Positions 1 through 64,000 of a stretch of 64,000 nt of DNA are shown here, piece by piece; within the stretch, counting starts at the first letter, position 1, and every line of letters starts with the position of its first letter. Position numbers and translations under genes: made by a program. The DNA lies in NCBI GenBank assembly GCA_000002435.2, contig CM018793.1; one strand, written 5' to 3'. A model generated the notes under the pieces. It was not told the DNA's origin. It ran no database searches and worked only from the letters and a program-made list of their open reading frames with translations. The stretch is from Giardia intestinalis. Lineage: Eukaryota.

Positions 1-1849
1 CCTCCATGCATATGCAGAGAGAGCCGACTGATTCTGATCCGCTTGGACAGCCTGAGGCGCAGGATCTCTTGCTCGGCTGGACGTTGTGGCTGCTGTCCGC
101 ACATGAGAGGCACTCGCCACTTGCGCTGCAGTTCGAGCACCCCGTGGCGTCTGACGGACAGGTGTTCTTAACGATGCATGCGCCGTCACTGCTGGGCTCG
201 AAGCCCTCCGCACAGACGCATCTGCCACTACCATCTGGTTGCTGATTTGGTCCATTACACTGAGATACACACGAAGAACTATCTAGCGAGATCAATCCTT
301 GGGAACACTTTGTGCACATGACTCTGCTGTTGCTGAAGGTACATGTTTGGCACTCCTCAATGCCACACTGGAAACACGAACGGCTGTCGGTGTCTGCATA
401 GTACCCGTCACCACATTCAGAGGGATCCACACAGATTTTGCCTGAGGCACTATACTTCATGTATTTTCCCGAAGCACATGAGATACAGCTACTAGCTCCA
501 GGGCCCGTGCAATCTGCGCAAACTGGATCGCATGCCTCGCAGTTACTTGTGCCAGTGTCTAAGTAGGTTCCTGAGCCACATTTGCAGCGGCAAATACCAT
601 TTTCATCACACCTACCTGGATTATTTGCTGGGCACGAGTCAACACAGGATGCACCGCCCACGGCTGCATACTTGTTGTTTTTGCAGCCGATGCATATGAG
701 TGTGTTTGGCTCATTATACTTAGTAACGCAGCTAGCACAGTCAGCAATTGAGGCATTACAAAGGTTGCATGTTCCATCCCTTTTAAAGTATCCGTTTTCT
801 TCTCTGCAAGTAGTACACTTACCATTGAAGGCCTCTACGCATATGGTGCTTCCAAGGACATCGTTTGTATTATAACAACCACCTTCATACAAAAAGACGC
901 TGCGGATGGGGGAGTTTTGATTGCAAGCAGTGCACCTTCCTTCGGACGCATCCTTTTCGCAGCTATTCCATCTACCAGACGGCTTACAATTACCATTGTG
1001 AGGGATCTCACTAGAATTAGCACACTTCTTACAGGCAGAATAACCACTTATTTCAAACTGGCTAGCTGAGTCACATATCGTATTTCCTGTCCCAGTTTTG
1101 CTATAACACCCGCCTTTGTGATAGATATAGTCAGTTGAACAGTGAGTGCAGTACCCATTCTCACACTTATTGGAACCAAAAGCCGTACATACACCATCAA
1201 TCGGAGCTTTATCGTCAGCTGAACAAGAAGTACACTGAATACTAGCAGTGCTTGCAGCATTACTTGGTGCAGGATCTTTTGCTAAAGAAACACAGGTTGA
1301 ACAACCATCCATTCCAACCTTACCATTGAAGCCAACAGTATCACCACACAGGATACACTTTTCCTTGGCAGTACTATCCGAGTTCGTAAAAACACTTTCA
1401 GAGTATGTTTCGCAAACGCTACACATACCACTTGAAACAGTCTTACAGATGTGTGAGCCAGGCCACTCATCCTTGCTGTAGCAACCACCATAAAATAGGA
1501 AGTAAGTTGTCTCTGCATTAGGATCGTCACTTCTACTTCCCTTTCTACCAGTGCATGACGTGCAGCGCTTTGTAGCACCGTTGTCATTGGTCTGTGCTGT
1601 AACACAAACTGAAGTATCAACGGAGGAATCCCCTGCTCCAACACATGCCCCATTGATGGGTACCTTTCCAGATTTGCACTCAGTACACAAGGTTATTCCT
1701 CTATCAAACATAACACACTTATTTTCTACGCAATCTGTATGGGTTGGGCCGCATGCCACGTAGTAGCTGTTTACATACGGAGTCGAACTATCGTCTGCCT
1801 GAATCGCTTGACTGAGAGCAAGTACGCCAAGGAACAACAGCACCAGCAT
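1..1849 (-). CDS. Cysteine-rich surface protein of the Giardia VSP/HCMP family, partial (C-terminus beyond window start)
   Basis: The ORF track misses it because it runs off the window edge. Reading the reverse strand from the ATG at 1849 (cat at 1847-1849) gives a signal-peptide-like MLVLLFLGVLALSQA. More than 600 aa follow with very dense CxxC pairs (CTEC, CTSC, CSVC, CILC, CSTC, CTHC, CKKC, CTAC, CNLC, CASC, CIGC, CEAC, CADC, CISC, CFQC, CQTC, CTKC, CSNC, CLSC). There are three GGCY motifs (FYGGCYSKDEW, HKGGCYSKTG, YEGGCYNTND), a hallmark of Giardia variant-specific and high-cysteine membrane proteins. Translation was done by hand and no in-frame stop was noticed, but frame continuity was not machine-verified. 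Without the C-terminus (CRGKA tail) VSP cannot be told from HCMP. Confidence 0.7.
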   Translation of the reverse strand, partial: MLVLLFLGVLALSQAIQADDSSTPYVNSYYVACGPTHTDCVENKCVMFDRGITLCTECKSGKVPINGACVGAGDSSVDTSVCVTAQTNDNGATKRCTSCTGRKGSRSDDPNAETTYFLFYGGCYSKDEWPGSHICKTVSSGMCSVCETYSESVFTNSDSTAKEKCILCGDTVGFNGKVGMDGCSTCVSLAKDPAPSNAASTASIQCTSCSADDKAPIDGVCTAFGSNKCENGYCTHCSTDYIYHKGGCYSKTGTGNTICDSASQFEISGYSACKKCANSSEIPHNGNCKPSGRWNSCEKDASEGRCTACNQNSPIRSVFLYEGGCYNTNDVLGSTICVEAFNGKCTTCREENGYFKRDGTCNLCNASIADCASCVTKYNEPNTLICIGCKNNKYAAVGGASCVDSCPANNPGRCDENGICRCKCGSGTYLDTGTSNCEACDPVCADCTGPGASSCISCASGKYMKYSASGKICVDPSECGDGYYADTDSRSCFQCGIEECQTCTFSNSRVMCTKCSQGLISLDSSSCVSQCNGPNQQPDGSGRCVCAEGFEPSSDGACIVKNTCPSDATGCSNCSASGECLSCADSSHNVQPSKRSCASGCPSGSESVGSLCICME

Positions 1850-2285
1850 CAGTGGATTTTTTGATTGTTGCCTGCCCCAATGCTCACCTTTGCGAATACA
1901 AAAAGATTTCTTCTATAATTTATAACATTAATTAGTAGAGCAGGCGTGTGTAGGCAGATATTGATAACTCCTGTATTTAGGACCACGAAGTGAAGGAGAG
2001 TAACTGTTGACATCCTGAGTGCCACACTAAGTTCAACATGTAAAGGATATTACTGCACGAGAAATTATCCTAGTGGAAGGCCCTGTTTTCAATCCTATAG
2101 CTGAACTGTCCGATGTGTTGTCTTATAGTTCGTCCCAACGCATCATCTTTTGGTTTATGCTTGCAAAATAATTAGCGTAAAATAATACGAACGAGGATTT
2201 ATACCTTCTATTATGTTATTTCATATACAAGAGTGTTGTACTAACAGAGTAGGGCACGATAACGGGGCAAGAAGAACGGTGTAAG

Positions 2286-2309
2286 GAAAACAGTTTTTAA
2301 TTTCCAAAA
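2286..2309 (+). promoter_or_regulatory. AT-rich initiator-like tract directly upstream of the ATG (gtttttaatttccaaaaATG)
   Basis: Giardia promoters are short AT-rich elements within a few tens of bp of the start codon. Sequence only, not a validated site. Confidence 0.35.
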
Positions 2310-5198
2310 ATGGGTCTCGATAAAGAGGAGTCAGTGTCTGTTCACAGGGAGCCTTTGGAAACAACACCAGCCAATTCCTCTGATATCAAAGAGAGGGTGC
2401 CCCCAAACGAGTCGGAGACCACAAGGAGCTCTCAACCTTCAGGTCATAGGAAGCGCTCAAGTCGCAAGCACAGTTCTGCTTCAAAGGCGCGCATGACAGA
2501 GTCAGATAGCGAAATTCTGGACAGCGTGCTCTCCGTCTTGGAAACGACGCTTAGCCAGTCAAACACTGATGCACAGGTACTCTCTAGACGGCACGTCAAG
2601 CGATCTGCGTCAGCCATGTCATCGGCAATGCTCCAGTCTGGAGGATACTTTGTTGACGAGCACGGGGATCTGCAGCAGGGTACATCGCGTGCTGCCAGCT
2701 CCAGTCGCCCCCGCTCATACTCTGCTTCGCGAGCTGGGTGCTGCGATAGTGGCATAGCAGATCACCTTCGGTTATCTGTACTTCCAGAGGAAGGACACAG
2801 GAAACATAAACATGATTCACTGGTTCCTTCAGTGGCTTTTAAAGCTCCAACTCAACCTCCCAAATTTACGAATTTCCTCCGTGCACACCACGCCGTTCCG
2901 TTCGATATGCATGCGTGCAAGATAAGCCAGTCACGTACTGCAAGACCAGGGCCCATTGCCACGGGAGGAATAGCCTCTCCGGCAGACATCAAGCAGCTTC
3001 TCTCTCGAGAAAGCCTTCAGGAAATTAAGCTCAAGAATGACGCTGCTCAGCGGTCGGTTTTATCTGTTTCTGCAGAGCACACGCACATTCCAGAGAGGTC
3101 CAGCTCTTCTCGTCATGCAACACGACCCACAGTCAAAGAGTTCAATACGCAGTCTGTGCGTGCAGTGAAACCCGTCCCTCTTGCACAAATTTGCAATAGG
3201 CCTGTGAAGGCCACAGACTCTACTCTTCGATCAGCAAGCACTTCTTCTTTTCTGACCCAGCAGTCTGGCTCGTCGTCGTCTCTTCACGAGCAACAATCAT
3301 TTACGACTGAAGAAACAGCTATACTGCATTCCAATCAAACAGTGCAACTGCCTAAACAACCACACTCTGGAAAGCTAGTCTTCAAGGGCCTGAAGCTCCT
3401 GAAGCCTGCTAAAGCGACTGAGAGTGGCCCCCAGATGCATGTACAGCAAGCAGAATTTAGTGAGCATAGCGCTAGAATAAGTAGAGCAGATACTACAGAT
3501 ATTGCAGGAATGGAGAGCTTCTCAGAGTCGTCGTTTGTGGACGCAGACATCATCCAGGTACCAGTACCTCCTCCACGCAAAAGCGCTGAGGCAATTGATC
3601 CGGCCACAGCGGAAAGCAACACATTAAAGGCAGAAGATTGTGAACGAGCCGAAGCATATCTATCAAATTCAAACTTGATCACTTTCTCTCACTCCCAAAA
3701 GCCTGCCAAGAGTGATGTCGTCGAAAGCGGCTCTGCTCAGTTTCAGGTGCTTGCAAAGGAGGTAGGTGTGGAAGGCGCTTTCGATCTTTTGCGTAAGGAA
3801 TTTATTACACTAGGCGTTCGGCTGGCACAACTGGCCAATAGGAGATCCTATGTTGAGTCTGCTCTAAATAACTACGAAAGCTTTACGTCTGATGGCAACG
3901 CGGATCATTCTTATCTAACGGCAGAGATAGAGGAGACTCAGCGCAAGCTTGATGCAATTGAAGATGAAATGACTCAGATATTGGCAAGGCGGGCAGATCT
4001 TCGACAGCACTTTGCAGACGCTGGAGTTAACATCCAAACAGAGGTGATCAGCGAAAGACAAGCTCGGAAGGCTAAAATTGATCAAGCATTGCTTTTAGAG
4101 TTGAACCCCCTTGAGGCGGCTCAGTCGGTCAAGGGGAATTCCTGTGCAGAAACCCTAAATACTACCTGGCTCACTGGCAATCAAGCAGCTAGTATAGCTG
4201 ATTCATGCGATCATAGTATATTCATGTGTGATGAGTCCTTGCGTACGAGCCTGCAAGGTACCAGCAAGCCTAACGTTCCACGTCCACAACTTCCCATGAA
4301 TCTGTCTATCTCTGTAAAAGATATGGCAGTGGGGGCAAGCATGCAGGTAGCGCTTGATGACTCAGCAGTCATGGGTGCTCGTGTGGCTCAAGAGGATCAA
4401 CCCTCGAACAGTACTGAAGTTGGTCTACAAGTAGCTGAATCTGTTACTGTGCAGCGGGTATCAGCAAGTGATACTATAGATCATATTTCGCGAATTATCA
4501 GTCCTCAATATGTGGACACGGAAAGACGCAACATGTCAAGGCTTATGGCGGTGCTATTGACAGCATTTGAAAACCCTAGTGATGCGTCTGTATATGCAGA
4601 AGAAAACATCCTCAAGTATAGCACTGCCATCAGCAATCTAGGCTCATCTAATAGCGATGCAAGTATGAAGGCTGCATTGCCCGCGCTGATCAGGCCCTAT
4701 TCTGATGTGATTGTGCTCCTTATGGAGGGCTTATCGTCCTTTTTACATACAGGAAGATCGACAGCCCTCATACGCGCGGTTGTAGCGTCTAGAAAACATC
4801 CCGGATGGATGTGCTCTCCCGTGCTCAAGGTGTTAGCATCCGTGTTAGAAATCTTGTCCTTACATGTTGCAACGTGTGATACTACAGCTGGTTGCCTGGA
4901 TAATCACTATTTCCGTACAGTCCACAGTGGAGGTGCATGGATTGTTTCGGAGTTAATAGTATTTCTGCGGTGTTCTCTGCAAAGCATGAACGTTATATCA
5001 GTAGATGATGCGCACCAGATAATGACGGCTATATTAACCTTTTCCTCGTGCGTATCGTCAGAGGTATCCCAGCGGTGGCGTAAGGAGCTACACGCGATTG
5101 TCTCCGCTGAGCCACAATTACAACGATACAGAGACCTCCAGGAAGCTTTGCCACGTGGTAAAGAAAGCAGTGACGGAGTTGCAATCGAACAGAGATGA
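2310..5198 (+). CDS. Hypothetical protein, 962 aa, Ser-rich N-terminal third and central coiled-coil segment
   Basis: Long uninterrupted ORF with an ATG at 2310 preceded by an AT-rich tract. Central heptad-like stretch (LRKEFITLGVRLAQLANRRSYVESALNNYE ... IEETQRKLDAIEDEMTQILARRADLRQHF). No recognisable catalytic motif. Confidence 0.7.
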   Translation: MGLDKEESVSVHREPLETTPANSSDIKERVPPNESETTRSSQPSGHRKRSSRKHSSASKARMTESDSEILDSVLSVLETTLSQSNTDAQVLSRRHVKRSASAMSSAMLQSGGYFVDEHGDLQQGTSRAASSSRPRSYSASRAGCCDSGIADHLRLSVLPEEGHRKHKHDSLVPSVAFKAPTQPPKFTNFLRAHHAVPFDMHACKISQSRTARPGPIATGGIASPADIKQLLSRESLQEIKLKNDAAQRSVLSVSAEHTHIPERSSSSRHATRPTVKEFNTQSVRAVKPVPLAQICNRPVKATDSTLRSASTSSFLTQQSGSSSSLHEQQSFTTEETAILHSNQTVQLPKQPHSGKLVFKGLKLLKPAKATESGPQMHVQQAEFSEHSARISRADTTDIAGMESFSESSFVDADIIQVPVPPPRKSAEAIDPATAESNTLKAEDCERAEAYLSNSNLITFSHSQKPAKSDVVESGSAQFQVLAKEVGVEGAFDLLRKEFITLGVRLAQLANRRSYVESALNNYESFTSDGNADHSYLTAEIEETQRKLDAIEDEMTQILARRADLRQHFADAGVNIQTEVISERQARKAKIDQALLLELNPLEAAQSVKGNSCAETLNTTWLTGNQAASIADSCDHSIFMCDESLRTSLQGTSKPNVPRPQLPMNLSISVKDMAVGASMQVALDDSAVMGARVAQEDQPSNSTEVGLQVAESVTVQRVSASDTIDHISRIISPQYVDTERRNMSRLMAVLLTAFENPSDASVYAEENILKYSTAISNLGSSNSDASMKAALPALIRPYSDVIVLLMEGLSSFLHTGRSTALIRAVVASRKHPGWMCSPVLKVLASVLEILSLHVATCDTTAGCLDNHYFRTVHSGGAWIVSELIVFLRCSLQSMNVISVDDAHQIMTAILTFSSCVSSEVSQRWRKELHAIVSAEPQLQRYRDLQEALPRGKESSDGVAIEQR

Positions 5199-5239
5199 AT
5201 GAACAAGGCTGAGTGGATCACAAAATAAATTAATTGCTG

Positions 5240-8200
5240 ATGGAGGGCCAGGGCAAGAGTAAGGCTAAAGCGGCGAAAGCGGCGAAGGGGGGCTCTGGCA
5301 AGGCCATCGTTCAGAAGGCAGAAGGAAAGGCCTTGAGGACAGAGCTCAAAGCTTTCGAATATGAGTATGAAACTCCAGTGGGGGAAAAGAAGAATATCAG
5401 CGGTGCATGGCCCAAGGCATACAATCCGTCTGTTATTGAGAAAAGCTGGTATGAGTGGTGGGAGGCTGCCGGCTTCTTCAGCCCGGATATGCAGAAGAAC
5501 ATCCGAAGCAAGGACTCACGCTGCAAATTCACCCTGCTGATCCCTCCACCGAATGTCACTGGGTCCCTACATATTGGCCACGCTCTCACTAATTCCATTC
5601 AAGACGCGCTTGTGCGGTGGTATCGCATGATGGGGTACAGGACGTTGTACCTCCCCGGGCTTGATCACGCTGGGATAGCAACGCAGTCTGTCGTTGAGCG
5701 CAATATTATGAAAACTGAGGGGAAAACACGACACGACCTTGGGCGAGAGCGGTTTTTGGAAAGAGCTTGGGCTTGGAAGGAGCAGTTCGGTGGGCGAATT
5801 CTGTCTCAGCTGCGAATTTTAGGCTCCAGCTTTGATTGGTCCCGGTCTGTCTTCACGCTGGACCCAGCTCGCAGTAGAGTACATAACGAGTCCTTCGTAA
5901 AGCTGTTCAATAGGGGTCTTATTTACCGTGATTCTCGCTTAGTTAACTGGGACTGCTCTCTGCAGACTGCAGTCAGCGATGTGGAAGTTGAGTACATCGA
6001 CCTGAAGCTCCCACGACAGCTTTCCGTCCGAAATCACGATCCTGGGAAGAGCTATCCCTTTGGATACCTGTGGCGTTTTTCTTACAAGGTCATTCCGAGT
6101 TACCTTGCAGACAAGAGCGAAGCAGATCTCCTGACCGCTTTTCAGAGCGGTGAGCTGAAGTTCGCTTGTCAGGACTGTGCTAAGTTCTACACCTCTTCTA
6201 TACTTCCACTTCTCGACAGCGATTCTATTGCAGAGGGTAGCCCGTCGCCTTATGAGCTATTACGCTTACATCAATGTGCGGATCCGGGGTGCTTATTTAC
6301 GGCGGAGGAGTTAGTTGTAGCCACTACACGGCCTGAGACGATTATAGGAGACACTGCTGTTGCAGTTCATCCCCGAGACCATCGGTACACGGATCTCCAT
6401 GGGAGGTGTCTTTTCCACCCTATTCTGTTAGGAAAGAAGGTGCCCATCGTGCTTGATGATGTTCTAGTTGACATGGAGTATGGTACTGGTTGTGTCAAGG
6501 TCACACCCGCTCACGATCCTAACGATTTTGAGTCTGGGCGTCGTAATAAGCTAGAGTATCTTCAGATATTTACTGACGATGGGAGAATTGTACAAATGAT
6601 AGAAAGCACACACAACGGAATTACCTACCACTTACCAGCTCGCTTTGCAGGAGTAAAGCGCTTCGATGGGCGTTTGGAAATGCTTTCTTATCTTAAAGAA
6701 GCTGCGCTTTACAGAGGTCGTACCCCAAATCCAATGGTAATTGGAACATGTCAGAGGTCTGGTGACATTTTGGAACCTATGGTCAAACCACAGTGGTACC
6801 TGAACTGTGAACAGATGGCCCAACGGGCCCTTAATGCAGTCTATGCTCCGCCGTCGGAAGCAGAGCGGCTGCTCATTGTTCCCGAGATGCACAAGGACAC
6901 CTGGAAGTCATATCTGGCTAATATAAGACCGTGGTGTATTTCTCGTCAACTGTGGTGGGGACACAGGATTCCGTGCTACAAGTTTTGGTTTGGAGACAAT
7001 CCAGAGCCATCTGGCGACAAAACTGAGCACTGGGTGGCAGCATGTTCAGAGGAGGAGGCGCGGAGAATTATTACCAAGAAGCACTTGGACGTACAGGGTC
7101 AGCTCCATCTCAAGCAGGACGATGACGTAACCGACACGTGGTTTTCATCGGGGCTCTTCCCCTTCTCATGCTTTGCGGACAGTGAGCGAGACTTTTCCAG
7201 GTACTACCCCGGGTCTGTTCTGGAGACAGGTAACGATATCATCTTCTTCTGGGTGGCTCGGATGGTCATGCTCAGTCTCGAACTCTACAATGTCCTTCCT
7301 TTCAGGGAGGTGTACCTCCATGCCCTTGTTCGGGATGCTCACGGGGCAAAAATGTCGAAGTCTAAGGGTAACGTTGTTGATCCGATAGACGTGATCAAGG
7401 GAATTACTCTTCAAGAGATGGGAGATAAGGTGCGCGCCACAAACCTGCCACCAAAGGAGATTGAGCGTGCCCTCGAACTCCAGAGCAAGGATTTTCCGAT
7501 TGGAATTCCAGAGTGCGGGACAGATGCGCTTCGGTTTGCATTGTGCGCGTATACTGGTCAAGGCCGATCTATCAACCTAGATGTTAACAAGATAGTCGCT
7601 TATAGGAATTTCTGCAATAAGATCTTCAACGCTGTTAAGTTTGGGTGCTACTTTAGTGGGATATGTGATGTGCTCGATGTGGACACTGGAGCTACAAACG
7701 CTTGTGGCCGGTTTTGGCAGAGCAACATCCGTCATTACGAAGATTTTAATGATTTCATCATGAGGGTTTATCGCACAACTCTATCCGCTCGTACGTTTAA
7801 AACTACAGCAGCTACTGTGGGCGAACTGGACCCCACAGCTGCTTACACTACCAATGATCCTAACGACATCTATACCCCGTGCACTCAGTCTGAAGATCAT
7901 CAGTCAATTGTTGCAGCAAGATGGATTCTCTCGCGGCTTTACAATACAGTACGCACAGTGACGAAGAGCTTCCGCGAATTCCGAATCGCCGATGCATGCA
8001 CTGCAATCTATACCTTCTGGTATGATGACCTATGCGATGTCTTTTTGGAACTTGTTAAACCTATAATTGCGTCGATGTCCGCGGAACCAAAGCGCCTTGA
8101 TGCGCACGCAGAGATCATGCGGATGGTCTACTTCTGTTGCATCGATCAAGGTCTCCGTCTCCTGCACCCGTTTATGCCATTCTTGTCAGAGGAGCTCTTT

Positions 8201-8896
8201 CAACACCTTCCTCGCTGGTCCAAGGAGGAGGGCCTTGAAACACTGATGTACGCAGAGTATCCTACCAGCTACGGTGCCCACCACTTCGTCACCTTTGGAT
8301 CAAAGCATGAGCTACTAGGTGAGGAGCTATCTAGGGACGAGCAGAAGAAGGTGGAGGGCACAAGCATTTACAGACTGTCTTCAGTCCTACGTGACCGTGC
8401 TGCAGAGGAGATGGTTGCTCACCTCAAGCCGTTGATGACTGCTGCAAGGGCGCTTCGGGGCCAGTATAACATCAAGCCATCGTCAACTCCTCGCTATTAC
8501 ATTGCATGTGACAAGAGTGACGAGCACTATAAGCACATCATGGACGGGTACTATGTGATTAAGACCCTGTGCAATATGAGGCAGCTGGACATCGTCTCCC
8601 CTAAGGTCAAGTTCTCTAACTGTGGGTGCACCGTGTTATCGGCAACGCTCCTTATTTACATGGACCTTCGCGGTCTTATTGATGTGGAGCAAGAGCTCTC
8701 AAAGGTCAGCAAGGAGATGGAGCAGATCCGCACGCAGATTGAGAAGCTGGACAAGCTAATGAAGGGGTCAAATTACGACCGAATGCCAGAGCACTTGAGG
8801 AAGCAAAATGACGAAAAGATGGCCGGCTTCTTGGCCAAGTTACTACAGCTGGAGGAGCTTGCAGCAAGCTACCAGGCTATGAAGGAGGTTGAGTAA
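5240..8896 (+). CDS. VARS: Valyl-tRNA synthetase (class I aaRS)
   Basis: PPPNVTGSLHIGHAL (HIGH motif in the canonical ValRS context), GLDHAGIATQ, VNWDCSLQTAVSDVEVEY, WCISRQLWWGHRIP, KMSKSKGNVVDP (KMSKS). Lys/Ala-rich eukaryote-type N-terminal extension and C-terminal coiled coil. The track start 5234 is TTG; the first in-frame ATG is at 5240 (MEGQGKSK...). Confidence 0.92.
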   Translation: MEGQGKSKAKAAKAAKGGSGKAIVQKAEGKALRTELKAFEYEYETPVGEKKNISGAWPKAYNPSVIEKSWYEWWEAAGFFSPDMQKNIRSKDSRCKFTLLIPPPNVTGSLHIGHALTNSIQDALVRWYRMMGYRTLYLPGLDHAGIATQSVVERNIMKTEGKTRHDLGRERFLERAWAWKEQFGGRILSQLRILGSSFDWSRSVFTLDPARSRVHNESFVKLFNRGLIYRDSRLVNWDCSLQTAVSDVEVEYIDLKLPRQLSVRNHDPGKSYPFGYLWRFSYKVIPSYLADKSEADLLTAFQSGELKFACQDCAKFYTSSILPLLDSDSIAEGSPSPYELLRLHQCADPGCLFTAEELVVATTRPETIIGDTAVAVHPRDHRYTDLHGRCLFHPILLGKKVPIVLDDVLVDMEYGTGCVKVTPAHDPNDFESGRRNKLEYLQIFTDDGRIVQMIESTHNGITYHLPARFAGVKRFDGRLEMLSYLKEAALYRGRTPNPMVIGTCQRSGDILEPMVKPQWYLNCEQMAQRALNAVYAPPSEAERLLIVPEMHKDTWKSYLANIRPWCISRQLWWGHRIPCYKFWFGDNPEPSGDKTEHWVAACSEEEARRIITKKHLDVQGQLHLKQDDDVTDTWFSSGLFPFSCFADSERDFSRYYPGSVLETGNDIIFFWVARMVMLSLELYNVLPFREVYLHALVRDAHGAKMSKSKGNVVDPIDVIKGITLQEMGDKVRATNLPPKEIERALELQSKDFPIGIPECGTDALRFALCAYTGQGRSINLDVNKIVAYRNFCNKIFNAVKFGCYFSGICDVLDVDTGATNACGRFWQSNIRHYEDFNDFIMRVYRTTLSARTFKTTAATVGELDPTAAYTTNDPNDIYTPCTQSEDHQSIVAARWILSRLYNTVRTVTKSFREFRIADACTAIYTFWYDDLCDVFLELVKPIIASMSAEPKRLDAHAEIMRMVYFCCIDQGLRLLHPFMPFLSEELFQHLPRWSKEEGLETLMYAEYPTSYGAHHFVTFGSKHELLGEELSRDEQKKVEGTSIYRLSSVLRDRAAEEMVAHLKPLMTAARALRGQYNIKPSSTPRYYIACDKSDEHYKHIMDGYYVIKTLCNMRQLDIVSPKVKFSNCGCTVLSATLLIYMDLRGLIDVEQELSKVSKEMEQIRTQIEKLDKLMKGSNYDRMPEHLRKQNDEKMAGFLAKLLQLEELAASYQAMKEVE

Positions 8897-8902
8897 CGTT
8901 GA

Positions 8903-8909
8903 GTAAATA
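8903..8909 (+). terminator. Putative polyadenylation signal AGTAAAT (AGTRAAY class)
   Basis: Lies 7 nt after the ValRS TAA stop and 13 nt before the next gene's ATG. This matches the known Giardia 3' processing motif and spacing. Motif match only. Confidence 0.45.
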
Positions 8910-8921
8910 CCATGGGTAAAA

Positions 8922-10181
8922 ATGAAGGCCCTCTTTTACATAGGTTTGTGCTGTGCAATGGCGTCTGGTGGCCTCAGTATCACTGTCTTAGCAGATATAC
9001 ACCTGGACGAGAGATACATAGAGACAGGCTCCCAAGAGGTTTTCTGCAGAGAAAATCAGGACAGACCAGAGGCAAAGTACTCTCTTCCAGGATGTGATTC
9101 ATCTGAAAGCCTTGTTGATGCAGCATTAGCCAGCCTTCAAAAGGAAGGGCCTTATAATGTGATGGTTGTCCTTGGAGACATCGGGCCCCACTCTTCGGAG
9201 TCTCCAGAGATGACCCAGCGAGCTATTAAAGCAATCGCTGATAAGCTTAGGCGCCTCTTCATAAACAAACCTCCCGAGCAGGAGATGATCATTCTTCCTG
9301 TGATAGGAAACAACGACGTCTTTCCTACCTACGCTGTACCTACAGAGGATGGGGACCCCCAGTTACTATTTGTGGCAGACCAGTTCAAAGACCTGATGAC
9401 CACTGAGGGGTACAGACAGTTTCAAAGACGGGGGTATTACAGTGTCCCTCTTTCTAAACATCGAGTAACTTTCCTTGTTATTAATGCTAATTACTACAGT
9501 GTACGTCATAGAGAGCTAGGCGAGGACCCGGCCGATCAGTTTAAGTGGGTAGAGAACCAGATGATAGAGGCAAAAGCCAAGGGGTACCGTGTAATCCTTA
9601 TCAGCCACATTCCATTTGGTGTCAATGTATATGACGAAAGCGAGGCCCTTCATTCACAATACACTGATCGTATTAGGTCCATTCTGCGAAGATATGCATC
9701 GACTGTTTTGGCTTGCTTGTATGGGCATTACCACAGTGCCTACCCACTGGTTCTATCAGCAGGGGAGGAGCCATTAGTCCCCATGTTTATCTGCCCATCA
9801 ATCGCACCTAGCAACTACAACAATCCTGGATATTATGTTTTCCACATATCACCGCTCCACGAGGTAGACTACGATCATTATGCGCTTAATATAGAAGCTG
9901 CCAATATGCAGCATAGAGAAATGCACAATAGTACAGAATTGGCGTCCTTTGATTGTCTGTATAGGTTTTCTCAGCGCTATCGGCCTTGGTTGGGACTAAG
10001 GGCTTTGCCAACAGCACAAAACATTGCACATTTATATGAACACATGCTCAATGACGACTTTGTTTGGTATCAGGTTCGCGCCGCCACTACATCTATGCTG
10101 TCAGAGCGGAGACTAGACTTTCTACAAATGGCAGTGGACAAAGCGTTCATGGACGCGTATAACCTTAGCAACTCCAACTGA
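8922..10181 (+). CDS. Acid sphingomyelinase-like phosphodiesterase (calcineurin-like metallophosphoesterase fold)
   Basis: Metallophosphoesterase signature series in the right order: LADIHLD (D-x-H), VVLGDIGPH (GD-x-x-H), GNNDVFP (GNHD/E-type), ISHIPFG (H), YGHYHSAY (GH-x-H). N-terminal hydrophobic signal-like segment MKALFYIGLCCAMASGG. Spacing resembles SMPDL3-type enzymes. Confidence 0.7.
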   Translation: MKALFYIGLCCAMASGGLSITVLADIHLDERYIETGSQEVFCRENQDRPEAKYSLPGCDSSESLVDAALASLQKEGPYNVMVVLGDIGPHSSESPEMTQRAIKAIADKLRRLFINKPPEQEMIILPVIGNNDVFPTYAVPTEDGDPQLLFVADQFKDLMTTEGYRQFQRRGYYSVPLSKHRVTFLVINANYYSVRHRELGEDPADQFKWVENQMIEAKAKGYRVILISHIPFGVNVYDESEALHSQYTDRIRSILRRYASTVLACLYGHYHSAYPLVLSAGEEPLVPMFICPSIAPSNYNNPGYYVFHISPLHEVDYDHYALNIEAANMQHREMHNSTELASFDCLYRFSQRYRPWLGLRALPTAQNIAHLYEHMLNDDFVWYQVRAATTSMLSERRLDFLQMAVDKAFMDAYNLSNSN

Positions 10182-10199
10182 AGACAATTGGAGACTGAA

Positions 10200-13100
10200 C
10201 TAAAATCCGAAGTATTCAGCCGCAACACGTTGTATTTCACAGACACTTGCATCTGAGCCTTTCAATGACATGATTGCATCCAGAGGTGAACTGCCATTTT
10301 CTAAACAGAGTGTATGCTCTAGTGGAAGCAAAATCCTAACAAATGCAGGCTTACGTAACTCGATCGCTAAAATAAGCGCTGTCTTACCGTGCTTATCCCG
10401 AACCCCGTGCTGTATTGGTAATAGGGCCCATGCACGGGCTAGATCACCACTTACCACAGCTTGCATGAGCTCGGTGGTTCTAGAACCTGTGTTTGTGATG
10501 TCTACGTTAGTCACATCTGGGCACTCATAAGGTGCCAAGATTTCGGCGATACGTATGTGTCCTTTCTCCAGTGCGTGAACAAGTGCGGTCTTTCCACTGC
10601 TGTCTACAAGACCGGCCTCTCCATGAATTAGATATTCCACTGCAAATAGCCTATTATAGATTGCTGCAAACATGAGTGCGCTTAGGCCGTCATCAGTAAC
10701 TAAACAGAGTAGACTAAGATGCATACCTATCGCACGGGCGTCCCCATCGACTACAGCTTGCATGAGTTTTGTGAGTCCAGTGCGCTCTGTGCACTGACTT
10801 TTTAGTTGCAGTGTTCTACTAGCAGTGCGACTCTTTGCTCTGGTTATTGTTTGGCGCAGTAACGATGCATTTCTTGTCGGAGAAGGCGCCCTAGTGCTTT
10901 TGCTCGACTCATCGGATTGCGGTAGTTGCTGTGCCAACGACGGCCTTCGGGGAGGTACAGAGGGAATAATTATTGGAAGGAGCGTGTCTGTTTCCTGTCC
11001 TAACCTTGTCTGAGAGCTCTCAGAGGGCCTTGCTGATGCCATTGTTATTACTGTAGGGGTTTTAGATCTAGTTGTTGCTTTTAGCTCATTGCGGAAAAAG
11101 GTGAGCTCTTGTGTAGCTGTCTGCAGCTGGGACTTGAGTGCAGTGACTTCTAGCTCCAAGACTTTTATAAGTTTAGCTGTCTCAGTCGTGATGTTACCTT
11201 TATTGATCTTTTTAGTATAATGGTCTGCAAAGAACATAATTGCGTTATCTCTTTCAGCGATTGTTTTGGTCATGGTGTCTATTTCCATTTGCATAGCTGC
11301 ATGTTCAAGTTCGAGCTTAGCCAGTGCTTCCACATAATACTTTTGGTCTTCATTGTTGTCCTCTGTGCTGTCAGAAACATTTAGTAAGTCTCCTATTATC
11401 ATATCTGGTGGTTTTTGAACATGTGAGAAGGCCTTTTTCTTGGAGCTAACTGTCTCTGCCGAGACAGATTTAAGAAGGGCCTCTAGCTCTCGCCGGAGGT
11501 CATTAATGACTTGGTCCTTTTGTGCGAGCATCTCTTCGTGCTGTTGTCTCGTTGCTTGCTCTTCTGTAGTCTTGGTAGAACAAGGGGACTGTACGAGCTG
11601 TGGATAGAGAGTATTGGGGGACACATATAATAATGCAACAAGCCTCTCAATACAAGAATCTTTTGCGTGGAGCAAGCCTGAGTAGTCAGCAGGTTTTAGT
11701 GGAGGTTTTAAAGGCTGGAGAGTGGCAAGAGATGAGGATCTGGTAGGAGGATGAAGAGTTACTGAGAGTGGAGGATTGGGCGGATTAGGAACGGGGATCC
11801 TCCCTGTCCCACTCATTGGATTGATTTTTGAGCAGCTGGAGCTCCTCTTCAAGCTCTTATTGAGATCGTTTGTTCCGCTCTCATTAAAAAGCGTCCGTGC
11901 AAGAAGCTCAGTTTGGGCAGTGTAGCCAGAAAACTCCGCTTTGAAGGCTGTCATTTGCTGCTTTATCTCTCTGATTACATCGCACGACCGTAAGGTCTGA
12001 TCGAACAAGTCTTCAAGCCGGATATCTCGTTCGGTCCTTCTATCAGAAATGAATCCCTGCTGCTGAATGTCGACAAGAACCTTTTTATGTATTACTATTT
12101 TATCTCTTAGGGTCTTAATTTCCTGTGTGACCTCGTCAATGAGCCCTATAAGTTCAACTTCTTTTAGAATTTTTGCATCCAGTTCTTTGCATAACTTGGC
12201 TTCTCGCTTGCTCTGAGATTGTGGCTTAATGTCAACTTCAAACAGAAGCTTCTGTAGCCGGTCAATCTCCAAATCCTTTGTTCGTAAAAGGGAGCCATAG
12301 CTACAATCTTCTAACATCTCGTGTGGCACCTTACTTTGGATGACTCTTTGAGTGGAAGCTTCAGGGAGTGCCATAGTACTAATCAGATCCGTCTCCACAC
12401 AAGCATCAACCCTTCTGCTCGCAGAGTCTGGAACCAGAGATACACAGAGATCAATAAGCCGGTCGATAAACTCGTTCTTTGAAGTGAGTAAACCATCAGA
12501 AATTACTTTAGAAAAGCAGGTGTGTTCTGAATAACAAGATGTGCAGGCATCGATCATGGCAAAGCTATCCGTCATTAGGGTAGAGCGCCGCAGAGTCAAA
12601 GCTTCTAATTGGCTTTGCAGATAGCGTATCTCAGTATCCTTGCGTTCAAGGAGGGGGAGAATTGCACTAGAAGAGTGTGTAAGTCCCCCTTTTCTACCAA
12701 TCTTGCTTCCACACATGCCAGATTTAGATCGTTGATTTGTTTTCAGTAGCTCATATGGAAATGAATCCTTAGATGCCAGTTGTGATTGGACCGAAAGAAA
12801 CCCTTCAGGAATTTCATCACGGCTCCTCTCCATAAGCAAGGGATTTATCTCTTGATGATCTGGTTGCCCTTGCAGTTCAGAAGGCTTTGCGCTTACGAAC
12901 TTTGAGTCATGTGCATGCTTTTGCTTTTGTTTCTTATCTGCTTTTAGTGCCTTAGTAAGCCCTTTATCTTTAGTAGCTTTCTTTCGCGTTGGAGTTTGCT
13001 CAGGTATTTGGCTAGCTAAATTTGCATCTGGGGTTGGGGCTTTATCAACCAACTTCGCAATAGCATTGATAGTCTCATCAAATTCTGGATCAGAAGCACT

Positions 13101-13823
13101 GTCCGGTACACTCCTTTGACGCTCTACCGTTATGGTACTATAATCCAGGTCATCCAAAGCCACCCTAGGACTTTGAACACCTTGAGCGGGCAACATTAAA
13201 GACTGCATGGTGAACTCTGTGGTTAGAGCAGGCCCATCTGTGTCCTTACCAGTTCCACAAGCTTGTGGATCAACATCTCCTGTGTCAAAGTATCGCACAA
13301 CGGCATGATGGCCCTCGGTTTCCGCAAGCGTACGACTATAGATGCGCTCTTGCTTCGACGGTTTATACTGAGTTACTATTTCAACGACACATCTTAAATT
13401 TCCTGTCATAGAAGCGTAGTCAAGTGCATTCAAGTCGTGGTCGTCCGTCACTAGAGAAAAGTAATGTCGCAGTGTGACAAGGGCGTCATAGCTACCCACC
13501 TGGGCTGCAATCATATAAGCATCACGTTTGTCCGGTAAAATTATGTCTGCTTCGAGGGGAGCTAAGAGGCTACACAAATCCGCTGAGTTATTCAGCGCAG
13601 CCATGATGAGAGCTGTACAACCCTCATTATTTACCATCCCCACTTCATAGTCTATTAGGAGCCGCACAATCTCAGCATTTTTCATTTGCACAGCATATTG
13701 TAAGCCCGTTTCACCAAAATCACCACAAACACCTGCACACTCAGGTAGGAGGCGCTCTACCTCGCTTATGTCACCGCTCTGAATGGCACGAAACCACGTT
13801 CTAACCTTATTATCCCTACTCAT
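10200..13823 (-). CDS. Ankyrin-repeat / coiled-coil / ankyrin-repeat protein (Giardia 'protein 21.1' type)
   Basis: N-terminal and C-terminal blocks of TALM/AA-type ankyrin repeats (GCTALIMAALNN, GKTALVHALEKGHIRIAEILAP, GKTALILAIELRKPAF). They flank ~700 aa of heptad-rich, Ser/Lys-rich sequence. The track start 13826 is TTG; the real ATG is at 13823-13821 (MSRDNKVRTWF...). Confidence 0.8.
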   Translation of the reverse strand: MSRDNKVRTWFRAIQSGDISEVERLLPECAGVCGDFGETGLQYAVQMKNAEIVRLLIDYEVGMVNNEGCTALIMAALNNSADLCSLLAPLEADIILPDKRDAYMIAAQVGSYDALVTLRHYFSLVTDDHDLNALDYASMTGNLRCVVEIVTQYKPSKQERIYSRTLAETEGHHAVVRYFDTGDVDPQACGTGKDTDGPALTTEFTMQSLMLPAQGVQSPRVALDDLDYSTITVERQRSVPDSASDPEFDETINAIAKLVDKAPTPDANLASQIPEQTPTRKKATKDKGLTKALKADKKQKQKHAHDSKFVSAKPSELQGQPDHQEINPLLMERSRDEIPEGFLSVQSQLASKDSFPYELLKTNQRSKSGMCGSKIGRKGGLTHSSSAILPLLERKDTEIRYLQSQLEALTLRRSTLMTDSFAMIDACTSCYSEHTCFSKVISDGLLTSKNEFIDRLIDLCVSLVPDSASRRVDACVETDLISTMALPEASTQRVIQSKVPHEMLEDCSYGSLLRTKDLEIDRLQKLLFEVDIKPQSQSKREAKLCKELDAKILKEVELIGLIDEVTQEIKTLRDKIVIHKKVLVDIQQQGFISDRRTERDIRLEDLFDQTLRSCDVIREIKQQMTAFKAEFSGYTAQTELLARTLFNESGTNDLNKSLKRSSSCSKINPMSGTGRIPVPNPPNPPLSVTLHPPTRSSSLATLQPLKPPLKPADYSGLLHAKDSCIERLVALLYVSPNTLYPQLVQSPCSTKTTEEQATRQQHEEMLAQKDQVINDLRRELEALLKSVSAETVSSKKKAFSHVQKPPDMIIGDLLNVSDSTEDNNEDQKYYVEALAKLELEHAAMQMEIDTMTKTIAERDNAIMFFADHYTKKINKGNITTETAKLIKVLELEVTALKSQLQTATQELTFFRNELKATTRSKTPTVITMASARPSESSQTRLGQETDTLLPIIIPSVPPRRPSLAQQLPQSDESSKSTRAPSPTRNASLLRQTITRAKSRTASRTLQLKSQCTERTGLTKLMQAVVDGDARAIGMHLSLLCLVTDDGLSALMFAAIYNRLFAVEYLIHGEAGLVDSSGKTALVHALEKGHIRIAEILAPYECPDVTNVDITNTGSRTTELMQAVVSGDLARAWALLPIQHGVRDKHGKTALILAIELRKPAFVRILLPLEHTLCLENGSSPLDAIMSLKGSDASVCEIQRVAAEYFGF

Positions 13824-13845
13824 CAAACAAATTTATCATAAACCG

Positions 13846-13852
13846 ATTCACT
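13846..13852 (-). terminator. Putative polyadenylation signal AGTGAAT on minus strand
   Basis: Reverse complement of attcact. Lies 1 nt after the TAA stop (13854-13856) of the 1873-aa gene and 22 nt before the ATG (13823) of the downstream paralogue. Confidence 0.4.
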
Positions 13853-13853
13853 T

Positions 13854-16800
13854 TTAGACGGATCTGCTAGACAGAAGAGAGCTGAGAATATAGTGGGATG
13901 GCAGGTCCTTGGAGACGTAGAATAGTGCATCGTTCCCTTGGTTGTCCCGGATCTCTTTCTCTACTAGAAGAAGTCGCGCACAGGCTACATGCCCAGCTTC
14001 ACATGCATACATAAGAGCTGTCCTTCCTTCGGAGTCCTGTAACTTAGCTTGTAACCCAAGAAGATTGAACACTATGTATACATCTCCGTGGGCAGCAGCA
14101 GTCATTAGTTCCGTTCTGCGGTTTCCCTCAGATGAATAGACAGAGATATCTAGACCTTCCCAATTCAAGAGAAGGGTTGCAACTTTCAGATGATCGAGTT
14201 GGAGCGCTATATCTATTGCGCGTTTGCCATCTGAACGTGTCTTTCCTGCTTCAAACTCTGCCAGGTACTTAACAGCGGCAGGCACATTGTACTCAGCTGC
14301 CAGCATAAGAGCAGTCGTCCCGTTCTCCAGAGAGTATCCAATTTGCTGTAAGTTTGCGCCGATTGCCCTCATGTTGCCGGTCATGATGGCCTCCATCAAG
14401 GCAGTCGGATTTTTCAGAGGCTCGTGTGCAGATTGCTCACTGCTTCTAAGGATTGCTGTCACAATTGGAGCAACAGATGGTTTAATTAGACCAATTGAAA
14501 GCTGATCAAGAGGAGACGATGCTGCCACAGGGAATGCATCGAAGGAGTTACTCGATGGGATCTTCTCGTCGCCTGAAGATGTCCTAAGAACTGAAGCTGA
14601 TCTATATTCAGAGAGGGGATGTGACCTGGGCAGAAATACAGATGCTGGCCGTTGAGAAGATGACGCCCGAGATGCACCTGTTGCATGAACCTCGGCCATC
14701 AGCTGAGTGACCTGCCCATCTGCCTGGGCCAGCTGTTCAGTCAGACTCAGAATCTTTCCCTCAAGAAGAGAAACAGTCGGGTCGCCACTCTCTGCTGTAG
14801 GGTGCTTCTTAATATAATGGTCTGCAATTGTTGAAATAACGTTATTTTGGATTGAAATAGATAGATTAAGAATGTCAACCTCATTTGATAGCGCTACGTT
14901 TTCAATGACCAAGGAGTCTATGTCCTCAGACGGATGAGGACGTTGATCTAGAGAGTTTTTAGCTGCATCGTTGTCTAGGCTGCGATCTGCCATCAGCATA
15001 AGTAAATTCTGAAGCCTACCTATCTCAGCATCTTTAGCTAGCAATATATTTGACGCGTAGTGGAGTACAACGGGCTTTCCTGAAAGAGGGGATGGTTCAT
15101 GGAGCTGCTCGGTGGGTAAAGACTCGAACGCATCAGCACTATCACTAGGTTCTGGAGTTGCGTGTCGCGAAATTACATGCGCATCTTTAGAAGAAGAAGA
15201 AGGAGGAGGAGGGTATCTAATTGAGCTCTTAGGACGATCCGTACGTTCAAGTGCTTCCTCTCTCTCCTCTAAAAGATCAGTCGCCTTGGCAAGGGCTTCC
15301 TTTGTCTGGGCCAGCTCGGCACGAAGGTCACGTTCTAGTTCATCATATATATCATAGCACACTGGATCCGGAAGACGCGAGACCATACCATCCTGTGTTT
15401 CAGCCTCAAGGGCCTTCTGCAGCGATACTACTTGCATGGCCAATGCCTCCTCACGAGCAACATACTCCTGAACTACATTATCCAACATGTCATAGATGCC
15501 AGAAATCTTCTCAACAGTGTACTCTGCAAGCCTTTTGGAGACCTCATGAGCTGCAACTTCGTATGAGAGGAAGCCAGGAGGGTCTTGGAGAGGTTCAACC
15601 AGAAGGTCTATGGACACAGATGCATCTACCACATGCGTGGATACAGGGGCTATAGCACTAATGGTATTGGCTGTTGACTCACGCTGCACGGTGTTAGTAT
15701 TAATATTTTCTAACAGAGTTATAAGCCTCTCAATCTCGTCGTCCTTTTTGGCTAATATTTGAGAGTATTCGCGGCTAGAGGCTTGAGCTAGTAGTAGCTG
15801 TGTTGCCTGTAGTTGTGCCTCACGTTGCTCGCCAACGGTTCTTAGTTTGTCATTCTCTGACGTAAGGACTCTAAGTCTGCCTTCTACTTCCGCGATAGAG
15901 TTATCACGAGTTTCCATTGTGCTCTCAATTGTTCTGAGCTTCTCTTGCGTTTCCCGAAGAATATCCATGTCGTCACCATATGTTTGTACTTCTTTAAGTA
16001 GAGCACTGTTATCTGCTGTTAAACGTCTGATTTCGGCCTTGAGCTTATCTATTTCCAATTCTTGTTCGTTGGCAGCGAGCGTCAGTAGCCTGACCTTCTC
16101 TTTCTGGGCGGTAAGTTCATTGGTGGCGTCGGAAGCTGGCAAAGCGAGAGACAGTTGCTCCTCTCTTAGGGATCTAAGACGGAGAATCTCCTCATCCCTT
16201 TCTTGAATGGCAAGTTTCAAAGCGTCGATTTCTGCCTGTTCCGTGTTGATCAGATTGCCTTGATGAAATTGAGAGTTTTGAAGAGATGTGGACCGACACC
16301 TGCCAAACGCAGCTCGGCTTTTGGCTAAGCTGGTCGTGGAATGAACCATACTCGACGGGGTAGTTGCCCTGGACACACTTTTCTTGCTAGACCTAGTGCT
16401 TCGACTATCGGTAAGTTTAATGACTTCACTTTCTCCATCGAGATTGGGGCTGCCATTGAGAACTGCTGGTTGTTCTTGTGCTATGTTAACTGAGTATGCG
16501 CTGATAATATACTTCAAACGATCTATTTCTTCATTTTTCTCCAGTAGTTCTGCTTGCAATGATGTGATAGTAGCGTCCTTAGTTTGAAGCATATCCAAGG
16601 ACGCTTGCTGTGGAAGAGAAACTCCACCAGCACCAATCTGGACCCCTAAAATTGCGTTCAGTCTAGCTGTGGAGCTCTGCCCATCATCTGCATATGCACT
16701 GTCATGAGCATCTAGTACAACTGAGGCTGGCGGTGTAGCGATTCTGGCAACAACATCGCATAGTACTGGAGAGTCTTCTTTCATATCATTGAACACAAAA

Positions 16801-19475
16801 GCAAGGCATTCCTGATCTGCATTTTTAGTGGCGGACCTCTGCAGGCGCTCCTTGAGGTGAGTATTTTCAGCGACCAGCCGTTCATTCGTTGCCTTCAATT
16901 GCTCTAGTAGCTTTTTCATATTAGTAGCGTCATCATATAACGGGGGCGAAGTACATTTGTTCGACTCTCGCGTCAACTTTTCTAACCGATCGTTGTCTGC
17001 TTCTAGACCACGAACTCGCTCTGCCAGAAGCAGGACCTCGTTGGTTAGCCGAACATTTTCATCTGCAAGATCTTGAGGAATGCGCTTGCTTGAAGCAACA
17101 GGGGTCGCTGCTCTACTACGATCCTTTTTCTTCAATCTCCCCAGCGAGAGACTTCTCTTCGAGTTTGTCATGGTGTTGCCCATACTACCCATGCTTGCTT
17201 TTAGATCGTCTAACTCTTGGGTCTTAGTCTCCAGTTCGTCAAGCAACAATTGTATCTGTTTTGGTGACGTTTGTGAATGATCAAGATTGCCTGGATCTAA
17301 GTCAGGCATAGAGTTTATCACCTCACGGAGCCGCTCTATTTCTGCGTCTTTATCAGCAAGTAGTGAGATTAACTCACGTGTAGAGGAGATGGTATCCACA
17401 ACGTCTTCCATAGTAGAAGCACACAGGCTTTCTGACAGGCCCTTTACTCCTACCCTAGAATTGGCAAGAATCTTACAAAGCTTTGAGTCGTCATGTTGCG
17501 GCCTTTCGCTAAGCTCCTTCTTAAGCGTCTCGTTCTCCTTCAGTAGATCCTCCACCTCATGTTCTAAGGCCTTTATTTTATCGGTCAGTGAATCTATTGC
17601 AGCAGGAACAGGCATCTGCACCCTGTGTAGTTCTGTTGCATCCAAGAGCTCCTGAAGCTCGTTAATTTTGGCGGCCTGTTCCGCAATTACTTTGTTCATA
17701 AGCTCTTCCTTGTTAGTTTCGAGGGTCTTTGGGGTGATCGTGCCATCCGTTTCAACTCTAGCCAGCTGTTCTCTGAGAAGATGTATCTCTTTGTCACGCT
17801 CAGCAAGTTGGATGATTGTGTTCTTGCGGTATGCATCAAAGCTAGAAGATGACCGAGTGGTAGCATCCTTGCGCACAGATTTACCACGCCCAAAGAGCGA
17901 GGACGTGCTCAGTCTGTTTGAATTGCGACTCTTGACACTGGACTCTGCCTTCATTTCTTGATATCCTACTGTGGCCTGTAGGTCGCTAACTCCTCGAGAC
18001 TGATATTCGGAGATAAGCTCCTGAAGCATGGCGATAGTATTGTTCTTCTCGTCTATTATCTTGTCGAACTCTTCCGTAGTAACTATGGAGCAAGAGATAG
18101 GAGCGTCTTGCAAATCACCCAAATACTTCCTGTTTTGTCTACTAAATACATTTTCCGAGGGATCTGCGGTGCTTCTTTTTGGCCCGCACATCGGAGGTGT
18201 TCTCGGTCTGGACTTGTCCTTTAGCATGGCGGTGACCGACTTGGACCGACGCCGAGGCTTCTTAGCGCTCGAAGGCCGCAAAAACTCTAAATCCTCATAT
18301 ACTAAAATATCCGTGTTCTTCTGATTCTCTTCTTGAATATAGGGCTCATCAGATAGATGCTTCTGTCCGGTTTGTGCCATTTGCAACATGTGTTGGAGAT
18401 TCATGTTTTCCTGAACGGATAGTGCATACGCATCTTCCAGATGTCTGATCCTTTCCGTTAACTCGGCCATTGCTGATTCATTATCTAGACACGATAAAGC
18501 GTAATTGCCAATGGCTGGAGACGTACCAAACCCAATTGGTGATGTGGCCGTGGCAGTAGCAGCGGGCTCTGTTGTGGGCAAACAATAAGGATAGTTTGCC
18601 TGCTGGAGCTTTAGATTCTCCATCTGCAATGTTATTATCTCATTTTCTTTAATCTGCATAGAGTTGGTGAGCTCTGTGATCTTGTGCCTTAGCATGCTCA
18701 CTGTCTGTCCATGCCTGTCGTTGAAGTCGGTGACAGAGGAGGTTACTGACCCGACATACGACGTAGTCATCTGGGAAGCTGTTAGAGGGTTTTGCTGAGG
18801 AGTCCGCATGGGACTCGGAGATGACTCAGCGGCATAAACAGAGGTTTTGGTCTGAGGTTGAGTTGTGGACGGACGGTGTTTAGATGGAACAAATGCGTGT
18901 ACGTTAGATGTGCGGCGTGCATTATTTTTAAAAGAAACCAGGGCACGTTCAATCTCTAAAAATCTATTCTCTGAGGCCACGTTAATAGCATATTTGAGCT
19001 CGATGTTAGATATTCGCTGTGAGGACAGTATAATATTGACGCAGTCTAGATGACCCGAATTAACAGCATAGTCCAGGGCGTTGAGCCGCGCCTTATCCTG
19101 TCGCAACTTAAAGTTCTTCGTCATCATCAGAAGCGCCGCTGCGGCTCCAACTTGTGCTGCTAGCATGTACGAGTCTCTACCATCGTCGAGAGTGATGTCC
19201 TTCTCCAGGGGCGCCAAAACCTCACACAGGCCCGGATTGTTGGAAAGAGCAGCGACCATGAGAGCCGTGTAACCAGATGTACTAACTAGTCCAGCCTCAT
19301 ACGGGATTAGTATGTGGGCCATTTTTAAGTTCCCAGCGCGACACGCCTGAATGAGAGCAGTATCTCCATCAATGTTAACGTATCCTTTAAAGCTTTCAAC
19401 AAGAGAGCGTACGGTTTCTTGGTCTCCTTGCGCAACAGCGTGGAACCACGCTGCCTCGGAAGGTGATTGAAACAT
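13854..19475 (-). CDS. Ankyrin-repeat / long coiled-coil / ankyrin-repeat protein (protein 21.1 type), 1873 aa, tandem paralogue of 10200-13823
   Basis: The N-terminus is alignable by eye to the neighbouring gene: AAWFHAVAQGDQETVRSLVE vs RTWFRAIQSGDISEVERLLPE, DSYMLAAQVGAAAALL vs DAYMIAAQVGSYDALV, LNALDYAVNSGHLDCVNII vs LNALDYASMTGNLRCVVEIV. C-terminal ankyrin block (GTTALMLAAEYNVPAAVKYL, GRTALMYACEAGHVACARLLL, NDALFYV). More than 1200 aa of coiled coil sit between them. The ATG at 19475 was verified. Confidence 0.85.
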   Translation of the reverse strand: MFQSPSEAAWFHAVAQGDQETVRSLVESFKGYVNIDGDTALIQACRAGNLKMAHILIPYEAGLVSTSGYTALMVAALSNNPGLCEVLAPLEKDITLDDGRDSYMLAAQVGAAAALLMMTKNFKLRQDKARLNALDYAVNSGHLDCVNIILSSQRISNIELKYAINVASENRFLEIERALVSFKNNARRTSNVHAFVPSKHRPSTTQPQTKTSVYAAESSPSPMRTPQQNPLTASQMTTSYVGSVTSSVTDFNDRHGQTVSMLRHKITELTNSMQIKENEIITLQMENLKLQQANYPYCLPTTEPAATATATSPIGFGTSPAIGNYALSCLDNESAMAELTERIRHLEDAYALSVQENMNLQHMLQMAQTGQKHLSDEPYIQEENQKNTDILVYEDLEFLRPSSAKKPRRRSKSVTAMLKDKSRPRTPPMCGPKRSTADPSENVFSRQNRKYLGDLQDAPISCSIVTTEEFDKIIDEKNNTIAMLQELISEYQSRGVSDLQATVGYQEMKAESSVKSRNSNRLSTSSLFGRGKSVRKDATTRSSSSFDAYRKNTIIQLAERDKEIHLLREQLARVETDGTITPKTLETNKEELMNKVIAEQAAKINELQELLDATELHRVQMPVPAAIDSLTDKIKALEHEVEDLLKENETLKKELSERPQHDDSKLCKILANSRVGVKGLSESLCASTMEDVVDTISSTRELISLLADKDAEIERLREVINSMPDLDPGNLDHSQTSPKQIQLLLDELETKTQELDDLKASMGSMGNTMTNSKRSLSLGRLKKKDRSRAATPVASSKRIPQDLADENVRLTNEVLLLAERVRGLEADNDRLEKLTRESNKCTSPPLYDDATNMKKLLEQLKATNERLVAENTHLKERLQRSATKNADQECLAFVFNDMKEDSPVLCDVVARIATPPASVVLDAHDSAYADDGQSSTARLNAILGVQIGAGGVSLPQQASLDMLQTKDATITSLQAELLEKNEEIDRLKYIISAYSVNIAQEQPAVLNGSPNLDGESEVIKLTDSRSTRSSKKSVSRATTPSSMVHSTTSLAKSRAAFGRCRSTSLQNSQFHQGNLINTEQAEIDALKLAIQERDEEILRLRSLREEQLSLALPASDATNELTAQKEKVRLLTLAANEQELEIDKLKAEIRRLTADNSALLKEVQTYGDDMDILRETQEKLRTIESTMETRDNSIAEVEGRLRVLTSENDKLRTVGEQREAQLQATQLLLAQASSREYSQILAKKDDEIERLITLLENINTNTVQRESTANTISAIAPVSTHVVDASVSIDLLVEPLQDPPGFLSYEVAAHEVSKRLAEYTVEKISGIYDMLDNVVQEYVAREEALAMQVVSLQKALEAETQDGMVSRLPDPVCYDIYDELERDLRAELAQTKEALAKATDLLEEREEALERTDRPKSSIRYPPPPSSSSKDAHVISRHATPEPSDSADAFESLPTEQLHEPSPLSGKPVVLHYASNILLAKDAEIGRLQNLLMLMADRSLDNDAAKNSLDQRPHPSEDIDSLVIENVALSNEVDILNLSISIQNNVISTIADHYIKKHPTAESGDPTVSLLEGKILSLTEQLAQADGQVTQLMAEVHATGASRASSSQRPASVFLPRSHPLSEYRSASVLRTSSGDEKIPSSNSFDAFPVAASSPLDQLSIGLIKPSVAPIVTAILRSSEQSAHEPLKNPTALMEAIMTGNMRAIGANLQQIGYSLENGTTALMLAAEYNVPAAVKYLAEFEAGKTRSDGKRAIDIALQLDHLKVATLLLNWEGLDISVYSSEGNRRTELMTAAAHGDVYIVFNLLGLQAKLQDSEGRTALMYACEAGHVACARLLLVEKEIRDNQGNDALFYVSKDLPSHYILSSLLSSRSV

Positions 19476-19498
19476 CCCTATCTCTTTACTAAAATTTT
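19476..19498. promoter_or_regulatory. 23-bp AT-rich divergent intergenic core (ccctatctctttactaaaatttt)
   Basis: Lies between the ATG of the minus-strand 1873-aa gene (19475) and the ATG of the plus-strand ORF at 19499. Confidence 0.3.
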
Positions 19499-20191
19499 AT
19501 GGAGCTTGTGATAGAACCAGTTAAGCAGCATAGGCGCCAAACTCTGTCCACCCAGGTACGTGAGGGCAGGCAACAAGCAGAGGAGAAAGCCCGTTGTGTA
19601 GATAAGCAAACTGTCGACTGGAGCAACAAATCCTTTGCAACAATTCGATTGCCAGAGCAAAAAACCACTAAGTACGAGGATTGCTGGAGTTCGTTTTCTG
19701 ATACGTATACTGACATTGTGACGTCTGAATTCATAGAGCAAATCGAGAAACAAACTAAAGAACAAATCCGGATTAATGAACTCCCAAGGCAAAGCACTAC
19801 ACCTACAGTCGTCAACATAAATCCACCTTCACCAGAGCGGTCAACTGTCAATCAGAGAGCCTTCAAAAAATTAGCACAACCCCGAACGTATCGAAAAGGA
19901 TATCTGCCAACCAGTACAGTATTGTCTCCGACATTTGCATTTTGCAATAGAAGATACCTAGAGCACAGTCTCTCAAAGAACACAGAATCACCAAAATCAG
20001 AGAAGAAACGTGCGGAGATTATGTCCTGCAAACGATTAGCTCATTCAACGGATATAGCCATTCACTGGCATAAATATGGCGAGCATACAGAGTCAGTTCT
20101 TCATATAAACGCTTTTAGCCATTACGCAGAGCCACGTAAGGCGTCTTATGCTACAGGGACCATAGAGAAATCCGAGAAAGCTCTGGAATAG
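19499..20191 (+). CDS. Possible small hydrophilic protein, 230 aa, hypothetical
   Basis: ATG-initiated ORF filling an otherwise 675-bp gap between two minus-strand genes. An AT-rich tract sits immediately upstream. No domain seen. It overlaps the Raptor 3' end by 41 bp on the opposite strand. Could be spurious. Confidence 0.3.
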   Translation: MELVIEPVKQHRRQTLSTQVREGRQQAEEKARCVDKQTVDWSNKSFATIRLPEQKTTKYEDCWSSFSDTYTDIVTSEFIEQIEKQTKEQIRINELPRQSTTPTVVNINPPSPERSTVNQRAFKKLAQPRTYRKGYLPTSTVLSPTFAFCNRRYLEHSLSKNTESPKSEKKRAEIMSCKRLAHSTDIAIHWHKYGEHTESVLHINAFSHYAEPRKASYATGTIEKSEKALE

Positions 20192-23100
20192 CGATCAATG
20201 GGGCTCGCGGGTGGAATGCAATGCACTGAGGTTCTGTCTGTATGGGCGCTTTGTATGACATTTCACCTAGACACACTCCTGAAACATGTCCAAAAGTGAT
20301 GTTATACGTGAGAATATTCGCTGATTCTGTGTTACCAGGGCTCAAGGGCGTATCTTCTACGCACGAAAATAGCCCAGTATTGTGAAAGTTAACTGTCCTG
20401 GAGCTGGGTATAGAGTACTGCTTCAGTACAGTATCGGTGGCAGTGTCCTTGGACAAGAGTCTGCCAGATGCCGTTGACAAGAAAAGGGTATTGTCATACA
20501 ATGCACCACCATTGATGACCTCCGGGACCTTACCGGTCATAACTGAATTATTGCTTCTGGCATCAAATATGGAGTATTCTTTAGATCCATATGTCAGCAC
20601 TCCACAGCTCAATATGCCTGAGCACAAAGGTACTACATTATCGACAAGGTGGGCAGGCCTAAGTGTCAGGTACTTGGACTCGTGCATGAGATCTATGTAG
20701 CTGACCTCTGTCCCGCCCCGAATGGCAGTCACAATGTGTGGTGCTGTGGTGTGCATCTCTAGAAGGTCTGAATGTCCTCTAAGGATGGGGATGTTATTGG
20801 GCAGCACGGGGGTGTATGTCCACTCACCAACTCGCCTGGCAGATCCAGGTTCGTCTGGCTTCTTCTTTTCATGGAATAACGCGTTGCATATCTTGCTACG
20901 GGCGATAATGTATTGCTTCTTATGATGATTAAGAACAATATCAGGAGAGCTCATGTCTGCATTGAACTTATGTCTATAAAACTCGGCTATTGCATATGGA
21001 CACTTTTGCAGCCTTGTAGACGAGTATAGTGGCTCTGAAGAAGGTGTTCCTACGTTGAACGCGGACGTGTGTCTGCAAAGAGACGTGTCATGATAGTTTG
21101 TAAGAATTCTAACGGTACAATCTGCTGCAGCAATAGCCACCACGCTATGAGGAGTATGCTGGTTCAGAAGGACTATGTCTCCAAGCCAAGCAGATCTATT
21201 TTCCATAGAATATGGGCTTCTTTGCTCTCTGATGAGCTCGGTCATCTTAGAGTATGCGCTAGTCTTATTCTCCAGTGGCACAGCCTCTTCGTCATCGTCC
21301 ATGTCTGGGAAAAGCTTTCTTAGTAGCTTCGGATCAAAGTCTCTTGCCGAAGCAGAGCCTTGCTTGTATAAAATCTTCAGCAGTTGTGAAGAGAAGCTTT
21401 TCAGGACACTATAGTCTAACGACCTTGATGTATTGAGAATGCAGCAGTGGGGACACTCAAGAGATGCTGCATCTGCTTCGAGCATATTAGCTAAGATAAT
21501 TGGCTCAAGGGCTGTGCAATTATCCGTCGCCCAGTTCATCATATTATACGCTTGCGGACCTTGTGGGAAAGCAAGCATTGGGGTATGCAGGTGGCCTGAT
21601 ATTATCCCCCCGCCGGGCCAAGACGTAGGCTGGACGTCCAATATTAGATCAAGTGGTAGCTTATTCAAGAGCTCTCCGGTCGTGGTGTTCCAAACGCAAC
21701 AGGTAGATCCGTTATTCGTAAGCAGAATCGTCTCATTTCGATGAAATACAGCACTTTTAATTGCGCCAGTGCAATGAGAAATAGAGTTGACCTTTTTTAA
21801 CAATAGGGCTGACTTTTCTGAGCAGCGTGCCCCTCCACTGGATTTGTATTCTGCGAAATAGAACGCCCCGTTATCACCTACTCGCCTCTTTAGAACGTCA
21901 CGTACTTCACGTGCCTTCTTCACAGGAGCAAATCTAGAGCTAAGGTGATCTCTTTGCTCGGGATACATTGTGTGAAGTTGTCTTAGAAGATCAACTTCAG
22001 TCATAGCAGTGCAGCTGTTATTGCTTTCCGCATCTGGGAAACTCGTTCGCGAGGTTGCCTGAGAGGGAGCATTTATCTGCCTCAAACTAATCATTGGAAT
22101 AGTTTCGCTGCCTATGCTGTGCGCAGAATCAACTTTTGGAAGCATCTCCATTACAAATAACCCCTCCGGGACAGACTCTGTGGCCAACTTTATAATGGTG
22201 TTGTCTGCTCCTTCTCCGGGCTTTAGTTCCTGTGCATTGCTTTGACTGTTGGGCGAGGACTTTGGAAGTATCTGAAAGGAGCCATCACTGTTTATTGTTA
22301 ATGGCTGAATGTTGGAGCTAATTGACTTCTGAGATAGAAGAGCTGATTTCATCCCTATCTGGTTGTCAGATAGCTTTAAGAATCGAACCTTGCTTAGACT
22401 CTCAGATAACCGATCATAGTCAATATCATTGATTGTAGCAGTGATTCTATTATGCATCTCCATTAGAAAGTTGTTCCTAGTCCATATAAGTGAAGAGTTG
22501 TTATCAGTTGTAAAAAGCGATGTCCTATTTTGTTGGGTGTAACGTAGAATAGGAGATTGCTCTATGCTATTAAGAGATATCATAAGGTAGTTTGAGAAAT
22601 CAAAGAACAAGGCGTGTAGAGCGAGAGAACATACGTATGGAACGAGGTAACCAAAATAAATCTCCTCCATAGGAACTATTAGTTCGTCTCCAAAGTATGC
22701 CTGCGATATCTCACAATACGCCAACGATTCAAGATATGGGAATGGTGATGCAGCCGTTTGCAATTTGAACCGAACAAAGTCGTGTGAAGGCAAAGTGGCA
22801 CTGGTAGATGCGGTTTTCAAGGGTGAGCCAGAGGATTTGCTTTTCAATTCCTTGATGTTTCTTTTCGCTGGTGATGTACTAGTTGAGCTCCTATCTGCTC
22901 TGTTGACCTTTTCGTTATCCTGCATAATTCGTACTCCCAGAGGATTAACATCCCTTGTAATAGTAAACCTTGTAATAGTAAATCTAGAGGAGCTGGTAGG
23001 AAACTGGAGGTTGCTCCTGCTCCATATGCGCATAGCGTCCATACAGTATGTGAGGAGAGGACTAGCCATCGCTGCATTGCGACAGAAATGGCAATAGTGG

Positions 23101-26100
23101 TCTATCACATGCATGCGTTCAAATTTGTCCACCTGGTGTTGCAAGTCATTGAAGTCAGCCTTGCCGGTGCTCTTTGCCAATTCCTCAAAAAGTTGTATGG
23201 GACGGACAAAAAGATTGCCTTTTTTATTATCCCAAGAAGAATATTTTTCACTTTTTAAAAGGTCATGGTCTCTCAGCGTTTGGATTTTAGAAAAGGATGC
23301 GATGTCATTTCCCAGATAACTGGTATTTTTTCGGCGTTGTGACATCAGTGAAAACACATTCGACTTATCACTGCTTAAGGTATTGAGATGCTCCTGTTCT
23401 CGTGAAACTGTGGGTCCAAGTCCACTTCCAGTAAATACTACGGGCGTGGACGGAGAAAGACGCCGTATATCGCTACGGTTTGTTTTCACAGCGCATAGGT
23501 ATCCTTCACAAATGCTTGGCATGTAAGAGCTGAATGATACTCCATGAATGCTCGCGTGGAGAACAGAGTATTCTCTTGGTGGTACTCCTGGAGGAAGAAC
23601 CTCTGTTACCAGCATAGTTTCTAGTTGTGGCGTAGATTGCGTTTCGGGCGCTTCTGGCTTCAGAGTAGTCTTTCTCTTGCTGCAGCTTTTAAGATAGGTG
23701 AGAACAAAGTGAAAGTAAGAGCGTAAACGAGCATGGTCGAATTCTGAGAGTTTTCTTACTTCAAGATCAAACAGGGATGGCCACGGGCTCTGAACGGCGT
23801 CTTTCTCTTGAGATATTGCGGCAGGTGAAGAGATATTCTCAGTGCTATTGAAAATGCGTTCCTTTCTGATAATCCTTTCTTCCATATTCATAGAATTAAA
23901 TTGCAGAGGATCCAGCATAACGGATACAGAATGCTGATAGTGTATCGATGTCGAGGAAATCATTTCTGAACGACTACTACTGCTACATTGCCCAATAGAT
24001 AGCCTAGGCGATCCTGCAAGGTCCTTAACCTTATCAAGAGATAGTAGAGATAGAGAAACCTGTGGGTTAAAGTCCAGACACTTTGTACTTGACGGAGAGA
24101 TGACATAATCCCGCAAGAAAAATGGCAGGCTGGCAAGGGCAGATCGCCCACAAGGACAGCATGCATCGTGCATTCTATAATAGCTGGCTCCACGATCATT
24201 GATGGATAGGAGTGAATGTACAGGACACATCTTCATTGACCGGTGAACTTTCTGCGCCGCGACAGAAGCAGCAGCCTCTATGTTAAAACATATAGAGGGA
24301 AAACGAATGCTGTTTCTGGAGAGAGTAAGAATAACAGATGCACAATTGTAAATCGACGCCACTATCTGAGGCATGCAAATGCGGATTGCCAGCTCTAGCC
24401 ACACGGCATCTAGCTGTTGTAGTAATAAGAACTTCTCTTTGAAAAACTCCAATTCGTGCATATTACACTCGGTTACATCTGATGTGTCCTTTGATTCTGG
24501 CTCAGTAGCAACTAATGTATTATTAATGTCACTTATAGAAATGTCAGATTGATCTGAGTTGCTATCAAAATTGAATGCTTTCCGTTGTTTTATAGAAGTC
24601 GTTACAAAGGAATTCTCAGACGTTTCAGCGCTTTCCGTCGTTCCTGCCGGATATGATTTTGCAGATTGAGAGGTTCCAGGGTTCTTGGAAAATTGGCTCA
24701 TAGACAGACCTTGTGCTTCGGTTGTTTTCAAGGTGATTGCAGCAGTATCTATGCAGACTCCATTAATCTTAACGCTAGTTAGAGGTGATGACTCCAAGTG
24801 GTTATAACACGCTGAGGAAGAGCGCAGAGCTGCGGCTAGGATATGTTTGATCTGTTTCTCTGAGAGATTGCGAACAAGACTGAGCTTCTGTATAATTAGC
24901 CTAACTCGCTGCATGCTCCTATCATTAAATACTTCCCTAACAGCGTTTAATATCTCAGCCTCTGTACTAAGCCTATTAGCAGAAAATCTTTTTTCAAGGT
25001 AATCCTTGCAATTGATGTGGAAGAAGTCATTTGTCATCGGCGTTGTTTGCAATAACAAGCACAGAGCGAGAGACGACACTCCATCAAAGAGATGCCGTGC
25101 TCTAATGGAGATAATCGACACAGGATCATACATTGCTTGCTTAAGTGTGCTATATGTAGTGTGAATAATAGGGTTGACTTGATGAGTCTGGAATCCGTTA
25201 AATATCTTCACATATGCGTTAGAATACATATCATATGCCACTATTAAGTCACTTGTTGCTAGAGCAAGGAAACTTTGAAAGTACAGGGGGATAACACGCG
25301 CAATGCAGCATAGGGCTTCATGTCTGACTAAAGGACTTACGTCATATATGCAGAGCTTAGAAATATTGAGTATAATATCTGGGGGATTCAAGTTGATGCT
25401 CTTATCAGACCCTGCCAAAAAGCTTTCGTTCCAAGTTTCTGACTCCGAGTCGCCCGGATAAAATACATCAACAACCCGATGACAGGCAATGATTGAAATC
25501 AAATCCACAACAGGTAGAGACGAGGTGACAACAGAGATAGCGGCTGCACGTATTTCTGCTGTCATGGATGGCTCAAAGAGCTTCATAAGGATGCCATAGA
25601 TATCGCGGATCTTCCCATAGTTACTTCCATAAGCAACTACGGATTCTGGCTGCTTGAAGTTATCATGTGCAGATGATATCAATTCGTCAGCAGTGAGCAA
25701 TGGCTCTACAGCTTCCTCTACTTGATCCGGCACAAATGTCAAAGAGAACAGCTTTGTTGACGAGCTAAGAAGGTTTGATGAGCTAGTCGCAATCACCATG
25801 CTATTTGAAGTAGGGATTGTTTTAGTGTAGGTATGAAGGGAGGGGCTTGATAGTCTGTTTGATCGTAGCTTTCTAGTATCTGTGACTGTTGTCGTCAGGT
25901 TGTGCATAAGTTCTGAGAGCAGAAGAAGACTCCAAAGCTTAATGTGTTCTGATGCCGAATGGACTAGAATAGCAAGTGCCTCGAGCATATTCTTCTGCAT
26001 TAAACTTTCGCGCATTATTGTGCAACACTCAGAAATGATGCGAGGATCGTCCCCTTGAGTATTCTGTGGCATATAAAAGCCAAACCCGTTTGTTAGGGTT

Positions 26101-28112
26101 GCAGAGCTGGCCTTACAAACAGCTGTCACATTGGAGTTGAGTCCGGTGTGTAATGGCACTTTGGAACGCGATTCTGCAGAAGGAGTCTCACGTGTGCTTA
26201 ATGAAGTGGTGACTGCTGATGTGTGACGAAGACGCGCCTCGAGAACAGCTTGGTCAGTTGTGAGACAGGTCAAGATTATCAGGCATAAGATCCTCATGTC
26301 GGTAGATGTTGTACTCTGCAATAAAAGGTTGCAAAGAACGTCCTCGATGTTCCCTTTGTTGGCTGCCACCCCACTTCCACTACGCCTTTTCGCGATGTTA
26401 ATAATAAGTGGTATTGTAGAATAATTCGCTGTTACAATCTTACAAACTATCAGAATGCAACGGAACTGGTCAGATTCGCACTCCTGAAACGTGTGAACGC
26501 CATGCAAAACTATCTGGAGCAATCGTAATTCTAAGGTGGCCCGAAGGCACCATGGACCCATGTCGATAAAGTGCACAATCAGGTCCAAAGCCTTGCTACG
26601 CAGTTGCTGTATCTTAATACTAATTATTACAAATGGCAAAACATCAGGAATTTCAGTTGATGGATGTGCGTCCAGGAGCCAGAGCTCAAAGGTCCGCAGC
26701 TGGTCCTGCAGGAACGACACCATCAAGTTGGATGTTGGGTCCATTGCTCTCTTCTTAATGAATGATTGATTGGCTGTTGACGAAATAGACGAGGTCTTAG
26801 AGTGCCCACGGAGGTTCAGCTTGGTACTTGCCACTGAGCTTTGGTCGAGACTCTCATTGACCCCTAGCTTGGCTGAGATCTGTGCTCTGTACTTTTCTAG
26901 AGACTTTATCGTTAGAACTGATGACGCTTGTGAGTCCTGTCTAGCTAGAGACCTTTTCTTCGCATCCTTGACTGTTTGCTGCTCGAAGTAGAACGTTAAT
27001 ACACCCAAGTTCATTAGCTTTGCATTACTTGTATAGACACTCGATAAGTTAGCGTTAAAAATGGTGTCAAAGACGTCCCAGAATCGATGAGCGGTTGTAT
27101 CAGGTAAGGAAGGGAGAGATTGAGCCGTTATTCGCAGATCCTTCATGATGCGCTGGGCGAGGATAAACCCAGTGTAAAGTGTACTGACACACTTATCCTG
27201 TCTGTATATCATATTAAATGTATCACGGGGAAGTGAGCTCCATGCAATTGCTTCACAGAGGAGCTTCAATATTTTATTTATGTTGTTAAGGAAGTCCCGT
27301 TTACCGGATTCCTGAAGATATGTATAAACAGATTCGCATTGTTCATATGTGCACGGGGACGAAGTAAACATATATATCTTTCGTATGTATGAGAAAATAT
27401 ACATCTTAACGGGGTTCAGTAGGCATTGTGTAAAAACGTCCGCTGGATAGCAGTTTAGTGAACTCAGCCAGAGGGGCAAACGCTCATTACTGCTTGTTGC
27501 CCCAATCACTAAGATGTTGTCATTGTCTAGTATATCTAATTTTCTAATGGTGTTAATTATGGATCCGGCATAATTGCAATCCAAGACCAGAAGTGCATGA
27601 TCTCCGACAATACGAAGCACATCGTCGATTGATACTAACTGAATTTTCTTTTGTCTGATAGTAGCAGTGTCTGGACCGTCATCATATAACAGAATAGAGC
27701 CTACGGTCGATTGCGAGTCTAACCCGTGGCATATGTAATGTAAGATGGTTCTCTGTGACGACGAAACGTGACTGCTAGTACTGAGACGAAGACTACGCAG
27801 CGTCGGTCGAACTATAAACTTAACCACGTTCTGCCTCTGTATGGAGAGAAGGCTTGTGTAAAGGCGGCGAAACGAAACAGACGTCTGCTCGGCTATTTGA
27901 TCCACCGGAAGGTTCAGAATATCAATATCAGCCTCATATATAGTGTTAACAGTGATTGGAATGTCAATACCTAGTTCTATGGCAGTCAGTATTAAAATCG
28001 TACCGACTTGAGGAGATTGAGAGCTGATGGGCAAAGAGAATGCCTGCATATTTCGTAAGGAGAGAGCATTGAAGCTGTGTCGTTGGCTAGCAAAGAGGAG
28101 GCTGGGTAACAT
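20151..28112 (-). CDS. RPTOR: Raptor (regulatory-associated protein of TOR, TORC1 scaffold) orthologue, 2653 aa
   Basis: N-terminal caspase-like Raptor domain: ILHYICHGLD ... ALLVLDCNYAG ... ADVFTQCLLNPVKMY, corresponding to the metazoan HYNGHG ... DCSNAG ... DLFTSCLTTPIK pattern. Downstream, LCEAIAWSSLPRDTFNMIYRQDKCVSTLYTGFILAQRIMKDL, SLPSLPDTTAHRFWDVFD corresponds to the conserved Raptor segment (IAWNVLPRDLFQKLFRQD ... LAERIM ... SPRLPPT..H..W). The C-terminus has WD-like repeats ending CIAFHPRAPLIAIPELSRISLWSL (cf. metazoan CLAFHPHWPHLAVG). The ATG at 28112 was verified. Confidence 0.85.
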   Translation of the reverse strand: MLPSLLFASQRHSFNALSLRNMQAFSLPISSQSPQVGTILILTAIELGIDIPITVNTIYEADIDILNLPVDQIAEQTSVSFRRLYTSLLSIQRQNVVKFIVRPTLRSLRLSTSSHVSSSQRTILHYICHGLDSQSTVGSILLYDDGPDTATIRQKKIQLVSIDDVLRIVGDHALLVLDCNYAGSIINTIRKLDILDNDNILVIGATSSNERLPLWLSSLNCYPADVFTQCLLNPVKMYIFSYIRKIYMFTSSPCTYEQCESVYTYLQESGKRDFLNNINKILKLLCEAIAWSSLPRDTFNMIYRQDKCVSTLYTGFILAQRIMKDLRITAQSLPSLPDTTAHRFWDVFDTIFNANLSSVYTSNAKLMNLGVLTFYFEQQTVKDAKKRSLARQDSQASSVLTIKSLEKYRAQISAKLGVNESLDQSSVASTKLNLRGHSKTSSISSTANQSFIKKRAMDPTSNLMVSFLQDQLRTFELWLLDAHPSTEIPDVLPFVIISIKIQQLRSKALDLIVHFIDMGPWCLRATLELRLLQIVLHGVHTFQECESDQFRCILIVCKIVTANYSTIPLIINIAKRRSGSGVAANKGNIEDVLCNLLLQSTTSTDMRILCLIILTCLTTDQAVLEARLRHTSAVTTSLSTRETPSAESRSKVPLHTGLNSNVTAVCKASSATLTNGFGFYMPQNTQGDDPRIISECCTIMRESLMQKNMLEALAILVHSASEHIKLWSLLLLSELMHNLTTTVTDTRKLRSNRLSSPSLHTYTKTIPTSNSMVIATSSSNLLSSSTKLFSLTFVPDQVEEAVEPLLTADELISSAHDNFKQPESVVAYGSNYGKIRDIYGILMKLFEPSMTAEIRAAAISVVTSSLPVVDLISIIACHRVVDVFYPGDSESETWNESFLAGSDKSINLNPPDIILNISKLCIYDVSPLVRHEALCCIARVIPLYFQSFLALATSDLIVAYDMYSNAYVKIFNGFQTHQVNPIIHTTYSTLKQAMYDPVSIISIRARHLFDGVSSLALCLLLQTTPMTNDFFHINCKDYLEKRFSANRLSTEAEILNAVREVFNDRSMQRVRLIIQKLSLVRNLSEKQIKHILAAALRSSSACYNHLESSPLTSVKINGVCIDTAAITLKTTEAQGLSMSQFSKNPGTSQSAKSYPAGTTESAETSENSFVTTSIKQRKAFNFDSNSDQSDISISDINNTLVATEPESKDTSDVTECNMHELEFFKEKFLLLQQLDAVWLELAIRICMPQIVASIYNCASVILTLSRNSIRFPSICFNIEAAASVAAQKVHRSMKMCPVHSLLSINDRGASYYRMHDACCPCGRSALASLPFFLRDYVISPSSTKCLDFNPQVSLSLLSLDKVKDLAGSPRLSIGQCSSSSRSEMISSTSIHYQHSVSVMLDPLQFNSMNMEERIIRKERIFNSTENISSPAAISQEKDAVQSPWPSLFDLEVRKLSEFDHARLRSYFHFVLTYLKSCSKRKTTLKPEAPETQSTPQLETMLVTEVLPPGVPPREYSVLHASIHGVSFSSYMPSICEGYLCAVKTNRSDIRRLSPSTPVVFTGSGLGPTVSREQEHLNTLSSDKSNVFSLMSQRRKNTSYLGNDIASFSKIQTLRDHDLLKSEKYSSWDNKKGNLFVRPIQLFEELAKSTGKADFNDLQHQVDKFERMHVIDHYCHFCRNAAMASPLLTYCMDAMRIWSRSNLQFPTSSSRFTITRFTITRDVNPLGVRIMQDNEKVNRADRSSTSTSPAKRNIKELKSKSSGSPLKTASTSATLPSHDFVRFKLQTAASPFPYLESLAYCEISQAYFGDELIVPMEEIYFGYLVPYVCSLALHALFFDFSNYLMISLNSIEQSPILRYTQQNRTSLFTTDNNSSLIWTRNNFLMEMHNRITATINDIDYDRLSESLSKVRFLKLSDNQIGMKSALLSQKSISSNIQPLTINSDGSFQILPKSSPNSQSNAQELKPGEGADNTIIKLATESVPEGLFVMEMLPKVDSAHSIGSETIPMISLRQINAPSQATSRTSFPDAESNNSCTAMTEVDLLRQLHTMYPEQRDHLSSRFAPVKKAREVRDVLKRRVGDNGAFYFAEYKSSGGARCSEKSALLLKKVNSISHCTGAIKSAVFHRNETILLTNNGSTCCVWNTTTGELLNKLPLDLILDVQPTSWPGGGIISGHLHTPMLAFPQGPQAYNMMNWATDNCTALEPIILANMLEADAASLECPHCCILNTSRSLDYSVLKSFSSQLLKILYKQGSASARDFDPKLLRKLFPDMDDDEEAVPLENKTSAYSKMTELIREQRSPYSMENRSAWLGDIVLLNQHTPHSVVAIAAADCTVRILTNYHDTSLCRHTSAFNVGTPSSEPLYSSTRLQKCPYAIAEFYRHKFNADMSSPDIVLNHHKKQYIIARSKICNALFHEKKKPDEPGSARRVGEWTYTPVLPNNIPILRGHSDLLEMHTTAPHIVTAIRGGTEVSYIDLMHESKYLTLRPAHLVDNVVPLCSGILSCGVLTYGSKEYSIFDARSNNSVMTGKVPEVINGGALYDNTLFLSTASGRLLSKDTATDTVLKQYSIPSSRTVNFHNTGLFSCVEDTPLSPGNTESANILTYNITFGHVSGVCLGEMSYKAPIQTEPQCIAFHPRAPLIAIPELSRISLWSL

Positions 28113-28428
28113 AAAGCTATCGGCCGATTTTTTTAAAGAGAACCTAAGTTGTCACCGAAATTAGGTGCCTGTAGCTCTGATAGCAATGTGTCCTAGTTAT
28201 TTGCTCAACGAGACTGTGTGGGCCCAATATTTACTGAAACTTCTGTTTACTCGTTGAAAAATGACTCAGAGACGACTCACTATACATGGCGCATGTTTCT
28301 ATTAAGGACAACCAAGCGTTAGTAGCATAGAGGTTGCCGAAGGTAGCAATATTACAATATTTTAAGTTGATTGTATGGAGGCGGACACCCAATTACAAAT
28401 TTGCACTTAATTAATTGGAAAAAATCCG
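28113..28428. promoter_or_regulatory. 316-bp divergent promoter region between Raptor (minus) and the 946-aa gene (plus)
   Basis: AT-rich tracts abut both ATGs: ctttaaaaaaatcggccgatagcttt-ATG on minus and ttaattaattggaaaaaatccg-ATG on plus. Confidence 0.35.
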
Positions 28429-31269
28429 ATGCGTCCAGCCAAAAGGGGTAAGTCTCAACTGTCTAAGCAGACTGTTGCTGAATCATCTCCCCCGCAAATA
28501 GCGAATGTGCCTCTGCCGGAGAACAGCACTCAGGCGATAGGCGACCTCTTAGAACGTGGCGCAGATCTTTGCACTGCGTACTCACAACTTGCCGATCAAC
28601 GCACCTCTTTACTCTCTGAACAGTTAGAGCAATGCAGTAACCACGATCTTAAGCGCTACTATAGTCGGCTCAATGAGGAACTGACTCTAATCACCCAGAT
28701 CAGCTCGAGGTTGCGTGCAGATCTTAAGTTCATTGCAGCGCAGTCACAAGGATTAATTGTCATTAGCTCTAAAACCATGTCTGATGACCCAGGGCTCTCA
28801 TACAGTTCTTCTCCACCCAGTAAGATGGATGCGTCTGATAGATGTCATGGGTCAATGACCGAGTCAACGCTCCAGGCGTCGACGCGAAGGTCCACGCGCC
28901 TCACTCCCAGTGAGGTTGAGGACTCCCTGGTTCAGGAGTTTATTAGAAAAGGTAACGCGCCCAGATCTGAGGCCGTCAAGTATGCTAAAATTGCTATATC
29001 ATTTGACCCCTCTGGGTATGCTGTTGGTGGAGACAAGCGGAGCTATAAAGAAGAGTTCATTGCAGCTAACTCTGAAAAAATTAGGTTACACGCAATGTTG
29101 CGAGATTCGGAAGCAGAGGTACAACGCTTGAGGAGCTTGGTTGAGCAAGCGCCATCTGAATTAGAGACAAAGCAGCTCAGAGCCAAGACTGCTATACAGG
29201 AAGACAAGATTAACTCTCTTAGATCAGTTTTGTCAATCAGGGATGCATCTAGGACTCGTGACAGCGTTGGTGAGAGTGCCCCTGCATCTCGTCTCGACCA
29301 TGATTTGGTGGATGAATTAACTAAGGAGAACATGGCTTTAAGAATAGAATTGGATAATCAGATCTCTATTGCTAATGCTCAGAATAAAACACACAAGCAA
29401 GAAGTTAGAAAGTTGCGTGAAAAGATCAGTGCTATGCAAAGTCAAGCGTCTCAGGAAGAGAATAAGCCTCAGTTCAAGGAAGCCTCGACCACACCTCAAG
29501 CTTCGGGGCTGTTTGAATCTACTCTGGGTTGTGATACCGGGTATCCTTGTTCTGATGATGACTCTGTGGACAAGAGCTATGTCGCTGAGCTTGAGGATGA
29601 CTTGACTCGTGCGCTATCTCGCATACAAGCCTTAACGGAGGAGAGGAACGCCCTTCAGGCAGATCTGAATAACAAGCTTTCTGCCAAGGCTGAGACTAAC
29701 CTTACAGCTAACCAAGTCCAGGAATTGGCTGCAAACAACATGATTCTCTCTAACGCTTTAACTGCACAGCACCAGCAGCTGACGGCTGCTTTCGCTGAGC
29801 TGAATCAAAAGAACGCCGATCAGCTTGTCCTGCAAAATACCATTCAACAGTTGACAGCTCAGCGTGATTACAACTCTCAAGCAATACAGGCGGAGATGAG
29901 TTCAAAACTAGATGCACAGATCAAGCTATACACAGAGCTTAAGGCTAATTATGAAAGTGCATTGGAGCTTATACAACAGCGCGATGACACTATTCTTCAG
30001 ATGTCAAATGATCTTTCCTCAAATGATAGGGTCACCATGCGCTGTGATAGAGACAATGCACGGCTAGAGCTTAAGGAGTGCAACCAGCAGCTTACTGAAA
30101 CAAAGCGACTACTACAGATGGTCACAGAGGCCATGGGGTATGAAGGCGGCTTCCCAACCACAACTGATGTTGAGCTTTGCGTTTCTCAGCACCAAAGGGA
30201 CAAAGAAAAGAAAACAATGCTAGAAACTGAGTATGCCTTGGCAAAACGAAAAATAGATAGTCTGGAAAAGGAATTGGCTGAGCTTAAGTCAAGTAGAGAC
30301 AGTCTGCAAAGCGCTATCCCCCCTAAGGTAACCCCGGCCAGTGCTATTTCCGCAGCTATTGCAGGTAGCAATGAAATCATTACTCCCCAGGATGCACAGC
30401 GATGTAATACACTATCTAATACTCTCACAGTTGCCCAAGGAATTCCTGGAAGTGCGACTGATTTGATTCGTAGCATGCGGGTCACTGGGGCCGACTTAGC
30501 ATCGTTTCGGACTTCTTCCGTCCGTACCACCAACAAAGCTGGGGTCGCATATGCAAGTTGTGAAATTCTCAATAGTTACACGCCGTTAATGAAAGCAATC
30601 ATAGCCGGAAATAACAGTGCGGTTTCACAAACTATTAGCTTCATAGGAAAGGCGGCGCTTGACGGCACAACAGCCCTCATGCTAGCCGCAATATATGACA
30701 ATAAAGAGGCGGTAGAGATATTAGCACCCCACGAAGCGATGATGAAGAGAAACGACGGAGCCACCGCGCTTAAGTTGGCTTTGCAGACACGACACCTAGG
30801 TCCAGCATCGATCCTGCTTAATTATGAGGGACCTACACTTCCTAAACAATTGCCGGGCTATCCACGTGAGGTAACTGCTTTGATGAAGGCTGCAGAGTTA
30901 GGTGATGTGGTGCTGGTATTTAGCTTGCTCGCTTCTCAAGCTGGGGCGAAGGATGCAGATGGAAGGACGGCTCTGATGAGGGCTGCACGAGCTGGGTTTG
31001 CAGACATAGTGTGGTTGCTAGCTCCACAGGAAGCTGGAATGCAGCTCATTAACGACACAGAGCTTGGCCCGGGCTCAACCGCACTGATGCTGGCTGCAAA
31101 TCAAGGACACCTCGAGTGCGTGAAGCTTCTAATTGCTAGCGAGCGAAAGTATAAGAATAATCTGAACTACGATGCTCTTTTCTATGCTCAGAGTTCTGCA
31201 TCTCATGTCTCCCCGGAGGATAGAGCTTCTATCATCGCTTTGTTAGAAGAAGGGTCTGGCACCCACTAA
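28429..31269 (+). CDS. Coiled-coil plus C-terminal ankyrin-repeat protein (protein 21.1 type), 946 aa
   Basis: About 650 aa of heptad-rich sequence is followed by TALM-type ankyrin repeats (GTTALMLAAIYDNKEAVEILAP, GRTALMRAARAGFADIVWLLAP, STALMLAANQGHLECVKLLI). The C-terminal NYDALFYA motif is shared with the 1873-aa gene (NDALFYV). Confidence 0.85.
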   Translation: MRPAKRGKSQLSKQTVAESSPPQIANVPLPENSTQAIGDLLERGADLCTAYSQLADQRTSLLSEQLEQCSNHDLKRYYSRLNEELTLITQISSRLRADLKFIAAQSQGLIVISSKTMSDDPGLSYSSSPPSKMDASDRCHGSMTESTLQASTRRSTRLTPSEVEDSLVQEFIRKGNAPRSEAVKYAKIAISFDPSGYAVGGDKRSYKEEFIAANSEKIRLHAMLRDSEAEVQRLRSLVEQAPSELETKQLRAKTAIQEDKINSLRSVLSIRDASRTRDSVGESAPASRLDHDLVDELTKENMALRIELDNQISIANAQNKTHKQEVRKLREKISAMQSQASQEENKPQFKEASTTPQASGLFESTLGCDTGYPCSDDDSVDKSYVAELEDDLTRALSRIQALTEERNALQADLNNKLSAKAETNLTANQVQELAANNMILSNALTAQHQQLTAAFAELNQKNADQLVLQNTIQQLTAQRDYNSQAIQAEMSSKLDAQIKLYTELKANYESALELIQQRDDTILQMSNDLSSNDRVTMRCDRDNARLELKECNQQLTETKRLLQMVTEAMGYEGGFPTTTDVELCVSQHQRDKEKKTMLETEYALAKRKIDSLEKELAELKSSRDSLQSAIPPKVTPASAISAAIAGSNEIITPQDAQRCNTLSNTLTVAQGIPGSATDLIRSMRVTGADLASFRTSSVRTTNKAGVAYASCEILNSYTPLMKAIIAGNNSAVSQTISFIGKAALDGTTALMLAAIYDNKEAVEILAPHEAMMKRNDGATALKLALQTRHLGPASILLNYEGPTLPKQLPGYPREVTALMKAAELGDVVLVFSLLASQAGAKDADGRTALMRAARAGFADIVWLLAPQEAGMQLINDTELGPGSTALMLAANQGHLECVKLLIASERKYKNNLNYDALFYAQSSASHVSPEDRASIIALLEEGSGTH

Positions 31270-31279
31270 TATGGAAATT

Positions 31280-31286
31280 AGTGAAT
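31280..31286 (+). terminator. Putative polyadenylation signal AGTGAAT
   Basis: Lies 10 nt after the TAA stop at 31267-31269 and 18 nt before the next ATG (31305). Confidence 0.45.
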
Positions 31287-31304
31287 TTCTTTTCCTAAAA
31301 AATA

Positions 31305-33110
31305 ATGACGCTAGAGCCGCACATTCTCCACGACGAGGATACCAATGACAGCGAGCAACACAGGGCGGCGTCGTTTTCTGATGTCTATGAGCTGTGCAGT
31401 ATTCTGCGAGGCGGATTTTCACTAGCGGAATACTTAGTTAGGCATATATCCATTGGTGAGAAATTCCTATGTGTGGAGCTCGATTACGGGAATATAAAGC
31501 ATTTCAATAAGGAACTCTGTCTGGCACGGCTCATGAGCTTCATGGGTCACCAGCATGCTAACCATTTGACATACCGTGAGTTCTTTGCAGACGAAGATGC
31601 CAGAAAGATCCAAATTATTATGGAGCCTTACATTAATAAATGCCTTTGTGACGTGATAGACCAGATTTGTCGCAGAAAGCTTACTCTTTCAGACGACGCT
31701 ATATGGGGTATCATTGCGCAGGTGTTCAATGGGCTTTATTTCTACCATCAGACTGACATCAATGGATTTTGTGGGAAAACACCCATTCATGGCGGAATAA
31801 ATGCCGAGAACATATATATTTCGACTAACGGAGTTGTACAATTGGGCCCGTTTCGGCTCCTCCCAGATTTTGAAGATGACTTCGATAACCTGCAGGAAGA
31901 TAGCACAGTGATACTGCCAACAAGCCCCGGCTCCACAGTACAGTCGTCGTGGAATGTTTCAGATCTTCAGGCCCTTGGATGCATAGTCTATGAGCTCTTG
32001 ACGGGCATATCCTTGAGTAGAGACGAGCAGCTGCAGTACTATACTCCCTGCACTGTTCAGGAAGCAAGGAAGGGACTGCAGTCAGAGTTTGTGTCCGGGA
32101 ATCTCTTGCAATTTGTCAAGCGGCTTCTGGACGCATCAGTATCTTCTACTGCTGCGCTACTGAGTGTTGCAGACAACGAGCACTTGCTGGCAAATATTGA
32201 TTTTGCCAAGGATGTCATTGCAGCACGAAGTGTACATAACAAAGATCAAACCGCTTCACTGCGTTCATCGGTTACCAAAAATAAACATACACCATCGCCA
32301 GACGATCCAGTCATCACTATTCCAGGAGGAATTGCGTACATCAATGAGCTAATACAGGCAGCAATAGAACCCATTCTAATAGAGCAAACATATCTTAAAG
32401 ATGAGATTCAGAAGCAGAAGGACTTGATTGCGGAGCTGAGAGAGTGTCTGACGCAACGTACTCTAGAGATGACGGCGTCTAAGAAGGATATTTCTATGCT
32501 CCAGAGAGCTGTGCTCAAGCTCACATCGGGAGAACATAGGGAAAAGAGTGGAAGTTTACGAGCAACCAGTAATAGTACACGTTTCGGAACAGCTCCTAGA
32601 TCTCAGACTATCTCGTCTCGGTCGGGGACTGCAAGGATTTCGAGCGCACGGTCTCCGGTAAAGACATCAAAGTCTCCGCGGGCAACTCGGTCATCGGACG
32701 CAAACTCTTCTATGTCTGTACTAACCTTATCAGGTGCTAACGACACAAATGAGAAGCGGGCGTCGTTAGAGCTGAAGAAGTTGAAAACTCAAGTTGCGAC
32801 ACTAACGCGTCAACTATCTGATCGTGACGACGACATCCTTGAGCTCCGGCGTCGTCTGGAAAATTCCTATCAGCCACCTACAAAAGAATCAAAGGATTCT
32901 CCAGAGGAGACCGAAAGCCTTCGGGCATCTGCGCTCTCTGCCACGGTGCCTTGTGATGGCAGTGATGACGATGCACATTATGTTAAGTTCGTTTGCTTGC
33001 CCTGCAATCACCTTATTATACATAGGGTAAGGGAAAATAAGATCCATCTACACAGTTGCCCAAAGTGCTCGGGCGGTATAAGCAACCTGGTAGTAATCAC
33101 AGATGATTGA
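31305..33110 (+). CDS. Protein-kinase-like protein, probable NEK-family-like pseudokinase, with coiled coil, Ser-rich linker and C-terminal CxxC pair
   Basis: Kinase-fold landmarks are present but degenerate. The catalytic-loop position reads HGGINAENIYIS (HRD replaced by HGG). The DFG position reads VQLGPF. Subdomain IX is conserved (SDLQALGCIVYELLTG). There is no GxGxxG or VAIK lysine. Then coiled coil (LIAELRECLTQRTLEMTASKKDISMLQRAVLKL) and the C-terminal CLPCNHLIIHRVRENKIHLHSCPKCSG. Confidence 0.6.
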   Translation: MTLEPHILHDEDTNDSEQHRAASFSDVYELCSILRGGFSLAEYLVRHISIGEKFLCVELDYGNIKHFNKELCLARLMSFMGHQHANHLTYREFFADEDARKIQIIMEPYINKCLCDVIDQICRRKLTLSDDAIWGIIAQVFNGLYFYHQTDINGFCGKTPIHGGINAENIYISTNGVVQLGPFRLLPDFEDDFDNLQEDSTVILPTSPGSTVQSSWNVSDLQALGCIVYELLTGISLSRDEQLQYYTPCTVQEARKGLQSEFVSGNLLQFVKRLLDASVSSTAALLSVADNEHLLANIDFAKDVIAARSVHNKDQTASLRSSVTKNKHTPSPDDPVITIPGGIAYINELIQAAIEPILIEQTYLKDEIQKQKDLIAELRECLTQRTLEMTASKKDISMLQRAVLKLTSGEHREKSGSLRATSNSTRFGTAPRSQTISSRSGTARISSARSPVKTSKSPRATRSSDANSSMSVLTLSGANDTNEKRASLELKKLKTQVATLTRQLSDRDDDILELRRRLENSYQPPTKESKDSPEETESLRASALSATVPCDGSDDDAHYVKFVCLPCNHLIIHRVRENKIHLHSCPKCSGGISNLVVITDD

Positions 33111-33153
33111 TTTGTAGGATAGATAACCAATAACTAACCTCATAGTATATAAA

Positions 33154-33942
33154 TTACGCTCCATTTTGTGTGTGATTGTGGTTCAGTGCCTTGTGAATAT
33201 CTTTCAGTGCGTGCTGTACCTCTTGTTTGTAAAAAGCAAAGTCTTTGCACAGGGACGCTATGGCTGCCTCTAACTTATCTACCCGATGATCCAGCTTTTG
33301 TATGGCATGCTCTAGTGGTTCACGACCAGCTAGAGCCGCGTCTGTCTGCGCTAGGCGCCTTTGCAGCTCCTCCTGTGTACCGTGGATGTGCACAGACCAC
33401 AAGCAAAGATCGTTAATTTTAGTGATTAAAGAGGTGAGAGATTTGTCGTGAGCAAGGAGAATGTCGTCCCGCAAGGCCTCGTTCCTAGAGAGGCCATCTG
33501 CTTTTCTGTAGGATTCTGCCACGCGCTCTTCTATTTTCTCAAGGTACTCCTTCCTTGTGGCAAAAGATTGTACATTATCTTTTAGCCGTGTTTCAATATC
33601 TATCAGTTGAAGCTTCAGCTCCTGAGTACGATCATGAAGCGTTGTTTCAACACCTGCAATCCTTTTTGTTATTGCAGCGGAGACAGGAGGAGATTCTTTG
33701 AAAGTATTGAGCGTGTGCTCAAACTCTGCTAGCCTCTGCACTAAAGTATCTAGGACGCTAGTACTAGGCGATGCTATGCTGAGAGTTCTTTGCGACCGGT
33801 CAGAGCCTCCCAGATATCGCATGGAAGAGATAGCCGAGGCAGATACGCTCTGATCCCTTAACTGTGTGCTTCTGATGCTTTTAAGTAGCTTATCATTACG
33901 GGAAGATAGAATAATGTCTTCAACATTTCGCTTTCTGGACAT
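33154..33942 (-). CDS. Hypothetical coiled-coil protein, 262 aa
   Basis: ATG-initiated ORF (verified), heptad-rich throughout. Convergent with the kinase-like gene across a 43-bp gap. Confidence 0.5.
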   Translation of the reverse strand: MSRKRNVEDIILSSRNDKLLKSIRSTQLRDQSVSASAISSMRYLGGSDRSQRTLSIASPSTSVLDTLVQRLAEFEHTLNTFKESPPVSAAITKRIAGVETTLHDRTQELKLQLIDIETRLKDNVQSFATRKEYLEKIEERVAESYRKADGLSRNEALRDDILLAHDKSLTSLITKINDLCLWSVHIHGTQEELQRRLAQTDAALAGREPLEHAIQKLDHRVDKLEAAIASLCKDFAFYKQEVQHALKDIHKALNHNHTQNGA

Positions 33943-33996
33943 CCTTCGCGCAGTACTTCTGCTCCAACGAGGATTTTTTTTCTAAGACTCCCTGTT

Positions 33997-36900
33997 CTAA
34001 TTAAGCCCCATGAGTTTCTTGATTGATTCAACGCATTCAGTGGTGATCGAGTCCATGATATCATTGAAGACAGCAAATGTTATGTGGTTTGCTATTGAGC
34101 TCTCTGTGTATGTGATCTGGCGTAGGTAGGGACCAAGAGTGCGACTGCGCACTAATGCATCTTCTGATATCTCTTTCCTCCGCTTTGCTTCTCTTTTTAT
34201 CTTTGCTATGAGATTGGTACTCATAACTGGTAAACAGATTTCTCTTTTCGGCTTTAGAGGAACAGGAGCGGAAAGGCTCTGTGGCTTTGGTGTAGCATTT
34301 TTCAAAGGTGCTATGTTCTGCACGGGCTCGTGCCACATAGGATGGTTTGGGGCATCTTCTAAACTTTCTCTAGAGGCAGGCTTATAGTCATTAAGCTTGT
34401 TCATACCAGACTCTGAGATGGGCCTAGTAAACTGGAATGGCTCGTCAATATTGCTTGGTGCTGAGACACTCGAGGTACGGCTGGCAGGGTTAGTGGAGCC
34501 AGTTGGGCTGTTGAGTATGTGTGCGTACTTATCTATTACGTCCTTGCTTGCAGATAGCTCTCTGTATAACCTTTGCAGTTCTTCTAGGCGGTCCAGTGGT
34601 GCAGATGGTGCAGACTGATAGTCCAGCTCCGCTTTTGCACCCGCTGTAAGTGGACTCCTAGGTTCTTCCGAAGCAGGTACAACAGATGGTAGGGATGGGG
34701 TGTCATCCTTCGTGGCGGAGGTTATATCAGGGGTTGCTTGGCCACTGACTAAAAGGTCACTCTTAATATCTGAAGTTAATTGGTCAACAAGCTTATCGTT
34801 TAGCGTTTGAAACGCTATCTTTAAGTCTAAGACCGTCTCCGATGACAACTTGATTGAGGTGGTTAGGAATTCCAGCTGCTTAACGTACTCCTGCCACAAT
34901 AGAGGATCAATAGCATGCTTCTGGGAGTCGTTACAGGCCTGGGCAAAGAGCATATTGTTCCTGGATATGTCAACAAGGCTCTGTAACGCCTGTAAGATAG
35001 CGGAAAGATGTTCTGGACATGTATCAGGCGTTTGTTGTAAACCATGTGTACGCTTAGGAGGACAGTCACCATTGGGTACACTTGCTGCCAAGTCAGGACA
35101 AACTGCACTGTTACTATGACTGGTGATTGGTCTCATCCTAGAAGAGTGGCTATACTTAGGATCACGTTGCAGACTGTTTAACTCACTAGAAGGTGATGCA
35201 TCAATAATAGGTTCTTCTTGGATAACGTGCGTGGAGCCAGAAGAGGGTTCTTCAGAGGTATTAGGTGGAAGACGCCGTATGCTGTATGCGACCTCTTTGG
35301 CCAATGTATTTTTCTCAGCTGTGGTTTTCTTTAATAGGTAGGGTCCACGTGTCTCTATAGCACGGTCGATAACGGCAGCCTTATATGATTGGGGAAAAGG
35401 AGGGGGCAAAGCTGCGTCACTGTTTGGCACAGCAACTGGTTCTATTGATGTAGTCTTGGCCGTTTTTGTGTTTATTTGACGTTCTGATTGTATAATAGAA
35501 ATCGATTGCTTCACATCTTTAGGCTCTGATATAGATTGATTTCTTTCTGCATCAACTGAGGGCTGGGGCAGGCCGTGTTCTAGAATGGTGGGAAGCTCTA
35601 TGCCTGATTCTGAAGAAGCCACTATAAAGACAGGAGGCTTATCCTGTGATGAAACCGTCCGCGCCATTGTGTCTTTAGAAACGGCTATAGCGGTATTGAT
35701 CTGGCCAAGAAGCTCAGAAACCGAAGACGATACCGATGCTGATAGAGGTACTGAACCAGTACCCACACTGGTTGAGGGTTGGGATAAGACTGGTCTGGAA
35801 TTTTGTCCGATACTTGTAAAGGCTTTGGCTATATGTTGCTTGCCGTGCCGTGTAGCAACAGATAGCGGAACGACCTCTTCATCTTCGACAATCTCTTGAT
35901 GTATAGGCTTTATCTTTACATAGCTACGCACAAAGTCTGTCTTTTTGCATTCTTGTGCAATAACCGATTCATTTAAAGGGTCTGTGGTCTGCTTAATATA
36001 AAAGTTGGATTGTGGATATAGTTGTTGGGGTTCTGATTCTATTGGACTTGAGAGAAGATTGGTTCTAATAACTGACCCAGCATCTCCAGGCTCCTGTTCG
36101 GTCAAAGGTTCTCTTAATAGAAGAGTTTGTTGCGGATATAGTAGAAGATTAGTACTAGCTCTTTCAGCCATTGCCTCTGGGGTCTGAAAGGTCATCTCAT
36201 TAGCTAATAGTGTAGATGGTATAGTTGATGGAGTGTCGAAATTAGTATACTTCAGAATTGTAGAAGCCTTACCTGTGTGCGTGTTTTCCAATGTTTCATC
36301 TAAAGTGGCTATCGATACAGTGTAGTCTGGTTTGCTGAAATCAAAGCGTAGTGGGAGAGAAGGTCCTTCTACTGACAAAAAGCTTGTATAGGAGTTGTTG
36401 GCCGAAGCCTCAGTGAGAGATGCCCCGCTCTTCTGGGTGTTGGTTGGTAGCTTAAAAGCAGGGCCTATCCACGTGTGAAGCTTCGCTAACGGAGCATCTG
36501 ACGACGCTTCATGTAAGTCTTCAAATGGCTGTTTCGTATGTGGCTTGATGGAGTCACTAGAGATTACATTATCTTGCTGGATAGCGTGTACATATGATTG
36601 CACGCCATCGTCATCTACTGGATCAGAATAAGGTGTCCCAGATGGCTCTCGATTCGTTAGTGGTATTAGCTCTGAACGTGTCCTAAGATTTAACATAATA
36701 CTTTCTTTTTCTATAGTGCAATCCTCGATCCCAATACAATCTTTGTACATTGATGTAGTGTAGTCATGATTGTTAGAGCGCTGATCATTGATAGAAGTAG
36801 CACGAGTGACTGACTGCTCTATTGAAGTATTTTGGCATTCTAAGGTATACAAAGGCATGGCACGCCCTTCCTGAGGAGATGATCCCTTAGATTCTTTAGG

Positions 36901-39900
36901 AAGATTCATAGTAGGTTGACTCATGATTCTAGTATAGTTGCTCAGCATATGCTGCTCGATAGGTGGAGTAGCATCTTTATGGTACGCTCTTTTCGGGACA
37001 GTAATTTCAAGACAAGTCTCATCCACATCGTTCAATGCCTTTAACATGTAGGATTTCTGGGTATTCAAGGTGCTTACCGGTGCAATAGAATCACAGAGTT
37101 TCGGGTCTCTGTTGCCCAATCTTGTGATTCTTATGTTAGGATAGTCTGAATTATGAGTATAGCTGCGGCTCACTGATGAACTTCGTATGCTTATCCCATC
37201 TAGACTCCTTGGACAATCAATACGTGGGTTGATTACTTCCTTTGTACATACGTGTCGTGATAGTTCTACATACGCTGATTTAGATCTTGTTAGATTACAG
37301 GTGTTGAAGTTGTCATGCACAACCTCCAGCTTTGACAATGCATGAATAGGACCATAGCTATTATCGCTTGGCTCATGAATATTAGTCTTTGATGGCTGTG
37401 CTTTAACAATTACATCATGCATAGCAATCACATCTGAGTGTAAATTATCTACTACACCATGAGAGAAGTTTGATCTTGCTTTCCTAATAAATGGAAGATC
37501 TATCTCGAAGCACTGTTGGTCATCATCATGCCTGATAAGTTCTGCGTCAATCGCTCTTGTTAAGTAGGTTATGCTTTTCTCACCAGCAGTAACTAAATCC
37601 CTCTGCCCAGACGTTACTCTTATGATATGTGCTCTTGTTTTGTTAATGCTGTAAATGGGTATTGCAGTGATAGCTTCATCTGTGCATGTTCTATGGATTT
37701 CTTTAGAGACATATTCCTTTGCTGCAGTACATGTAGCTATGGGTTGTCGAAAGAGCAAATAAGGATCAGCGGGTACTGATACCATATTCAAGCAAGCAGA
37801 GTCCAAACTTTGCTGTACATACTTAAGTGTCAACTCTGCCTCAACGCTGGCCTCAAAGATATCATCAGATTGATTGATGTTGTTCTGAATTGCAAACTCA
37901 CGATTGGCATACTGTTTAGGGGCCTGAAAGACGACAGAATCATCAGGAAATTGCCAGTGTGGATGACCATAAAGGTGCCTAGTAGCTTCAGTTTTTGCTG
38001 GATTCATAGTGTATAGTGGTATCGTAGAGATGGCAAACGGCATAGTGAGGGTGGGCTCACTCGCAGACTCCTTACGATGTGATTGGTCTACAACTTGTGG
38101 TATTTGCATCTCTGTAGTAGTCACACATATCTCTTCCCTTGGTGAGTTGGCGCAACTACTACTTAGAGTATCTTGTTGCAGTGTCAGTTCCCTAGGTAGC
38201 CTAAAAGGATGTGCGAGCTGTGTCTCAATCTCTATCGGTGGCCGTAATGTCTCAACTAGTGAAATGTCCACTTCATTTGAGTCAGCTACAATTGGACGAA
38301 CAGTCGATTTAGCTAAATTGTGCATCACTGAAGTAGTAGTGAGCATATCCACATCAATACTCTCACCATTAGAGGCGCTGAGCTCACATTGTATACAGGA
38401 GGATGTGAGGTTGTCCAGCTGCACATCTGGGACTGGTGAACTATTAGGTAGGTGGCGGATATCTCCTAAGAAAGAATCTTTTGATACAGAAGTCTGAGGT
38501 GCCAAGTGATCAATCCCCCCTTCAATAGAGGGCTGTTCACAATTACGAAGATTGACTGTATCTTCCTCCTCCTGTGTTAAGTCCGGTGCTACCAAAGATG
38601 TTGCAGAATTAGCAAGATCTACTTTCTGTTGCCAGCTTTGCAAAATGCTTACTCCTCTTGACTCATCCGGAACAAACCCGTAAAGAAGAAGTTGTGCGTT
38701 TTTGTAGTATTGAAGCGAGCTTCTTCTATTATGAGTTAGGCTACCAAGATTGTTTCGTTCTGGTTGTGTTGTAACAGGGATAGCCTGCATGTGTTTAATT
38801 CTAAGATCTGTAAGAAAGAAAGTTGGAGCCGGCCATGCCTCAATAATGCTGTCACTGTTATCTATCAATGTGTCAGAAAAGGCGTCGTTTGAAAAGTTCC
38901 ATATGGCGTTAACCTGTGTTTCTAAAAGTAACGGTCGTGTACAAGGCTGACATTCTCTTAACGCACAGGAGAGACGGTCCAGTTCCAACGTGCGGGTATC
39001 AGCAATCAGAGTATGAGACGGTGTCCTAGTTAACATCTGGGATCTAAGCATGTATTCCGGCGCAGCAAACTCTACATCGGTGTCGCTACTGCTGGTAAGA
39101 GATGTTTCCTCGTTCTCTAAAACGGACGGTTGTAACTGGATGCTTATACTAGGAAGAGTAAGGTCAAGCTTCATAACCGAGCCACTTCTGTTTGGTATTG
39201 GTTCAGCTGGAAAAGAAGAACAGCCAAGGACAATGTCGTGCTGAGCAGTATGCACCGGGGGAGCATCGTGTGCAATCATATCAATTGTTGCACTATAATC
39301 TTTAGCTACATCAGGAATGTTGATAGCGTTACATAACTGGTAATTCGTTGTACAATACAAGTAGGGGCAGTCTGATGATGGAGGTTTCAATGGGGCTCTT
39401 GATAGGCTGCTGACTTCTACAGATTGCTGGCAACACGTCTGGAATGGTGCATTTAGTTTGTAGTCATATGAAACATTCAGTTCTCTAACAGTGTTGAGTA
39501 CACCCTTTAGGTTCCTCAATTGCTGACTACTGGGCAACTCTAGATCAGACAAAATGGCTAACATATTATTTGGACAATCAGATCCATCAATGGATACCCG
39601 ACTCTGTGCTAGTATATATTCGGCTAGGGCAACGGCCTCCACCACGTTATCTGGGTCCTGGGTCGGTGCCTGTAAATACATACGTTTACTAGGCCTTGGA
39701 CCGGACATAGATCCTGGGCGGCCGGAAGATTGAGGCTGTCCAGGCCGAGAGCCGCGGCTATTTTGGGAAGCAGCTCCCGGCGTTCTGGGTGTCACCTGAG
39801 CCTTATTGGATCGCGGAATGCCTGATGCACTCTGCACTCCCACTTTAGGATCAATCGTACCATACTTCTGCAGTTGTTGCATAAGGGTTCCACTCGCTCC

Positions 39901-42900
39901 ACTACTAGTACTACTAGCGCTTGTAGTTCTATCTGGCATAACCATGTCGGACATAGTATTCATGCGCTGAACAGTAGCCTGCGAGATTTGCCCTCCTTCG
40001 GAAAGAGAGCCAGGAAGTGGTGGCTCAGGAATTGGGGGATGAGATCTAGATGTAGGCCGAACACGCGGGTGTGCCGCAGGAGAGATAACTTGGGGCATAT
40101 ACGTTGTAGGAGAAGCGGCTTGCGCCCAGTTGGTAGACAAGGAGCCAGTGGTCAATACACTGGGAGAAAGCCCATTTTGCCTCTCCGCCGCTCTGATGGC
40201 TTCCTTAGCTCGCGTAATTCTATCATCCAATTGGTTTTCTGTCAGAGAAGTTGATTGTGTGTTACTAGATCTCATAAGGAGAGACTGCCGCATTGACTGT
40301 ATTGAATGATTGAACGACTCAAAGTCCGGTTGTGGAAGACCGTAGTACGGTTCTGCTGCGGGGAGAATGGTCATATCTTCATATTGCGGCTCACTATCGG
40401 ATGAGTCATCCTTCTGGGCGTATCCGTCTCGCCCCGTTGCTGTAGCTCGTGACAGATCTGCTGGAGTGGCTTCTTCTTTACGTGCTACGACAAATTTCCG
40501 TCCAGAGCGTGCTATATCGCCCAAGGTCATATCTGAGCGAATATGAAGTGCATTGCTTAATGGGGCGCCTTTAACGTAGCTCTTTGCAACATCACCTTGC
40601 AGAAGGCTTGGGTCAGTCATTCCAACTGCACGTGCCATCTCCACGTACTTGCTGTTGACAAATTGGGTCACTTCTTGCGCAGGCGTATCGTCGCTGACAC
40701 TATTCTTCATATCCTTAGCCTTCATAAGGCCTTGTGAAATACTTTTTGTCAACTGCCGTTTATATTGATAATAAGGTGTTACATTAGAATACAAATAAGA
40801 GCTATCGACATTAGTAGTTGAAGCAGTGGCAGGTGCAGCATCCTTTTGCTTCAGAGGATCCACATCCTCTAACTCTAATTCGTTGCCCTTAGGCCTACCA
40901 TAGACATGCACATCTGGGATGTGAGCCTTTGGCTGTTTTGAGCGCACCTCCGCCAGACGGCGCAGCTTCTCCTGTTCTGCAGGAGTAAGTTTAGGATACA
41001 CTAACTTCGAAATAGTCACCTCGGGATCCGACGAACTGTGATCCTCGTCAGACTCATACTGCATCATCTGTTCACGCGACTTCGTTTCGTATTGAGCCAG
41101 TTGCGTGACAATAGTATGATTTGGTCCTTGGTGCTGTCGCTTATGCTTCTTTTCTCCAATGGACTTGTCAGAAACCAAGCGTGAGCGACCCGCATCGGCA
41201 GCTGAAATAAACAATTTTGTTTCTTGAATATCATCTTCGACACTTATGTCTTCGCCATAATAACCGCTACTGCCTGGCATACTGGTGTTAGCATGTTTCG
41301 AAGCATTGCTCACATCTTTCCCGATATCCTTCTGTGGCTTTGACCTCAGTAACGGCTCACGTTGTATAGACAAAACATTTGTATGTCCATATGCATCATC
41401 ATAGTGTTCATATGACGCCCCATCATCTACCCCTCCGGGCATTGAGCCACGAGGTTTGCGCCCGGCAAACGGCCGATCCCCTGCATCTGCCGAATGTTTC
41501 CCGAACGCAGAGGCATGCTGCCTTGGATTATAGAGCACAGTACTTTCAGGGATTGTCATAATATCTGCTAACATCGGTTCAGAATCCTCAGGCAAAGTAA
41601 GCGCTTGCTTCGATTGTTTCGGTAGTCTAACAAAATTGCTTGCAGCTGCATGCACACTGTTAACAATGTCATCATCAAAGGAGCCGGGGCTAGAATTACT
41701 CTGCTGCCTCGTGCTGCGTGTTCTACTAGCTTGTCGCTCATTACGTGGTGATCTCAACACACCTCTTCCAGCATTGGAACGCAAACCAGTTCCGTGATTT
41801 GCCTCCGACGTCACTCCATTATCATAGGATTCATTGGTATAGTCCTGACCGAGTGGTGCCGCCATATTTTTATTATAGATTGCTGCTGGTGTACCCTTAG
41901 GAGCTGCCCGTGGCTGCTTTGTGTATAGTAAAGTAGCGTTAGAGGAAAGAATATTTAAGTCAGAATGATCGGAGTCATCAAGCCTATTCTGCGCCTGAAA
42001 AGAAGACTTTGCATACGCAGAATTATAAGAGTTATCTTTATTGCTACCAGTTAATCCACCTCCAGCGCTTTGAGGCCTCCTATGAACAGTCAAAGTAGCA
42101 TCATATTCATCAGGATCAACTTCGCTGTCGCAAGGTGCGTTAGACTCGGGAGGAGGCAAAACAATATCGTCTATTTCTGGCTTGACGCGTTGAATTACTG
42201 TGCGCGGTTCACTAGGGGTCTTTGCACGCTTGCTTGAAGTGGATCTCTGGTTCATGGCCGGTGCGAGTTGTGGAAGCCGCGGTGGCAAGACTACATTTGC
42301 TTCTATGACATCTGTGATGTCTGACGTTGAAAAGTCAGACTCGACGCTAGTTTCTATATCATGGGGTATGCTTGCGGTGTTATCTACCTCCAAGTTTGCT
42401 CGTTGTATTGAGACTACTCGTGGCTGTTCAGTTGCAGAGCGTCTAGAATCATCTCCAGCTGCAAAGCTCGAGCTGGCAGGCGTCCTGGTTGAAGCTGAAG
42501 ACATATAACCCTTTCCTAGCTGGCTTTGATTGGGCGTCCCTGCCTGTAAACGGGTTACACGAGGGGGCGCACCTTTTGATGCTTGGAGTGGCAGAGCATC
42601 TGCTTGGGCTGTCTTTGCAGCAGCAGTTGTAGTCGGAGTCGGCATAGCTTGTCTTGCAATCGGCGCCGGCGGCTGAAATCTCTTGCCAGGAACGGCTCCA
42701 TCTACAGCATCCCCCACGGACATAGAGGAAGATATGCCTTCAGAAAAGAGCTCATTTTGCAAATCGGGTAGTCGTTGTAAGAACAATGCTCGTTCTCCTG
42801 GTGCCATTTGCGCAAGCTGTTCATCTGTAATTCGTAGATCTGAGGACTCGGCACTGGCTTCGTGGAACTCAGAGCCCTTTGATGAAGAGAGAAGATCCCT

Positions 42901-43146
42901 AAGGTCACTAAGCTGACTACGGACCTCATTGAGAAGATTGTTGTGTTTTTCTTCATGATAACCTCGAGCCTTTGCGTCTCCGCCCTGGGTCAGAGCAGGG
43001 TTCCGATAACTAATCCCCGGGGCCTCAGAGTCTTTAGAAGAAGCGTTCGACTGCGATAATTCACTGACGCTATCCTGCATCTGCCTTTTCTGTTTTTTCC
43101 CCAGCAGGAATAGTCCGTATGACGGGGGAACCTGCTGTTTATCCAT
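33997..43146 (-). CDS. Very large low-complexity (Ser/Pro/Thr/Gln-rich) hypothetical protein, 3049 aa
   Basis: 9.15-kb uninterrupted ORF in a ~49% GC genome; ATG verified. No catalytic or repeat-domain motif recognised. Long stretches look intrinsically disordered. Confidence 0.7.
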   Translation of the reverse strand: MDKQQVPPSYGLFLLGKKQKRQMQDSVSELSQSNASSKDSEAPGISYRNPALTQGGDAKARGYHEEKHNNLLNEVRSQLSDLRDLLSSSKGSEFHEASAESSDLRITDEQLAQMAPGERALFLQRLPDLQNELFSEGISSSMSVGDAVDGAVPGKRFQPPAPIARQAMPTPTTTAAAKTAQADALPLQASKGAPPRVTRLQAGTPNQSQLGKGYMSSASTRTPASSSFAAGDDSRRSATEQPRVVSIQRANLEVDNTASIPHDIETSVESDFSTSDITDVIEANVVLPPRLPQLAPAMNQRSTSSKRAKTPSEPRTVIQRVKPEIDDIVLPPPESNAPCDSEVDPDEYDATLTVHRRPQSAGGGLTGSNKDNSYNSAYAKSSFQAQNRLDDSDHSDLNILSSNATLLYTKQPRAAPKGTPAAIYNKNMAAPLGQDYTNESYDNGVTSEANHGTGLRSNAGRGVLRSPRNERQASRTRSTRQQSNSSPGSFDDDIVNSVHAAASNFVRLPKQSKQALTLPEDSEPMLADIMTIPESTVLYNPRQHASAFGKHSADAGDRPFAGRKPRGSMPGGVDDGASYEHYDDAYGHTNVLSIQREPLLRSKPQKDIGKDVSNASKHANTSMPGSSGYYGEDISVEDDIQETKLFISAADAGRSRLVSDKSIGEKKHKRQHQGPNHTIVTQLAQYETKSREQMMQYESDEDHSSSDPEVTISKLVYPKLTPAEQEKLRRLAEVRSKQPKAHIPDVHVYGRPKGNELELEDVDPLKQKDAAPATASTTNVDSSYLYSNVTPYYQYKRQLTKSISQGLMKAKDMKNSVSDDTPAQEVTQFVNSKYVEMARAVGMTDPSLLQGDVAKSYVKGAPLSNALHIRSDMTLGDIARSGRKFVVARKEEATPADLSRATATGRDGYAQKDDSSDSEPQYEDMTILPAAEPYYGLPQPDFESFNHSIQSMRQSLLMRSSNTQSTSLTENQLDDRITRAKEAIRAAERQNGLSPSVLTTGSLSTNWAQAASPTTYMPQVISPAAHPRVRPTSRSHPPIPEPPLPGSLSEGGQISQATVQRMNTMSDMVMPDRTTSASSTSSGASGTLMQQLQKYGTIDPKVGVQSASGIPRSNKAQVTPRTPGAASQNSRGSRPGQPQSSGRPGSMSGPRPSKRMYLQAPTQDPDNVVEAVALAEYILAQSRVSIDGSDCPNNMLAILSDLELPSSQQLRNLKGVLNTVRELNVSYDYKLNAPFQTCCQQSVEVSSLSRAPLKPPSSDCPYLYCTTNYQLCNAINIPDVAKDYSATIDMIAHDAPPVHTAQHDIVLGCSSFPAEPIPNRSGSVMKLDLTLPSISIQLQPSVLENEETSLTSSSDTDVEFAAPEYMLRSQMLTRTPSHTLIADTRTLELDRLSCALRECQPCTRPLLLETQVNAIWNFSNDAFSDTLIDNSDSIIEAWPAPTFFLTDLRIKHMQAIPVTTQPERNNLGSLTHNRRSSLQYYKNAQLLLYGFVPDESRGVSILQSWQQKVDLANSATSLVAPDLTQEEEDTVNLRNCEQPSIEGGIDHLAPQTSVSKDSFLGDIRHLPNSSPVPDVQLDNLTSSCIQCELSASNGESIDVDMLTTTSVMHNLAKSTVRPIVADSNEVDISLVETLRPPIEIETQLAHPFRLPRELTLQQDTLSSSCANSPREEICVTTTEMQIPQVVDQSHRKESASEPTLTMPFAISTIPLYTMNPAKTEATRHLYGHPHWQFPDDSVVFQAPKQYANREFAIQNNINQSDDIFEASVEAELTLKYVQQSLDSACLNMVSVPADPYLLFRQPIATCTAAKEYVSKEIHRTCTDEAITAIPIYSINKTRAHIIRVTSGQRDLVTAGEKSITYLTRAIDAELIRHDDDQQCFEIDLPFIRKARSNFSHGVVDNLHSDVIAMHDVIVKAQPSKTNIHEPSDNSYGPIHALSKLEVVHDNFNTCNLTRSKSAYVELSRHVCTKEVINPRIDCPRSLDGISIRSSSVSRSYTHNSDYPNIRITRLGNRDPKLCDSIAPVSTLNTQKSYMLKALNDVDETCLEITVPKRAYHKDATPPIEQHMLSNYTRIMSQPTMNLPKESKGSSPQEGRAMPLYTLECQNTSIEQSVTRATSINDQRSNNHDYTTSMYKDCIGIEDCTIEKESIMLNLRTRSELIPLTNREPSGTPYSDPVDDDGVQSYVHAIQQDNVISSDSIKPHTKQPFEDLHEASSDAPLAKLHTWIGPAFKLPTNTQKSGASLTEASANNSYTSFLSVEGPSLPLRFDFSKPDYTVSIATLDETLENTHTGKASTILKYTNFDTPSTIPSTLLANEMTFQTPEAMAERASTNLLLYPQQTLLLREPLTEQEPGDAGSVIRTNLLSSPIESEPQQLYPQSNFYIKQTTDPLNESVIAQECKKTDFVRSYVKIKPIHQEIVEDEEVVPLSVATRHGKQHIAKAFTSIGQNSRPVLSQPSTSVGTGSVPLSASVSSSVSELLGQINTAIAVSKDTMARTVSSQDKPPVFIVASSESGIELPTILEHGLPQPSVDAERNQSISEPKDVKQSISIIQSERQINTKTAKTTSIEPVAVPNSDAALPPPFPQSYKAAVIDRAIETRGPYLLKKTTAEKNTLAKEVAYSIRRLPPNTSEEPSSGSTHVIQEEPIIDASPSSELNSLQRDPKYSHSSRMRPITSHSNSAVCPDLAASVPNGDCPPKRTHGLQQTPDTCPEHLSAILQALQSLVDISRNNMLFAQACNDSQKHAIDPLLWQEYVKQLEFLTTSIKLSSETVLDLKIAFQTLNDKLVDQLTSDIKSDLLVSGQATPDITSATKDDTPSLPSVVPASEEPRSPLTAGAKAELDYQSAPSAPLDRLEELQRLYRELSASKDVIDKYAHILNSPTGSTNPASRTSSVSAPSNIDEPFQFTRPISESGMNKLNDYKPASRESLEDAPNHPMWHEPVQNIAPLKNATPKPQSLSAPVPLKPKREICLPVMSTNLIAKIKREAKRRKEISEDALVRSRTLGPYLRQITYTESSIANHITFAVFNDIMDSITTECVESIKKLMGLN

Positions 43147-43193
43147 TCTAATTTTAAACGATCAAAATTTGAAAGTTTATATGGGCTAATATT

Positions 43194-46100
43194 TCAAGCA
43201 TTTTGTGCTTTTTGAAGTTCTGCAATAATGCAATCCTTTTCTGCAAGCTCTCTTTTGAGCATGGAGAGCTCCGCTTTGAGACTGACAGCTTCTGGACTTG
43301 TCAAGTATGAATCTTTTCCATCAAGGCTAAGCTCTGCCTCTCTCGCCTTTGCATAGAGATCATTTTTCAATCCAGACAAATGTTGCAAAGATGTATTGAT
43401 GCGAGCATCTGAAATAGATGCATCTAACGCGAAGTTAATATTATTTTCATGAAGGATATTCCTCAATCTAACAAGCTCACTATTTTTCTCTATGTTAGCC
43501 TCTCTAAGCTTAGTCAGTGCATGCTCAAGTTGACCGACTGCAGTTATCACGCGGGCCAATTCATCTTCTGTATAGTGAAGATCATCGGTAAGCTTTTGTA
43601 CCTCGTCGCGTAGGGCGAGGGTTTCCTCACCGGGATCACTGTTGTAGGTCCAGTCAAAGCGCTCGTTCAGCGCGTCCTTATATTCCAGTATCTTATTATC
43701 CTTTGCTTGAATGCGCTCTTCTAATATTGCAATCTCTTCTTTGAGGCGAGAAATTTCAGAGATCTTCCGTTCGACTTCAGCATTGCGAGAATTAAGCAGA
43801 AGGACAAGATTATCAACAGACTGCGATACTGTTTCATCATGAAGCTTGAGATCTTTATGGGCAAGGCTTTGAAGCCTGTCTATCTCATGTTTCAAAATGG
43901 CTAACTCTTCAGTTAATGCCGCAGAGTCAATCTTTGAGTCTAAAGACGAAAGTATTGCACTTGACTTAATAAGCCCATTCAAAAACTCCTTCCCTGTTTC
44001 AAAAGTATGGACAACAGTATTTGTTTGTGACGCGACAAGCGTCTGCTGGAGTTGGATGATCTCCTCTTGGTGCTGGCGAATCGCTTGTCGAAGATCTGGG
44101 ATGGTATCCTGCATCTCGCGGATCTGGGCCTTGGCGTCGTTCATGGCTCCGAGGTTTTCGGTCAGGGCAGAGACCCTGTCCTCAGCGGCGGCGAGCTGGG
44201 CGCGGGCGGTCTGCAGGGCGTCCTGGGCCTCCGCCAGCTGAGCCGCGAGGGCATCTCGCTCGGCCTCCAGATTCTTGTGCTCGGCCTCCAGAGCTGCGGC
44301 CTCGTCGAGGGCCTTATCGAGGGCCGCACGGGCCTCATCGCGCTCGGCCTCTGCAGCACGCACGTCGGCCTCAAGGCGGCGGATGGCCTCGTCGCCGCCC
44401 TGCGCCTGCTGTGCCTTGGCGCGGAACTTCTCGGCGGCATCGGCGAGGGCCTCTGTGCCTGCTGCTGCGTGTGCCTCGAGCTCGGCGATTTTGGCGCGGG
44501 CGTCGGCAAGCCTTTCTTCGGCGGCCTTGGCCTGAGCCTCCAGCTCTGCAGCGCGCTCTGCAAGCGCCTCTGCGTCGCGAGCACGCACGGCATCTTCGGC
44601 CGCCTGCTCGCGGAGGCGCGCCAGCTCCTCGGAGAGATCCTCGAGCTGGGCCGCCTTGAGCTGGGCGTCTTCCTGGTGGGCGGCGGCCTGCTCGCGCGCT
44701 TCACGGAGCGCCGCTGCGTTCTCGGCTGCGTCGCGGCGGAGGGCTGCAAGCTCCTGCTGAAGCTGCTGCGCGGCGTCGCCGTGGTCGGCAATCCCGTCGA
44801 TCGCCTCTGCAAGCGCCTTCTCGCGGGCCTCGAGCTTGTCTGTAAGGGCGGCGCTTTCGTCTTCGAGGCGACGGATCCTGTTCTGGGCGTCCTCGAGCGC
44901 GCCGTCTGTAGCGCTTCTTTTGAGGTCCATGGCAGTAAGCTGGCGCTCGCGGTCCCGGACCTCCTCTGCTCGCGCTTCGGCCTTGCGGCCCAGCGATTGA
45001 AGGGCACTCTCCAGCTCGTCGACGCGGTTGCGCAGCCGTGCCGTCTTGGCGGCGCTTTCTTCTGCTTGCTCTGCCCTTGCGGCTGCCTCGTCCTCCAGGG
45101 CTTGAATCCGCGTTCTGGCGGCCTCGACACTGGCCGTTGTTCGGGAAAGTTCGTCACTCAGCTGGCCGATCTCCTTGTCCTTTGCATCAAGGGTGGCATG
45201 GAGGTCATCTCGCTCGGCCTCGAGTTGAACGATGCGCTCTGCAGCGCCTTCATTGTCTTGCGCACGTAGTTGTTGAAGCTCGCGCTCGCGGTTGTCTGCC
45301 TCCTCGCGAAGTCTTTCTGCCTCATTCCGGAGCATGTCAAGCGCCACTGTCTTCTCATCGAGCTCGCCCTGCTTTTGCTCCAGCTCCTTCCTAAGAGTTC
45401 CAAGCTCCATTTCCTGCATCCCTGCATCTATCTGCTTGCTCTTGAGCTCTGACAAATAATCTTCGAGCATTTGGGTGCGCTCCTTCGAATCGGAAGCCTG
45501 CTGCTCGAGATGAGAAAGTGCATCAATCTTGTCGTGTGCTTCCTGGAGCTCGCGACGAAGCTCAGCGATTTCGTCTGCCTGACGCTGTGCTAAAGTGTCT
45601 TTATCTCTGGCTGCTTCTTCTAAATAGTGGACCTGGGCCTTGGCGTCGTTCATGGCTCCGAGGTTTTCGGTCAGGGCAGAGACCCTGTCCTCAGCGGCGG
45701 CGAGCTGGGCGCGGGCGGTCTGCAGGGCGTCCTGGGCCTCCGCCAGCTGAGCCGCGAGGGCATCTCGCTCGGCCTCCAGATTCTTGTGCTCGGCCTCCAG
45801 AGCTGCGGCCTCGTCGAGGGCCTTATCGAGGGCCGCACGGGCCTCATCGCGCTCGGCCTCTGCAGCACGCACGTCGGCCTCAAGGCGGCGGATGGCCTCG
45901 TCGCCGCCCTGCGCCTGCTGTGCCTTGGCGCGGAACTTCTCGGCGGCATCGGCGAGGGCCTCTGTGCCTGCTGCTGCGTGTGCCTCGAGCTCGACGATTT
46001 TGGCGCGGGCGTCGGCAAGCCTTTCTTCGGCGGCCTTGGCCTGAGCCTCCAGCTCTGCAGCGCGCTCTGCAAGCGCCTCTGCGTCGCGAGCACGCACGGC

Positions 46101-49100
46101 ATCTTCGGCCGCCTGCTCGCGGAGGCGCGCCAGCTCCTCGGAGAGATCCTCGAGCTGGGCCGCCTTGAGCTGGGCGTCTTCCTGGTGGGCGGCGGCCTGC
46201 TCGCGCGCTTCACGGAGCGCCGCTGCGTTCTCGGCTGCGTCGCGGCGGAGGGCTGCAAGCTCCTGCTGAAGCTGCTGCGCGGCGTCGCCGTGGTCGGCAA
46301 TCCCGTCGATCGCCTCTGCAAGCGCCTTCTCGCGGGCCTCGAGCTTGTCTGTAAGGGCGGCGCTTTCGTCTTCGAGGCGACGGATCCTGTTCTGGGCGTC
46401 CTCGAGCGCGCCGTCTGTAGCGCTTCTTTTGAGGTCCATGGCAGTAAGCTGGCGCTCGCGGTCCCGGACCTCCTCTGCTCGCGCTTCGGCCTTGCGGCCC
46501 AGCGATTGAAGGGCACTCTCCAGCTCGTCGACGCGGTTGCGCAGCCGTGCCGTCTTGGCGGCGCTTTCTTCTGCTTGCTCTGCCCTTGCGGCTGCCTCGT
46601 CCTCCAGGGCTTGAATCCGCGTTCTGGCGGCCTCGACACTGGCCGTTGTTCGGGAAAGTTCGTCACTCAGCTGGCCGATCTCCTTGTCCTTTGCATCAAG
46701 GGTGGCATGGAGGTCATCTCGCTCGGCCTCGAGTTGAACGATGCGCTCTGCAGCGCCTTCATTGTCTTGCGCACGTAGTTGTTGAAGCTCGCGCTCGCGG
46801 TTGTCTGCCTCCTCGCGAAGTCTTTCTGCCTCATTCCGGAGCATGTCAAGCGCCACTGTCTTCTCATCGAGCTCGCCCTGCTTTTGCTCCAGCTCCTTCC
46901 TAAGAGTTCCAAGCTCCATTTCCTGCATCCCTGCATCTATCTGCTTGCTCTTGAGCTCTGACAAATAATCTTCGAGCATTTGGGTGCGCTCCTTCGAATC
47001 GGAAGCCTGCTGCTCGAGATGAGAAAGTGCATCAATCTTGTCGTGTGCTTCCTGGAGCTCGCGACGAAGCTCAGCGATTTCGTCTGCCTGACGCTGTGCT
47101 AAAGTGTCTTTATCTCTGGCTGCTTCTTCTAAATAGTGGACCTGGGCCTTGGCGTCGTTCATGGCTCCGAGGTTTTCGGTCAGGGCAGAGACCCTGTCCT
47201 CAGCGGCGGCGAGCTGGGCGCGGGCGGTCTGCAGGGCGTCCTGGGCCTCCGCCAGCTGAGCCGCGAGGGCATCTCGCTCGGCCTCCAGATTCTTGTGCTC
47301 GGCCTCCAGAGCTGCGGCCTCGTCGAGGGCCTTATCGAGGGCCGCACGGGCCTCATCGCGCTCGGCCTCTGCAGCACGCACGTCGGCCTCAAGGCGGCGG
47401 ATGGCCTCGTCGCCGCCCTGCGCCTGCTGTGCCTTGGCGCGGAACTTCTCGGCGGCATCGGCGAGGGCCTCTGTGCCTGCTGCTGCGTGTGCCTCGAGCT
47501 CGGCGATTTTGGCGCGGGCGTCGGCAAGCCTTTCTTCGGCGGCCTTGGCCTGAGCCTCCAGCTCTGCAGCGCGCTCTGCAAGCGCCTCTGCGTCGCGAGC
47601 ACGCACGGCATCTTCGGCCGCCTGCTCGCGGAGGCGCGCCAGCTCCTCGGAGAGATCCTCGAGCTGGGCCGCCTTGAGCTGGGCGTCTTCCTGGTGGGCG
47701 GCGGCCTGCTCGCGCGCTTCACGGAGCGCCGCTGCGTTCTCGGCTGCGTCGCGGCGGAGGGCTGCAAGCTCCTGCTGAAGCTGCTGCGCGGCGTCGCCGT
47801 GGTCGGCAATCCCGTCGATCGCCTCTGCAAGCGCCTTCTCGCGGGCCTCGAGCTTGTCTGTAAGGGCGGCGCTTTCGTCTTCGAGGCGACGGATCCTGTT
47901 CTGGGCGTCCTCGAGCGCGCCGTCTGTAGCGCTTCTTTTGAGGTCCATGGCAGTAAGCTGGCGCTCGCGGTCCCGGACCTCCTCTGCTCGCGCTTCGGCC
48001 TTGCGGCCCAGCGATTGAAGGGCACTCTCCAGCTCGTCGACGCGGTTGCGCAGCCGTGCCGTCTTGGCGGCGCTTTCTTCTGCTTGCTCTGCCCTTGCGG
48101 CTGCCTCGTCCTCCAGGGCTTGAATCCGCGTTCTGGCGGCCTCGACACTGGCCGTTGTTCGGGAAAGTTCGTCACTCAGCTGGCCGATCTCCTTGTCCTT
48201 TGCATCAAGGGTGGCATGGAGGTCATCTCGCTCGGCCTCGAGTTGAACGATGCGCTCTGCAGCGCCTTCATTGTCTTGCGCACGTAGTTGTTGAAGCTCG
48301 CGCTCGCGGTTGTCTGCCTCCTCGCGAAGTCTTTCTGCCTCATTCCGGAGCATGTCAAGCGCCACTGTCTTCTCATCGAGCTCGCCCTGCTTTTGCTCCA
48401 GCTCCTTCCTAAGAGTTCCAAGCTCCATTTCCTGCATCCCTGCATCTATCTGCTTGCTCTTGAGCTCTGACAAATAATCTTCGAGCATTTGGGTGCGCTC
48501 CTTCGAATCGGAAGCCTGCTGCTCGAGATGAGAAAGTGCATCAATCTTGTCGTGTGCTTCCTGGAGCTCGCGACGAAGCTCAGCGATTTCGTCTGCCTGA
48601 CGCTGTGCTAAAGTGTCTTTATCTCTGGCTGCTTCTTCTAAATAGTGGACCTGGGCCTTGGCGTCGTTCATGGCTCCGAGGTTTTCGGTCAGGGCAGAGA
48701 CCCTGTCCTCAGCGGCGGCGAGCTGGGCGCGGGCGGTCTGCAGGGCGTCCTGGGCCTCCGCCAGCTGAGCCGCGAGGGCATCTCGCTCGGCCTCCAGATT
48801 CTTGTGCTCGGCCTCCAGAGCTGCGGCCTCGTCGAGGGCCTTATCGAGGGCCGCACGGGCCTCATCGCGCTCGGCCTCTGCAGCACGCACGTCGGCCTCA
48901 AGGCGGCGGATGGCCTCGTCGCCGCCCTGCGCCTGCTGTGCCTTGGCGCGGAACTTCTCGGCGGCATCGGCGAGGGCCTCTGTGCCTGCTGCTGCGTGTG
49001 CCTCGAGCTCGGCGATTTTGGCGCGGGCGTCGGCAAGCCTTTCTTCGGCGGCCTTGGCCTGAGCCTCCAGCTCTGCAGCGCGCTCTGCAAGCGCCTCTGC

Positions 49101-52100
49101 GTCGCGAGCACGCACGGCATCTTCGGCCGCCTGCTCGCGGAGGCGCGCCAGCTCCTCGGAGAGATCCTCGAGCTGGGCCGCCTTGAGCTGGGCGTCTTCC
49201 TGGTGGGCGGCGGCCTGCTCGCGCGCTTCACGGAGCGCCGCTGCGTTCTCGGCTGCGTCGCGGCGGAGGGCTGCAAGCTCCTGCTGAAGCTGCTGCGCGG
49301 CGTCGCCGTGGTCGGCAATCCCGTCGATCGCCTCTGCAAGCGCCTTCTCGCGGGCCTCGAGCTTGTCTGTAAGGGCGGCGCTTTCGTCTTCGAGGCGACG
49401 GATCCTGTTCTGGGCGTCCTCGAGCGCGCCGTCTGTAGCGCTTCTTTTGAGGTCCATGGCAGTAAGCTGGCGCTCGCGGTCCCGGACCTCCTCTGCTCGC
49501 GCTTCGGCCTTGCGGCCCAGCGATTGAAGGGCACTCTCCAGCTCGTCGACGCGGTTGCGCAGCCGTGCCGTCTTGGCGGCGCTTTCTTCTGCTTGCTCTG
49601 CCCTTGCGGCTGCCTCGTCCTCCAGGGCTTGAATCCGCGTTCTGGCGGCCTCGACACTGGCCGTTGTTCGGGAAAGTTCGTCACTCAGCTGGCCGATCTC
49701 CTTGTCCTTTGCATCAAGGGTGGCATGGAGGTCATCTCGCTCGGCCTCGAGTTGAACGATGCGCTCTGCAGCGCCTTCATTGTCTTGCGCACGTAGTTGT
49801 TGAAGCTCGCGCTCGCGGTTGTCTGCCTCCTCGCGAAGTCTTTCTGCCTCATTCCGGAGCATGTCAAGCGCCACTGTCTTCTCATCGAGCTCGCCCTGCT
49901 TTTGCTCCAGCTCCTTCCTAAGAGTTCCAAGCTCCATTTCCTGCATCCCTGCATCTATCTGCTTGCTCTTGAGCTCTGACAAATAATCTTCGAGCATTTG
50001 GGTGCGCTCCTTCGAATCGGAAGCCTGCTGCTCGAGATGAGAAAGTGCATCAATCTTGTCGTGTGCTTCCTGGAGCTCGCGACGAAGCTCAGCGATTTCG
50101 TCTGCCTGACGCTGTGCTAAAGTGTCTTTATCTCTGGCTGCTTCTTCTAAATAGTGGACCTGGGCCTTGGCGTCGTTCATGGCTCCGAGGTTTTCGGTCA
50201 GGGCAGAGACCCTGTCCTCAGCGGCGGCGAGCTGGGCGCGGGCGGTCTGCAGGGCGTCCTGGGCCTCCGCCAGCTGAGCCGCGAGGGCATCTCGCTCGGC
50301 CTCCAGATTCTTGTGCTCGGCCTCCAGAGCTGCGGCCTCGTCGAGGGCCTTATCGAGGGCCGCACGGGCCTCATCGCGCTCGGCCTCTGCAGCACGCACG
50401 TCGGCCTCAAGGCGGCGGATGGCCTCGTCGCCGCCCTGCGCCTGCTGTGCCTTGGCGCGGAACTTCTCGGCGGCATCGGCGAGGGCCTCTGTGCCTGCTG
50501 CTGCGTGTGCCTCGAGCTCGGCGATTTTGGCGCGGGCGTCGGCAAGCCTTTCTTCGGCGGCCTTGGCCTGAGCCTCCAGCTCTGCAGCGCGCTCTGCAAG
50601 CGCCTCTGCGTCGCGAGCACGCACGGCATCTTCGGCCGCCTGCTCGCGGAGGCGCGCCAGCTCCTCGGAGAGATCCTCGAGCTGGGCCGCCTTGAGCTGG
50701 GCGTCTTCCTGGTGGGCGGCGGCCTGCTCGCGCGCTTCACGGAGCGCCGCTGCGTTCTCGGCTGCGTCGCGGCGGAGGGCTGCAAGCTCCTGCTGAAGCT
50801 GCTGCGCGGCGTCGCCGTGGTCGGCAATCCCGTCGATCGCCTCTGCAAGCGCCTTCTCGCGGGCCTCGAGCTTGTCTGTAAGGGCGGCGCTTTCGTCTTC
50901 GAGGCGACGGATCCTGTTCTGGGCGTCCTCGAGCGCGCCGTCTGTAGCGCTTCTTTTGAGGTCCATGGCAGTAAGCTGGCGCTCGCGGTCCCGGACCTCC
51001 TCTGCTCGCGCTTCGGCCTTGCGGCCCAGCGATTGAAGGGCACTCTCCAGCTCGTCGACGCGGTTGCGCAGCCGTGCCGTCTTGGCGGCGCTTTCTTCTG
51101 CTTGCTCTGCCCTTGCGGCTGCCTCGTCCTCCAGGGCTTGAATCCGCGTTCTGGCGGCCTCGACACTGGCCGTTGTTCGGGAAAGTTCGTCACTCAGCTG
51201 GCCGATCTCCTTGTCCTTTGCATCAAGGGTGGCATGGAGGTCATCTCGCTCGGCCTCGAGTTGAACGATGCGCTCTGCAGCGCCTTCATTGTCTTGCGCA
51301 CGTAGTTGTTGAAGCTCGCGCTCGCGGTTGTCTGCCTCCTCGCGAAGTCTTTCTGCCTCATTCCGGAGCATGTCAAGCGCCACTGTCTTCTCATCGAGCT
51401 CGCCCTGCTTTTGCTCCAGCTCCTTCCTAAGAGCGCTTGCTTCAATAGTATAAATTTGAGTATCTGACATCTGTGATTTAAGCTCACTAACAAAATCTTC
51501 CAACCGTTGAGTACGTTCTTTGGAATCGTTCGCTCTTTCCTCTGATGCCTTATTTAATTTTTTCAGGTCTGCTACCTCTGTCAAAAGTTCCTTTTTGTCG
51601 CGCTCGAGTTGAGCCACGCGATCAACAAGATCTTGAGATTCCTCTGCCTCTAGTTTCATAGTGGCAATTTCATCCATTTGTGCATTTAAGTTATCCAATA
51701 GCTCCGCCATCTGAATTTCATTGGCTTGTGCCTCATGGGTTCGTCTGGCAAATTCCATCTGGGACGCGACAAGCGTCTGCTGGAGTTGGATGATCTCCTC
51801 TTGGTGCTGGCGAATCGCTTGTCGAAGATCTGGGATGGTATCCTGCATCTCGCGGATCTGGGCCTTGGCGTCGTTCATGGCTCCGAGGTTTTCGGTCAGG
51901 GCAGAGACCCTGTCCTCAGCGGCGGCGAGCTGGGCGCGGGCGGTCTGCAGGGCGTCCTGGGCCTCCGCCAGCTGAGCCGCGAGGGCATCTCGCTCGGCCT
52001 CCAGATTCTTGTGCTCGGCCTCCAGAGCTGCGGCCTCGTCGAGGGCCTTATCGAGGGCCGCACGGGCCTCATCGCGCTCGGCCTCTGCAGCACGCACGTC

Positions 52101-55100
52101 GGCCTCAAGGCGGCGGATGGCCTCGTCGCCGCCCTGCGCCTGCTGTGCCTTGGCGCGGAACTTCTCGGCGGCATCGGCGAGGGCCTCTGTGCCTGCTGCT
52201 GCGTGTGCCTCGAGCTCGGCGATTTTGGCGCGGGCGTCGGCAAGCCTTTCTTCGGCGGCCTTGGCCTGAGCCTCCAGCTCTGCAGCGCGCTCTGCAAGCG
52301 CCTCTGCGTCGCGAGCACGCACGGCATCTTCGGCCGCCTGCTCGCGGAGGCGCGCCAGCTCCTCGGAGAGATCCTCGAGCTGGGCCGCCTTGAGCTGGGC
52401 GTCTTCCTGGTGGGCGGCGGCCTGCTCGCGCGCTTCACGGAGCGCCGCTGCGTTCTCGGCTGCGTCGCGGCGGAGGGCTGCAAGCTCCTGCTGAAGCTGC
52501 TGCGCGGCGTCGCCGTGGTCGGCAATCCCGTCGATCGCCTCTGCAAGCGCCTTCTCGCGGGCCTCGAGCTTGTCTGTAAGGGCGGCGCTTTCGTCTTCGA
52601 GGCGACGGATCCTGTTCTGGGCGTCCTCGAGCGCGCCGTCTGTAGCGCTTCTTTTGAGGTCCATGGCAGTAAGCTGGCGCTCGCGGTCCCGGACCTCCTC
52701 TGCTCGCGCTTCGGCCTTGCGGCCCAGCGATTGAAGGGCACTCTCCAGCTCGTCGACGCGGTTGCGCAGCCGTGCCGTCTTGGCGGCGCTTTCTTCTGCT
52801 TGCTCTGCCCTTGCGGCTGCCTCGTCCTCCAGGGCTTGAATCCGCGTTCTGGCGGCCTCGACACTGGCCGTTGTTCGGGAAAGTTCGTCACTCAGCTGGC
52901 CGATCTCCTTGTCCTTTGCATCAAGGGTGGCATGGAGGTCATCTCGCTCGGCCTCGAGTTGAACGATGCGCTCTGCAGCGCCTTCATTGTCTTGCGCACG
53001 TAGTTGTTGAAGCTCGCGCTCGCGGTTGTCTGCCTCCTCGCGAAGTCTTTCTGCCTCATTCCGGAGCATGTCAAGCGCCACTGTCTTCTCATCGAGCTCG
53101 CCCTGCTTTTGCTCCAGCTCCTTCCTAAGAGCGCTTGCTTCAATAGTATAAATTTGAGTATCTGACATCTGTGATTTAAGCTCACTAACAAAATCTTCCA
53201 ACCGTTGAGTACGTTCTTTGGAATCGTTCGCTCTTTCCTCTGATGCCTTATTTAATTTTTTCAGGTCTGCTACCTCTGTCAAAAGTTCCTTTTTGTCGCG
53301 CTCGAGTTGAGCCACGCGATCAACAAGATCTTGAGATTCCTCTGCCTCTAGTTTCATAGTGGCAATTTCATCCATTTGTGCATTTAAGTTATCCAATAGC
53401 TCCGCCATCTGAATTTCATTGGCTTGTGCCTCATGGGTTCGTCTGGCAAATTCCATCTGGGACGCGACAAGCGTCTGCTGGAGTTGGATGATCTCCTCTT
53501 GGTGCTGGCGAATCGCTTGTCGAAGATCTGGGATGGTATCCTGCATCTCGCGGATCTGGGCCTTGGCGTCGTTCATGGCTCCGAGGTTTTCGGTCAGGGC
53601 AGAGACCCTGTCCTCAGCGGCGGCGAGCTGGGCGCGGGCGGTCTGCAGGGCGTCCTGGGCCTCCGCCAGCTGAGCCGCGAGGGCATCTCGCTCGGCCTCC
53701 AGATTCTTGTGCTCGGCCTCCAGAGCTGCGGCCTCGTCGAGGGCCTTATCGAGGGCCGCACGGGCCTCATCGCGCTCGGCCTCTGCAGCACGCACGTCGG
53801 CCTCAAGGCGGCGGATGGCCTCGTCGCCGCCCTGCGCCTGCTGTGCCTTGGCGCGGAACTTCTCGGCGGCATCGGCGAGGGCCTCTGTGCCTGCTGCTGC
53901 GTGTGCCTCGAGCTCGGCGATTTTGGCGCGGGCGTCGGCAAGCCTTTCTTCGGCGGCCTTGGCCTGAGCCTCCAGCTCTGCAGCGCGCTCTGCAAGCGCC
54001 TCTGCGTCGCGAGCACGCACGGCATCTTCGGCCGCCTGCTCGCGGAGGCGCGCCAGCTCCTCGGAGAGATCCTCGAGCTGGGCCGCCTTGAGCTGGGCGT
54101 CTTCCTGGTGGGCGGCGGCCTGCTCGCGCGCTTCACGGAGCGCCGCTGCGTTCTCGGCTGCGTCGCGGCGGAGGGCTGCAAGCTCCTGCTGAAGCTGCTG
54201 CGCGGCGTCGCCGTGGTCGGCAATCCCGTCGATCGCCTCTGCAAGCGCCTTCTCGCGGGCCTCGAGCTTGTCTGTAAGGGCGGCGCTTTCGTCTTCGAGG
54301 CGACGGATCCTGTTCTGGGCGTCCTCGAGCGCGCCGTCTGTAGCGCTTCTTTTGAGGTCCATGGCAGTAAGCTGGCGCTCGCGGTCCCGGACCTCCTCTG
54401 CTCGCGCTTCGGCCTTGCGGCCCAGCGATTGAAGGGCACTCTCCAGCTCGTCGACGCGGTTGCGCAGCCGTGCCGTCTTGGCGGCGCTTTCTTCTGCTTG
54501 CTCTGCCCTTGCGGCTGCCTCGTCCTCCAGGGCTTGAATCCGCGTTCTGGCGGCCTCGACACTGGCCGTTGTTCGGGAAAGTTCGTCACTCAGCTGGCCG
54601 ATCTCCTTGTCCTTTGCATCAAGGGTGGCATGGAGGTCATCTCGCTCGGCCTCGAGTTGAACGATGCGCTCTGCAGCGCCTTCATTGTCTTGCGCACGTA
54701 GTTGTTGAAGCTCGCGCTCGCGGTTGTCTGCCTCCTCGCGAAGTCTTTCTGCCTCATTCCGGAGCATGTCAAGCGCCACTGTCTTCTCATCGAGCTCGCC
54801 CTGCTTTTGCTCCAGCTCCTTCCTAAGAGCGCTTGCTTCAATAGTATAAATTTGAGTATCTGACATCTGTGATTTAAGCTCACTAACAAAATCTTCCAAC
54901 CGTTGAGTACGTTCTTTGGAATCGTTCGCTCTTTCCTCTGATGCCTTATTTAATTTTTTCAGGTCTGCTACCTCTGTCAAAAGTTCCTTTTTGTCGCGCT
55001 CGAGTTGAGCCACGCGATCAACAAGATCTTGAGATTCCTCTGCCTCTAGTTTCATAGTGGCAATTTCATCCATTTGTGCATTTAAGTTATCCAATAGCTC

Positions 55101-58100
55101 CGCCATCTGAATTTCATTGGCTTGTGCCTCATGGGTTCGTCTGGCAAATTCCATCTGGGACGCGACAAGCGTCTGCTGGAGTTGGATGATCTCCTCTTGG
55201 TGCTGGCGAATCGCTTGTCGAAGATCTGGGATGGTATCCTGCATCTCGCGGATCTGGGCCTTGGCGTCGTTCATGGCTCCGAGGTTTTCGGTCAGGGCAG
55301 AGACCCTGTCCTCAGCGGCGGCGAGCTGGGCGCGGGCGGTCTGCAGGGCGTCCTGGGCCTCCGCCAGCTGAGCCGCGAGGGCATCTCGCTCGGCCTCCAG
55401 ATTCTTGTGCTCGGCCTCCAGAGCTGCGGCCTCGTCGAGGGCCTTATCGAGGGCCGCACGGGCCTCATCGCGCTCGGCCTCTGCAGCACGCACGTCGGCC
55501 TCAAGGCGGCGGATGGCCTCGTCGCCGCCCTGCGCCTGCTGTGCCTTGGCGCGGAACTTCTCGGCGGCATCGGCGAGGGCCTCTGTGCCTGCTGCTGCGT
55601 GTGCCTCGAGCTCGGCGATTTTGGCGCGGGCGTCGGCAAGCCTTTCTTCGGCGGCCTTGGCCTGAGCCTCCAGCTCTGCAGCGCGCTCTGCAAGCGCCTC
55701 TGCGTCGCGAGCACGCACGGCATCTTCGGCCGCCTGCTCGCGGAGGCGCGCCAGCTCCTCGGAGAGATCCTCGAGCTGGGCCGCCTTGAGCTGGGCGTCT
55801 TCCTGGTGGGCGGCGGCCTGCTCGCGCGCTTCACGGAGCGCCGCTGCGTTCTCGGCTGCGTCGCGGCGGAGGGCTGCAAGCTCCTGCTGAAGCTGCTGCG
55901 CGGCGTCGCCGTGGTCGGCAATCCCGTCGATCGCCTCTGCAAGCGCCTTCTCGCGGGCCTCGAGCTTGTCTGTAAGGGCGGCGCTTTCGTCTTCGAGGCG
56001 ACGGATCCTGTTCTGGGCGTCCTCGAGCGCGCCGTCTGTAGCGCTTCTTTTGAGGTCCATGGCAGTAAGCTGGCGCTCGCGGTCCCGGACCTCCTCTGCT
56101 CGCGCTTCGGCCTTGCGGCCCAGCGATTGAAGGGCACTCTCCAGCTCGTCGACGCGGTTGCGCAGCCGTGCCGTCTTGGCGGCGCTTTCTTCTGCTTGCT
56201 CTGCCCTTGCGGCTGCCTCGTCCTCCAGGGCTTGAATCCGCGTTCTGGCGGCCTCGACACTGGCCGTTGTTCGGGAAAGTTCGTCACTCAGCTGGCCGAT
56301 CTCCTTGTCCTTTGCATCAAGGGTGGCATGGAGGTCATCTCGCTCGGCCTCGAGTTGAACGATGCGCTCTGCAGCGCCTTCATTGTCTTGCGCACGTAGT
56401 TGTTGAAGCTCGCGCTCGCGGTTGTCTGCCTCCTCGCGAAGTCTTTCTGCCTCATTCCGGAGCATGTCAAGCGCCACTGTCTTCTCATCGAGCTCGCCCT
56501 GCTTTTGCTCCAGCTCCTTCCTAAGAGCGCTTGCTTCAATAGTATAAATTTGAGTATCTGACATCTGTGATTTAAGCTCACTAACAAAATCTTCCAACCG
56601 TTGAGTACGTTCTTTGGAATCGTTCGCTCTTTCCTCTGATGCCTTATTTAATTTTTTCAGGTCTGCTACCTCTGTCAAAAGTTCCTTTTTGTCGCGCTCG
56701 AGTTGAGCCACGCGATCAACAAGATCTTGAGATTCCTCTGCCTCTAGTTTCATAGTGGCAATTTCATCCATTTGTGCATTTAAGTTATCCAATAGCTCCG
56801 CCATCTGAATTTCATTGGCTTGTGCCTCATGGGTTCGTCTGGCAAATTCCATCTGGGACGCGACAAGCGTCTGCTGGAGTTGGATGATCTCCTCTTGGTG
56901 CTGGCGAATCGCTTGTCGAAGATCTGGGATGGTATCCTGCATCTCGCGGATCTGGGCCTTGGCGTCGTTCATGGCTCCGAGGTTTTCGGTCAGGGCAGAG
57001 ACCCTGTCCTCAGCGGCGGCGAGCTGGGCGCGGGCGGTCTGCAGGGCGTCCTGGGCCTCCGCCAGCTGAGCCGCGAGGGCATCTCGCTCGGCCTCCAGAT
57101 TCTTGTGCTCGGCCTCCAGAGCTGCGGCCTCGTCGAGGGCCTTATCGAGGGCCGCACGGGCCTCATCGCGCTCGGCCTCTGCAGCACGCACGTCGGCCTC
57201 AAGGCGGCGGATGGCCTCGTCGCCGCCCTGCGCCTGCTGTGCCTTGGCGCGGAACTTCTCGGCGGCATCGGCGAGGGCCTCTGTGCCTGCTGCTGCGTGT
57301 GCCTCGAGCTCGGCGATTTTGGCGCGGGCGTCGGCAAGCCTTTCTTCGGCGGCCTTGGCCTGAGCCTCCAGCTCTGCAGCGCGCTCTGCAAGCGCCTCTG
57401 CGTCGCGAGCACGCACGGCATCTTCGGCCGCCTGCTCGCGGAGGCGCGCCAGCTCCTCGGAGAGATCCTCGAGCTGGGCCGCCTTGAGCTGGGCGTCTTC
57501 CTGGTGGGCGGCGGCCTGCTCGCGCGCTTCACGGAGCGCCGCTGCGTTCTCGGCTGCGTCGCGGCGGAGGGCTGCAAGCTCCTGCTGAAGCTGCTGCGCG
57601 GCGTCGCCGTGGTCGGCAATCCCGTCGATCGCCTCTGCAAGCGCCTTCTCGCGGGCCTCGAGCTTGTCTGTAAGGGCGGCGCTTTCGTCTTCGAGGCGAC
57701 GGATCCTGTTCTGGGCGTCCTCGAGCGCGCCGTCTGTAGCGCTTCTTTTGAGGTCCATGGCAGTAAGCTGGCGCTCGCGGTCCCGGACCTCCTCTGCTCG
57801 CGCTTCGGCCTTGCGGCCCAGCGATTGAAGGGCACTCTCCAGCTCGTCGACGCGGTTGCGCAGCCGTGCCGTCTTGGCGGCGCTTTCTTCTGCTTGCTCT
57901 GCCCTTGCGGCTGCCTCGTCCTCCAGGGCTTGAATCCGCGTTCTGGCGGCCTCGACACTGGCCGTTGTTCGGGAAAGTTCGTCACTCAGCTGGCCGATCT
58001 CCTTGTCCTTTGCATCAAGGGTGGCATGGAGGTCATCTCGCTCGGCCTCGAGTTGAACGATGCGCTCTGCAGCGCCTTCATTGTCTTGCGCACGTAGTTG

Positions 58101-61100
58101 TTGAAGCTCGCGCTCGCGGTTGTCTGCCTCCTCGCGAAGTCTTTCTGCCTCATTCCGGAGCATGTCAAGCGCCACTGTCTTCTCATCGAGCTCGCCCTGC
58201 TTTTGCTCCAGCTCCTTCCTAAGAGTTCCAAGCTCCATTTCCTGCATCCCTGCATCTATCTGCTTGCTCTTGAGCTCTGACAAATAATCTTCGAGCATTT
58301 GGGTGCGCTCCTTCGAATCGGAAGCCTGCTGCTCGAGATGAGAAAGTGCATCAATCTTGTCGTGTGCTTCCTGGAGCTCGCGACGAAGCTCAGCGATTTC
58401 GTCTGCCTGACGCTGTGCTAAAGTGTCTTTATCTCTGGCTGCTTCTTCTAAATAGTGGACCTGGGCCTTGGCGTCGTTCATGGCTCCGAGGTTTTCGGTC
58501 AGGGCAGAGACCCTGTCCTCAGCGGCGGCGAGCTGGGCGCGGGCGGTCTGCAGGGCGTCCTGGGCCTCCGCCAGCTGAGCCGCGAGGGCATCTCGCTCGG
58601 CCTCCAGATTCTTGTGCTCGGCCTCCAGAGCTGCGGCCTCGTCGAGGGCCTTATCGAGGGCCGCACGGGCCTCATCGCGCTCGGCCTCTGCAGCACGCAC
58701 GTCGGCCTCAAGGCGGCGGATGGCCTCGTCGCCGCCCTGCGCCTGCTGTGCCTTGGCGCGGAACTTCTCGGCGGCATCGGCGAGGGCCTCTGTGCCTGCT
58801 GCTGCGTGTGCCTCGAGCTCGGCGATTTTGGCGCGGGCGTCGGCAAGCCTTTCTTCGGCGGCCTTGGCCTGAGCCTCCAGCTCTGCAGCGCGCTCTGCAA
58901 GCGCCTCTGCGTCGCGAGCACGCACGGCATCTTCGGCCGCCTGCTCGCGGAGGCGCGCCAGCTCCTCGGAGAGATCCTCGAGCTGGGCCGCCTTGAGCTG
59001 GGCGTCTTCCTGGTGGGCGGCGGCCTGCTCGCGCGCTTCACGGAGCGCCGCTGCGTTCTCGGCTGCGTCGCGGCGGAGGGCTGCAAGCTCCTGCTGAAGC
59101 TGCTGCGCGGCGTCGCCGTGGTCGGCAATCCCGTCGATCGCCTCTGCAAGCGCCTTCTCGCGGGCCTCGAGCTTGTCTGTAAGGGCGGCGCTTTCGTCTT
59201 CGAGGCGACGGATCCTGTTCTGGGCGTCCTCGAGCGCGCCGTCTGTAGCGCTTCTTTTGAGGTCCATGGCAGTAAGCTGGCGCTCGCGGTCCCGGACCTC
59301 CTCTGCTCGCGCTTCGGCCTTGCGGCCCAGCGATTGAAGGGCACTCTCCAGCTCGTCGACGCGGTTGCGCAGCCGTGCCGTCTTGGCGGCGCTTTCTTCT
59401 GCTTGCTCTGCCCTTGCGGCTGCCTCGTCCTCCAGGGCTTGAATCCGCGTTCTGGCGGCCTCGACACTGGCCGTTGTTCGGGAAAGTTCGTCACTCAGCT
59501 GGCCGATCTCCTTGTCCTTTGCATCAAGGGTGGCATGGAGGTCATCTCGCTCGGCCTCGAGTTGAACGATGCGCTCTGCAGCGCCTTCATTGTCTTGCGC
59601 ACGTAGTTGTTGAAGCTCGCGCTCGCGGTTGTCTGCCTCCTCGCGAAGTCTTTCTGCCTCATTCCGGAGCATGTCAAGCGCCACTGTCTTCTCATCGAGC
59701 TCGCCCTGCTTTTGCTCCAGCTCCTTCCTAAGAGCGCTTGCTTCAATAGTATAAATTTGAGTATCTGACATCTGTGATTTAAGCTCACTAACAAAATCTT
59801 CCAACCGTTGAGTACGTTCTTTGGAATCGTTCGCTCTTTCCTCTGATGCCTTATTTAATTTTTTCAGGTCTGCTACCTCTGTCAAAAGTTCCTTTTTGTC
59901 GCGCTCGAGTTGAGCCACGCGATCAACAAGATCTTGAGATTCCTCTGCCTCTAGTTTCATAGTGGCAATTTCATCCATTTGTGCATTTAAGTTATCCAAT
60001 AGCTCCGCCATCTGAATTTCATTGGCTTGTGCCTCATGGGTTCGTCTGGCAAATTCCATCTGGGACGCGACAAGCGTCTGCTGGAGTTGGATGATCTCCT
60101 CTTGGTGCTGGCGAATCGCTTGTCGAAGATCTGGGATGGTATCCTGCATCTCGCGGATCTGGGCCTTGGCGTCGTTCATGGCTCCGAGGTTTTCGGTCAG
60201 GGCAGAGACCCTGTCCTCAGCGGCGGCGAGCTGGGCGCGGGCGGTCTGCAGGGCGTCCTGGGCCTCCGCCAGCTGAGCCGCGAGGGCATCTCGCTCGGCC
60301 TCCAGATTCTTGTGCTCGGCCTCCAGAGCTGCGGCCTCGTCGAGGGCCTTATCGAGGGCCGCACGGGCCTCATCGCGCTCGGCCTCTGCAGCACGCACGT
60401 CGGCCTCAAGGCGGCGGATGGCCTCGTCGCCGCCCTGCGCCTGCTGTGCCTTGGCGCGGAACTTCTCGGCGGCATCGGCGAGGGCCTCTGTGCCTGCTGC
60501 TGCGTGTGCCTCGAGCTCGGCGATTTTGGCGCGGGCGTCGGCAAGCCTTTCTTCGGCGGCCTTGGCCTGAGCCTCCAGCTCTGCAGCGCGCTCTGCAAGC
60601 GCCTCTGCGTCGCGAGCACGCACGGCATCTTCGGCCGCCTGCTCGCGGAGGCGCGCCAGCTCCTCGGAGAGATCCTCGAGCTGGGCCGCCTTGAGCTGGG
60701 CGTCTTCCTGGTGGGCGGCGGCCTGCTCGCGCGCTTCACGGAGCGCCGCTGCGTTCTCGGCTGCGTCGCGGCGGAGGGCTGCAAGCTCCTGCTGAAGCTG
60801 CTGCGCGGCGTCGCCGTGGTCGGCAATCCCGTCGATCGCCTCTGCAAGCGCCTTCTCGCGGGCCTCGAGCTTGTCTGTAAGGGCGGCGCTTTCGTCTTCG
60901 AGGCGACGGATCCTGTTCTGGGCGTCCTCGAGCGCGCCGTCTGTAGCGCTTCTTTTGAGGTCCATGGCAGTAAGCTGGCGCTCGCGGTCCCGGACCTCCT
61001 CTGCTCGCGCTTCGGCCTTGCGGCCCAGCGATTGAAGGGCACTCTCCAGCTCGTCGACGCGGTTGCGCAGCCGTGCCGTCTTGGCGGCGCTTTCTTCTGC

Positions 61101-64000
61101 TTGCTCTGCCCTTGCGGCTGCCTCGTCCTCCAGGGCTTGAATCCGCGTTCTGGCGGCCTCGACACTGGCCGTTGTTCGGGAAAGTTCGTCACTCAGCTGG
61201 CCGATCTCCTTGTCCTTTGCATCAAGGGTGGCATGGAGGTCATCTCGCTCGGCCTCGAGTTGAACGATGCGCTCTGCAGCGCCTTCATTGTCTTGCGCAC
61301 GTAGTTGTTGAAGCTCGCGCTCGCGGTTGTCTGCCTCCTCGCGAAGTCTTTCTGCCTCATTCCGGAGCATGTCAAGCGCCACTGTCTTCTCATCGAGCTC
61401 GCCCTGCTTTTGCTCCAGCTCCTTCCTAAGAGCGCTTGCTTCAATAGTATAAATTTGAGTATCTGACATCTGTGATTTAAGCTCACTAACAAAATCTTCC
61501 AACCGTTGAGTACGTTCTTTGGAATCGTTCGCTCTTTCCTCTGATGCCTTATTTAATTTTTTCAGGTCTGCTACCTCTGTCAAAAGTTCCTTTTTGTCGC
61601 GCTCGAGTTGAGCCACGCGATCAACAAGATCTTGAGATTCCTCTGCCTCTAGTTTCATAGTGGCAATTTCATCCATTTGTGCATTTAAGTTATCCAATAG
61701 CTCCGCCATCTGAATTTCATTGGCTTGTGCCTCATGGGTTCGTCTGGCAAATTCCATCTGGGACGCGACAAGCGTCTGCTGGAGTTGGATGATCTCCTCT
61801 TGGTGCTGGCGAATCGCTTGTCGAAGATCTGGGATGGTATCCTGCATCTCGCGGATCTGGGCCTTGGCGTCGTTCATGGCTCCGAGGTTTTCGGTCAGGG
61901 CAGAGACCCTGTCCTCAGCGGCGGCGAGCTGGGCGCGGGCGGTCTGCAGGGCGTCCTGGGCCTCCGCCAGCTGAGCCGCGAGGGCATCTCGCTCGGCCTC
62001 CAGATTCTTGTGCTCGGCCTCCAGAGCTGCGGCCTCGTCGAGGGCCTTATCGAGGGCCGCACGGGCCTCATCGCGCTCGGCCTCTGCAGCACGCACGTCG
62101 GCCTCAAGGCGGCGGATGGCCTCGTCGCCGCCCTGCGCCTGCTGTGCCTTGGCGCGGAACTTCTCGGCGGCATCGGCGAGGGCCTCTGTGCCTGCTGCTG
62201 CGTGTGCCTCGAGCTCGGCGATTTTGGCGCGGGCGTCGGCAAGCCTTTCTTCGGCGGCCTTGGCCTGAGCCTCCAGCTCTGCAGCGCGCTCTGCAAGCGC
62301 CTCTGCGTCGCGAGCACGCACGGCATCTTCGGCCGCCTGCTCGCGGAGGCGCGCCAGCTCCTCGGAGAGATCCTCGAGCTGGGCCGCCTTGAGCTGGGCG
62401 TCTTCCTGGTGGGCGGCGGCCTGCTCGCGCGCTTCACGGAGCGCCGCTGCGTTCTCGGCTGCGTCGCGGCGGAGGGCTGCAAGCTCCTGCTGAAGCTGCT
62501 GCGCGGCGTCGCCGTGGTCGGCAATCCCGTCGATCGCCTCTGCAAGCGCCTTCTCGCGGGCCTCGAGCTTGTCTGTAAGGGCGGCGCTTTCGTCTTCGAG
62601 GCGACGGATCCTGTTCTGGGCGTCCTCGAGCGCGCCGTCTGTAGCGCTTCTTTTGAGGTCCATGGCAGTAAGCTGGCGCTCGCGGTCCCGGACCTCCTCT
62701 GCTCGCGCTTCGGCCTTGCGGCCCAGCGATTGAAGGGCACTCTCCAGCTCGTCGACGCGGTTGCGCAGCCGTGCCGTCTTGGCGGCGCTTTCTTCTGCTT
62801 GCTCTGCCCTTGCGGCTGCCTCGTCCTCCAGGGCTTGAATCCGCGTTCTGGCGGCCTCGACACTGGCCGTTGTTCGGGAAAGTTCGTCACTCAGCTGGCC
62901 GATCTCCTTGTCCTTTGCATCAAGGGTGGCATGGAGGTCATCTCGCTCGGCCTCGAGTTGAACGATGCGCTCTGCAGCGCCTTCATTGTCTTGCGCACGT
63001 AGTTGTTGAAGCTCGCGCTCGCGGTTGTCTGCCTCCTCGCGAAGTCTTTCTGCCTCATTCCGGAGCATGTCAAGCGCCACTGTCTTCTCATCGAGCTCGC
63101 CCTGCTTTTGCTCCAGCTCCTTCCTAAGAGTTCCAAGCTCCATTTCCTGCATCCCTGCATCTATCTGCTTGCTCTTGAGCTCTGACAAATAATCTTCGAG
63201 CATTTGGGTGCGCTCCTTCGAATCGGAAGCCTGCTGCTCGAGATGAGAAAGTGCATCAATCTTGTCGTGTGCTTCCTGGAGCTCGCGACGAAGCTCAGCG
63301 ATTTCGTCTGCCTGACGCTGTGCTAAAGTGTCTTTATCTCTGGCTGCTTCTTCTAAATAGTGGACCTGGGCCTTGGCGTCGTTCATGGCTCCGAGGTTTT
63401 CGGTCAGGGCAGAGACCCTGTCCTCAGCGGCGGCGAGCTGGGCGCGGGCGGTCTGCAGGGCGTCCTGGGCCTCCGCCAGCTGAGCCGCGAGGGCATCTCG
63501 CTCGGCCTCCAGATTCTTGTGCTCGGCCTCCAGAGCTGCGGCCTCGTCGAGGGCCTTATCGAGGGCCGCACGGGCCTCATCGCGCTCGGCCTCTGCAGCA
63601 CGCACGTCGGCCTCAAGGCGGCGGATGGCCTCGTCGCCGCCCTGCGCCTGCTGTGCCTTGGCGCGGAACTTCTCGGCGGCATCGGCGAGGGCCTCTGTGC
63701 CTGCTGCTGCGTGTGCCTCGAGCTCGGCGATTTTGGCGCGGGCGTCGGCAAGCCTTTCTTCGGCGGCCTTGGCCTGAGCCTCCAGCTCTGCAGCGCGCTC
63801 TGCAAGCGCCTCTGCGTCGCGAGCACGCACGGCATCTTCGGCCGCCTGCTCGCGGAGGCGCGCCAGCTCCTCGGAGAGATCCTCGAGCTGGGCCGCCTTG
63901 AGCTGGGCGTCTTCCTGGTGGGCGGCGGCCTGCTCGCGCGCTTCACGGAGCGCCGCTGCGTTCTCGGCTGCGTCGCGGCGGAGGGCTGCAAGCTCCTGCT
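43194..64000 (-). CDS. Giant Ala/Glu-rich coiled-coil protein built from tandem ~503/566-aa repeats, partial (N-terminus beyond window end), more than 6878 codons in window
   Basis: Stop TGA at 43194-43196 (verified). Unique ~280-aa C-terminal tail (43194 to ~44028). Upstream of it the frame stays open through at least 12 near-identical repeat units to the window edge. The track's first M is mid-repeat, so the ORF almost certainly continues past 64000. The sequence is continuous heptad-type (AEALAERAAELEAQAKAAEERLADARAKIAELEAH...). Confidence 0.85.
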   Translation of the reverse strand, partial: QELAALRRDAAENAAALREAREQAAAHQEDAQLKAAQLEDLSEELARLREQAAEDAVRARDAEALAERAAELEAQAKAAEERLADARAKIAELEAHAAAGTEALADAAEKFRAKAQQAQGGDEAIRRLEADVRAAEAERDEARAALDKALDEAAALEAEHKNLEAERDALAAQLAEAQDALQTARAQLAAAEDRVSALTENLGAMNDAKAQVHYLEEAARDKDTLAQRQADEIAELRRELQEAHDKIDALSHLEQQASDSKERTQMLEDYLSELKSKQIDAGMQEMELGTLRKELEQKQGELDEKTVALDMLRNEAERLREEADNRERELQQLRAQDNEGAAERIVQLEAERDDLHATLDAKDKEIGQLSDELSRTTASVEAARTRIQALEDEAAARAEQAEESAAKTARLRNRVDELESALQSLGRKAEARAEEVRDRERQLTAMDLKRSATDGALEDAQNRIRRLEDESAALTDKLEAREKALAEAIDGIADHGDAAQQLQQELAALRRDAAENAAALREAREQAAAHQEDAQLKAAQLEDLSEELARLREQAAEDAVRARDAEALAERAAELEAQAKAAEERLADARAKIAELEAHAAAGTEALADAAEKFRAKAQQAQGGDEAIRRLEADVRAAEAERDEARAALDKALDEAAALEAEHKNLEAERDALAAQLAEAQDALQTARAQLAAAEDRVSALTENLGAMNDAKAQIREMQDTIPDLRQAIRQHQEEIIQLQQTLVASQMEFARRTHEAQANEIQMAELLDNLNAQMDEIATMKLEAEESQDLVDRVAQLERDKKELLTEVADLKKLNKASEERANDSKERTQRLEDFVSELKSQMSDTQIYTIEASALRKELEQKQGELDEKTVALDMLRNEAERLREEADNRERELQQLRAQDNEGAAERIVQLEAERDDLHATLDAKDKEIGQLSDELSRTTASVEAARTRIQALEDEAAARAEQAEESAAKTARLRNRVDELESALQSLGRKAEARAEEVRDRERQLTAMDLKRSATDGALEDAQNRIRRLEDESAALTDKLEAREKALAEAIDGIADHGDAAQQLQQELAALRRDAAENAAALREAREQAAAHQEDAQLKAAQLEDLSEELARLREQAAEDAVRARDAEALAERAAELEAQAKAAEERLADARAKIAELEAHAAAGTEALADAAEKFRAKAQQAQGGDEAIRRLEADVRAAEAERDEARAALDKALDEAAALEAEHKNLEAERDALAAQLAEAQDALQTARAQLAAAEDRVSALTENLGAMNDAKAQIREMQDTIPDLRQAIRQHQEEIIQLQQTLVASQMEFARRTHEAQANEIQMAELLDNLNAQMDEIATMKLEAEESQDLVDRVAQLERDKKELLTEVADLKKLNKASEERANDSKERTQRLEDFVSELKSQMSDTQIYTIEASALRKELEQKQGELDEKTVALDMLRNEAERLREEADNRERELQQLRAQDNEGAAERIVQLEAERDDLHATLDAKDKEIGQLSDELSRTTASVEAARTRIQALEDEAAARAEQAEESAAKTARLRNRVDELESALQSLGRKAEARAEEVRDRERQLTAMDLKRSATDGALEDAQNRIRRLEDESAALTDKLEAREKALAEAIDGIADHGDAAQQLQQELAALRRDAAENAAALREAREQAAAHQEDAQLKAAQLEDLSEELARLREQAAEDAVRARDAEALAERAAELEAQAKAAEERLADARAKIAELEAHAAAGTEALADAAEKFRAKAQQAQGGDEAIRRLEADVRAAEAERDEARAALDKALDEAAALEAEHKNLEAERDALAAQLAEAQDALQTARAQLAAAEDRVSALTENLGAMNDAKAQVHYLEEAARDKDTLAQRQADEIAELRRELQEAHDKIDALSHLEQQASDSKERTQMLEDYLSELKSKQIDAGMQEMELGTLRKELEQKQGELDEKTVALDMLRNEAERLREEADNRERELQQLRAQDNEGAAERIVQLEAERDDLHATLDAKDKEIGQLSDELSRTTASVEAARTRIQALEDEAAARAEQAEESAAKTARLRNRVDELESALQSLGRKAEARAEEVRDRERQLTAMDLKRSATDGALEDAQNRIRRLEDESAALTDKLEAREKALAEAIDGIADHGDAAQQLQQELAALRRDAAENAAALREAREQAAAHQEDAQLKAAQLEDLSEELARLREQAAEDAVRARDAEALAERAAELEAQAKAAEERLADARAKIAELEAHAAAGTEALADAAEKFRAKAQQAQGGDEAIRRLEADVRAAEAERDEARAALDKALDEAAALEAEHKNLEAERDALAAQLAEAQDALQTARAQLAAAEDRVSALTENLGAMNDAKAQIREMQDTIPDLRQAIRQHQEEIIQLQQTLVASQMEFARRTHEAQANEIQMAELLDNLNAQMDEIATMKLEAEESQDLVDRVAQLERDKKELLTEVADLKKLNKASEERANDSKERTQRLEDFVSELKSQMSDTQIYTIEASALRKELEQKQGELDEKTVALDMLRNEAERLREEADNRERELQQLRAQDNEGAAERIVQLEAERDDLHATLDAKDKEIGQLSDELSRTTASVEAARTRIQALEDEAAARAEQAEESAAKTARLRNRVDELESALQSLGRKAEARAEEVRDRERQLTAMDLKRSATDGALEDAQNRIRRLEDESAALTDKLEAREKALAEAIDGIADHGDAAQQLQQELAALRRDAAENAAALREAREQAAAHQEDAQLKAAQLEDLSEELARLREQAAEDAVRARDAEALAERAAELEAQAKAAEERLADARAKIAELEAHAAAGTEALADAAEKFRAKAQQAQGGDEAIRRLEADVRAAEAERDEARAALDKALDEAAALEAEHKNLEAERDALAAQLAEAQDALQTARAQLAAAEDRVSALTENLGAMNDAKAQIREMQDTIPDLRQAIRQHQEEIIQLQQTLVASQMEFARRTHEAQANEIQMAELLDNLNAQMDEIATMKLEAEESQDLVDRVAQLERDKKELLTEVADLKKLNKASEERANDSKERTQRLEDFVSELKSQMSDTQIYTIEASALRKELEQKQGELDEKTVALDMLRNEAERLREEADNRERELQQLRAQDNEGAAERIVQLEAERDDLHATLDAKDKEIGQLSDELSRTTASVEAARTRIQALEDEAAARAEQAEESAAKTARLRNRVDELESALQSLGRKAEARAEEVRDRERQLTAMDLKRSATDGALEDAQNRIRRLEDESAALTDKLEAREKALAEAIDGIADHGDAAQQLQQELAALRRDAAENAAALREAREQAAAHQEDAQLKAAQLEDLSEELARLREQAAEDAVRARDAEALAERAAELEAQAKAAEERLADARAKIAELEAHAAAGTEALADAAEKFRAKAQQAQGGDEAIRRLEADVRAAEAERDEARAALDKALDEAAALEAEHKNLEAERDALAAQLAEAQDALQTARAQLAAAEDRVSALTENLGAMNDAKAQIREMQDTIPDLRQAIRQHQEEIIQLQQTLVASQMEFARRTHEAQANEIQMAELLDNLNAQMDEIATMKLEAEESQDLVDRVAQLERDKKELLTEVADLKKLNKASEERANDSKERTQRLEDFVSELKSQMSDTQIYTIEASALRKELEQKQGELDEKTVALDMLRNEAERLREEADNRERELQQLRAQDNEGAAERIVQLEAERDDLHATLDAKDKEIGQLSDELSRTTASVEAARTRIQALEDEAAARAEQAEESAAKTARLRNRVDELESALQSLGRKAEARAEEVRDRERQLTAMDLKRSATDGALEDAQNRIRRLEDESAALTDKLEAREKALAEAIDGIADHGDAAQQLQQELAALRRDAAENAAALREAREQAAAHQEDAQLKAAQLEDLSEELARLREQAAEDAVRARDAEALAERAAELEAQAKAAEERLADARAKIAELEAHAAAGTEALADAAEKFRAKAQQAQGGDEAIRRLEADVRAAEAERDEARAALDKALDEAAALEAEHKNLEAERDALAAQLAEAQDALQTARAQLAAAEDRVSALTENLGAMNDAKAQIREMQDTIPDLRQAIRQHQEEIIQLQQTLVASQMEFARRTHEAQANEIQMAELLDNLNAQMDEIATMKLEAEESQDLVDRVAQLERDKKELLTEVADLKKLNKASEERANDSKERTQRLEDFVSELKSQMSDTQIYTIEASALRKELEQKQGELDEKTVALDMLRNEAERLREEADNRERELQQLRAQDNEGAAERIVQLEAERDDLHATLDAKDKEIGQLSDELSRTTASVEAARTRIQALEDEAAARAEQAEESAAKTARLRNRVDELESALQSLGRKAEARAEEVRDRERQLTAMDLKRSATDGALEDAQNRIRRLEDESAALTDKLEAREKALAEAIDGIADHGDAAQQLQQELAALRRDAAENAAALREAREQAAAHQEDAQLKAAQLEDLSEELARLREQAAEDAVRARDAEALAERAAELEAQAKAAEERLADARAKIAELEAHAAAGTEALADAAEKFRAKAQQAQGGDEAIRRLEADVRAAEAERDEARAALDKALDEAAALEAEHKNLEAERDALAAQLAEAQDALQTARAQLAAAEDRVSALTENLGAMNDAKAQVHYLEEAARDKDTLAQRQADEIAELRRELQEAHDKIDALSHLEQQASDSKERTQMLEDYLSELKSKQIDAGMQEMELGTLRKELEQKQGELDEKTVALDMLRNEAERLREEADNRERELQQLRAQDNEGAAERIVQLEAERDDLHATLDAKDKEIGQLSDELSRTTASVEAARTRIQALEDEAAARAEQAEESAAKTARLRNRVDELESALQSLGRKAEARAEEVRDRERQLTAMDLKRSATDGALEDAQNRIRRLEDESAALTDKLEAREKALAEAIDGIADHGDAAQQLQQELAALRRDAAENAAALREAREQAAAHQEDAQLKAAQLEDLSEELARLREQAAEDAVRARDAEALAERAAELEAQAKAAEERLADARAKIAELEAHAAAGTEALADAAEKFRAKAQQAQGGDEAIRRLEADVRAAEAERDEARAALDKALDEAAALEAEHKNLEAERDALAAQLAEAQDALQTARAQLAAAEDRVSALTENLGAMNDAKAQVHYLEEAARDKDTLAQRQADEIAELRRELQEAHDKIDALSHLEQQASDSKERTQMLEDYLSELKSKQIDAGMQEMELGTLRKELEQKQGELDEKTVALDMLRNEAERLREEADNRERELQQLRAQDNEGAAERIVQLEAERDDLHATLDAKDKEIGQLSDELSRTTASVEAARTRIQALEDEAAARAEQAEESAAKTARLRNRVDELESALQSLGRKAEARAEEVRDRERQLTAMDLKRSATDGALEDAQNRIRRLEDESAALTDKLEAREKALAEAIDGIADHGDAAQQLQQELAALRRDAAENAAALREAREQAAAHQEDAQLKAAQLEDLSEELARLREQAAEDAVRARDAEALAERAAELEAQAKAAEERLADARAKIAELEAHAAAGTEALADAAEKFRAKAQQAQGGDEAIRRLEADVRAAEAERDEARAALDKALDEAAALEAEHKNLEAERDALAAQLAEAQDALQTARAQLAAAEDRVSALTENLGAMNDAKAQVHYLEEAARDKDTLAQRQADEIAELRRELQEAHDKIDALSHLEQQASDSKERTQMLEDYLSELKSKQIDAGMQEMELGTLRKELEQKQGELDEKTVALDMLRNEAERLREEADNRERELQQLRAQDNEGAAERIVQLEAERDDLHATLDAKDKEIGQLSDELSRTTASVEAARTRIQALEDEAAARAEQAEESAAKTARLRNRVDELESALQSLGRKAEARAEEVRDRERQLTAMDLKRSATDGALEDAQNRIRRLEDESAALTDKLEAREKALAEAIDGIADHGDAAQQLQQELAALRRDAAENAAALREAREQAAAHQEDAQLKAAQLEDLSEELARLREQAAEDAVRARDAEALAERAAELEAQAKAAEERLADARAKIVELEAHAAAGTEALADAAEKFRAKAQQAQGGDEAIRRLEADVRAAEAERDEARAALDKALDEAAALEAEHKNLEAERDALAAQLAEAQDALQTARAQLAAAEDRVSALTENLGAMNDAKAQVHYLEEAARDKDTLAQRQADEIAELRRELQEAHDKIDALSHLEQQASDSKERTQMLEDYLSELKSKQIDAGMQEMELGTLRKELEQKQGELDEKTVALDMLRNEAERLREEADNRERELQQLRAQDNEGAAERIVQLEAERDDLHATLDAKDKEIGQLSDELSRTTASVEAARTRIQALEDEAAARAEQAEESAAKTARLRNRVDELESALQSLGRKAEARAEEVRDRERQLTAMDLKRSATDGALEDAQNRIRRLEDESAALTDKLEAREKALAEAIDGIADHGDAAQQLQQELAALRRDAAENAAALREAREQAAAHQEDAQLKAAQLEDLSEELARLREQAAEDAVRARDAEALAERAAELEAQAKAAEERLADARAKIAELEAHAAAGTEALADAAEKFRAKAQQAQGGDEAIRRLEADVRAAEAERDEARAALDKALDEAAALEAEHKNLEAERDALAAQLAEAQDALQTARAQLAAAEDRVSALTENLGAMNDAKAQIREMQDTIPDLRQAIRQHQEEIIQLQQTLVASQTNTVVHTFETGKEFLNGLIKSSAILSSLDSKIDSAALTEELAILKHEIDRLQSLAHKDLKLHDETVSQSVDNLVLLLNSRNAEVERKISEISRLKEEIAILEERIQAKDNKILEYKDALNERFDWTYNSDPGEETLALRDEVQKLTDDLHYTEDELARVITAVGQLEHALTKLREANIEKNSELVRLRNILHENNINFALDASISDARINTSLQHLSGLKNDLYAKAREAELSLDGKDSYLTSPEAVSLKAELSMLKRELAEKDCIIAELQKAQNA
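44162..45670 (-). repeat. Exemplar short (1509 bp, 503 aa) unit; carries the 235-bp short variable module at 45398-45632 (..AKAQ-VHYLEEAARDKDTLAQRQADEIAELRRELQEAHDKIDALSHLEQQASDSKERTQMLEDYLSELKSKQIDAGMQEMELGT-LRKELEQKQ..)
   Basis: Direct comparison with neighbouring units in the sequence. Confidence 0.85.
50198..51895 (-). repeat. Exemplar long (1698 bp, 566 aa) unit; carries the 424-bp long variable module at 51434-51857 (..AKAQ-IREMQDTIPDLRQAIRQHQEEIIQLQQTLVASQMEFARRTHEAQANEIQMAELLDNLNAQMDEIATMKLEAEESQDLVDRVAQLERDKKELLTEVADLKKLNKASEERANDSKERTQRLEDFVSELKSQMSDTQIYTIEASA-LRKELEQKQ..)
   Basis: The module is visibly AT-richer (taaatttgagtatctgacatctgtgatttaagctcactaacaaaatcttcc...) than the GC-rich shared flanks. 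The 189-bp length difference accounts for 1698 vs 1509. Confidence 0.85.

Follow-up and report, generated by a model that had tools for sequence, protein, structure and literature searches.

The window analysed here is a stretch of 64,000 nucleotides from Giardia intestinalis WB chromosome 5. It contains two head-to-tail genes on the minus strand, here called A and B, and, at some distance on the plus strand, a third gene, C:

10200..13823, minus strand: gene A, ORF of 1207 aa counted from the ATG (XP_001709363 / A8B623, Ankyrin repeat protein 1, assigned by exact-sequence look-up)
13824..13853, minus strand: intergenic spacer of 30 nt, with AGTGAAT at 13846-13852 and an AT-rich GATAAATTTG
13854..19475, minus strand: gene B, ORF of 1873 aa (GL50803_103810 / XP_001709362 / A8B622 / DAP103810, assigned by exact-sequence look-up)
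28429..31269, plus strand: gene C, 946 aa (GL50803_103807 / A8B619 / DAP103807)

The ORF coordinates confirmed the lengths, orientation and 30-nt spacing of A and B given by an earlier inspection of the DNA, in the following the sequence-only reading. The latter had also correctly assigned the DNA to Giardia. Gene B is annotated as Ankyrin repeat protein 1, with the older name Protein 21.1. The mechanically derived ORF of gene A opens one codon before the ATG, at a TTG.

Gene B is an already known, published disc protein, and the observation made on the sequence is real and largely known. The entry for GL50803_103810 gives 1873 aa, 206 kDa and the location 'disc edge, BA edge' (Hagen 2011 Table 1, PMC3243723). 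The published localisation of DAP103810 is the disc edge, the lateral crest and the bare-area ring, and the protein has been retained in the DAP inventories that followed Hagen et al. 2011 (PMC3243723). In the 2026 localisation atlas supplement, the accession-to-DAP mapping assigns gene B to 'ventral disc, lateral crest'. The published reverse GFP-cloning primer for B is an exact match to 13857-13882, the last codons of the gene, and the forward cloning primer matches 19647-19675; the four cloning primers that were published all fall on B and gene C. For DAP103807, localisation to the ventral disc body was published (Hagen 2011, PMC3243723), so that the proposed link to the ventral disc holds by published experiment for both B and C. 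In whole-cell proteomics, gene B was represented by two peptides only.

For gene A, a comparable record was not obtained. Searches of literature and supplements by accession and neighbouring IDs yielded no GiardiaDB number for it; its position in the older assembly would be about GLCHR05:1962468-1966091(-), as calculated by offset from the published coordinates of B. The 2011 disc proteome list, against which the sequence-only reading wished the genes to be checked, includes B and the 946-aa protein, but not A (PMC3243723). No localisation record for A was found, including in the supplement text of the 2026 localisation atlas as far as it was available, and the literature yielded no interaction or knockout data for it. 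Because no such record was found, A is not classed as a DAP.

The short spacer was examined for signals. B ends with a TAA at 13856-13854, and the distance of 22 nt noted earlier between AGTGAAT and the ATG of A was confirmed, with the motif at 13852-13846 and the ATG at 13823. The AT-rich GATAAATTTG element sits just upstream of this ATG. From general knowledge of Giardia, we take AGTGAAT to be the poly(A) signal of B and GATAAATTTG to be the initiator of A; a single spacer would hold both the 3' end signal of one gene and the AT-rich start element of the next. The spacers of L001 and L002 keep both elements (AGTGAAT / AGTAAAT and AAGATAAATTTG). The other intergenic gaps within the window measure 18-54 nt, and the 30-nt gap with its AGTGAAT is simply ordinary Giardia gene packing. 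An operon-like reading of the spacing was rejected, because such spacing is the norm within the window. Rfam and tRNA scans of the region gave no matches, and the antisense ORFs inside A and B are short and have non-ATG starts.

Both proteins can be divided into three parts:

13269..13823, minus strand: A N-terminal ankyrin domain, aa 1-185 (Pfam Ank_2 at 12-95)
10809..13268, minus strand: A middle region, aa 186-1005 (from AF2 secondary structure, heptad scan and composition)
10203..10808, minus strand: A C-terminal ankyrin domain, aa 1006-1207 (Pfam Ank 1045-1070; AF2 helices 1014-1199)
18921..19475, minus strand: B N-terminal ankyrin domain, aa 1-185 (Pfam Ank_2 at 11-97)
14421..18920, minus strand: B middle region, aa 186-1685, composed in alternation of helical/heptad segments and Ser/Thr/Pro-rich stretches
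13857..14420, minus strand: B C-terminal ankyrin domain, aa 1686-1873 (Pfam Ank 1817-1837, Ank_5 1813-1848)

Pfam identified ankyrin families only, at both termini of A and of B. The AF2 model of A is poor, with a mean pLDDT of 38.8, and its secondary structure alone was used, with caution. It places paired helices at 5-181 of the N-terminal domain, and in the middle region this low-confidence model predicts about 11 helices of 11-51 residues each, with non-helical stretches at 186-387, 647-714 and 918-985. A crude heptad scorer identified four segments in A; in total, heptad-like segments, which are interrupted, make up 12% of A and 21% of B. The middles are not the continuous coiled-coil rods of about 700 and about 1200 aa that had been assumed; they are composed of short helical segments split by Ser/Thr/Pro-rich stretches. 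The middle region of A comprises about 820 aa and that of B about 1500 aa; the B orthologue of G. muris, with about 760 aa, is about 745 aa shorter in this part than B. BLAST self-comparison of A and B revealed no long internal repeats, so that the extra length of B is not assignable to a recent duplication of modules. A and B belong to a subtype in which two terminal ankyrin domains, each of about 180 residues, flank a helical middle.

The similarity of A and B extends over both ends. With BLASTP, the N-termini, which the sequence-only reading had found alignable by eye, were 43% identical over 158 aa (E 6e-28), and the C-termini were 29% identical over 376 aa (E 2e-30), in an alignment extending into non-ankyrin sequence; such agreement is far beyond chance. 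Overall identity is about 30%. The outcome named beforehand as refuting the observation, a merely generic ankyrin similarity, was not observed, since both ends are collinear. Outside the ankyrin domains, A and B have in common one segment and a motif present in several copies:

11067..11333, minus strand: A shared non-ankyrin segment, aa 831-919, containing FFADHYTKK
14673..14930, minus strand: B counterpart segment, aa 1516-1601, containing TIADHYIKK
11469..12656, minus strand: span of the four LLxxKDxEIxRL copies of A, aa 390-411, 511-532, 715-737 and 764-785 (DNA 12591-12656, 12228-12293, 11613-11681 and 11469-11534)
14982..17816, minus strand: span of the six LLxxKDxEIxRL copies of B, aa 554-576, 703-725, 961-982, 1088-1109, 1238-1261 and 1475-1498

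In a BLAST search with the A segment against a family set of 160 sequences, matches were limited to A orthologues and B. Comparison of the two middle regions by hhalign gave 86 columns at E 9e-5, with a probability of only 59%; depending on the alignment, the common segment measures 86-115 residues. In the low-confidence AF2 model, every motif copy of A coincides with, or is close to, the beginning of a predicted helix. The motif is kept in the A and B orthologues, G. muris included, and was found elsewhere only as two single matches in 149 other family representatives, and not at all in shuffled sequences. Since the HMM for the motif derives from the WB copies, its recovery of A and B is circular, and weight is carried only by the orthologue matches and the absence elsewhere. 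The ankyrin domains of A and B are not mutual best matches, other members among the 149 representatives scoring at least as high, and in domain trees of these cluster representatives of the family, A and B were placed as sisters with 13-34% bootstrap only. The family search was performed exhaustively with HMMER; a word-indexed search with A had returned five proteins and missed B.

The pair is conserved beyond G. intestinalis WB. In G. muris, B and A each have an orthologue of their own (1128 and 1156 aa, respectively); these follow each other in the same tandem order and adjoin the same phosphoesterase and tRNA-synthetase genes. The B-then-A tandem with the same neighbours was also identified in two other G. 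duodenalis lineages. The A and B orthologues of G. muris are best matches in both directions and fall within the respective clades (A clade 100%, B clade 100/76% bootstrap). Gene A has a full-length, intact reading frame in WB, in both other G. duodenalis lineages and also in G. muris, with conservation of the ankyrin domains and of the motif positions in the orthologues. Between lineages, whole-protein identity is 75-81% for B and 74-78% for A, and that of the ankyrin domains is 87-98% for B and 85-89% for A. The N-terminal ankyrin domain of B is 97-100% identical in the three G. duodenalis lineages and 56% identical to that of G. muris (51% for the C-terminal domain). The near invariance of the N-terminal domain of B between assemblages points to a fixed binding partner. 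By these comparisons, A appears to be a paralogue of B that arose by a duplication older than the divergence of G. muris from G. intestinalis, and both copies have been intact and adjacent ever since.

In Giardia, a head-stalk family (GASP-180/GHSP), attributed to Elmendorf et al. in 2005, reportedly consists of cytoskeleton-associated proteins with an ankyrin head and a coiled-coil stalk. Compared by description only, these resemble A and B in pairing an ankyrin head with coiled-coil regions, for which A and B show the interrupted heptad-like segments, whereas A and B carry a second, C-terminal ankyrin domain and the head-stalk description is that of a head plus a stalk; GHSP-180 is GL50803_137716 (2011 disc proteome list, PMC3243723). 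The Protein 21.1/ARP-1 family is defined by ankyrin repeats as the sole Pfam domain, comprises 267 genes and is related to the NEKs (Xu et al. 2020, PMC7000408); for Protein 21.1/NEK proteins, coiled coils as well as ankyrin repeats of the TALM type were described (Manning et al. 2011, PMC3218828). A and B fall within this family, in which some members have coiled coils: both show ankyrin families as their only Pfam domains, both are annotated as Ankyrin repeat protein 1, and their repeats are of the TALM type, with starts in the terminal domains that read TALI, SALM, TALV, TELM and TALI in A, and TALI, TALM (four times) and TELM in B. No Pkinase match was found in either at E<=0.01 with Pfam, a search that a highly divergent kinase domain might escape. 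Many members of the family vary between strains, whereas conservation of the A/B pair is genus-wide, and compared to the wider family A and B carry the subfamily-specific motif and segment. Further head-to-tail runs of three to four genes of the same subtype are present around XP_001709283 in WB and as the TNJ27691/TNJ27692 array in G. muris. Like A and B, these lie on the same chromosome and are conserved between G. muris and WB, but they represent other paralogue groups and are devoid of the multi-copy LLxxKDxEIxRL motif.

A precedent is DAP7268, which, 'like 30 other DAPs', has an ankyrin domain at each terminus and an alpha-helical stretch linking the two, and for which truncation of either ankyrin domain changed the localisation (bioRxiv 10.1101/2023.07.04.547600). 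[quoted passage not shown]

The surroundings of the pair had been described as a neighbourhood of structural-cytoskeleton genes. Next to gene C lies a kinase-like gene:

31305..33110, plus strand: NEK-like pseudokinase, 601 aa (A8B618), without ankyrin repeats

Gene C, previously counted as a third family member, is a more distant member: it has a coiled-coil-like N-terminal part and a C-terminal ankyrin domain, but not the N-terminal ankyrin domain. The designation of the 601-aa protein as a NEK-like pseudokinase was borne out. It is kinase-like, although its Pkinase score of 28.5 bits is below the Pfam cut-off of 31.7, and GxGxxG, the VAIK lysine, HRD (replaced by HGG) and DFG are absent, from which the product is predicted to be catalytically dead. 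Its P15 orthologue is named 'Kinase, NEK', and in G. muris its orthologue is located directly upstream of that of B. The truly giant coiled-coil gene is the repeat ORF at 43194-63830+, with a repeat period above 500 bp (TRF gave no match, another repeat search was positive); the 2653-aa and 3049-aa neighbours do not qualify, the former containing a Raptor_N domain (Pfam) and the latter not being coiled-coil-like in the heptad scan.

With respect to the origin of the pair, the sequence-only reading had proposed that the tandem duplication was recent and that the coiled-coil lengths then diverged rapidly. A and B are indeed adjacent, on the same strand and built on the same plan. However, they are only about 30% identical, the search for internal repeats at the DNA level or over long protein stretches gave no sign of recent expansion, and G. 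muris possesses a distinct A and B in tandem, each grouping with its G. intestinalis orthologue, which also argues against an independent duplication in G. muris. The duplication is therefore not recent, and the proposal is hardly credible. It is likewise highly improbable that A merely duplicates B, is decaying and has no function of its own: its somewhat faster divergence and its absence from the disc proteome list would fit, but its frame is intact in all lineages compared and its domains and motif positions have been conserved. More can be said for A and B being non-sister members of a large family, adjacent by chance or by a tendency to form arrays, considering the 267 ARP-1 genes, the several members matching their ankyrin domains equally well, the weak bootstrap values and the additional arrays of the subtype. 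This too is considered unlikely, as the non-ankyrin segment and multi-copy motif are essentially confined to A, B and their orthologues, and the head-to-tail adjacency is older than the G. muris split. Overall, B is DAP103810 and A is likely its old tandem paralogue, both being double-ended ankyrin proteins with a helical middle.

A different question is whether the region of about 35 kb is a functionally organised, co-regulated neighbourhood of cytoskeleton genes. Both B and C have been published as disc proteins, the NEK-like pseudokinase and coiled-coil ORFs are nearby, and 4 of 12 genes are ankyrin or NEK genes, where about 1.2 would be expected given that these account for about 9.9% of 4,963 genes (P(>=4) about 0.02, before allowing for tandem duplication). 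This enrichment is attributable to local duplication, however, and genes for a Raptor-like protein, a class I aminoacyl-tRNA synthetase and an acid-sphingomyelinase-like phosphoesterase are interspersed, GL50803_16731 shows almost no heptad signal, and an inversion distinguishes the gene order around the pair in G. muris from that in WB. In Giardia, each gene has a short promoter of its own, which also speaks against co-regulation. The G. muris genome paper describes ARPs and NEKs as scattered, with no obvious clustering. Such an organised neighbourhood is very unlikely; the claim is weak because ankyrin and NEK genes account for about a tenth of all Giardia genes and other kinds of gene lie between them.

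For the old tandem pair, each protein may act as an elongated linker whose terminal ankyrin modules would bind to fixed partners within the lattice of the disc margin or lateral crest. Docking is proposed by analogy to DAP7268, in which the terminal ankyrin domains determine disc localisation. The middle would form a chain of short coiled-coil-type helices, several opening with LLxxKDxEIxRL, which probably pair two chains into homodimers or A/B heterodimers, while the Ser/Thr/Pro-rich linkers probably add length, flexibility and possible phosphorylation sites. The differing middle lengths would set the spans. The extended form of this model, in which A is a part of the disc margin or lateral crest, pairs with B through the LLxxKDxEIxRL helices, and forms length-graded flexible ankyrin-ended struts with phospho-regulated linkers that serve lateral-crest contraction, is tentative and rather doubtful as a whole. 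If it were true, A/B struts would contribute to the contraction of the lateral crest, which was recently described.

The locus is ordinary and was known before, and the details added here are small; these additions are modest and leave the current picture of Giardia biology unchanged. The helix-start motif and the segment specific for A and B are candidate pairing or docking elements, and gene A, a genus-wide conserved paralogue that has apparently never been localised, is a cheap candidate for tagging.

By exact-sequence look-up, the window was identified as DNA of Giardia intestinalis WB C6, and two of its genes as XP_001709363 / A8B623 (designated A) and XP_001709362 / A8B622 (designated B), both annotated 'Ankyrin repeat protein 1'; the orthologue of A in P15 carries the name 'Protein 21.1'. 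The genes and sites are located as follows.

10200-13823, minus strand, gene A, ORF of 1207 aa counted from the ATG (the mechanical ORF is one codon longer, opening at TTG)
13823, minus strand, ATG start codon of A
13852-13846, minus strand, AGTGAAT in the A/B spacer
13856-13854, minus strand, TAA stop codon of B
13854-19475, minus strand, gene B, ORF of 1873 aa
18921-19475, minus strand, N-terminal ankyrin domain of B (aa 1-185)
20151-28112, minus strand, GL50803_16734, 2653 aa, with a Raptor N-terminal caspase-like domain (47.5 bits, cut-off 27)
31305-33110, plus strand, kinase-like gene of 601 aa (Pkinase 28.5 bits, under the 31.7 cut-off)
43194-63830 and past the right end, minus strand, giant coiled-coil ORF of at least 6878 aa

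The sequence-only reading had placed the two genes 30 bp apart, with the ATG of A 22 nt beyond AGTGAAT, and both distances match the coordinates exactly. A spacing of 30 nt is ordinary for the window, in the unique part of which the remaining gene gaps are 18, 23, 25, 35, 38, 43, 47 and 54 nt, in addition to one 41-nt overlap and one 316-nt divergent gap. The spacer contains the AGTGAAT of B and the AT-rich GATAAATTTG immediately 5' of the ATG of A. Both elements are kept in two other G. duodenalis lineages, and we take them to be compatible with the usual Giardia 3'-end and initiator elements. Scans of the A/B region revealed no RNA families, tRNAs or credible antisense ORFs.

Pfam identified ankyrin families alone, at both termini of A and of B. 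Pairwise BLASTP bore out the proposed collinear homology, with 43% identity over 158 aa for the N-terminal domains (E 6e-28) and 29% over 376 aa for a C-terminal match (E 2e-30) that begins about 200 residues ahead of the ankyrin domain. Ankyrin similarity alone is no proof of a direct duplication, since several further members of the family, for which an exhaustive HMMER search gave 2921 cluster representatives (E<=1e-3), equal the A-B match in the ankyrin domains of A or B, and since A and B lie near each other in neighbour-joining trees of either domain, but with bootstrap values of just 13% and 34%. On these grounds, A and B might be neighbours without being direct duplicates. This is improbable, however, given a segment essentially specific to the pair, a motif that is nearly so, and the conserved head-to-tail adjacency, and a tandem duplication therefore appears to be the best reading. 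The segment, which lies outside the ankyrin domains (A aa 831-919, B aa 1516-1601) and includes ADHYxKK, matched A orthologues and B only, in both directions, in a 160-sequence family set, and was also picked up when the middles, without their ankyrin domains, were compared profile to profile (86 columns, E 9e-5, probability 59%). The motif, LLxxKDxEIxRL(xxLL), is present in four copies in A and six in B, at positions unchanged in the other lineages and partly so in G. muris; of 149 other representatives of the family, two had a single match each, and shuffled sequences had none. The motif model was derived from the WB copies, so that its weight rests solely on the orthologue matches and the absence elsewhere.

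This duplication had been called recent, which was refuted by the presence of distinct A and B orthologues in tandem in G. muris. On contigs of each of the two other G. duodenalis lineages, B is likewise followed by A, with identities to WB of 78% and 74% for A and 81% and 75% for B, and the downstream neighbours are again the phosphoesterase and tRNA-synthetase genes. Synteny extends to G. muris CM016927.1, where the order is Raptor-like (-), NEK-like of 604 aa (+), ankyrin of 1128 aa (+), ankyrin of 1156 aa (+), phosphoesterase (-) and synthetase (-). The 1128-aa protein has its best match in B (56% and 51% in the ankyrin domains, versus 42% and 38% for A), the 1156-aa protein aligns with A end to end (E 9e-126), and in trees the G. 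muris proteins join their G. intestinalis orthologues with support of 100% (A) and 100/76% (B). As judged from sequence, the G. muris tandem, the best-match orthology and the orthologue clades place the duplication before the split of G. muris and G. intestinalis. Compared with G. muris, the middle of B in G. intestinalis has about 745 additional aa, and no internal repeats accounting for this were detected; according to the G. muris genome paper, orthologues are generally shorter in that genome.

GL50803_103810, an ankyrin repeat protein of 1873 aa and 206 kDa, was localised as a GFP fusion to 'disc edge, BA edge', and GL50803_103807 (946 aa, 103 kDa) to 'disc' (Hagen et al. 2011, PMC3243723). 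Identity was tested on the DNA by aligning the primers from the supplementary table of that study to the window. The 103810 reverse primer matches exactly at 13857-13882, the final codons of B, and the forward primer aligns 172-200 nt 5' of the ATG of B, while both 103807 primers align to a 946-aa gene at 28429-31269; the sole differences of the latter three primers from the window are single-base gaps in homopolymer runs. Second, independent support is given by the supplement to a 2026 localisation atlas, in which GL50803_00103810 = XP_001709362 = A8B622 = DAP103810 is assigned to 'ventral disc, lateral crest' and GL50803_00103807 = XP_001709360 = A8B619 = DAP103807 to 'ventral disc'. B and the 946-aa gene product are thus previously published disc-associated proteins, and the suggested link to the disc holds for these two, with the literature placing B at the disc edge, in the lateral crest and at the bare-area ring. 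A is missing from the disc proteome list of 2011 and was not found in the accessible part of the atlas table. B is scarce, with 2 peptides in a whole-cell proteome. The genes, the family, the pairing of ankyrin and coiled-coil regions and these two localisations were published already; incremental are the description of A as a genus-wide conserved paralogue without localisation, the ancient duplication, the specific motif and segment common to A and B, and a nearly invariant N-terminal domain in B.

This last domain is 97-100% identical among three G. duodenalis lineages (75-81% for whole B) and the equivalent domain of A 85-86%, pointing to a much stronger constraint in B. Between lineages, sequence is conserved in the ankyrin domains and in the helices that carry the motif, whereas the linkers have diverged. 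Coiled-coil rods of about 700 and 1200 aa had been proposed for the middles, which instead proved to be interrupted: blocks rich in Glu/Leu/Lys/Gln alternate with blocks rich in Ser/Thr/Pro/Gly, and a crude 28-residue scorer found four heptad segments in A (12% of residues) and nine in B (21%; shuffled about 2%). Consistent with this is the secondary structure of an AlphaFold2 model of A, used at low confidence (mean pLDDT 38.8). In it, the helix pairs of the ankyrin domains occupy 5-181 and 1014-1199, while the part in between has about eleven helices, each 11-51 residues long, and extended regions without structure (186-387, 647-714 and 918-985). The four motif copies of A lie at or near the starts of predicted helices. 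We presume a resemblance of LLxxKDxEIxRL to coiled-coil 'trigger' sequences, e.g. GCN4 E-V-x-R-L-x-x-L, as a lead only. A and B may be elongated linkers, whose terminal ankyrin modules would dock onto fixed partners, while the helical segments of the middle would bring chains together in pairs and determine span and flexibility. Docking is suggested by DAP7268, a protein built on this ANK-helical-ANK plan 'like 30 other DAPs', in which truncation of an ankyrin domain changes disc localisation (bioRxiv 10.1101/2023.07.04.547600).

The surroundings had been regarded as a neighbourhood of structural-cytoskeleton genes. Ankyrin and NEK genes make up 489 of 4,963 genes, so that about 1.2 are expected among 12 genes; for four, P is about 0.02, with local duplication not yet allowed for. 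Raptor-like, synthetase and phosphoesterase genes lie among them, and further conserved tandem arrays of the same subfamily exist, G. muris having a run of four genes and WB a run of three. Local duplication in a huge family, not functional clustering, accounts best for the neighbourhood. The second array, on the same chromosomes as A/B, consists of head-to-tail double-ended ankyrin genes of 590, 907, 922 and 804 aa in G. muris (L006, 8119-17969) and of 1028, 933 and 836 aa in G. intestinalis (L007, 4623-13317). It adjoins CAP-Gly and proteasome-subunit genes, and some of its genes are, by ankyrin domain, the nearest relatives that A, B and the 946-aa gene have.

The 946-aa gene, taken for a third family member, has a specific C-terminal ankyrin domain in common with B (30% over 356 aa), but lacks the N-terminal ankyrin domain and the LLxxKDxEIxRL motif and does not group with A/B in trees. 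The label 'NEK-like pseudokinase' is fair for the 601-aa protein, in which the Pkinase score is weak, the glycine loop, VAIK lysine and DFG are missing and HGG replaces HRD. Its last approximately 40 codons include a Cys/His-rich CLPCNHLIIHRVRENKIHLHSCPKC, which looks like a small zinc-binding or RING-like motif and received no Pfam call; C-terminal RING domains are mentioned for some NEK/21.1 proteins (kinome paper, PMC3218828). GL50803_16734 goes by 'hypothetical' in the WB annotation and by 'WD-repeat family protein' in that of DH; it has a syntenic orthologue in G. muris and is probably a Giardia Raptor homologue rather than a cytoskeletal protein. Its 3' end overlaps that of GL50803_5497 (+, 230 aa, without a match in a Pfam search) by 41 nt at 20151-20191. 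A is flanked by genes for a class I aminoacyl-tRNA synthetase and an acid-sphingomyelinase-like phosphoesterase.

Relative to G. muris, the WB order at 13854-33110 fits an inversion of the block made up of the NEK-like gene, the 946-aa ankyrin gene and the Raptor-like gene. In G. muris (L005, CM016927.1, 1-13471), the NEK-like pseudokinase gene shares its strand with the B orthologue, which it directly precedes on the upstream side, and the Raptor-like gene comes before it on the opposite strand; no counterpart of the 946-aa gene was found at the corresponding place. The 316-nt divergent spacer at 28113-28428 between the Raptor-like gene and DAP103807 falls at one edge of this block, and no other intergenic region in the window's unique part is long.

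Of the other supposed coiled-coil genes, the 262-aa protein does have coiled-coil matches, but weak ones, and GL50803_16731 (3049 aa) has almost no heptad signal. The giant coiled-coil gene is not GL50803_16731 but the repeat ORF at 43194-63830 and past the right end, in which at least 13 units, each 1509 or 1698 bp long (503 or 566 aa), follow one another in tandem and are 100% identical across the 300-nt probes. Its GC content is 0.60-0.66, versus 0.42-0.49 elsewhere, with an AT skew of -0.35. Pfam gave generic coiled-coil matches only, and the ORF translates into a coiled-coil sequence rich in Ala, Glu, Arg and Leu, of which the C-terminal part is distinct and AT-richer.

What the first reader, a model, noticed from the sequence alone, without database searches (positions are those of the whole stretch)
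20151..28112. Raptor orthologue about twice the metazoan length, with large Ser-rich insertions
The caspase-like Raptor N-terminal domain, the conserved IAW..LPRD..RQD..LAERIM segment and the terminal WD-like C(I/L)AFHP motif are all recognisable. They are separated by long low-complexity stretches, giving 2653 aa against about 1300 in animals and yeast. This is an expanded TORC1 scaffold in an otherwise reduced eukaryote. It may carry lineage-specific docking regions, or it may simply reflect Giardia's tendency to inflate proteins.
Basis: partly seen in the sequence, partly recalled or inferred. Interest (0 to 1): 0.5.

Follow-up and report, generated by a model that had tools for sequence, protein, structure and literature searches.

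The report
Giardia Raptor with giant linker insertion
This gene is Giardia's already-catalogued copy of Raptor, the scaffold of the TOR growth-control complex; it is twice the usual length, mostly because one inter-domain linker has grown to about 1,100 residues, and that linker carries short cysteine/histidine motifs conserved across diplomonads.

Summary
The ORF is real: window 20151-28112, minus strand, 2653 aa. It is 100% identical to Giardia intestinalis WB GL50803_16734 (UniProt A8B621). InterPro already tags this protein as Raptor, a 2023 paper calls it RAPTOR-like, and it has been detected by mass spectrometry.

Profile comparisons recover the full Raptor architecture in order:
- caspase-like RNC domain with the His/Cys dyad, plus the HEAT/armadillo solenoid (aa 37-1016, E=2.6e-45);
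- C-terminal WD40 region (aa 2310-2643, E=2.6e-10).

About 1,090 of the roughly 1,380 extra residues sit in one place, the solenoid-to-WD40 linker (aa 1017-2106). Two further insertions lie inside the propeller and six short ones in RNC/ARM.

"Long low-complexity Ser-rich stretches" is overstated. Only 8% of the protein is low-complexity, and the insertions are 13.9% Ser against 9.9% in the core.

The linker is under purifying selection. It holds islands conserved in a 3621-aa Giardia-like orthologue and in the 1941-aa Spironucleus orthologue, including CPxH-x19-Cx(1-2)C and CxxCR-x7-LL motifs.

The identity is already known. The insertion map and the diplomonad-specific motifs appear undescribed, and their function is only inferred.

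The parts
20151..28112 (-). Complete CDS of the Giardia Raptor orthologue (2653 aa plus stop), equal to GL50803_16734 / XP_001709361.1 / UniProt A8B621
   Evidence: ORF list and translation. 2653/2653 identity to P0275. The same ORF is intact in four further orthologues from independent assemblies. Peptides were detected by MS.
27003..28004 (-). RNC domain, aa 37-370. It comprises the caspase-like fold (Pfam Raptor_N, aa 42-188) with the His129-Gly and Asp178-Cys179 dyad positions, plus the extra helices carrying IAW..LPRD..RQD..LAQRIM.
   Evidence: Pfam E=2.1e-12. Alignment to human RAPTOR 51-393: HYICHG aligns with HYNGHG and LDCNYAG with YDCSNAG. hhalign. Translation checked.
26739..27002 (-). 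Insertion 1, aa 371-458. It lies between RNC and the first HEAT repeats, is 18% Ser, and varies between assemblages.
   Evidence: hhalign gap map. Composition and conservation.
25065..26738 (-). HEAT/armadillo solenoid, aa 459-1016, aligned to Raptor positions about 395-799. It is interrupted by short insertions at aa 623-686, 688-701, 752-792, 803-843 and 873-891, and includes the HEAT signature DVSPLVRHEAL (aa 923-933).
   Evidence: PDB alignment of aa 466-537/566. hhalign 37-1016 at E=2.6e-45; the distal part (aa 849-1015) is independently significant at E=1.5e-8.
21795..25064 (-). Giant linker insertion, aa 1017-2106: about 1,090 aa where canonical Raptors have about 140 between the solenoid and the WD40 domain. 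It is a mosaic of conserved islands and variable Ser/Thr-rich spacers.
   Evidence: hhalign map. No similarity to the canonical linker. pN 0.19 against pS 0.66-0.70. AF2 was uninformative.
24078..24431 (-). Conserved island 1, aa 1228-1345. It contains the CPxH-x19-CxC motif at aa 1296-1321 (window 24150-24227).
   Evidence: 86-92% identical among assemblages. pN 0.05-0.07, as low as RNC. The Giardia-only HMM hits Spironucleus 903-1084. The motif occurs once in each of the 6 diplomonad Raptors, in none of 289 other proteins held, and in at most 1 of 2000 shuffles. Translation checked.
22923..23150 (-). Conserved island 3, aa 1655-1730: IDHxCxxCR-x7-LL, then F.xTRDV.
   Evidence: Alignments A6 and A7. 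HMM hit to Spironucleus 1094-1312, conditional E=1.4e-10. Regex counts. Translation.
22413..22760 (-). Conserved island 4, aa 1785-1900, beginning ASPFPYLExxAYC. Its predicted structure is helical.
   Evidence: Alignments. pN 0.08-0.10. Weak Spironucleus match at 1336-1360.
20154..21794 (-). C-terminal WD40 region, aa 2107-2653. Blade 1 is at about aa 2107-2153 and blades 2-7 at about 2310-2643. The last strand CIAFHP..ISLWSL matches the human RAPTOR C-terminus.
   Evidence: hhalign 2310-2643 to Raptor 1007-1273 at 96.8% probability, E=2.6e-10; 2107-2153 to 940-996 is weak but collinear. With Spironucleus added, E=3.9e-11. The AF2 model shows four-strand groups, and Foldseek matches the region to WD40 propellers (top hits G-beta) at E about 5e-7.
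21186..21653 (-). Propeller insertion A, aa 2154-2309, between WD blades 1 and 2. It is predicted helical.
   Evidence: hhalign map. AF2 secondary structure at low confidence. pN 0.13-0.16.
20796..21041 (-). Propeller insertion B, aa 2358-2439, after WD blade 2.
   Evidence: 81-residue gap in the hhalign alignment. Predicted helical at low confidence.

Best explanation
Shown: this is the Giardia intestinalis (WB, assemblage A) orthologue of RAPTOR/Kog1, the substrate-recruiting scaffold of TOR complex 1. No second Raptor_N protein turned up. It keeps the three canonical domains in canonical order: the caspase-like RNC domain with its helical extension, the HEAT/armadillo solenoid, and a C-terminal WD40 region. 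The doubled length comes from insertions at nine mapped positions.
- The largest (aa 1017-2106, about 1,090 aa) replaces the roughly 140-aa solenoid-to-WD40 linker.
- Two insertions sit in the propeller (156 and 82 aa).
- Six short ones sit in RNC/ARM.

Also shown: the giant linker is not plain filler. It alternates variable Ser/Thr-rich spacers with islands that are as constrained as the RNC domain. The islands carry Cys/His motifs (CPxH-x19-Cx(1-2)C and CxxCR-x7-LL...TRDV) that are conserved, in the same order, in a 3621-aa Giardia-like orthologue and in the 1941-aa Spironucleus orthologue.

Inferred: the RNC/ARM core binds TOR and presents substrates as in other eukaryotes. The expanded linker occupies the position where human Raptor carries the Rag-binding 'claw'. 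In diplomonads it likely serves as a lineage-specific docking or regulatory region, possibly with small zinc-binding elements. Diplomonads lack recognisable Rag/GATOR1 and Rheb/TSC.
For: Identity and orthology:
- Pfam Raptor_N is the only significant family.
- All significant PDB hits are Raptor/Kog1.
- The protein is 100% identical to GL50803_16734/A8B621, which carries InterPro IPR004083 and GO TORC1 terms, was detected by MS, and is called RAPTOR-like in PMC10418948.

Architecture:
- hhalign against 40 diverse Raptors aligns aa 37-1016 at E=2.6e-45 and aa 2310-2643 at E=2.6e-10, with blade 1 collinear.
- The best-modelled part of the C-terminus has a WD40-like fold.

Real gene model:
- The same ORF occurs in five orthologue clusters, with conserved flanking ankyrin genes.

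Constraint on the insertions:
- pN is 0.175 in the insertions against pS of about 0.67. Island 1228-1345 has pN 0.05-0.07.

Diplomonad-wide islands:
- A Giardia-only HMM hits the Spironucleus linker at conditional E=2.9e-8 and 1.4e-10.
- The motifs occur in 6 of 6 diplomonad Raptors and in none of 289 other proteins held.
- The insert HMM finds nothing in the other Raptors.

Context from the literature:
- The human Raptor claw (aa 916-937) in this linker docks RagA/C (PMC7464330).
- Giardia lacks clear Rag/GATOR1 and Rheb/TSC (PMC5745459).
- Giardia TOR is also enlarged, at 363 kDa.
Against: - No direct evidence of TOR binding or of any function for the linker.
- AF2 gave no confident model of the linker (mean pLDDT 28) and only a partial one for the WD40 region (mean 39.6). 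Seven blades and any folded linker domain are therefore unproven.
- Synonymous sites are saturated (pS 0.63-0.75), so the dN/dS values are rough.
- The Spironucleus matches have a notable composition bias (6.7 of 16.7 bits for the first).
- The islands match no known zinc-finger family. The best hits are bL36m at E=0.07 and SLX1_C at E=0.02.
- Linker length varies widely among diplomonads (roughly 600, 1,090 and 1,700 aa), so much of it is dispensable spacer.
Confidence: 0.85

Rival explanations
1. Neutral bloat. The extra roughly 1,380 residues are tolerated, functionless spacer that accumulated by slippage or drift in loops and linkers of an otherwise ordinary Raptor.
For: - Linker length differs greatly among diplomonads: 1101 aa against 1698 aa for the same aligned region in P0005, and much shorter in Spironucleus.
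- The spacers at aa 1100-1227 and 1346-1450 are the least conserved (40-60% identity, pN 0.24-0.28).
- A WB-specific RFTIT duplication shows ongoing slippage.
- AF2 gives no confident fold.
- No known domain matches.
Against: - pN is 3-10 times lower than the saturated pS everywhere in the insertions.
- Islands 1228-1345 and 1785-1900 are as constrained as RNC/ARM.
- Exact-spacing Cys/His motifs persist across Giardia, P0005 and Spironucleus.
- Only 8% of the protein is low-complexity.
Confidence: 0.12
2. A TOR-independent, neofunctionalised Raptor-like protein. It keeps the fold but has been recruited, through its new linker module, to a different complex.
For: - No TOR interaction data exist.
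- The protein is highly divergent: about 24% identity over the aligned columns.
- The lineage lacks the canonical upstream regulators.
Against: - The best-conserved segment is exactly the RNC helical extension plus the first HEAT repeats, which form the TOR-binding wedge in known structures (PMC5745459).
- Giardia has TOR and LST8.
- Only one G. intestinalis cluster appears among the 1092 Raptor_N hits. The one extra fragment, P0127, is a frameshifted copy of the same gene.
Confidence: 0.04
3. Gene-model artefact: two genes fused, or an unrecognised intron or assembly error inflating the ORF.
For: The gene is annotated only as 'hypothetical protein'. Many automatic gene calls start at Met22, giving 2632 aa.
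Against: - Raptor domains lie at both ends of the ORF, with the insertion between them.
- The same uninterrupted ORF occurs in five divergent orthologues from independent assemblies.
- The first 21 residues are conserved, including in P0005.
- MS supports a protein annotated at 295.6 kDa.
Confidence: 0.02

Closest known systems
Human RAPTOR / yeast Kog1 / Arabidopsis RAPTOR1 (PDB 5H64, 6BCU, 7PQH, 5WBI)
   Same: Same domain order: RNC caspase-like domain with His/Cys dyad positions, HEAT/armadillo solenoid, C-terminal WD40. The signature IAW..LPRD..RQD..LA(E/Q)RIM and the C-terminal (C/L)AFHP strand are present. These are the best hits in every search.
   Different: - 2653 aa against about 1300-1600.
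- A linker of about 1,090 aa replaces the roughly 140-aa solenoid-WD40 linker. It shows no similarity to the canonical linker or Rag 'claw' region.
- Two large insertions lie inside the propeller.
- Only about 24% identity in the aligned columns.
Spironucleus salmonicida Raptor_N protein SS50377_26673 (P0170, 1941 aa)
   Same: A diplomonad orthologue, also over-long. It shares the linker islands and both Cys motifs in the same order.
   Different: About 700 aa shorter. The spacers are much shorter and Q/N-rich rather than S/T-rich. The second knuckle is CxxC rather than CxC.
Unnamed GC-rich Giardia-like orthologue P0005 (3621 aa, Logan SRR31929897, L001)
   Same: Collinear over the whole length (28% identity), with all islands and motifs present.
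   Different: About 1,000 aa longer, mostly through G/A/P/R-rich expansion of the same spacers. The CDS is 64% GC with GC3 of 84%. Its neighbouring genes differ.
Small zinc-knuckle or zinc-ribbon modules (for example ribosomal protein bL36, RING-like SLX1_C)
   Same: Paired CPxH / CxC and CxxC knuckle-like motifs with conserved spacing. The weak best hits are to zinc-binding proteins.
   Different: No significant match to any Pfam or PDB zinc-finger family. Metal binding is untested. This is a resemblance only.

Membership tests
RAPTOR/Kog1 (TORC1 scaffold) | N-terminal RNC caspase-like domain (Pfam PF14538) | tested here: met
   Raptor_N scores E=2.1e-12 and 47.5 bits against a cutoff of 27, and matches all 6 orthologues. 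No other caspase family matches.
RAPTOR/Kog1 (TORC1 scaffold) | Conserved His and Cys at the caspase dyad positions (HG and DC motifs) | tested here: met
   H129-G130 and D178-C179 align with human HYNGHG and YDCSNAG. They are invariant in alignments A1 and A2.
RAPTOR/Kog1 (TORC1 scaffold) | RNC helical extension plus first HEAT repeats (the TOR-binding wedge) | tested here: met
   Sequence homology is met: aa 280-360 and 466-566 are the strongest matches to human, plant and yeast Raptor. Binding to TOR itself was not tested.
RAPTOR/Kog1 (TORC1 scaffold) | Central HEAT/armadillo alpha-solenoid | tested here: met
   hhalign extends to aa 1016, aligned with Raptor position 799. The distal part alone scores E=1.5e-8.
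RAPTOR/Kog1 (TORC1 scaffold) | C-terminal WD40 domain homologous to the Raptor propeller | tested here: met
   aa 2310-2643 align to Raptor 1007-1273 at 96.8% probability, E=2.6e-10; E=3.9e-11 with Spironucleus added.
RAPTOR/Kog1 (TORC1 scaffold) | The propeller is closed and seven-bladed | tested here: inconclusive
   The AF2 model has mean pLDDT 39.6; only about aa 2459-2579 are confident. That part matches WD40 propellers in Foldseek. The blade 1 assignment is weak (22.9% probability).
RAPTOR/Kog1 (TORC1 scaffold) | Physical association with TOR and LST8 | not testable with these tools
   The literature provides only predicted interactions (PMC10418948).
RAPTOR/Kog1 (TORC1 scaffold) | TOS-motif binding groove between RNC and the solenoid | not tested
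   The primary structural paper with residue numbers was not held, so the contact residues could not be mapped.
RAPTOR/Kog1 (TORC1 scaffold) | Single orthologue rather than a divergent paralogue | tested here: met
   One G. intestinalis cluster appears among 1092 Raptor_N hits. P0127 is a frameshifted fragment of the same gene. The whole genome was not available to scan.
Opisthokont-type Raptor regulatory linker (Rag 'claw') | Sequence similarity of the solenoid-WD40 linker to the canonical linker | tested here: not met
   hhalign of aa 1017-2106 against Raptor positions 760-1000 gives a best probability of 0.5%. This is not a family-defining feature of Raptor as a whole.
Zinc-finger / zinc-ribbon modules (for the linker islands) | Four Cys/His ligands in two knuckles with conserved spacing | tested here: met
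   CP.H.{19}C.{1,2}C occurs once in each of the 6 diplomonad Raptors, in none of 289 other proteins held, and in at most 1 of 2000 shuffles. This establishes the pattern only.
Zinc-finger / zinc-ribbon modules (for the linker islands) | Significant match to a described zinc-finger family or structure | tested here: not met
   Pfam returns nothing significant, the best being SLX1_C at E=0.02. The PDB profile search gives bL36m at E=0.07.
Zinc-finger / zinc-ribbon modules (for the linker islands) | Metal binding | not testable with these tools
   Needs recombinant protein and metal analysis.

The most novel reading that the evidence does not exclude
Diplomonad Raptors have replaced the short solenoid-to-WD40 linker with a large lineage-specific module. 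In animals that linker carries the Rag-GTPase-binding claw. The conserved Cys/His islands of the new module fold, possibly around zinc, into a docking platform. This platform would supply the nutrient or stage-specific input to TORC1 in organisms that lack Rag/GATOR1 and Rheb/TSC.
Probability: 0.3. Interest if true: 0.55.

Novelty: new variant of a known kind. Interest (0 to 1): 0.3.

Why it matters
That Giardia has a Raptor is not news. What may matter is how TORC1 is regulated in a parasite lacking the Rag/GATOR and Rheb/TSC branches, which is an open question. This analysis locates nearly all of the lineage-specific sequence at the one position in Raptor that elsewhere receives Rag input. 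It also pins down short, strongly constrained Cys/His motifs there that can be mutated directly. Sequences absent from the host protein could also be of interest for parasite-selective interference with TORC1. If the linker proves to be a mere spacer, this is an ordinary divergent orthologue.

Tried and rejected
- A narrow fungal Raptor profile (A3) detected only aa 43-620. hhalign with mact 0.05 gave meaningless greedy alignments. Targeted runs against A3 gave only weak collinear hits. A diverse 40-sequence profile (A4) was needed.
- AF2 of the C-terminal 574 aa with a 5-sequence alignment gave mean pLDDT 39.6, only partly usable. AF2 of the 1101-aa linker gave mean pLDDT 28, unusable and not evidence of disorder.
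- A word-indexed protein search with the linker alignment A7 returned nothing, not even Giardia itself, because the candidate list was swamped. It is uninformative.
- A metagenome contig scan with A7 gave 73 pattern matches, none confirmed by tblastn.
- PDB and Pfam searches of the linker islands found nothing significant. The whole-protein Pfam hits TOD1_MUCI70 (E=0.013), WWC1 and Cucumo_coat were judged spurious.
- A literature search by locus tag found nothing in main texts. The primary TOS-structure paper was not held, so TOS-contact residues were not mapped.
- Considered and rejected: gene fusion or an assembly artefact; a different caspase-like family; P0127 as a paralogue (it is a frameshifted fragment).

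Full report
**Observation.** The window holds one uninterrupted ORF at 20151..28112 on the minus strand, encoding 2653 aa. An open frame of nearly 8 kb cannot arise by chance.

**Identity.**
- Pfam finds Raptor_N at aa 42-188 (E=2.1e-12, 47.5 bits against a cutoff of 27) and no other caspase-like family.
- All eight PDB sequences matched are Raptor/Kog1. Human RAPTOR scores E=2.4e-29, with aa 29-359 aligned to 51-393 and aa 466-537 to 407-478. The HG and DC dyad positions are preserved. A six-sequence Giardia profile raises this to about 1e-41.
- The protein is 2653/2653 identical to GL50803_0016734 / XP_001709361.1 / UniProt A8B621 of Giardia intestinalis WB, which is annotated 'hypothetical protein'.
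- That entry is called RAPTOR-like in PMC10418948.
[quoted passage not shown] It was detected by mass spectrometry as a 2653-aa, 295.6-kDa protein.
- The identity is therefore already public knowledge.

**Architecture.** A narrow fungal Raptor profile recognised only aa 43-620. I then ran an exhaustive profile search with the N-terminal 580 aa. It returned 1092 Raptor_N proteins, and I aligned 40 diverse full-length ones (A4). Profile-profile comparison against this alignment gave the following.

| Giardia aa | Raptor positions | Probability / E-value | Assignment |
|---|---|---|---|
| 37-1016 | 55-799 | 100%, E=2.6e-45 | RNC + HEAT/ARM |
| 849-1015 (run alone) | 606-798 | E=1.5e-8 | distal HEAT/ARM |
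| 2107-2153 | 940-996 | 22.9%, collinear | WD blade 1 |
| 2310-2643 | 1007-1273 | 96.8%, E=2.6e-10 | WD blades 2-7 |

Adding the Spironucleus orthologue improved the first and last hits to 1.6e-52 and 3.9e-11. AF2 on the last 574 aa gave a low mean confidence (pLDDT 39.6). It did show four-strand groups at the expected blade positions and a confident stretch at about aa 2459-2579, and Foldseek matches the region to WD40 propellers such as G-beta at E about 5e-7. All three canonical Raptor domains are thus present in order. The number of blades is not proven.

**Where the extra length sits.** The gap map places insertions at:
- aa 371-458;
- aa 623-686, 688-701, 752-792, 803-843 and 873-891;
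- aa 1017-2106, which is about 1,090 aa where Raptors have about 140;
- aa 2154-2309, where Raptors have 11;
- aa 2358-2439.

One site, the solenoid-to-WD40 linker, accounts for roughly 950 of the roughly 1,380 extra residues. Among the 148 other best representatives, the median length is 1272 aa, the 95th percentile 1748 and the maximum 2332. Giardia, at 2643-2653 aa, lies beyond all of them, as does a Giardia-like relative at 3621 aa.

**Is it Ser-rich low complexity?** Only mildly.
- Ser is 12.3% overall, 13.9% in the insertions and 9.9% in the core. Neighbouring ORFs in the non-repeat part of the window range from 6.6% to 13.9%.
- A SEG-like scan flags 8.2% of residues, with no run longer than 23 aa.
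- Really Ser-dense patches are short: aa 421-450, 752-792, 1368-1397 and 1742-1771.

**Is the insertion constrained?** I threaded codons from assemblage B (L002) and another assemblage (L003) onto the protein alignment.
- Synonymous sites are saturated (pS 0.63-0.75), so dN/dS is only rough.
- pN is 0.083 in the core and 0.175 in the insertions.
- pN is 0.05-0.07 in island aa 1228-1345, equal to the RNC domain.
- pN is 0.08-0.10 in island aa 1785-1900.
- pN is 0.24-0.28 in the most variable spacers.

Everything is well below pS. The flanking ankyrin-repeat genes are syntenic in the other assemblages.

**Lineage distribution.**
- The 3621-aa orthologue P0005 is collinear throughout and shares the islands. 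It comes from Logan run SRR31929897, and its CDS is 64% GC with GC3 of 84%.
- The 1941-aa Spironucleus salmonicida protein SS50377_26673 was identified among the long representatives.
- An HMM built only from the Giardia group matches the Spironucleus linker. HMM positions 1184-1368 align with Sp 903-1084 (conditional E=2.9e-8). Positions 1483-1724 align with Sp 1094-1312 (1.4e-10). Positions 1776-1800 align with Sp 1336-1360.
- Two motifs stand out. CP.H.{19}C.{1,2}C starts at C1296 and keeps identical spacing in all six diplomonad sequences. C..CR.{7}LL starts at C1674 and is followed by TRDV.
- Each motif occurs once per diplomonad Raptor, in the same order. Neither occurs in the 289 other proteins held (nearly all non-diplomonad Raptors, 397,497 residues). 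The first motif appears in at most 1 of 2000 shuffles.
- An HMM of aa 1200-1900 finds nothing in the other Raptors at E<=1.
- The linker has no detectable similarity to the canonical Raptor linker.
- The islands match no Pfam family or PDB sequence significantly.
- AF2 on the linker was unusable (pLDDT 28). A word-indexed search and a metagenome scan with the linker alignment returned nothing.

**Interpretation.**
- Shown: this is the Giardia Raptor orthologue with full canonical architecture. Its excess length is concentrated in one linker and in two propeller loops. The linker is a mosaic of constrained, diplomonad-specific Cys/His-bearing islands and variable spacers.
- Inferred from family knowledge: the RNC/HEAT wedge binds TOR and the RNC-solenoid groove presents substrates (PMC5745459, PMC6325617).
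- In human Raptor, the same linker carries the claw (aa 916-937) that inserts between RagA and RagC (PMC7464330). Giardia lacks clear Rag/GATOR1 and Rheb/TSC, and its TOR is also enlarged at 363 kDa.
- The most likely role of the expanded linker is therefore lineage-specific docking or regulation, possibly with small zinc-binding elements. This is a hypothesis, not a result.
- Rivals: pure neutral bloat is plausible for the spacers but not for the islands. A TOR-independent paralogue and a gene-model artefact are both poorly supported.

**Verdict.** The identity is already known. The insertion map and the diplomonad-specific motifs appear to be undescribed in the literature I could search, and they are of modest interest.

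Noticed in passing
window 43194-63830 (-): A 6878-aa ORF fills a 63% GC block with AT skew of about -0.35, inside a genome region of about 46% GC. It encodes an Ala/Glu/Arg/Leu-rich coiled-coil protein built from near-identical tandem units of 1509 and 1698 nt, at least 12 copies. TRF misses the array because the period exceeds 500. Pfam returns only generic coiled-coil matches (ATG16, Tropomyosin and similar).
   Followed up: partly
window 33997-43146 (-): A 3049-aa ORF (12% Ser) with no Pfam family at E<=0.001. It is another very long orphan gene next to the repeat protein.
   Followed up: no
window 19499-20191 (+): A 230-aa ORF with no Pfam hit converges on the Raptor gene and overlaps its 3' end by 41 nt (20151-20191). 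At the same position in two other assemblages (L002, L003), shorter genes of 217 and 159 aa are called that do not overlap.
   Followed up: partly
window 22956-22985 (-), aa 1710-1719: A direct RFTIT-RFTIT duplication sits immediately before the conserved TRDVNPLG motif. It is present in this sequence but absent from the other assemblages (IFHLTRDV), so it looks like a recent slippage event inside the linker.
   Followed up: partly
window 28050-28112 (-), aa 1-21: Many automatic gene calls for this gene start at Met22, giving 2632 aa. The first 21 residues (LLFASQRHSFNALS) are conserved in all assemblages and in the distant P0005, which supports the longer 2653-aa model.
   Followed up: yes
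L001 5001-15866: A 3621-aa collinear Raptor orthologue from an unnamed GC-rich Giardia-like organism (CDS 64% GC, GC3 84%; Logan SRR31929897). Its neighbours differ (RabGAP-TBC, PX, SGTA-like TPR). The same spacers are expanded further with Gly/Ala/Pro/Arg-rich sequence.
   Followed up: partly
window 13854-19475 (-) and 28429-31269 (+): Both flanking genes are ankyrin-repeat proteins (Ank_2 at E=1e-41 and 6e-29). This arrangement is conserved around the Raptor gene in two other assemblages (L002, L003). The ORF at 31305-33110 (+) has a weak protein-kinase match.
   Followed up: partly
literature: PMC5913674, supplement files 7 and 8: In quantitative proteomics of metronidazole-resistant Giardia lines, GL50803_16734 is listed with ratios of about 0.62 and 0.73 (values 0.011 and 0.032 in the adjacent column). 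This suggests lower Raptor abundance in two resistant lines.
   Followed up: no

What the first reader, a model, noticed from the sequence alone, without database searches (positions are those of the whole stretch)
43194..64000. Giant coiled-coil gene whose body is a more than 20-kb tandem array of near-identical 1.5-1.7-kb coding repeats
A single minus-strand reading frame stays open from the stop at 43194 to the window edge. It encodes more than 6878 residues of uninterrupted Ala/Glu-rich heptad sequence. At least 12 complete units of 503 or 566 aa are essentially identical at the nucleotide level. The ORF is still mid-repeat at 64000, so the real gene is larger. At about 0.15 nm rise per residue, 6878+ residues of coiled coil would form a rod of roughly 1 micrometre or more. 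That is on the scale of the ventral disc, funis or median-body cytoskeleton of Giardia. Repeat number would then act as a length ruler that unequal crossing-over can change. Perfect kilobase-scale intragenic repeats of this kind are usually collapsed or mis-counted in assemblies and rarely annotated correctly.
Basis: partly seen in the sequence, partly recalled or inferred. Interest (0 to 1): 0.85.

Follow-up and report, generated by a model that had tools for sequence, protein, structure and literature searches.

The report
Giant repeat-expanded Giardia head-stalk protein gene
The window ends in the Giardia intestinalis gene for head-stalk protein GHSP-138, whose coiled-coil stalk is a tandem array of at least 12 nucleotide-identical 1.5 or 1.7 kb modules, so the protein is about 0.9 MDa or more, not the 180-236 kDa in older annotations; the mouse parasite Giardia muris has the same kind of array.

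Summary
A minus-strand frame of 6,934 codons runs from the window edge to the stop at 43194-43196. It holds six 1,509-nt (S) and six 1,698-nt (L) units, then a partial L unit fused to a unique 277-aa tail. The L copies are identical; the S copies differ by one base. The sequence is Ala/Glu-rich with a 3.5-residue periodicity.

The window is G. intestinalis WB, next to GL50803_16731. The gene is already named: GHSP-138 (ACJ49153.1, XP_001709357.1, annotated "GASP-180"). It belongs to the head-stalk family, which has an N-terminal ankyrin head and a coiled-coil stalk. The head and about 870 aa of unique stalk lie outside the window.

Older assemblies collapsed the array to 2,124 aa (WB) or 1,621 aa (DH), or broke at it (GS, P15). 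Short-read contigs from many samples stop exactly at both array junctions. Comparison of assemblages A and B gives dN/dS of about 0.06.

The syntenic G. muris orthologue (4,580 aa) carries 5.2 identical copies of a homologous 537-aa unit. Concerted evolution of a conserved, expanded stalk follows.

A long tether or spacer role is inferred, not shown. The exact unit count rests on one PacBio assembly at its resolution limit. I rate it a new variant of a known kind, of moderate interest.

The parts
43147..43193 (-). 47-bp AT-rich spacer between the giant gene's stop codon and the ATG of the next gene, GL50803_16731 (33997-43146, same strand).
   Evidence: Sequence read; neighbouring gene identified.
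43194..43196 (-). TGA stop codon of the giant gene.
43197..44028 (-). Unique C-terminal tail (277 aa). It is 85% identical to the assemblage B orthologue and under purifying selection. Residues 72-221 align at 36% identity with the G. muris orthologue.
   Evidence: Divergence point 44028; omega 0.067; comparison with G. muris.
44029..44756 (-). Terminal partial unit of L type. Its 728 nt are identical to the start of an L unit.
44757..46265 (-). Unit 12, S type (1,509 nt). It carries the only variant in the array: C->T at 45994, GCC->GTC, Ala->Val.
46266..50792 (-). Units 11, 10 and 9, all S type: 46266-47774, 47775-49283 and 49284-50792. They are identical to one another.
50793..57584 (-). 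Units 8, 7, 6 and 5, all L type (1,698 nt each): 50793-52490, 52491-54188, 54189-55886 and 55887-57584. They are identical to one another.
57585..59093 (-). Unit 4, S type.
59094..62489 (-). Units 3 and 2, L type: 59094-60791 and 60792-62489. Within unit 2 the shared 5' part is 61857-62489 (GC3 0.78), the L cassette is 61433-61856 (GC3 0.43) and the shared 3' part is 60792-61432 (GC3 0.69).
62490..63998 (-). Unit 1, S type. The shared 5' part is 63366-63998, the S cassette is 63131-63365 and the shared 3' part is 62490-63130.
63999..64000 (-). Last two bases of the preceding unit. The array, the roughly 1,060-aa unique N-terminal part and the ankyrin head continue beyond the window.
   Evidence: The DH and old-WB gene models map to the window only from gene nt 3183 onward.

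Best explanation
Shown. This is the 3' portion of the Giardia intestinalis WB gene for head-stalk protein GHSP-138. [quoted passage not shown] From N- to C-terminus the protein has:
- an ankyrin-repeat head of about 190 aa;
- about 870 aa of unique coiled coil;
- a tandem array of stalk modules, each 503 or 566 aa;
- a conserved 277-aa tail.
The head and the unique coiled coil lie outside the window.
With the 12.5 modules visible here, the protein has at least 8,036 aa (about 890 kDa, pI 4.7). A version with the array collapsed to its shortest path has 1,621 aa, which is the normal size for this family (1,620-1,650 aa). The array is therefore an internal amplification of one ~500-aa stalk segment in an otherwise typical 180-kDa head-stalk protein.

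Strongly inferred. The modules are kept identical by unequal exchange or gene conversion, that is, by concerted evolution. Modules are identical within WB and within G. muris. Between the two species they are only about 40% identical. Between assemblages A and B the repeat portion has dS of 0.68. Selection acts on the protein (omega 0.06). The heptad frame runs unbroken across module boundaries, and the two module sizes differ by exactly 63 aa, which is nine heptads.

Inferred, not shown. The protein dimerises into a very long, segmented coiled-coil tether or spacer. The ankyrin head would bind one partner and the conserved tail another, probably on axoneme- or basal-body-associated cytoskeleton. 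Module number would set the reach: about 75 nm per S module and 84 nm per L module if fully extended, and less if the three predicted breaks per module act as hinges.
For: Identity of the gene and locus.
Ankyrin head, Pfam Ank_2 at 108 bits.
Homology to GASP-180: 30% identity over 779 aa, E 1e-74.
Unit anatomy and identity.
Heptad periodicity, and a frame that continues across the unit boundary.
AF2 model about 96% helical, in four long helices per unit.
Purifying selection between assemblages A and B, omega 0.06 and 0.067.
Independent short-read contigs end at junction + k-1 at the 3' junction in 8 of 12 contigs, and at the 5' junction in one sample.
Collapsed or broken gene models in old WB, DH, GS and P15.
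Excess read depth on a 'GASP-180' gene in AII isolate AS175.
Syntenic G. muris orthologue of 4,580 aa with 5.18 perfectly identical 1,611-nt units that align full-length to the L unit, E 7e-61.
Edge copies of the unit are old and diverged, as expected for a homogenised array.
Functional precedent: trypanosome p197.
Against: No localisation, transcript or peptide data for this particular gene were found, and its GL50803 identifier could not be resolved.
The unit count and order rest on one assembly, whose reads rarely span the array.
The array's entry and exit points differ between G. intestinalis and G. muris. The two expansions may therefore be independent, and length might be tolerated rather than selected.
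Single-chain AF2 (pTM 0.32) cannot show dimerisation or extension.
The giant product was not found in the 5.8-billion-protein database. That search also missed the DH protein when the tail and the L unit were the queries, and it returned only a truncated fragment for the N-terminal query, so its silence proves little.
Confidence: 0.6

Rival explanations
1. The array is real, but this assembly has the wrong number or order of units. The true allele or alleles in the tetraploid WB genome may be shorter, longer or heterogeneous.
For: The units are 100% identical over at least 20 kb. PacBio RS II read N50 was 12.7 kb and only 10% of reads exceeded 20 kb. The authors state that about 20 kb is the largest duplication they could resolve, and that four gaps remain at long repeats. 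PBJelly gap filling was used.
Against: The aperiodic S/L order (S L L S L L L L S S S S) acts as a barcode that reads of 8-10 kb can tile across. A single SNP was preserved in unit 12, so polishing did not blindly homogenise the copies. The G. muris array, only 8.3 kb and well within read length, shows the same architecture.
Confidence: 0.35
2. The protein is not a single-molecule spacer. It is a building block that bundles laterally into a fibre or matrix, for example dense material along the cytoplasmic axonemes. Repeat identity would then serve regular staggered packing rather than reach.
For: Long uninterrupted heptad runs and a highly charged Ala/Glu/Arg surface with pI 4.7. A module periodicity of 75-84 nm could template regular packing. 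Family members are reported to be axoneme-associated.
Against: The distinct ankyrin head and the conserved tail suggest two-ended docking. There is no evidence on assembly state.
Confidence: 0.25
3. Stalk length has no specific function. The segment is simply prone to recombination, and copy number drifts by unequal exchange while the protein tolerates it.
For: Copy number differs between species, 5.2 against at least 12.5. The array boundaries also differ, and two unit variants coexist. Paralogues function at 1,620-1,650 aa.
Against: Expanded arrays persist at the same orthologous segment in two deeply diverged species. The frame and heptad phase are preserved: both unit lengths are multiples of 3 nt, and the S-L difference is exactly nine heptads. 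Omega is 0.06.
Confidence: 0.2
4. It is a non-coding satellite or a pseudogene whose open frame is incidental.
For: Perfect repeats multiply the apparent ORF length. Antisense ORFs of 433 aa also occur in each L unit.
Against: The chance of an open frame over the non-redundant 921 codons is about 1e-17. Omega is 0.06 against assemblage B. The orthologue in G. muris is intact. The sequence has a heptad pattern.
Confidence: 0.02

Closest known systems
Giardia head-stalk proteins (GASP-180, GHSP-115, GHSP-138; Elmendorf et al. 2005 and Bae et al. 2009, as cited in PMC3499766 and PMC13315228)
   Same: It is GHSP-138 itself: the 2,124-aa database entry ACJ49153.1 / XP_001709357.1 consists of the same N-terminal part, one S unit, the partial L unit and the tail. 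It has an N-terminal ankyrin head and a long coiled-coil stalk. It is 30% identical to GASP-180 over 779 aa.
   Different: Described family members have about 1,040-1,650 aa. Here one ~500-aa stalk segment is amplified at least 12-fold into identical modules, giving at least 8,036 aa. I found no mention of this in the papers I could search.
Giardia muris 'Axoneme-associated protein' TNJ27669.1 (4,580 aa)
   Same: It is the syntenic orthologue: the GTPase, the kinase and the downstream giant hypothetical gene are conserved. It has an ankyrin head and a homologous unit (38-40% identity, full length) repeated in tandem with 100% nucleotide identity.
   Different: It has 5.18 copies of a single 537-aa unit type, different entry and exit phases of the array, a longer C-terminal region, and no jump in GC3.
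Trypanosoma brucei p197 (exclusion-zone filament of the tripartite attachment complex; PMC9546609)
   Same: It is a giant alpha-helical protein whose central domain is about 26 nearly identical tandem repeats. It was annotated far too small (197 kDa against about 660 kDa) because assemblies collapsed the repeats. Its termini dock to two structures, and the repeat domain sets the distance between them.
   Different: The repeats are 175 aa, not 503 or 566. No sequence relationship was tested or is expected. It has no ankyrin head. Orthologues in other kinetoplastids lack the repeats, whereas here two Giardia species both have them. Function is demonstrated for p197 and only inferred here.
Coiled-coil spacer and ruler proteins in general (yeast Spc110 and Zip1, as listed in PMC9546609)
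   Same: A single coiled-coil molecule with a docking domain at each end defines a spacing.
   Different: Those examples are tens to about 115 nm long and non-repetitive. This one could reach up to about 1.1 micrometres, built from interchangeable modules.

Membership tests
Giardia head-stalk protein family (GASP-180 / GHSP) | N-terminal series of ankyrin repeats | tested here: met
   Pfam Ank_2 scores 108 bits (cut-off 27.3) at residues 11 to about 190 of P0232, and the same in the DH orthologue. This part lies outside the window. It is linked to the window by an identical repeat and tail sequence.
Giardia head-stalk protein family (GASP-180 / GHSP) | Long coiled-coil domain following the head | tested here: met
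   3.5-residue periodicity, heptad registers up to about 258 aa long, and an AF2 model about 96% helical.
Giardia head-stalk protein family (GASP-180 / GHSP) | Sequence homology to GASP-180 | tested here: met
   BLASTP of the N-terminal 1,060 aa: against GASP-180 (GS), 30% over 779 aa, E 1e-74; against the GL50803_41212 product, E 4e-74; against GHSP-115, 37% over 319 aa. Database name: 'head-stalk protein GHSP-138'.
Giardia head-stalk protein family (GASP-180 / GHSP) | Association with axonemes or other cytoskeleton in the cell | not testable with these tools
   Only GASP-180 localisation is cited. I found no localisation for GHSP-138.
p197-like repeat spacer (functional class, not a homology family) | Central alpha-helical domain of near-identical tandem repeats, under-counted in annotations | tested here: met
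p197-like repeat spacer (functional class, not a homology family) | Two termini anchored to different structures, with the distance scaling with repeat number | not testable with these tools
   Requires tagging and expansion microscopy.
SMC proteins (paralogues are annotated 'Chromosome segregation protein SMC') | SMC ATPase head and hinge domains | tested here: not met
   Pfam scans of the unit, the tail and P0232 give only ankyrin hits and generic sub-threshold coiled-coil hits.
Spectrin/plakin-type repeat rods, or motor (myosin/kinesin) head-stalk proteins | Spectrin repeat, plakin or motor domain | tested here: not met
   No such Pfam hit. No PDB sequence hit. No Foldseek hit against the PDB with E<=0.001.

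The most novel reading that the evidence does not exclude
GHSP-138 is a modular molecular ruler of micrometre scale. Interchangeable coiled-coil modules of about 75 nm and 84 nm differ by exactly nine heptads. Their number sets a defined spacing in Giardia's axoneme- or basal-body-associated cytoskeleton. Unequal crossing-over retunes that number between species and isolates, while concerted evolution keeps the modules identical. The GC3 jump in the segments shared by all modules would then be a footprint of GC-biased gene conversion in an organism whose sexual or recombination biology is still debated.
Probability: 0.2. Interest if true: 0.8.

Novelty: new variant of a known kind. Interest (0 to 1): 0.55.

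Why it matters
First, a named Giardia cytoskeletal and immunogen-family protein is probably four to five times larger than every published gene model. At about 0.9 MDa or more it would be among the largest proteins of this minimal eukaryote. This affects proteomics databases, read-depth and copy-number analyses, knock-down design and comparative genomics.

Second, the same kilobase-unit array exists, independently homogenised, in G. muris. That argues that stalk length is a maintained trait. It also gives a natural series, 5 against at least 12 modules, for testing a spacer or ruler function in the way done for trypanosome p197.

Third, the array is a clean example of intragenic concerted evolution in a parasite with very low heterozygosity and unresolved recombination biology. 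The GC3 jump inside one gene may be a usable read-out of gene conversion.

Tried and rejected
- TRF found nothing because its longest period is 500; I replaced it with k-mer spacing analysis.
- Protein-database searches with the tail and with the L unit returned only the GS partial, and missed even the DH protein. Absence from that database was therefore not used as evidence.
- The G. muris proteins P0138 and P0086 were checked as possible orthologues and rejected on synteny. The true orthologue came from an exhaustive phmmer search with the tail.
- The old GL50803 identifier was not resolved. GL50803_16745 and GL50803_23235 are also annotated 'GASP-180' on chromosome 5, but they are not adjacent to GL50803_16731. 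I therefore did not transfer the proteomic detection of GL50803_16745 to this gene.
- Searches of paper supplements for E2RU46 or GASP-180 gave nothing usable.
- The Bae et al. 2009 paper is not held.
- Foldseek and phmmer against the PDB gave nothing significant.
- Pfam hits to ATG16, Fez1, Tropomyosin and similar families are below or barely at their cut-offs. They are generic coiled-coil matches and were not used.
- SMC, spectrin and motor-protein readings were rejected (see the membership tests).
Full report
OBSERVATION

The minus strand of the window is open in one frame for 6,934 codons, from the window edge to a TGA at 43196-43194. K-mer spacing shows two repeat periods, 1,698 nt and 1,509 nt. 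TRF missed them only because its longest period is 500.

Anchoring on conserved motifs gives 12 complete units. Read 5'->3' along the gene the order is S L L S L L L L S S S S. S is 503 aa and L is 566 aa. A 13th, partial unit follows and runs into unique sequence. The six L units are identical at every base. The six S units are identical except for one C->T (Ala->Val) at 45994 in unit 12.

S and L share an identical 633-nt 5' segment and an identical 641-nt 3' segment. They differ in a central cassette of 235 nt (S) or 424 nt (L). The difference is 189 nt, which is 63 codons, or exactly nine heptads.

The protein is 22.5% Ala, 15.3% Glu, 11.8% Leu and 9.8% Arg, with nine prolines in 6,934 residues. 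GC is 0.60-0.66 in the array and 0.42-0.49 in the flank. Over the ~921 non-redundant codons, the chance of an open frame is about 1e-17.

IDENTITY

The flanking ORFs are exact matches to Giardia intestinalis WB (ATCC 50803) proteins GL50803_0016731, GL50803_0016732, a kinase and GL50803_0016734. All lie on a 4.02-Mb contig of the PacBio reference. The surrounding genes fit that genome: ankyrin-repeat proteins, a class I tRNA synthetase, a protein with a Raptor_N domain, and intergenic spacers of 25-50 bp.

In the assemblage AII isolate DH, the gene upstream of the GL50803_16731 orthologue is a 1,621-aa protein. It consists of:
- an ankyrin-repeat head;
- about 870 aa of unique coiled coil;
- the last 121 nt of a unit;
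- the first 728 nt of an L unit;
- the tail.

Its 90% identity cluster contains a 2,124-aa WB protein, ACJ49153.1 'head-stalk protein GHSP-138'. [quoted passage not shown] That protein equals the DH architecture plus exactly one S unit, since 1,621 + 503 = 2,124.

So the gene is already named. It belongs to the Giardia head-stalk family, which pairs ankyrin repeats with a long coiled coil (and the references listed). Its N-terminal 1,060 aa are 30% identical to GASP-180 over 779 aa, E 1e-74. Pfam finds Ank_2 at 108 bits and nothing else above threshold. The head and the unique stalk lie beyond position 64000 and are not in the window.

IS THE ARRAY REAL?

Independent evidence says yes:
- Of 12 short-read contigs from different SRA and ENA samples that carry the neighbouring gene, eight end at window 44057/44058 (k=31) or 44169 (k=141). 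That is the tail/L-unit divergence point plus k-1. It is what a de Bruijn graph does when the sequence upstream of that point continues in two ways.
- A contig entering from the N-terminal side stops 19 nt past the 5' junction.
- The GS (assemblage B) and P15 (assemblage E) genomes hold only partial gene models at contig ends.
- A comparative study of AII isolates noted excess read depth on 'one gene encoding GASP-180'. It does not say which of the genes with that annotation was meant.

What remains uncertain is the count. The WB reference was built from PacBio RS II reads with N50 12.7 kb, and 10% of reads exceeded 20 kb. It used HGAP, Quiver and PBJelly. Its authors regard about 20 kb as the largest duplication they could resolve, and they report four remaining gaps at long repeats. 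The aperiodic S/L order can be tiled by reads of 8-10 kb, and one SNP survived polishing. The string is therefore plausible, but it is unverified.

IS IT A FUNCTIONAL GENE?

Against the assemblage B orthologue, the repeat portion has dN 0.041 and dS 0.68 (omega 0.06). The tail has dN 0.094 and dS 1.39 (omega 0.067).

An exhaustive phmmer search with the tail against 1.84 billion representative proteins found only four proteins. One is a 4,580-aa Giardia muris protein, TNJ27669.1 'Axoneme-associated protein'. It is the syntenic orthologue. An Ephrin_rec_like protein, an NGP1 GTPase and a kinase lie upstream, and a 2,807-aa counterpart of GL50803_16731 lies downstream (compare).

The G. muris gene has the same ankyrin head. 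It also has 5.18 tandem copies of a 1,611-nt (537-aa) unit that are 100% identical over 8.3 kb. That unit aligns end to end with the WB L unit at 38-40% identity, E 7e-61. The S unit matches it only outside the cassette, so L is the ancestral form and S is derived from it.

Units are thus identical within each species but strongly diverged between species and between assemblages. This is the signature of concerted evolution, or of repeated recent amplification of the same segment. The array's entry and exit phases differ between the two species, so I cannot tell these two apart.

In WB, the sequences flanking the array are old, diverged copies of the unit. The 3' half of the unit is 31% identical to N-terminal residues 820-1101, and the start of the tail is homologous to the middle of the unit. 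This is usual for homogenised arrays. The collapsed form has 1,621 aa, the size of the paralogues (1,620-1,650 aa). This supports a model in which one ~500-aa stalk segment of an ordinary 180-kDa head-stalk protein was amplified.

STRUCTURE

The dominant hydrophobic periodicity is 3.5 residues. The a/d occupancy score is 3.92, against 2.1 +/- 0.15 for shuffled sequence. Several register shifts occur inside each unit. The heptad frame is nevertheless continuous across the unit boundary, with one register holding for about 258 residues that span it.

A single-sequence AF2 model of an L unit has mean pLDDT 78.9 and pTM 0.32. It gives four helices (2-117, 122-276, 287-398, 404-562) separated by short breaks. 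It has no PDB relative by sequence or by fold.

With the N-terminal part added, the minimum protein has 8,036 aa, 890 kDa and pI 4.7. Fully extended as a coiled coil it would measure about 1.1-1.2 micrometres. Each S unit would contribute about 75 nm and each L unit about 84 nm. These lengths are upper bounds.

MECHANISM

The gene structure, its family, the selection on it and the homogenisation of its units are shown. The function is inferred.

I think the protein most likely forms a long, segmented dimeric tether or spacer. The ankyrin head would dock at one end and the conserved tail at the other. Tail residues 72-221 are 36% identical to the G. muris orthologue. By family analogy, the docking sites would be on axoneme- or basal-body-associated cytoskeleton. 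Module number would set the reach.

The best precedent is Trypanosoma brucei p197. It has about 26 near-identical 175-aa helical repeats and a mass of about 660 kDa. It was annotated as 197 kDa because assemblies collapsed the repeats. [quoted passage not shown]

The rivals are:
- a miscounted array;
- a bundled fibre rather than a single-molecule spacer;
- neutral drift of copy number;
- a pseudogene, which is effectively excluded.

COMPARISON AND NOVELTY

The gene and its family are known, and the sequence sits in a public reference genome. I found no paper that describes the array, its size or its conservation in G. muris. The WB and G. muris genome papers do not mention it in their main text. 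My literature access is limited, however, and the two primary family papers are not held.

I class it as a new variant of a known kind: a head-stalk protein whose stalk is a kilobase-unit, concertedly evolving module array. Interest is moderate (0.55). It corrects a gene model by a factor of four to five and offers a testable ruler hypothesis with a natural two-species contrast. Giant repeat-built cytoskeletal proteins are, however, a known theme in protists, and the function here is untested.

Noticed in passing
window 44029-63998 (for example unit 2: 61857-62489, 61433-61856, 60792-61432): There is a sharp GC3 jump inside a single gene. The two segments shared by all units have GC3 of 0.78 and 0.69. 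The S and L cassettes (0.51, 0.43), the tail (0.375), the N-terminal unique part (0.456) and the neighbouring genes (0.39-0.56) sit at genome level. Expression-linked codon bias cannot explain this within one transcript. GC-biased gene conversion in the most-recombining segments is a candidate. The G. muris orthologue shows no such jump.
   Followed up: partly
window 44029-64000, plus strand: Each L unit carries an antisense open frame of 433 aa, and another sense-strand frame gives ORFs of 331 aa. These are mechanical by-products of GC-rich GAG/CTC-type coding repeats and could be mis-called as genes.
   Followed up: no
window 33997-43146 (-): GL50803_16731 is a 3,049-aa protein with no Pfam hit at all. 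It is conserved in synteny next to the giant gene in assemblage B (3,091 aa) and in G. muris (2,807 aa). It is a large orphan gene that always travels with GHSP-138.
   Followed up: partly
window 10200-13826 (-) and 13854-19475 (-): Two adjacent large genes (1,208 and 1,873 aa) each have ankyrin repeats at both the N- and C-termini, with a long unassigned middle. They are probably 'Protein 21.1'/ARP family members.
   Followed up: no
window 20151-28112 (-): The gene with a Raptor_N domain (GL50803_16734, 2,653 aa) appears as a 2,632-aa form in several other isolates' contigs. This suggests a different start codon or a small indel between sub-assemblages.
   Followed up: no
L020 (G. muris CM016927.1 556885-590627), gene at 10001-23743: The G. 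muris orthologue has about 256 residues beyond the block shared with the WB tail. Its array enters and exits the unit at different phases from the WB array, so the two arrays may have expanded independently.
   Followed up: partly
L017 12739-13287 (Logan SRR13990249 contig): In this sample the N-terminal part of the gene is called as two ORFs (929 aa and 183 aa). This implies a frameshift or an assembly error about 2.7 kb into the gene.
   Followed up: no
protein-database searches: The word-indexed protein search failed to return known exact relatives (the DH 1,621-aa and WB 2,124-aa proteins) when the query was Ala/Glu-rich coiled coil. The candidate list was probably swamped by low-complexity matches. 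Negative results for such queries are unreliable.
   Followed up: yes

What the first reader, a model, noticed from the sequence alone, without database searches (positions are those of the whole stretch)
45398..51857. Two diverged module variants embedded in otherwise identical repeat flanks, arranged in blocks
Units differ only by a cassette: 235 bp (78 aa) in the short variant and 424 bp (141 aa) in the long variant. The cassettes are themselves distantly homologous (SDSKERTQMLEDYLSELKSKQ vs NDSKERTQRLEDFVSELKSQM). They are far more diverged, and in the long form markedly AT-richer, than the surrounding ~1270 bp, which is about 100% identical between all copies. Order along the DNA is short four times, long four times, short, long twice, short. 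Diverged cores inside homogenised flanks, in blocks, fit repeated unequal crossover or gene conversion acting on flanks while two cassette types are retained. The cassette mix may set local coiled-coil properties or binding sites.
Basis: seen in the sequence. Interest (0 to 1): 0.7.

Follow-up and report, generated by a model that had tools for sequence, protein, structure and literature searches.

The report
Two-variant repeat array in Giardia stalk protein
The region is the repetitive stalk-coding part of a giant Giardia ankyrin-head/coiled-coil protein, built from at least 13 identical 424-residue modules joined by one of two old, related linkers; this is an ordinary case of concerted repeat evolution, but it shows that older gene models were collapsed to under a third of the length visible here.

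Summary
On the minus strand an open frame runs from the stop at 43194 past the window end (more than 6,935 codons). It holds 13 copies of a 1,274-bp block, with one mismatch in total. The blocks are separated by a 235-bp (S) or 424-bp (L) cassette, in the order SSSS LLLL S LL S.

The window is Giardia intestinalis WB. The gene is the head-stalk protein annotated GASP-180/GHSP-138. Its old 2,124-aa model had the array collapsed and lacked L entirely.

S and L are truly homologous (BLASTP E 9e-12), with saturated synonymous sites. They differ by 42+21 residues, which is exactly 9 heptads.

The syntenic ortholog in GCA_006247105.1 (which I believe is G. muris) has five identical 537-aa units, all L-like. 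So L is ancestral and S arose in the G. intestinalis lineage.

Short-read contigs from eight datasets stop exactly k-1 bases into the repeat, which supports the L-type junction independently.

Best explanation: concerted evolution by unequal exchange or conversion through the identical blocks, with cassette heterology keeping two unit types. The "blocks" order is not significant (P=0.18). A mobile-element origin is refuted.

One unexplained extra: the block has a strong bias to C-ending codons. Interest is modest.

The parts
43194..44028 (-). Unique C-terminal tail of the giant ORF (276 codons plus the stop at 43194-43196). AT-rich, GC3 about 0.40.
   Evidence: ORF list, translation. 87% identical to the assemblage B protein GSB_151937. 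The first base that differs from the L cassette is 44028.
44029..44123 (-). Start of the tail that is 95 nt identical to the 5' part of the L cassette (IREMQDTIPDLRQAIRQHQEEIIQLQQTLVASQ). The array therefore ends in an L-type junction.
   Evidence: (95 identical nt). Short-read contigs end at 44057/44058 (k=31) and 44169 (k=141), which is k-1 bases past 44029.
44124..45397 (-). Shared block, copy 1 of 13: 1,274 bp, 424 aa, 26% Ala, GC 0.67, GC3 0.73. Other copies: 45633-46906, 47142-48415, 48651-49924, 50160-51433, 51858-53131, 53556-54829, 55254-56527, 56952-58225, 58461-59734, 60159-61432, 61857-63130, and the partial 63366-64000.
   Evidence: All copies are identical except G>A at 45994.
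45398..45632 (-). Short (S) cassette, 235 bp, about 79 codons. The six identical copies are 45398-45632, 46907-47141, 48416-48650, 49925-50159, 58226-58460 and 63131-63365.
   Evidence: Present in the old Sanger-era WB gene model P0073.
51434..51857 (-). Long (L) cassette, 424 bp, about 142 codons. The six identical copies are 51434-51857, 53132-53555, 54830-55253, 56528-56951, 59735-60158 and 61433-61856. Its first 100 aa are the part of the unit best conserved with the ortholog in GCA_006247105.1 (57% identity, against 37% for the block). It contains the only proline of the unit.
43194..64000 (-). C-terminal part (more than 6,935 codons) of the giant head-stalk protein gene. The frame stays open to the window edge, and the N-terminal ankyrin head and about 1,070 unique residues lie beyond 64000.
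   Evidence: no stop up to 63998. Searches give the collapsed models P0069 and P0073 with the ankyrin head. One search gives Ank_2 at E 3e-31 in P0073.
45994..45994 (-). The only polymorphism among the shared blocks: G>A on the + strand, Ala to Val (ARAKIVELEAH), in block copy 2.

Best explanation
**What it is**
The region is coding sequence (minus strand) of a giant Giardia intestinalis 'head-stalk' protein. The protein has an N-terminal ankyrin-repeat head (outside the window) and an alpha-helical coiled-coil stalk. In the window alone the stalk would span about 1 micrometre if it were one continuous coiled coil.

**How the stalk is built**
The stalk was lengthened by tandem, in-frame amplification of a unit of about 1.5-1.7 kb. 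Each unit is a 424-aa Ala/Glu/Leu/Arg-rich block plus a linker cassette. The L-type unit is ancestral, because the syntenic ortholog in GCA_006247105.1 (which I believe is G. muris) has only L-like units. In the G. intestinalis lineage a second linker, S, arose. S is homologous to L residues 60-139. It lacks L's conserved, proline-containing first 59 residues (17 unrelated residues stand in their place) and a further 21 residues. The net difference is 63 aa, or 9 heptads, so swapping S for L leaves the downstream heptad phase unchanged.

**How the DNA pattern arises (inferred)**
At the DNA level the array evolves in concert. Unequal sister-chromatid exchange, gene conversion or replication slippage uses the identical 1,274-bp blocks as substrate. 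This keeps blocks identical across all units and duplicates or deletes whole units, which also keeps each cassette type uniform. The S and L cassettes are only 54% identical at the nucleotide level, so they cannot convert each other and persist as two unit 'alleles'. Their order is the stochastic product of unit gains, losses and crossovers.

**Shown and inferred**
Shown: the anatomy, the homology, the ancestry of L, the identity pattern within and between species, and the reality of both cassettes outside this assembly. Inferred: the recombination mechanism, and the functional effect of the S/L mix on stalk length and on the number of conserved L sites or hinges.
For: - Anatomy and identity.
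- Organism and gene: the neighbouring proteins are exact matches to G. intestinalis WB KAE8305051-61. The gene clusters with XP_001709357.1 'Axoneme-associated protein GASP-180' and ACJ49153.1 'head-stalk protein GHSP-138'.
- Old models are collapsed: the old WB model P0073 (2,124 aa) is head + half block + S + block + tail. The DH model P0069 (1,621 aa) is fully collapsed. The two differ by 503 aa, exactly one S unit.
- Ankyrin head: Ank_2 at E 3e-31.
- Stalk is helical: the AF2 model of S+block+L is about 97% helix. A heuristic heptad tracker finds continuous heptads with 4 discontinuities per unit, and an equivalent one in S and in L.
- S/L homology. Synonymous sites are saturated (pS 0.86), while the motif DSKERTQxLEDxxSELKS is kept (pN 0.26).
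- Ortholog: P0077 (4,580 aa, L028, same gene order) has 5 identical 1,611-bp units plus a partial sixth, all L-like. L against the ortholog unit scores 298, and S scores 63, which is background.
- Independent support for the junction: seven Logan contigs (k=31) and one megahit contig (k=141) end exactly k-1 nt into the repeat at 44029. Assemblage B scaffolds place a gap at the array, and their flanks reach into the repeat at both ends. This suggests the same boundaries but was not measured.
Against: - No recombination event is observed directly.
- The copy number, the order and the perfect identity rest on one HGAP/Quiver PacBio assembly. Consensus polishing of reads that map ambiguously among repeats can erase real differences between copies.
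- The window ends inside the array, so the total unit number and the N-terminal junction in this assembly are unseen.
- No second strain with a resolved array was available, so turnover of order or copy number is not shown.
- pS above 0.75 partly reflects opposite codon preferences of S and L, so the age of the split is uncertain.
- The functional role of the cassettes is untested.
Confidence: 0.75

Rival explanations
1. Assembly or polishing artefact. The array as written (13+ units, this S/L order, near-perfect identity) is a product of HGAP/Quiver assembly of a long repeat rather than the true locus.
For: - Every short-read or older assembly collapses or breaks at this array.
- Quiver on multi-mapping reads tends to homogenise copies.
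Against: - Both cassette types exist independently of this assembly. S is in the Sanger-era model P0073. L is orthologous to the repeat cassette of the GCA_006247105.1 ortholog.
- L's junction is marked by de Bruijn-graph branch points at exactly k-1 in 8 independent datasets.
- The frame stays open over more than 20 kb in spite of PacBio's indel-prone reads.
- One SNP survived polishing.
- The 189-bp length difference between unit types is an easy landmark for reads of about 10 kb.
- The qualitative finding is therefore safe. Only the exact number and order remain uncertain.
Confidence: 0.1
2. Selectively maintained functional alternation. S and L are both kept, and their number or position tuned, because they provide different hinge or binding properties along an axoneme-associated stalk. 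The pattern would then not be neutral turnover.
For: - A peptide motif is conserved between S and L despite saturated synonymous sites.
- The insertions and deletions are whole heptad multiples, 42 and 21 aa.
- L residues 1-100 are the most conserved part of the unit against the ortholog: 57%, against 37% for the block.
- The only proline of the unit is in L, at position 9. A proline is also at position 9 of the ortholog's unit.
Against: - The order is not distinguishable from random.
- The S/L-shared motif is not conserved in the ortholog: L 101-142 is only 10% identical.
- The ortholog manages with one unit type.
- There are no localisation, interaction or cross-strain data for this gene.
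- An in-frame indel has a 1/7 prior of being a heptad multiple, so two such events (about 1/49) are suggestive, not decisive.
Confidence: 0.25
3. The cassettes are unrelated insertions, such as a mobile element or foreign DNA, in an otherwise uniform repeat.
For: The cassettes have a very different base composition (GC 0.45-0.50) from the block (0.67) and sharp boundaries.
Against: - The cassettes match the composition of the rest of the gene and genome (0.43-0.50). The block is the outlier.
- Both cassettes are in frame, helical and heptad-patterned.
- They are homologous to each other.
- L is colinear with the ortholog's unit and with the start of the tail.
- There are no Pfam hits to transposase or integrase, only sub-threshold coiled-coil families.
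Confidence: 0.01

Closest known systems
Giardia head-stalk proteins (GHSP family: GASP-180, GHSP-115, GHSP-138; Elmendorf et al. 2005, Int J Parasitol, as cited in PMC3499766 and PMC13315228)
   Same: It has an ankyrin-repeat head followed by a very long coiled-coil stalk and is specific to Giardia. The old model of this very gene is named GASP-180 / GHSP-138 by NCBI and UniProt.
   Different: The published and annotated models are 1,621-2,124 aa with the array collapsed. Here the stalk has at least 13 modules (more than 6,935 aa visible) and a second linker type (L) that is absent from the old WB model. I found no paper describing the repeat array or its two unit types. The axonemal localisation reported for GASP-180 proper may not apply to this paralog.
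Positional ortholog in GCA_006247105.1, CM016927.1 (P0077, 4,580 aa; the assignment to Giardia muris is from my own knowledge, not a tool result)
   Same: It has the same flanking genes, an ankyrin head, a tandem array of perfectly identical units (5 x 1,611 bp plus a partial sixth), an L-like cassette beginning QIREMQD..PDLRQA, and an array that ends inside a cassette-like sequence running into the tail.
   Different: It has a single unit type of 537 aa and no S cassette. It shows no GC or C-ending codon contrast between repeat and unique parts. Its unit length is 5 mod 7 rather than 6 mod 7.
Concerted evolution of tandem coding repeats by unequal crossing-over or gene conversion (general principle; my own examples are rDNA arrays, mucin and involucrin repeats, and giant repetitive cytoskeletal proteins of trypanosomes such as FAZ10)
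   Same: Units are head-to-tail and in frame. They are near-identical within a genome but diverged between species. Variant units are interspersed. Short-read assemblies collapse the array.
   Different: The units are unusually long (503 or 566 aa). There are only two sharply delimited variants, whose difference is confined to one linker and is an exact multiple of the heptad.

Membership tests
Giardia head-stalk protein (GHSP/GASP-180-like) family | N-terminal ankyrin repeats | tested here: met
   The head lies outside the window. The collapsed models of the same gene (P0073, P0069) share the identical block, S cassette and tail. P0073 gives Ank_2 at E 3.2e-31, above Pfam's cut-off. The ortholog P0077 also carries Ank_2.
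Giardia head-stalk protein (GHSP/GASP-180-like) family | Long C-terminal alpha-helical coiled-coil stalk | tested here: met
   The AF2 model of S+block+L is about 97% helix. The heptad tracker follows a/d positions continuously, with 4 discontinuities per unit (own heuristic). Only coiled-coil Pfam families hit, all below threshold. No dimer model or dedicated coiled-coil predictor was run.
Giardia head-stalk protein (GHSP/GASP-180-like) family | Named as, or clustering with, a described family member | tested here: met
   It falls in the same 90% cluster as XP_001709357.1 'Axoneme-associated protein GASP-180' and ACJ49153.1 'head-stalk protein GHSP-138'.
Giardia head-stalk protein (GHSP/GASP-180-like) family | Association with axonemes or the cytoskeleton | not testable with these tools
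   No localisation data for this gene were found. Its GL50803 gene ID was not determined. GL50803_16745 and GL50803_137716 are the IDs annotated GASP-180 in PMC5142787.
Concertedly evolving tandem coding array (unequal exchange / gene conversion) | Units much more alike within a genome than between species | tested here: met
   WB has 1 mismatch in 13 blocks. The ortholog has 0 differences among 5 units. Between species, identity is 37% in the block and 57% in L residues 1-100.
Concertedly evolving tandem coding array (unequal exchange / gene conversion) | Copy number or order varies between strains | not testable with these tools
   All other assemblies reached (DH, GS_B, P15 fragments, ENA scaffolds, Logan contigs) collapse or break at the array. 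Two metagenome scans found nothing.
   The cassettes are homologous to each other. L is colinear with the ortholog's unit. They are in frame, and there are no transposase or integrase hits.

The most novel reading that the evidence does not exclude
The S/L array may be a tunable, micrometre-scale modular tether or ruler. Each L unit (about 84 nm) would present one conserved proline-containing site or hinge. Each S unit (about 75 nm, exactly 9 heptads shorter) would omit it. Recombination within the array would then let Giardia lineages vary stalk length and site spacing.

A second possibility concerns the strong shift to C-ending codons. It is confined to the homogenised block, shared by assemblages A and B, and absent from the G. 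muris-like ortholog. It could record a recombination-linked or copy-number-amplified bias acting only on the concertedly evolving DNA, which would give a natural reporter of mitotic recombination in a supposedly asexual tetraploid.
Probability: 0.15. Interest if true: 0.55.

Novelty: new member of a known kind. Interest (0 to 1): 0.3.

Why it matters
**Practical**
- The gene model used in much earlier Giardia work (2,124 aa, or 1,621 aa in DH) has under a third of the residues visible in this window (more than 6,935 aa). It lacks the L cassette completely. L-specific peptides, antibody epitopes, expression estimates and knock-out designs for this 'GASP-180/GHSP-138' gene are therefore affected.
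- The locus is a likely cause of contig breaks in short-read Giardia assemblies.

**Biological**
- It is a clean example of concerted evolution in a giant cytoskeletal protein of a tetraploid, largely asexual parasite.
- Two heptad-compatible linker types could tune stalk length and the number of conserved sites.
- The array could serve as a strain-typing or recombination marker once long reads are compared.

None of this overturns existing ideas.

Tried and rejected
- Tandem Repeats Finder found nothing, because its longest period is 500. The repeat finder was used instead.
- A word-indexed homology search with the tail, with S+block+L, and with the cassettes alone returned only assemblage B fragments or nothing. 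The 90% cluster representative of this gene is an N-terminal fragment, so the cassettes are invisible to that tool.
- An exact look-up of eight Met-started C-terminal fragments to recover the old WB gene model failed. The model was then found through the DH protein's cluster.
- Literature searches by accession and gene ID did not identify the GL50803 ID or any description of the array. One search was uninformative.
- Two degenerate-pattern scans of JGI metagenome contigs, one for the S/L motif and one for the L start motif, found nothing.
- tblastn of S and L against all fetched loci found no S cassette outside the window. L-like sequence turned up only as tail starts and in the G. muris-like ortholog.
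- Internal repeats within the 424-aa block: none at E <= 1e-3.
- A significantly block-wise order is rejected by exact enumeration.
- Simple GC-biased gene conversion as the cause of the GC-rich block is doubtful. At four-fold sites only C rises (0.52 against 0.20) while G stays at 0.18. This looks more like a strand-specific or codon-preference effect.
- The monomer AF2 model did not show a break at the conserved proline. Its low-confidence break is at L residues 65-73. A monomer fold of a coiled coil says little about hinges.


Full report
**1. The observation**

The window contains a minus-strand reading frame that ends at a stop at 43194-43196. It is still open at 63998, so more than 6,935 codons are visible and the gene runs off the window.

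From 44029 upward the DNA is a head-to-tail array. The repeat finder gives 13 in-register copies with start-to-start spacings of 1509 x4, 1698 x4, 1509, 1698 x2, 1509. Direct comparison of short and long units shows the following:
- a shared block of exactly 1,274 bp (44124-45397 and 12 further copies, the last cut by the window end);
- a variable cassette of 235 bp (S; first copy 45398-45632) or 424 bp (L; first copy 51434-51857).

All six S copies are identical to each other, and so are all six L copies. The only difference among the 13 blocks is G>A at 45994, which changes Ala to Val.

The claim that the units are 'arranged in blocks' is not statistically supported. There are 5 runs among 6 S and 6 L, and P(<=5 runs) = 0.18. 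The chance that both types show a run of at least 4 is 0.09.

**2. Whose gene this is**

Neighbouring ORFs encode ankyrin-repeat proteins, a kinase, a class I tRNA synthetase and similar products, separated by intergenic gaps of 20-50 bp. Five of these ORFs are exact matches to Giardia intestinalis WB clone C6 proteins KAE8305051-60, on a 4.02-Mb contig of the 2020 PacBio assembly. The 3,049-aa neighbour is GL50803_16731, KAE8305061.

The unique tail is 87% identical to the assemblage B protein GSB_151937. In the DH (assemblage AII) assembly the gene at this position is a 1,621-aa 'putative ankyrin repeat protein'. Its 90% cluster contains XP_001709357.1 'Axoneme-associated protein GASP-180', which is the same as ACJ49153.1 'head-stalk protein GHSP-138' (P0073, 2,124 aa). 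That is the 2007 WB model.

- P0073 reads: ankyrin head and about 1,070 unique residues, then the second half of a block, one S cassette, one full block and the tail.
- The DH model is the same without the S unit. 2,124 minus 1,621 is 503, exactly one S unit.

Both older models are therefore collapsed versions of the array seen here, and neither contains the L cassette.

The family, with its ankyrin head and long coiled-coil stalk, was described by Elmendorf et al. 2005, as cited in PMC3499766 and PMC13315228. I found no paper that describes the array or its two unit types. I could not determine the GL50803 identifier. GL50803_16745 and GL50803_137716 are the genes annotated GASP-180 in PMC5142787, and which of them this is remains unverified.

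**3. Is the array real?**

The structure comes from an HGAP/Quiver assembly. Exact copy number, order and perfect identity therefore deserve caution. Both cassettes, however, are supported independently:
- S is present in the Sanger-era model P0073.
- L is orthologous to the repeat cassette of another Giardia species (see section 5).
- The tail shares 95 nt (44029-44123) with the 5' end of L and diverges from it at 44028.
- Seven Logan short-read contigs (k=31) from different runs end at 44057/44058. A megahit k=141 contig ends at 44169. Both are exactly k-1 bases into the repeat, as expected for a de Bruijn-graph branch at that point.
- Assemblage B scaffolds place a gap at the array, and their flanks reach into the repeat at both ends. 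This suggests the same boundaries, though I did not measure it.

The frame stays open for more than 20 kb.

**4. The cassettes are diverged homologs**

BLASTP aligns S residues 18-76 with L residues 60-139, with one 21-aa gap (36% identity, E 9e-12). The Smith-Waterman score is 119. Shuffled S gives 41.6 +/- 6.8 with a maximum of 78. The best score of S against any other part of the protein is 68.

In the aligned codons nucleotide identity is 54% and synonymous sites are saturated (pS 0.86). In the core motif DSKERTQxLEDxxSELKS pS is 0.99 and pN is 0.26. S prefers G/C-ending codons and L prefers A/T-ending codons.

The split is therefore old, and the peptide similarity is not due to recent conversion.

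L is longer by 42 aa at its N-terminal end and by 21 aa internally. The total is 63 aa, or 9 heptads. Unit lengths of 503 and 566 aa are both 6 mod 7. My simple a/d-position Viterbi tracker finds four register discontinuities per unit. The one inside the cassette has the same shift in S and in L (a heuristic). A single-sequence AF2 model of S+block+L is about 97% helix. Pfam gives only sub-threshold coiled-coil hits.

**5. L is ancestral**

An exhaustive HMMER search of 1.84 billion representatives found one strong relative, P0077 (4,580 aa). It lies on CM016927.1 of GCA_006247105.1, which I believe to be Giardia muris, though no tool confirmed this. The flanking genes are the same: an NGP1-type GTPase, a kinase and a large neighbour.

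It has five perfectly identical 1,611-bp (537-aa) units plus a partial sixth. The unit is colinear with the WB L unit. Identity by segment is:

| Segment of WB L unit | Identity to ortholog unit |
|---|---|
| L residues 1-33 | 70% |
| L residues 1-100 | 57% |
| L residues 101-142 | 10% |
| Block | 37% |

S has no specific counterpart there (score 63, against 298 for L). The only proline of the WB unit is at L position 9, and a proline is also at position 9 of the ortholog's unit. S units contain no proline.

In both species the array ends inside a cassette-like sequence that continues into the tail. The tail start is therefore an old paralog of the cassette.

Units identical within each species but only 37-57% identical between species are the hallmark of concerted evolution.

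**6. Mechanism**

The best-supported account is ordinary concerted evolution of a tandem coding array. Unequal sister-chromatid exchange, gene conversion or slippage uses the identical 1.27-kb blocks. This keeps the blocks uniform and duplicates or deletes whole units, which also keeps each cassette type uniform. The 46% nucleotide divergence between S and L blocks conversion across the cassette, so two unit types coexist and are shuffled. This part is inferred, because no event was observed and no second resolved array was available.

Functionally, the S/L mix changes stalk length by 9.4 nm per unit. It also changes the number of copies of the conserved, proline-containing L segment. Whether that matters is untested.

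The mobile-element alternative is refuted. The cassettes have the composition of the rest of the gene, are in frame, are homologous to each other, and L is orthologous across species.

**7. An unexplained extra**

The compositional outlier is the block, not the cassettes.

| Region | GC3 |
|---|---|
| Block | 0.73, rising from about 0.55 to about 0.85 along the block |
| Tail | 0.40 |
| L cassette | 0.43 |
| S cassette | 0.51 |
| Unique N-terminal part | 0.22-0.62 |
| All neighbouring genes | 0.39-0.56 |

At four-fold sites C is 0.52 in the block against 0.20 in the neighbours, while G is unchanged at 0.18. GCC supplies 59 of 110 Ala codons.

The same contrast exists in assemblage B, where block GC3 is 0.78 and tail GC3 is 0.31. 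It is absent from the G. muris-like ortholog.

Expression-level selection cannot explain a contrast inside a single mRNA. Simple GC-biased conversion does not explain the C-only rise. I leave this open.

**8. Verdict**

The gene and its family are known, and the mechanism is a textbook one.

What is new is the resolved architecture: at least 13 modules, two heptad-compatible linker types, an ancestral L, and old models that held under a third of the residues visible here.

Interest is modest.

Noticed in passing
window 44124-64000 (each shared block), minus-strand codons: The repeated block has a strong, strand-specific codon shift. GC3 is 0.73, and C at four-fold sites is 0.52 against 0.20 in neighbouring genes, with G unchanged. 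The shift coincides with the limits of the homogenised region. It is also present in assemblage B (block GC3 0.78, tail 0.31) but absent from the G. muris-like ortholog. No explanation fits cleanly.
   Followed up: partly
window 44052-63901, + strand, and a second minus-strand frame (e.g. 44052-45269 +, 45627-46778 +, 51726-53003 +, 44162-45157 -): Every repeat unit carries long ORFs of 216-425 aa on the antisense strand and in another sense frame. They recur with the repeat period. They are most likely stop-poor artefacts of the GC/Ala-rich composition, not genes.
   Followed up: no
window 45994: There is a single G>A difference (Ala to Val) in one of the 13 otherwise identical blocks. It could be a real variant between copies that survived consensus polishing, or a residual error.
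   Followed up: partly
P0073 / P0069 (old WB and DH gene models) versus window 43194-64000: Reference protein models for this gene (2,124 and 1,621 aa) are collapsed-repeat artefacts. They hold under a third of the residues visible in the window (more than 6,935), and the L cassette is missing from both. Short-read Giardia assemblies from many SRA runs break at window 44057/44058.
   Followed up: yes
L028:3001-16743 (GCA_006247105.1, CM016927.1): The syntenic ortholog has its own perfectly homogeneous array of 5 x 1,611 bp plus a partial sixth unit. The WB L cassette residues 101-140 align better with that species' tail than with its internal cassettes (48.6% identity over 146 aa). This suggests that the tail start and the cassette are ancient paralogs.
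   Followed up: partly
window 13854-43146: The neighbourhood is dense with other very large ORFs that have almost no Pfam content: 1,873 aa, 2,653 aa (Raptor_N on record) and 3,049 aa (GL50803_16731, with no family hit). ORFs 19499-20191 (+) and 20151-28112 (-) overlap by about 40 bp.
   Followed up: no
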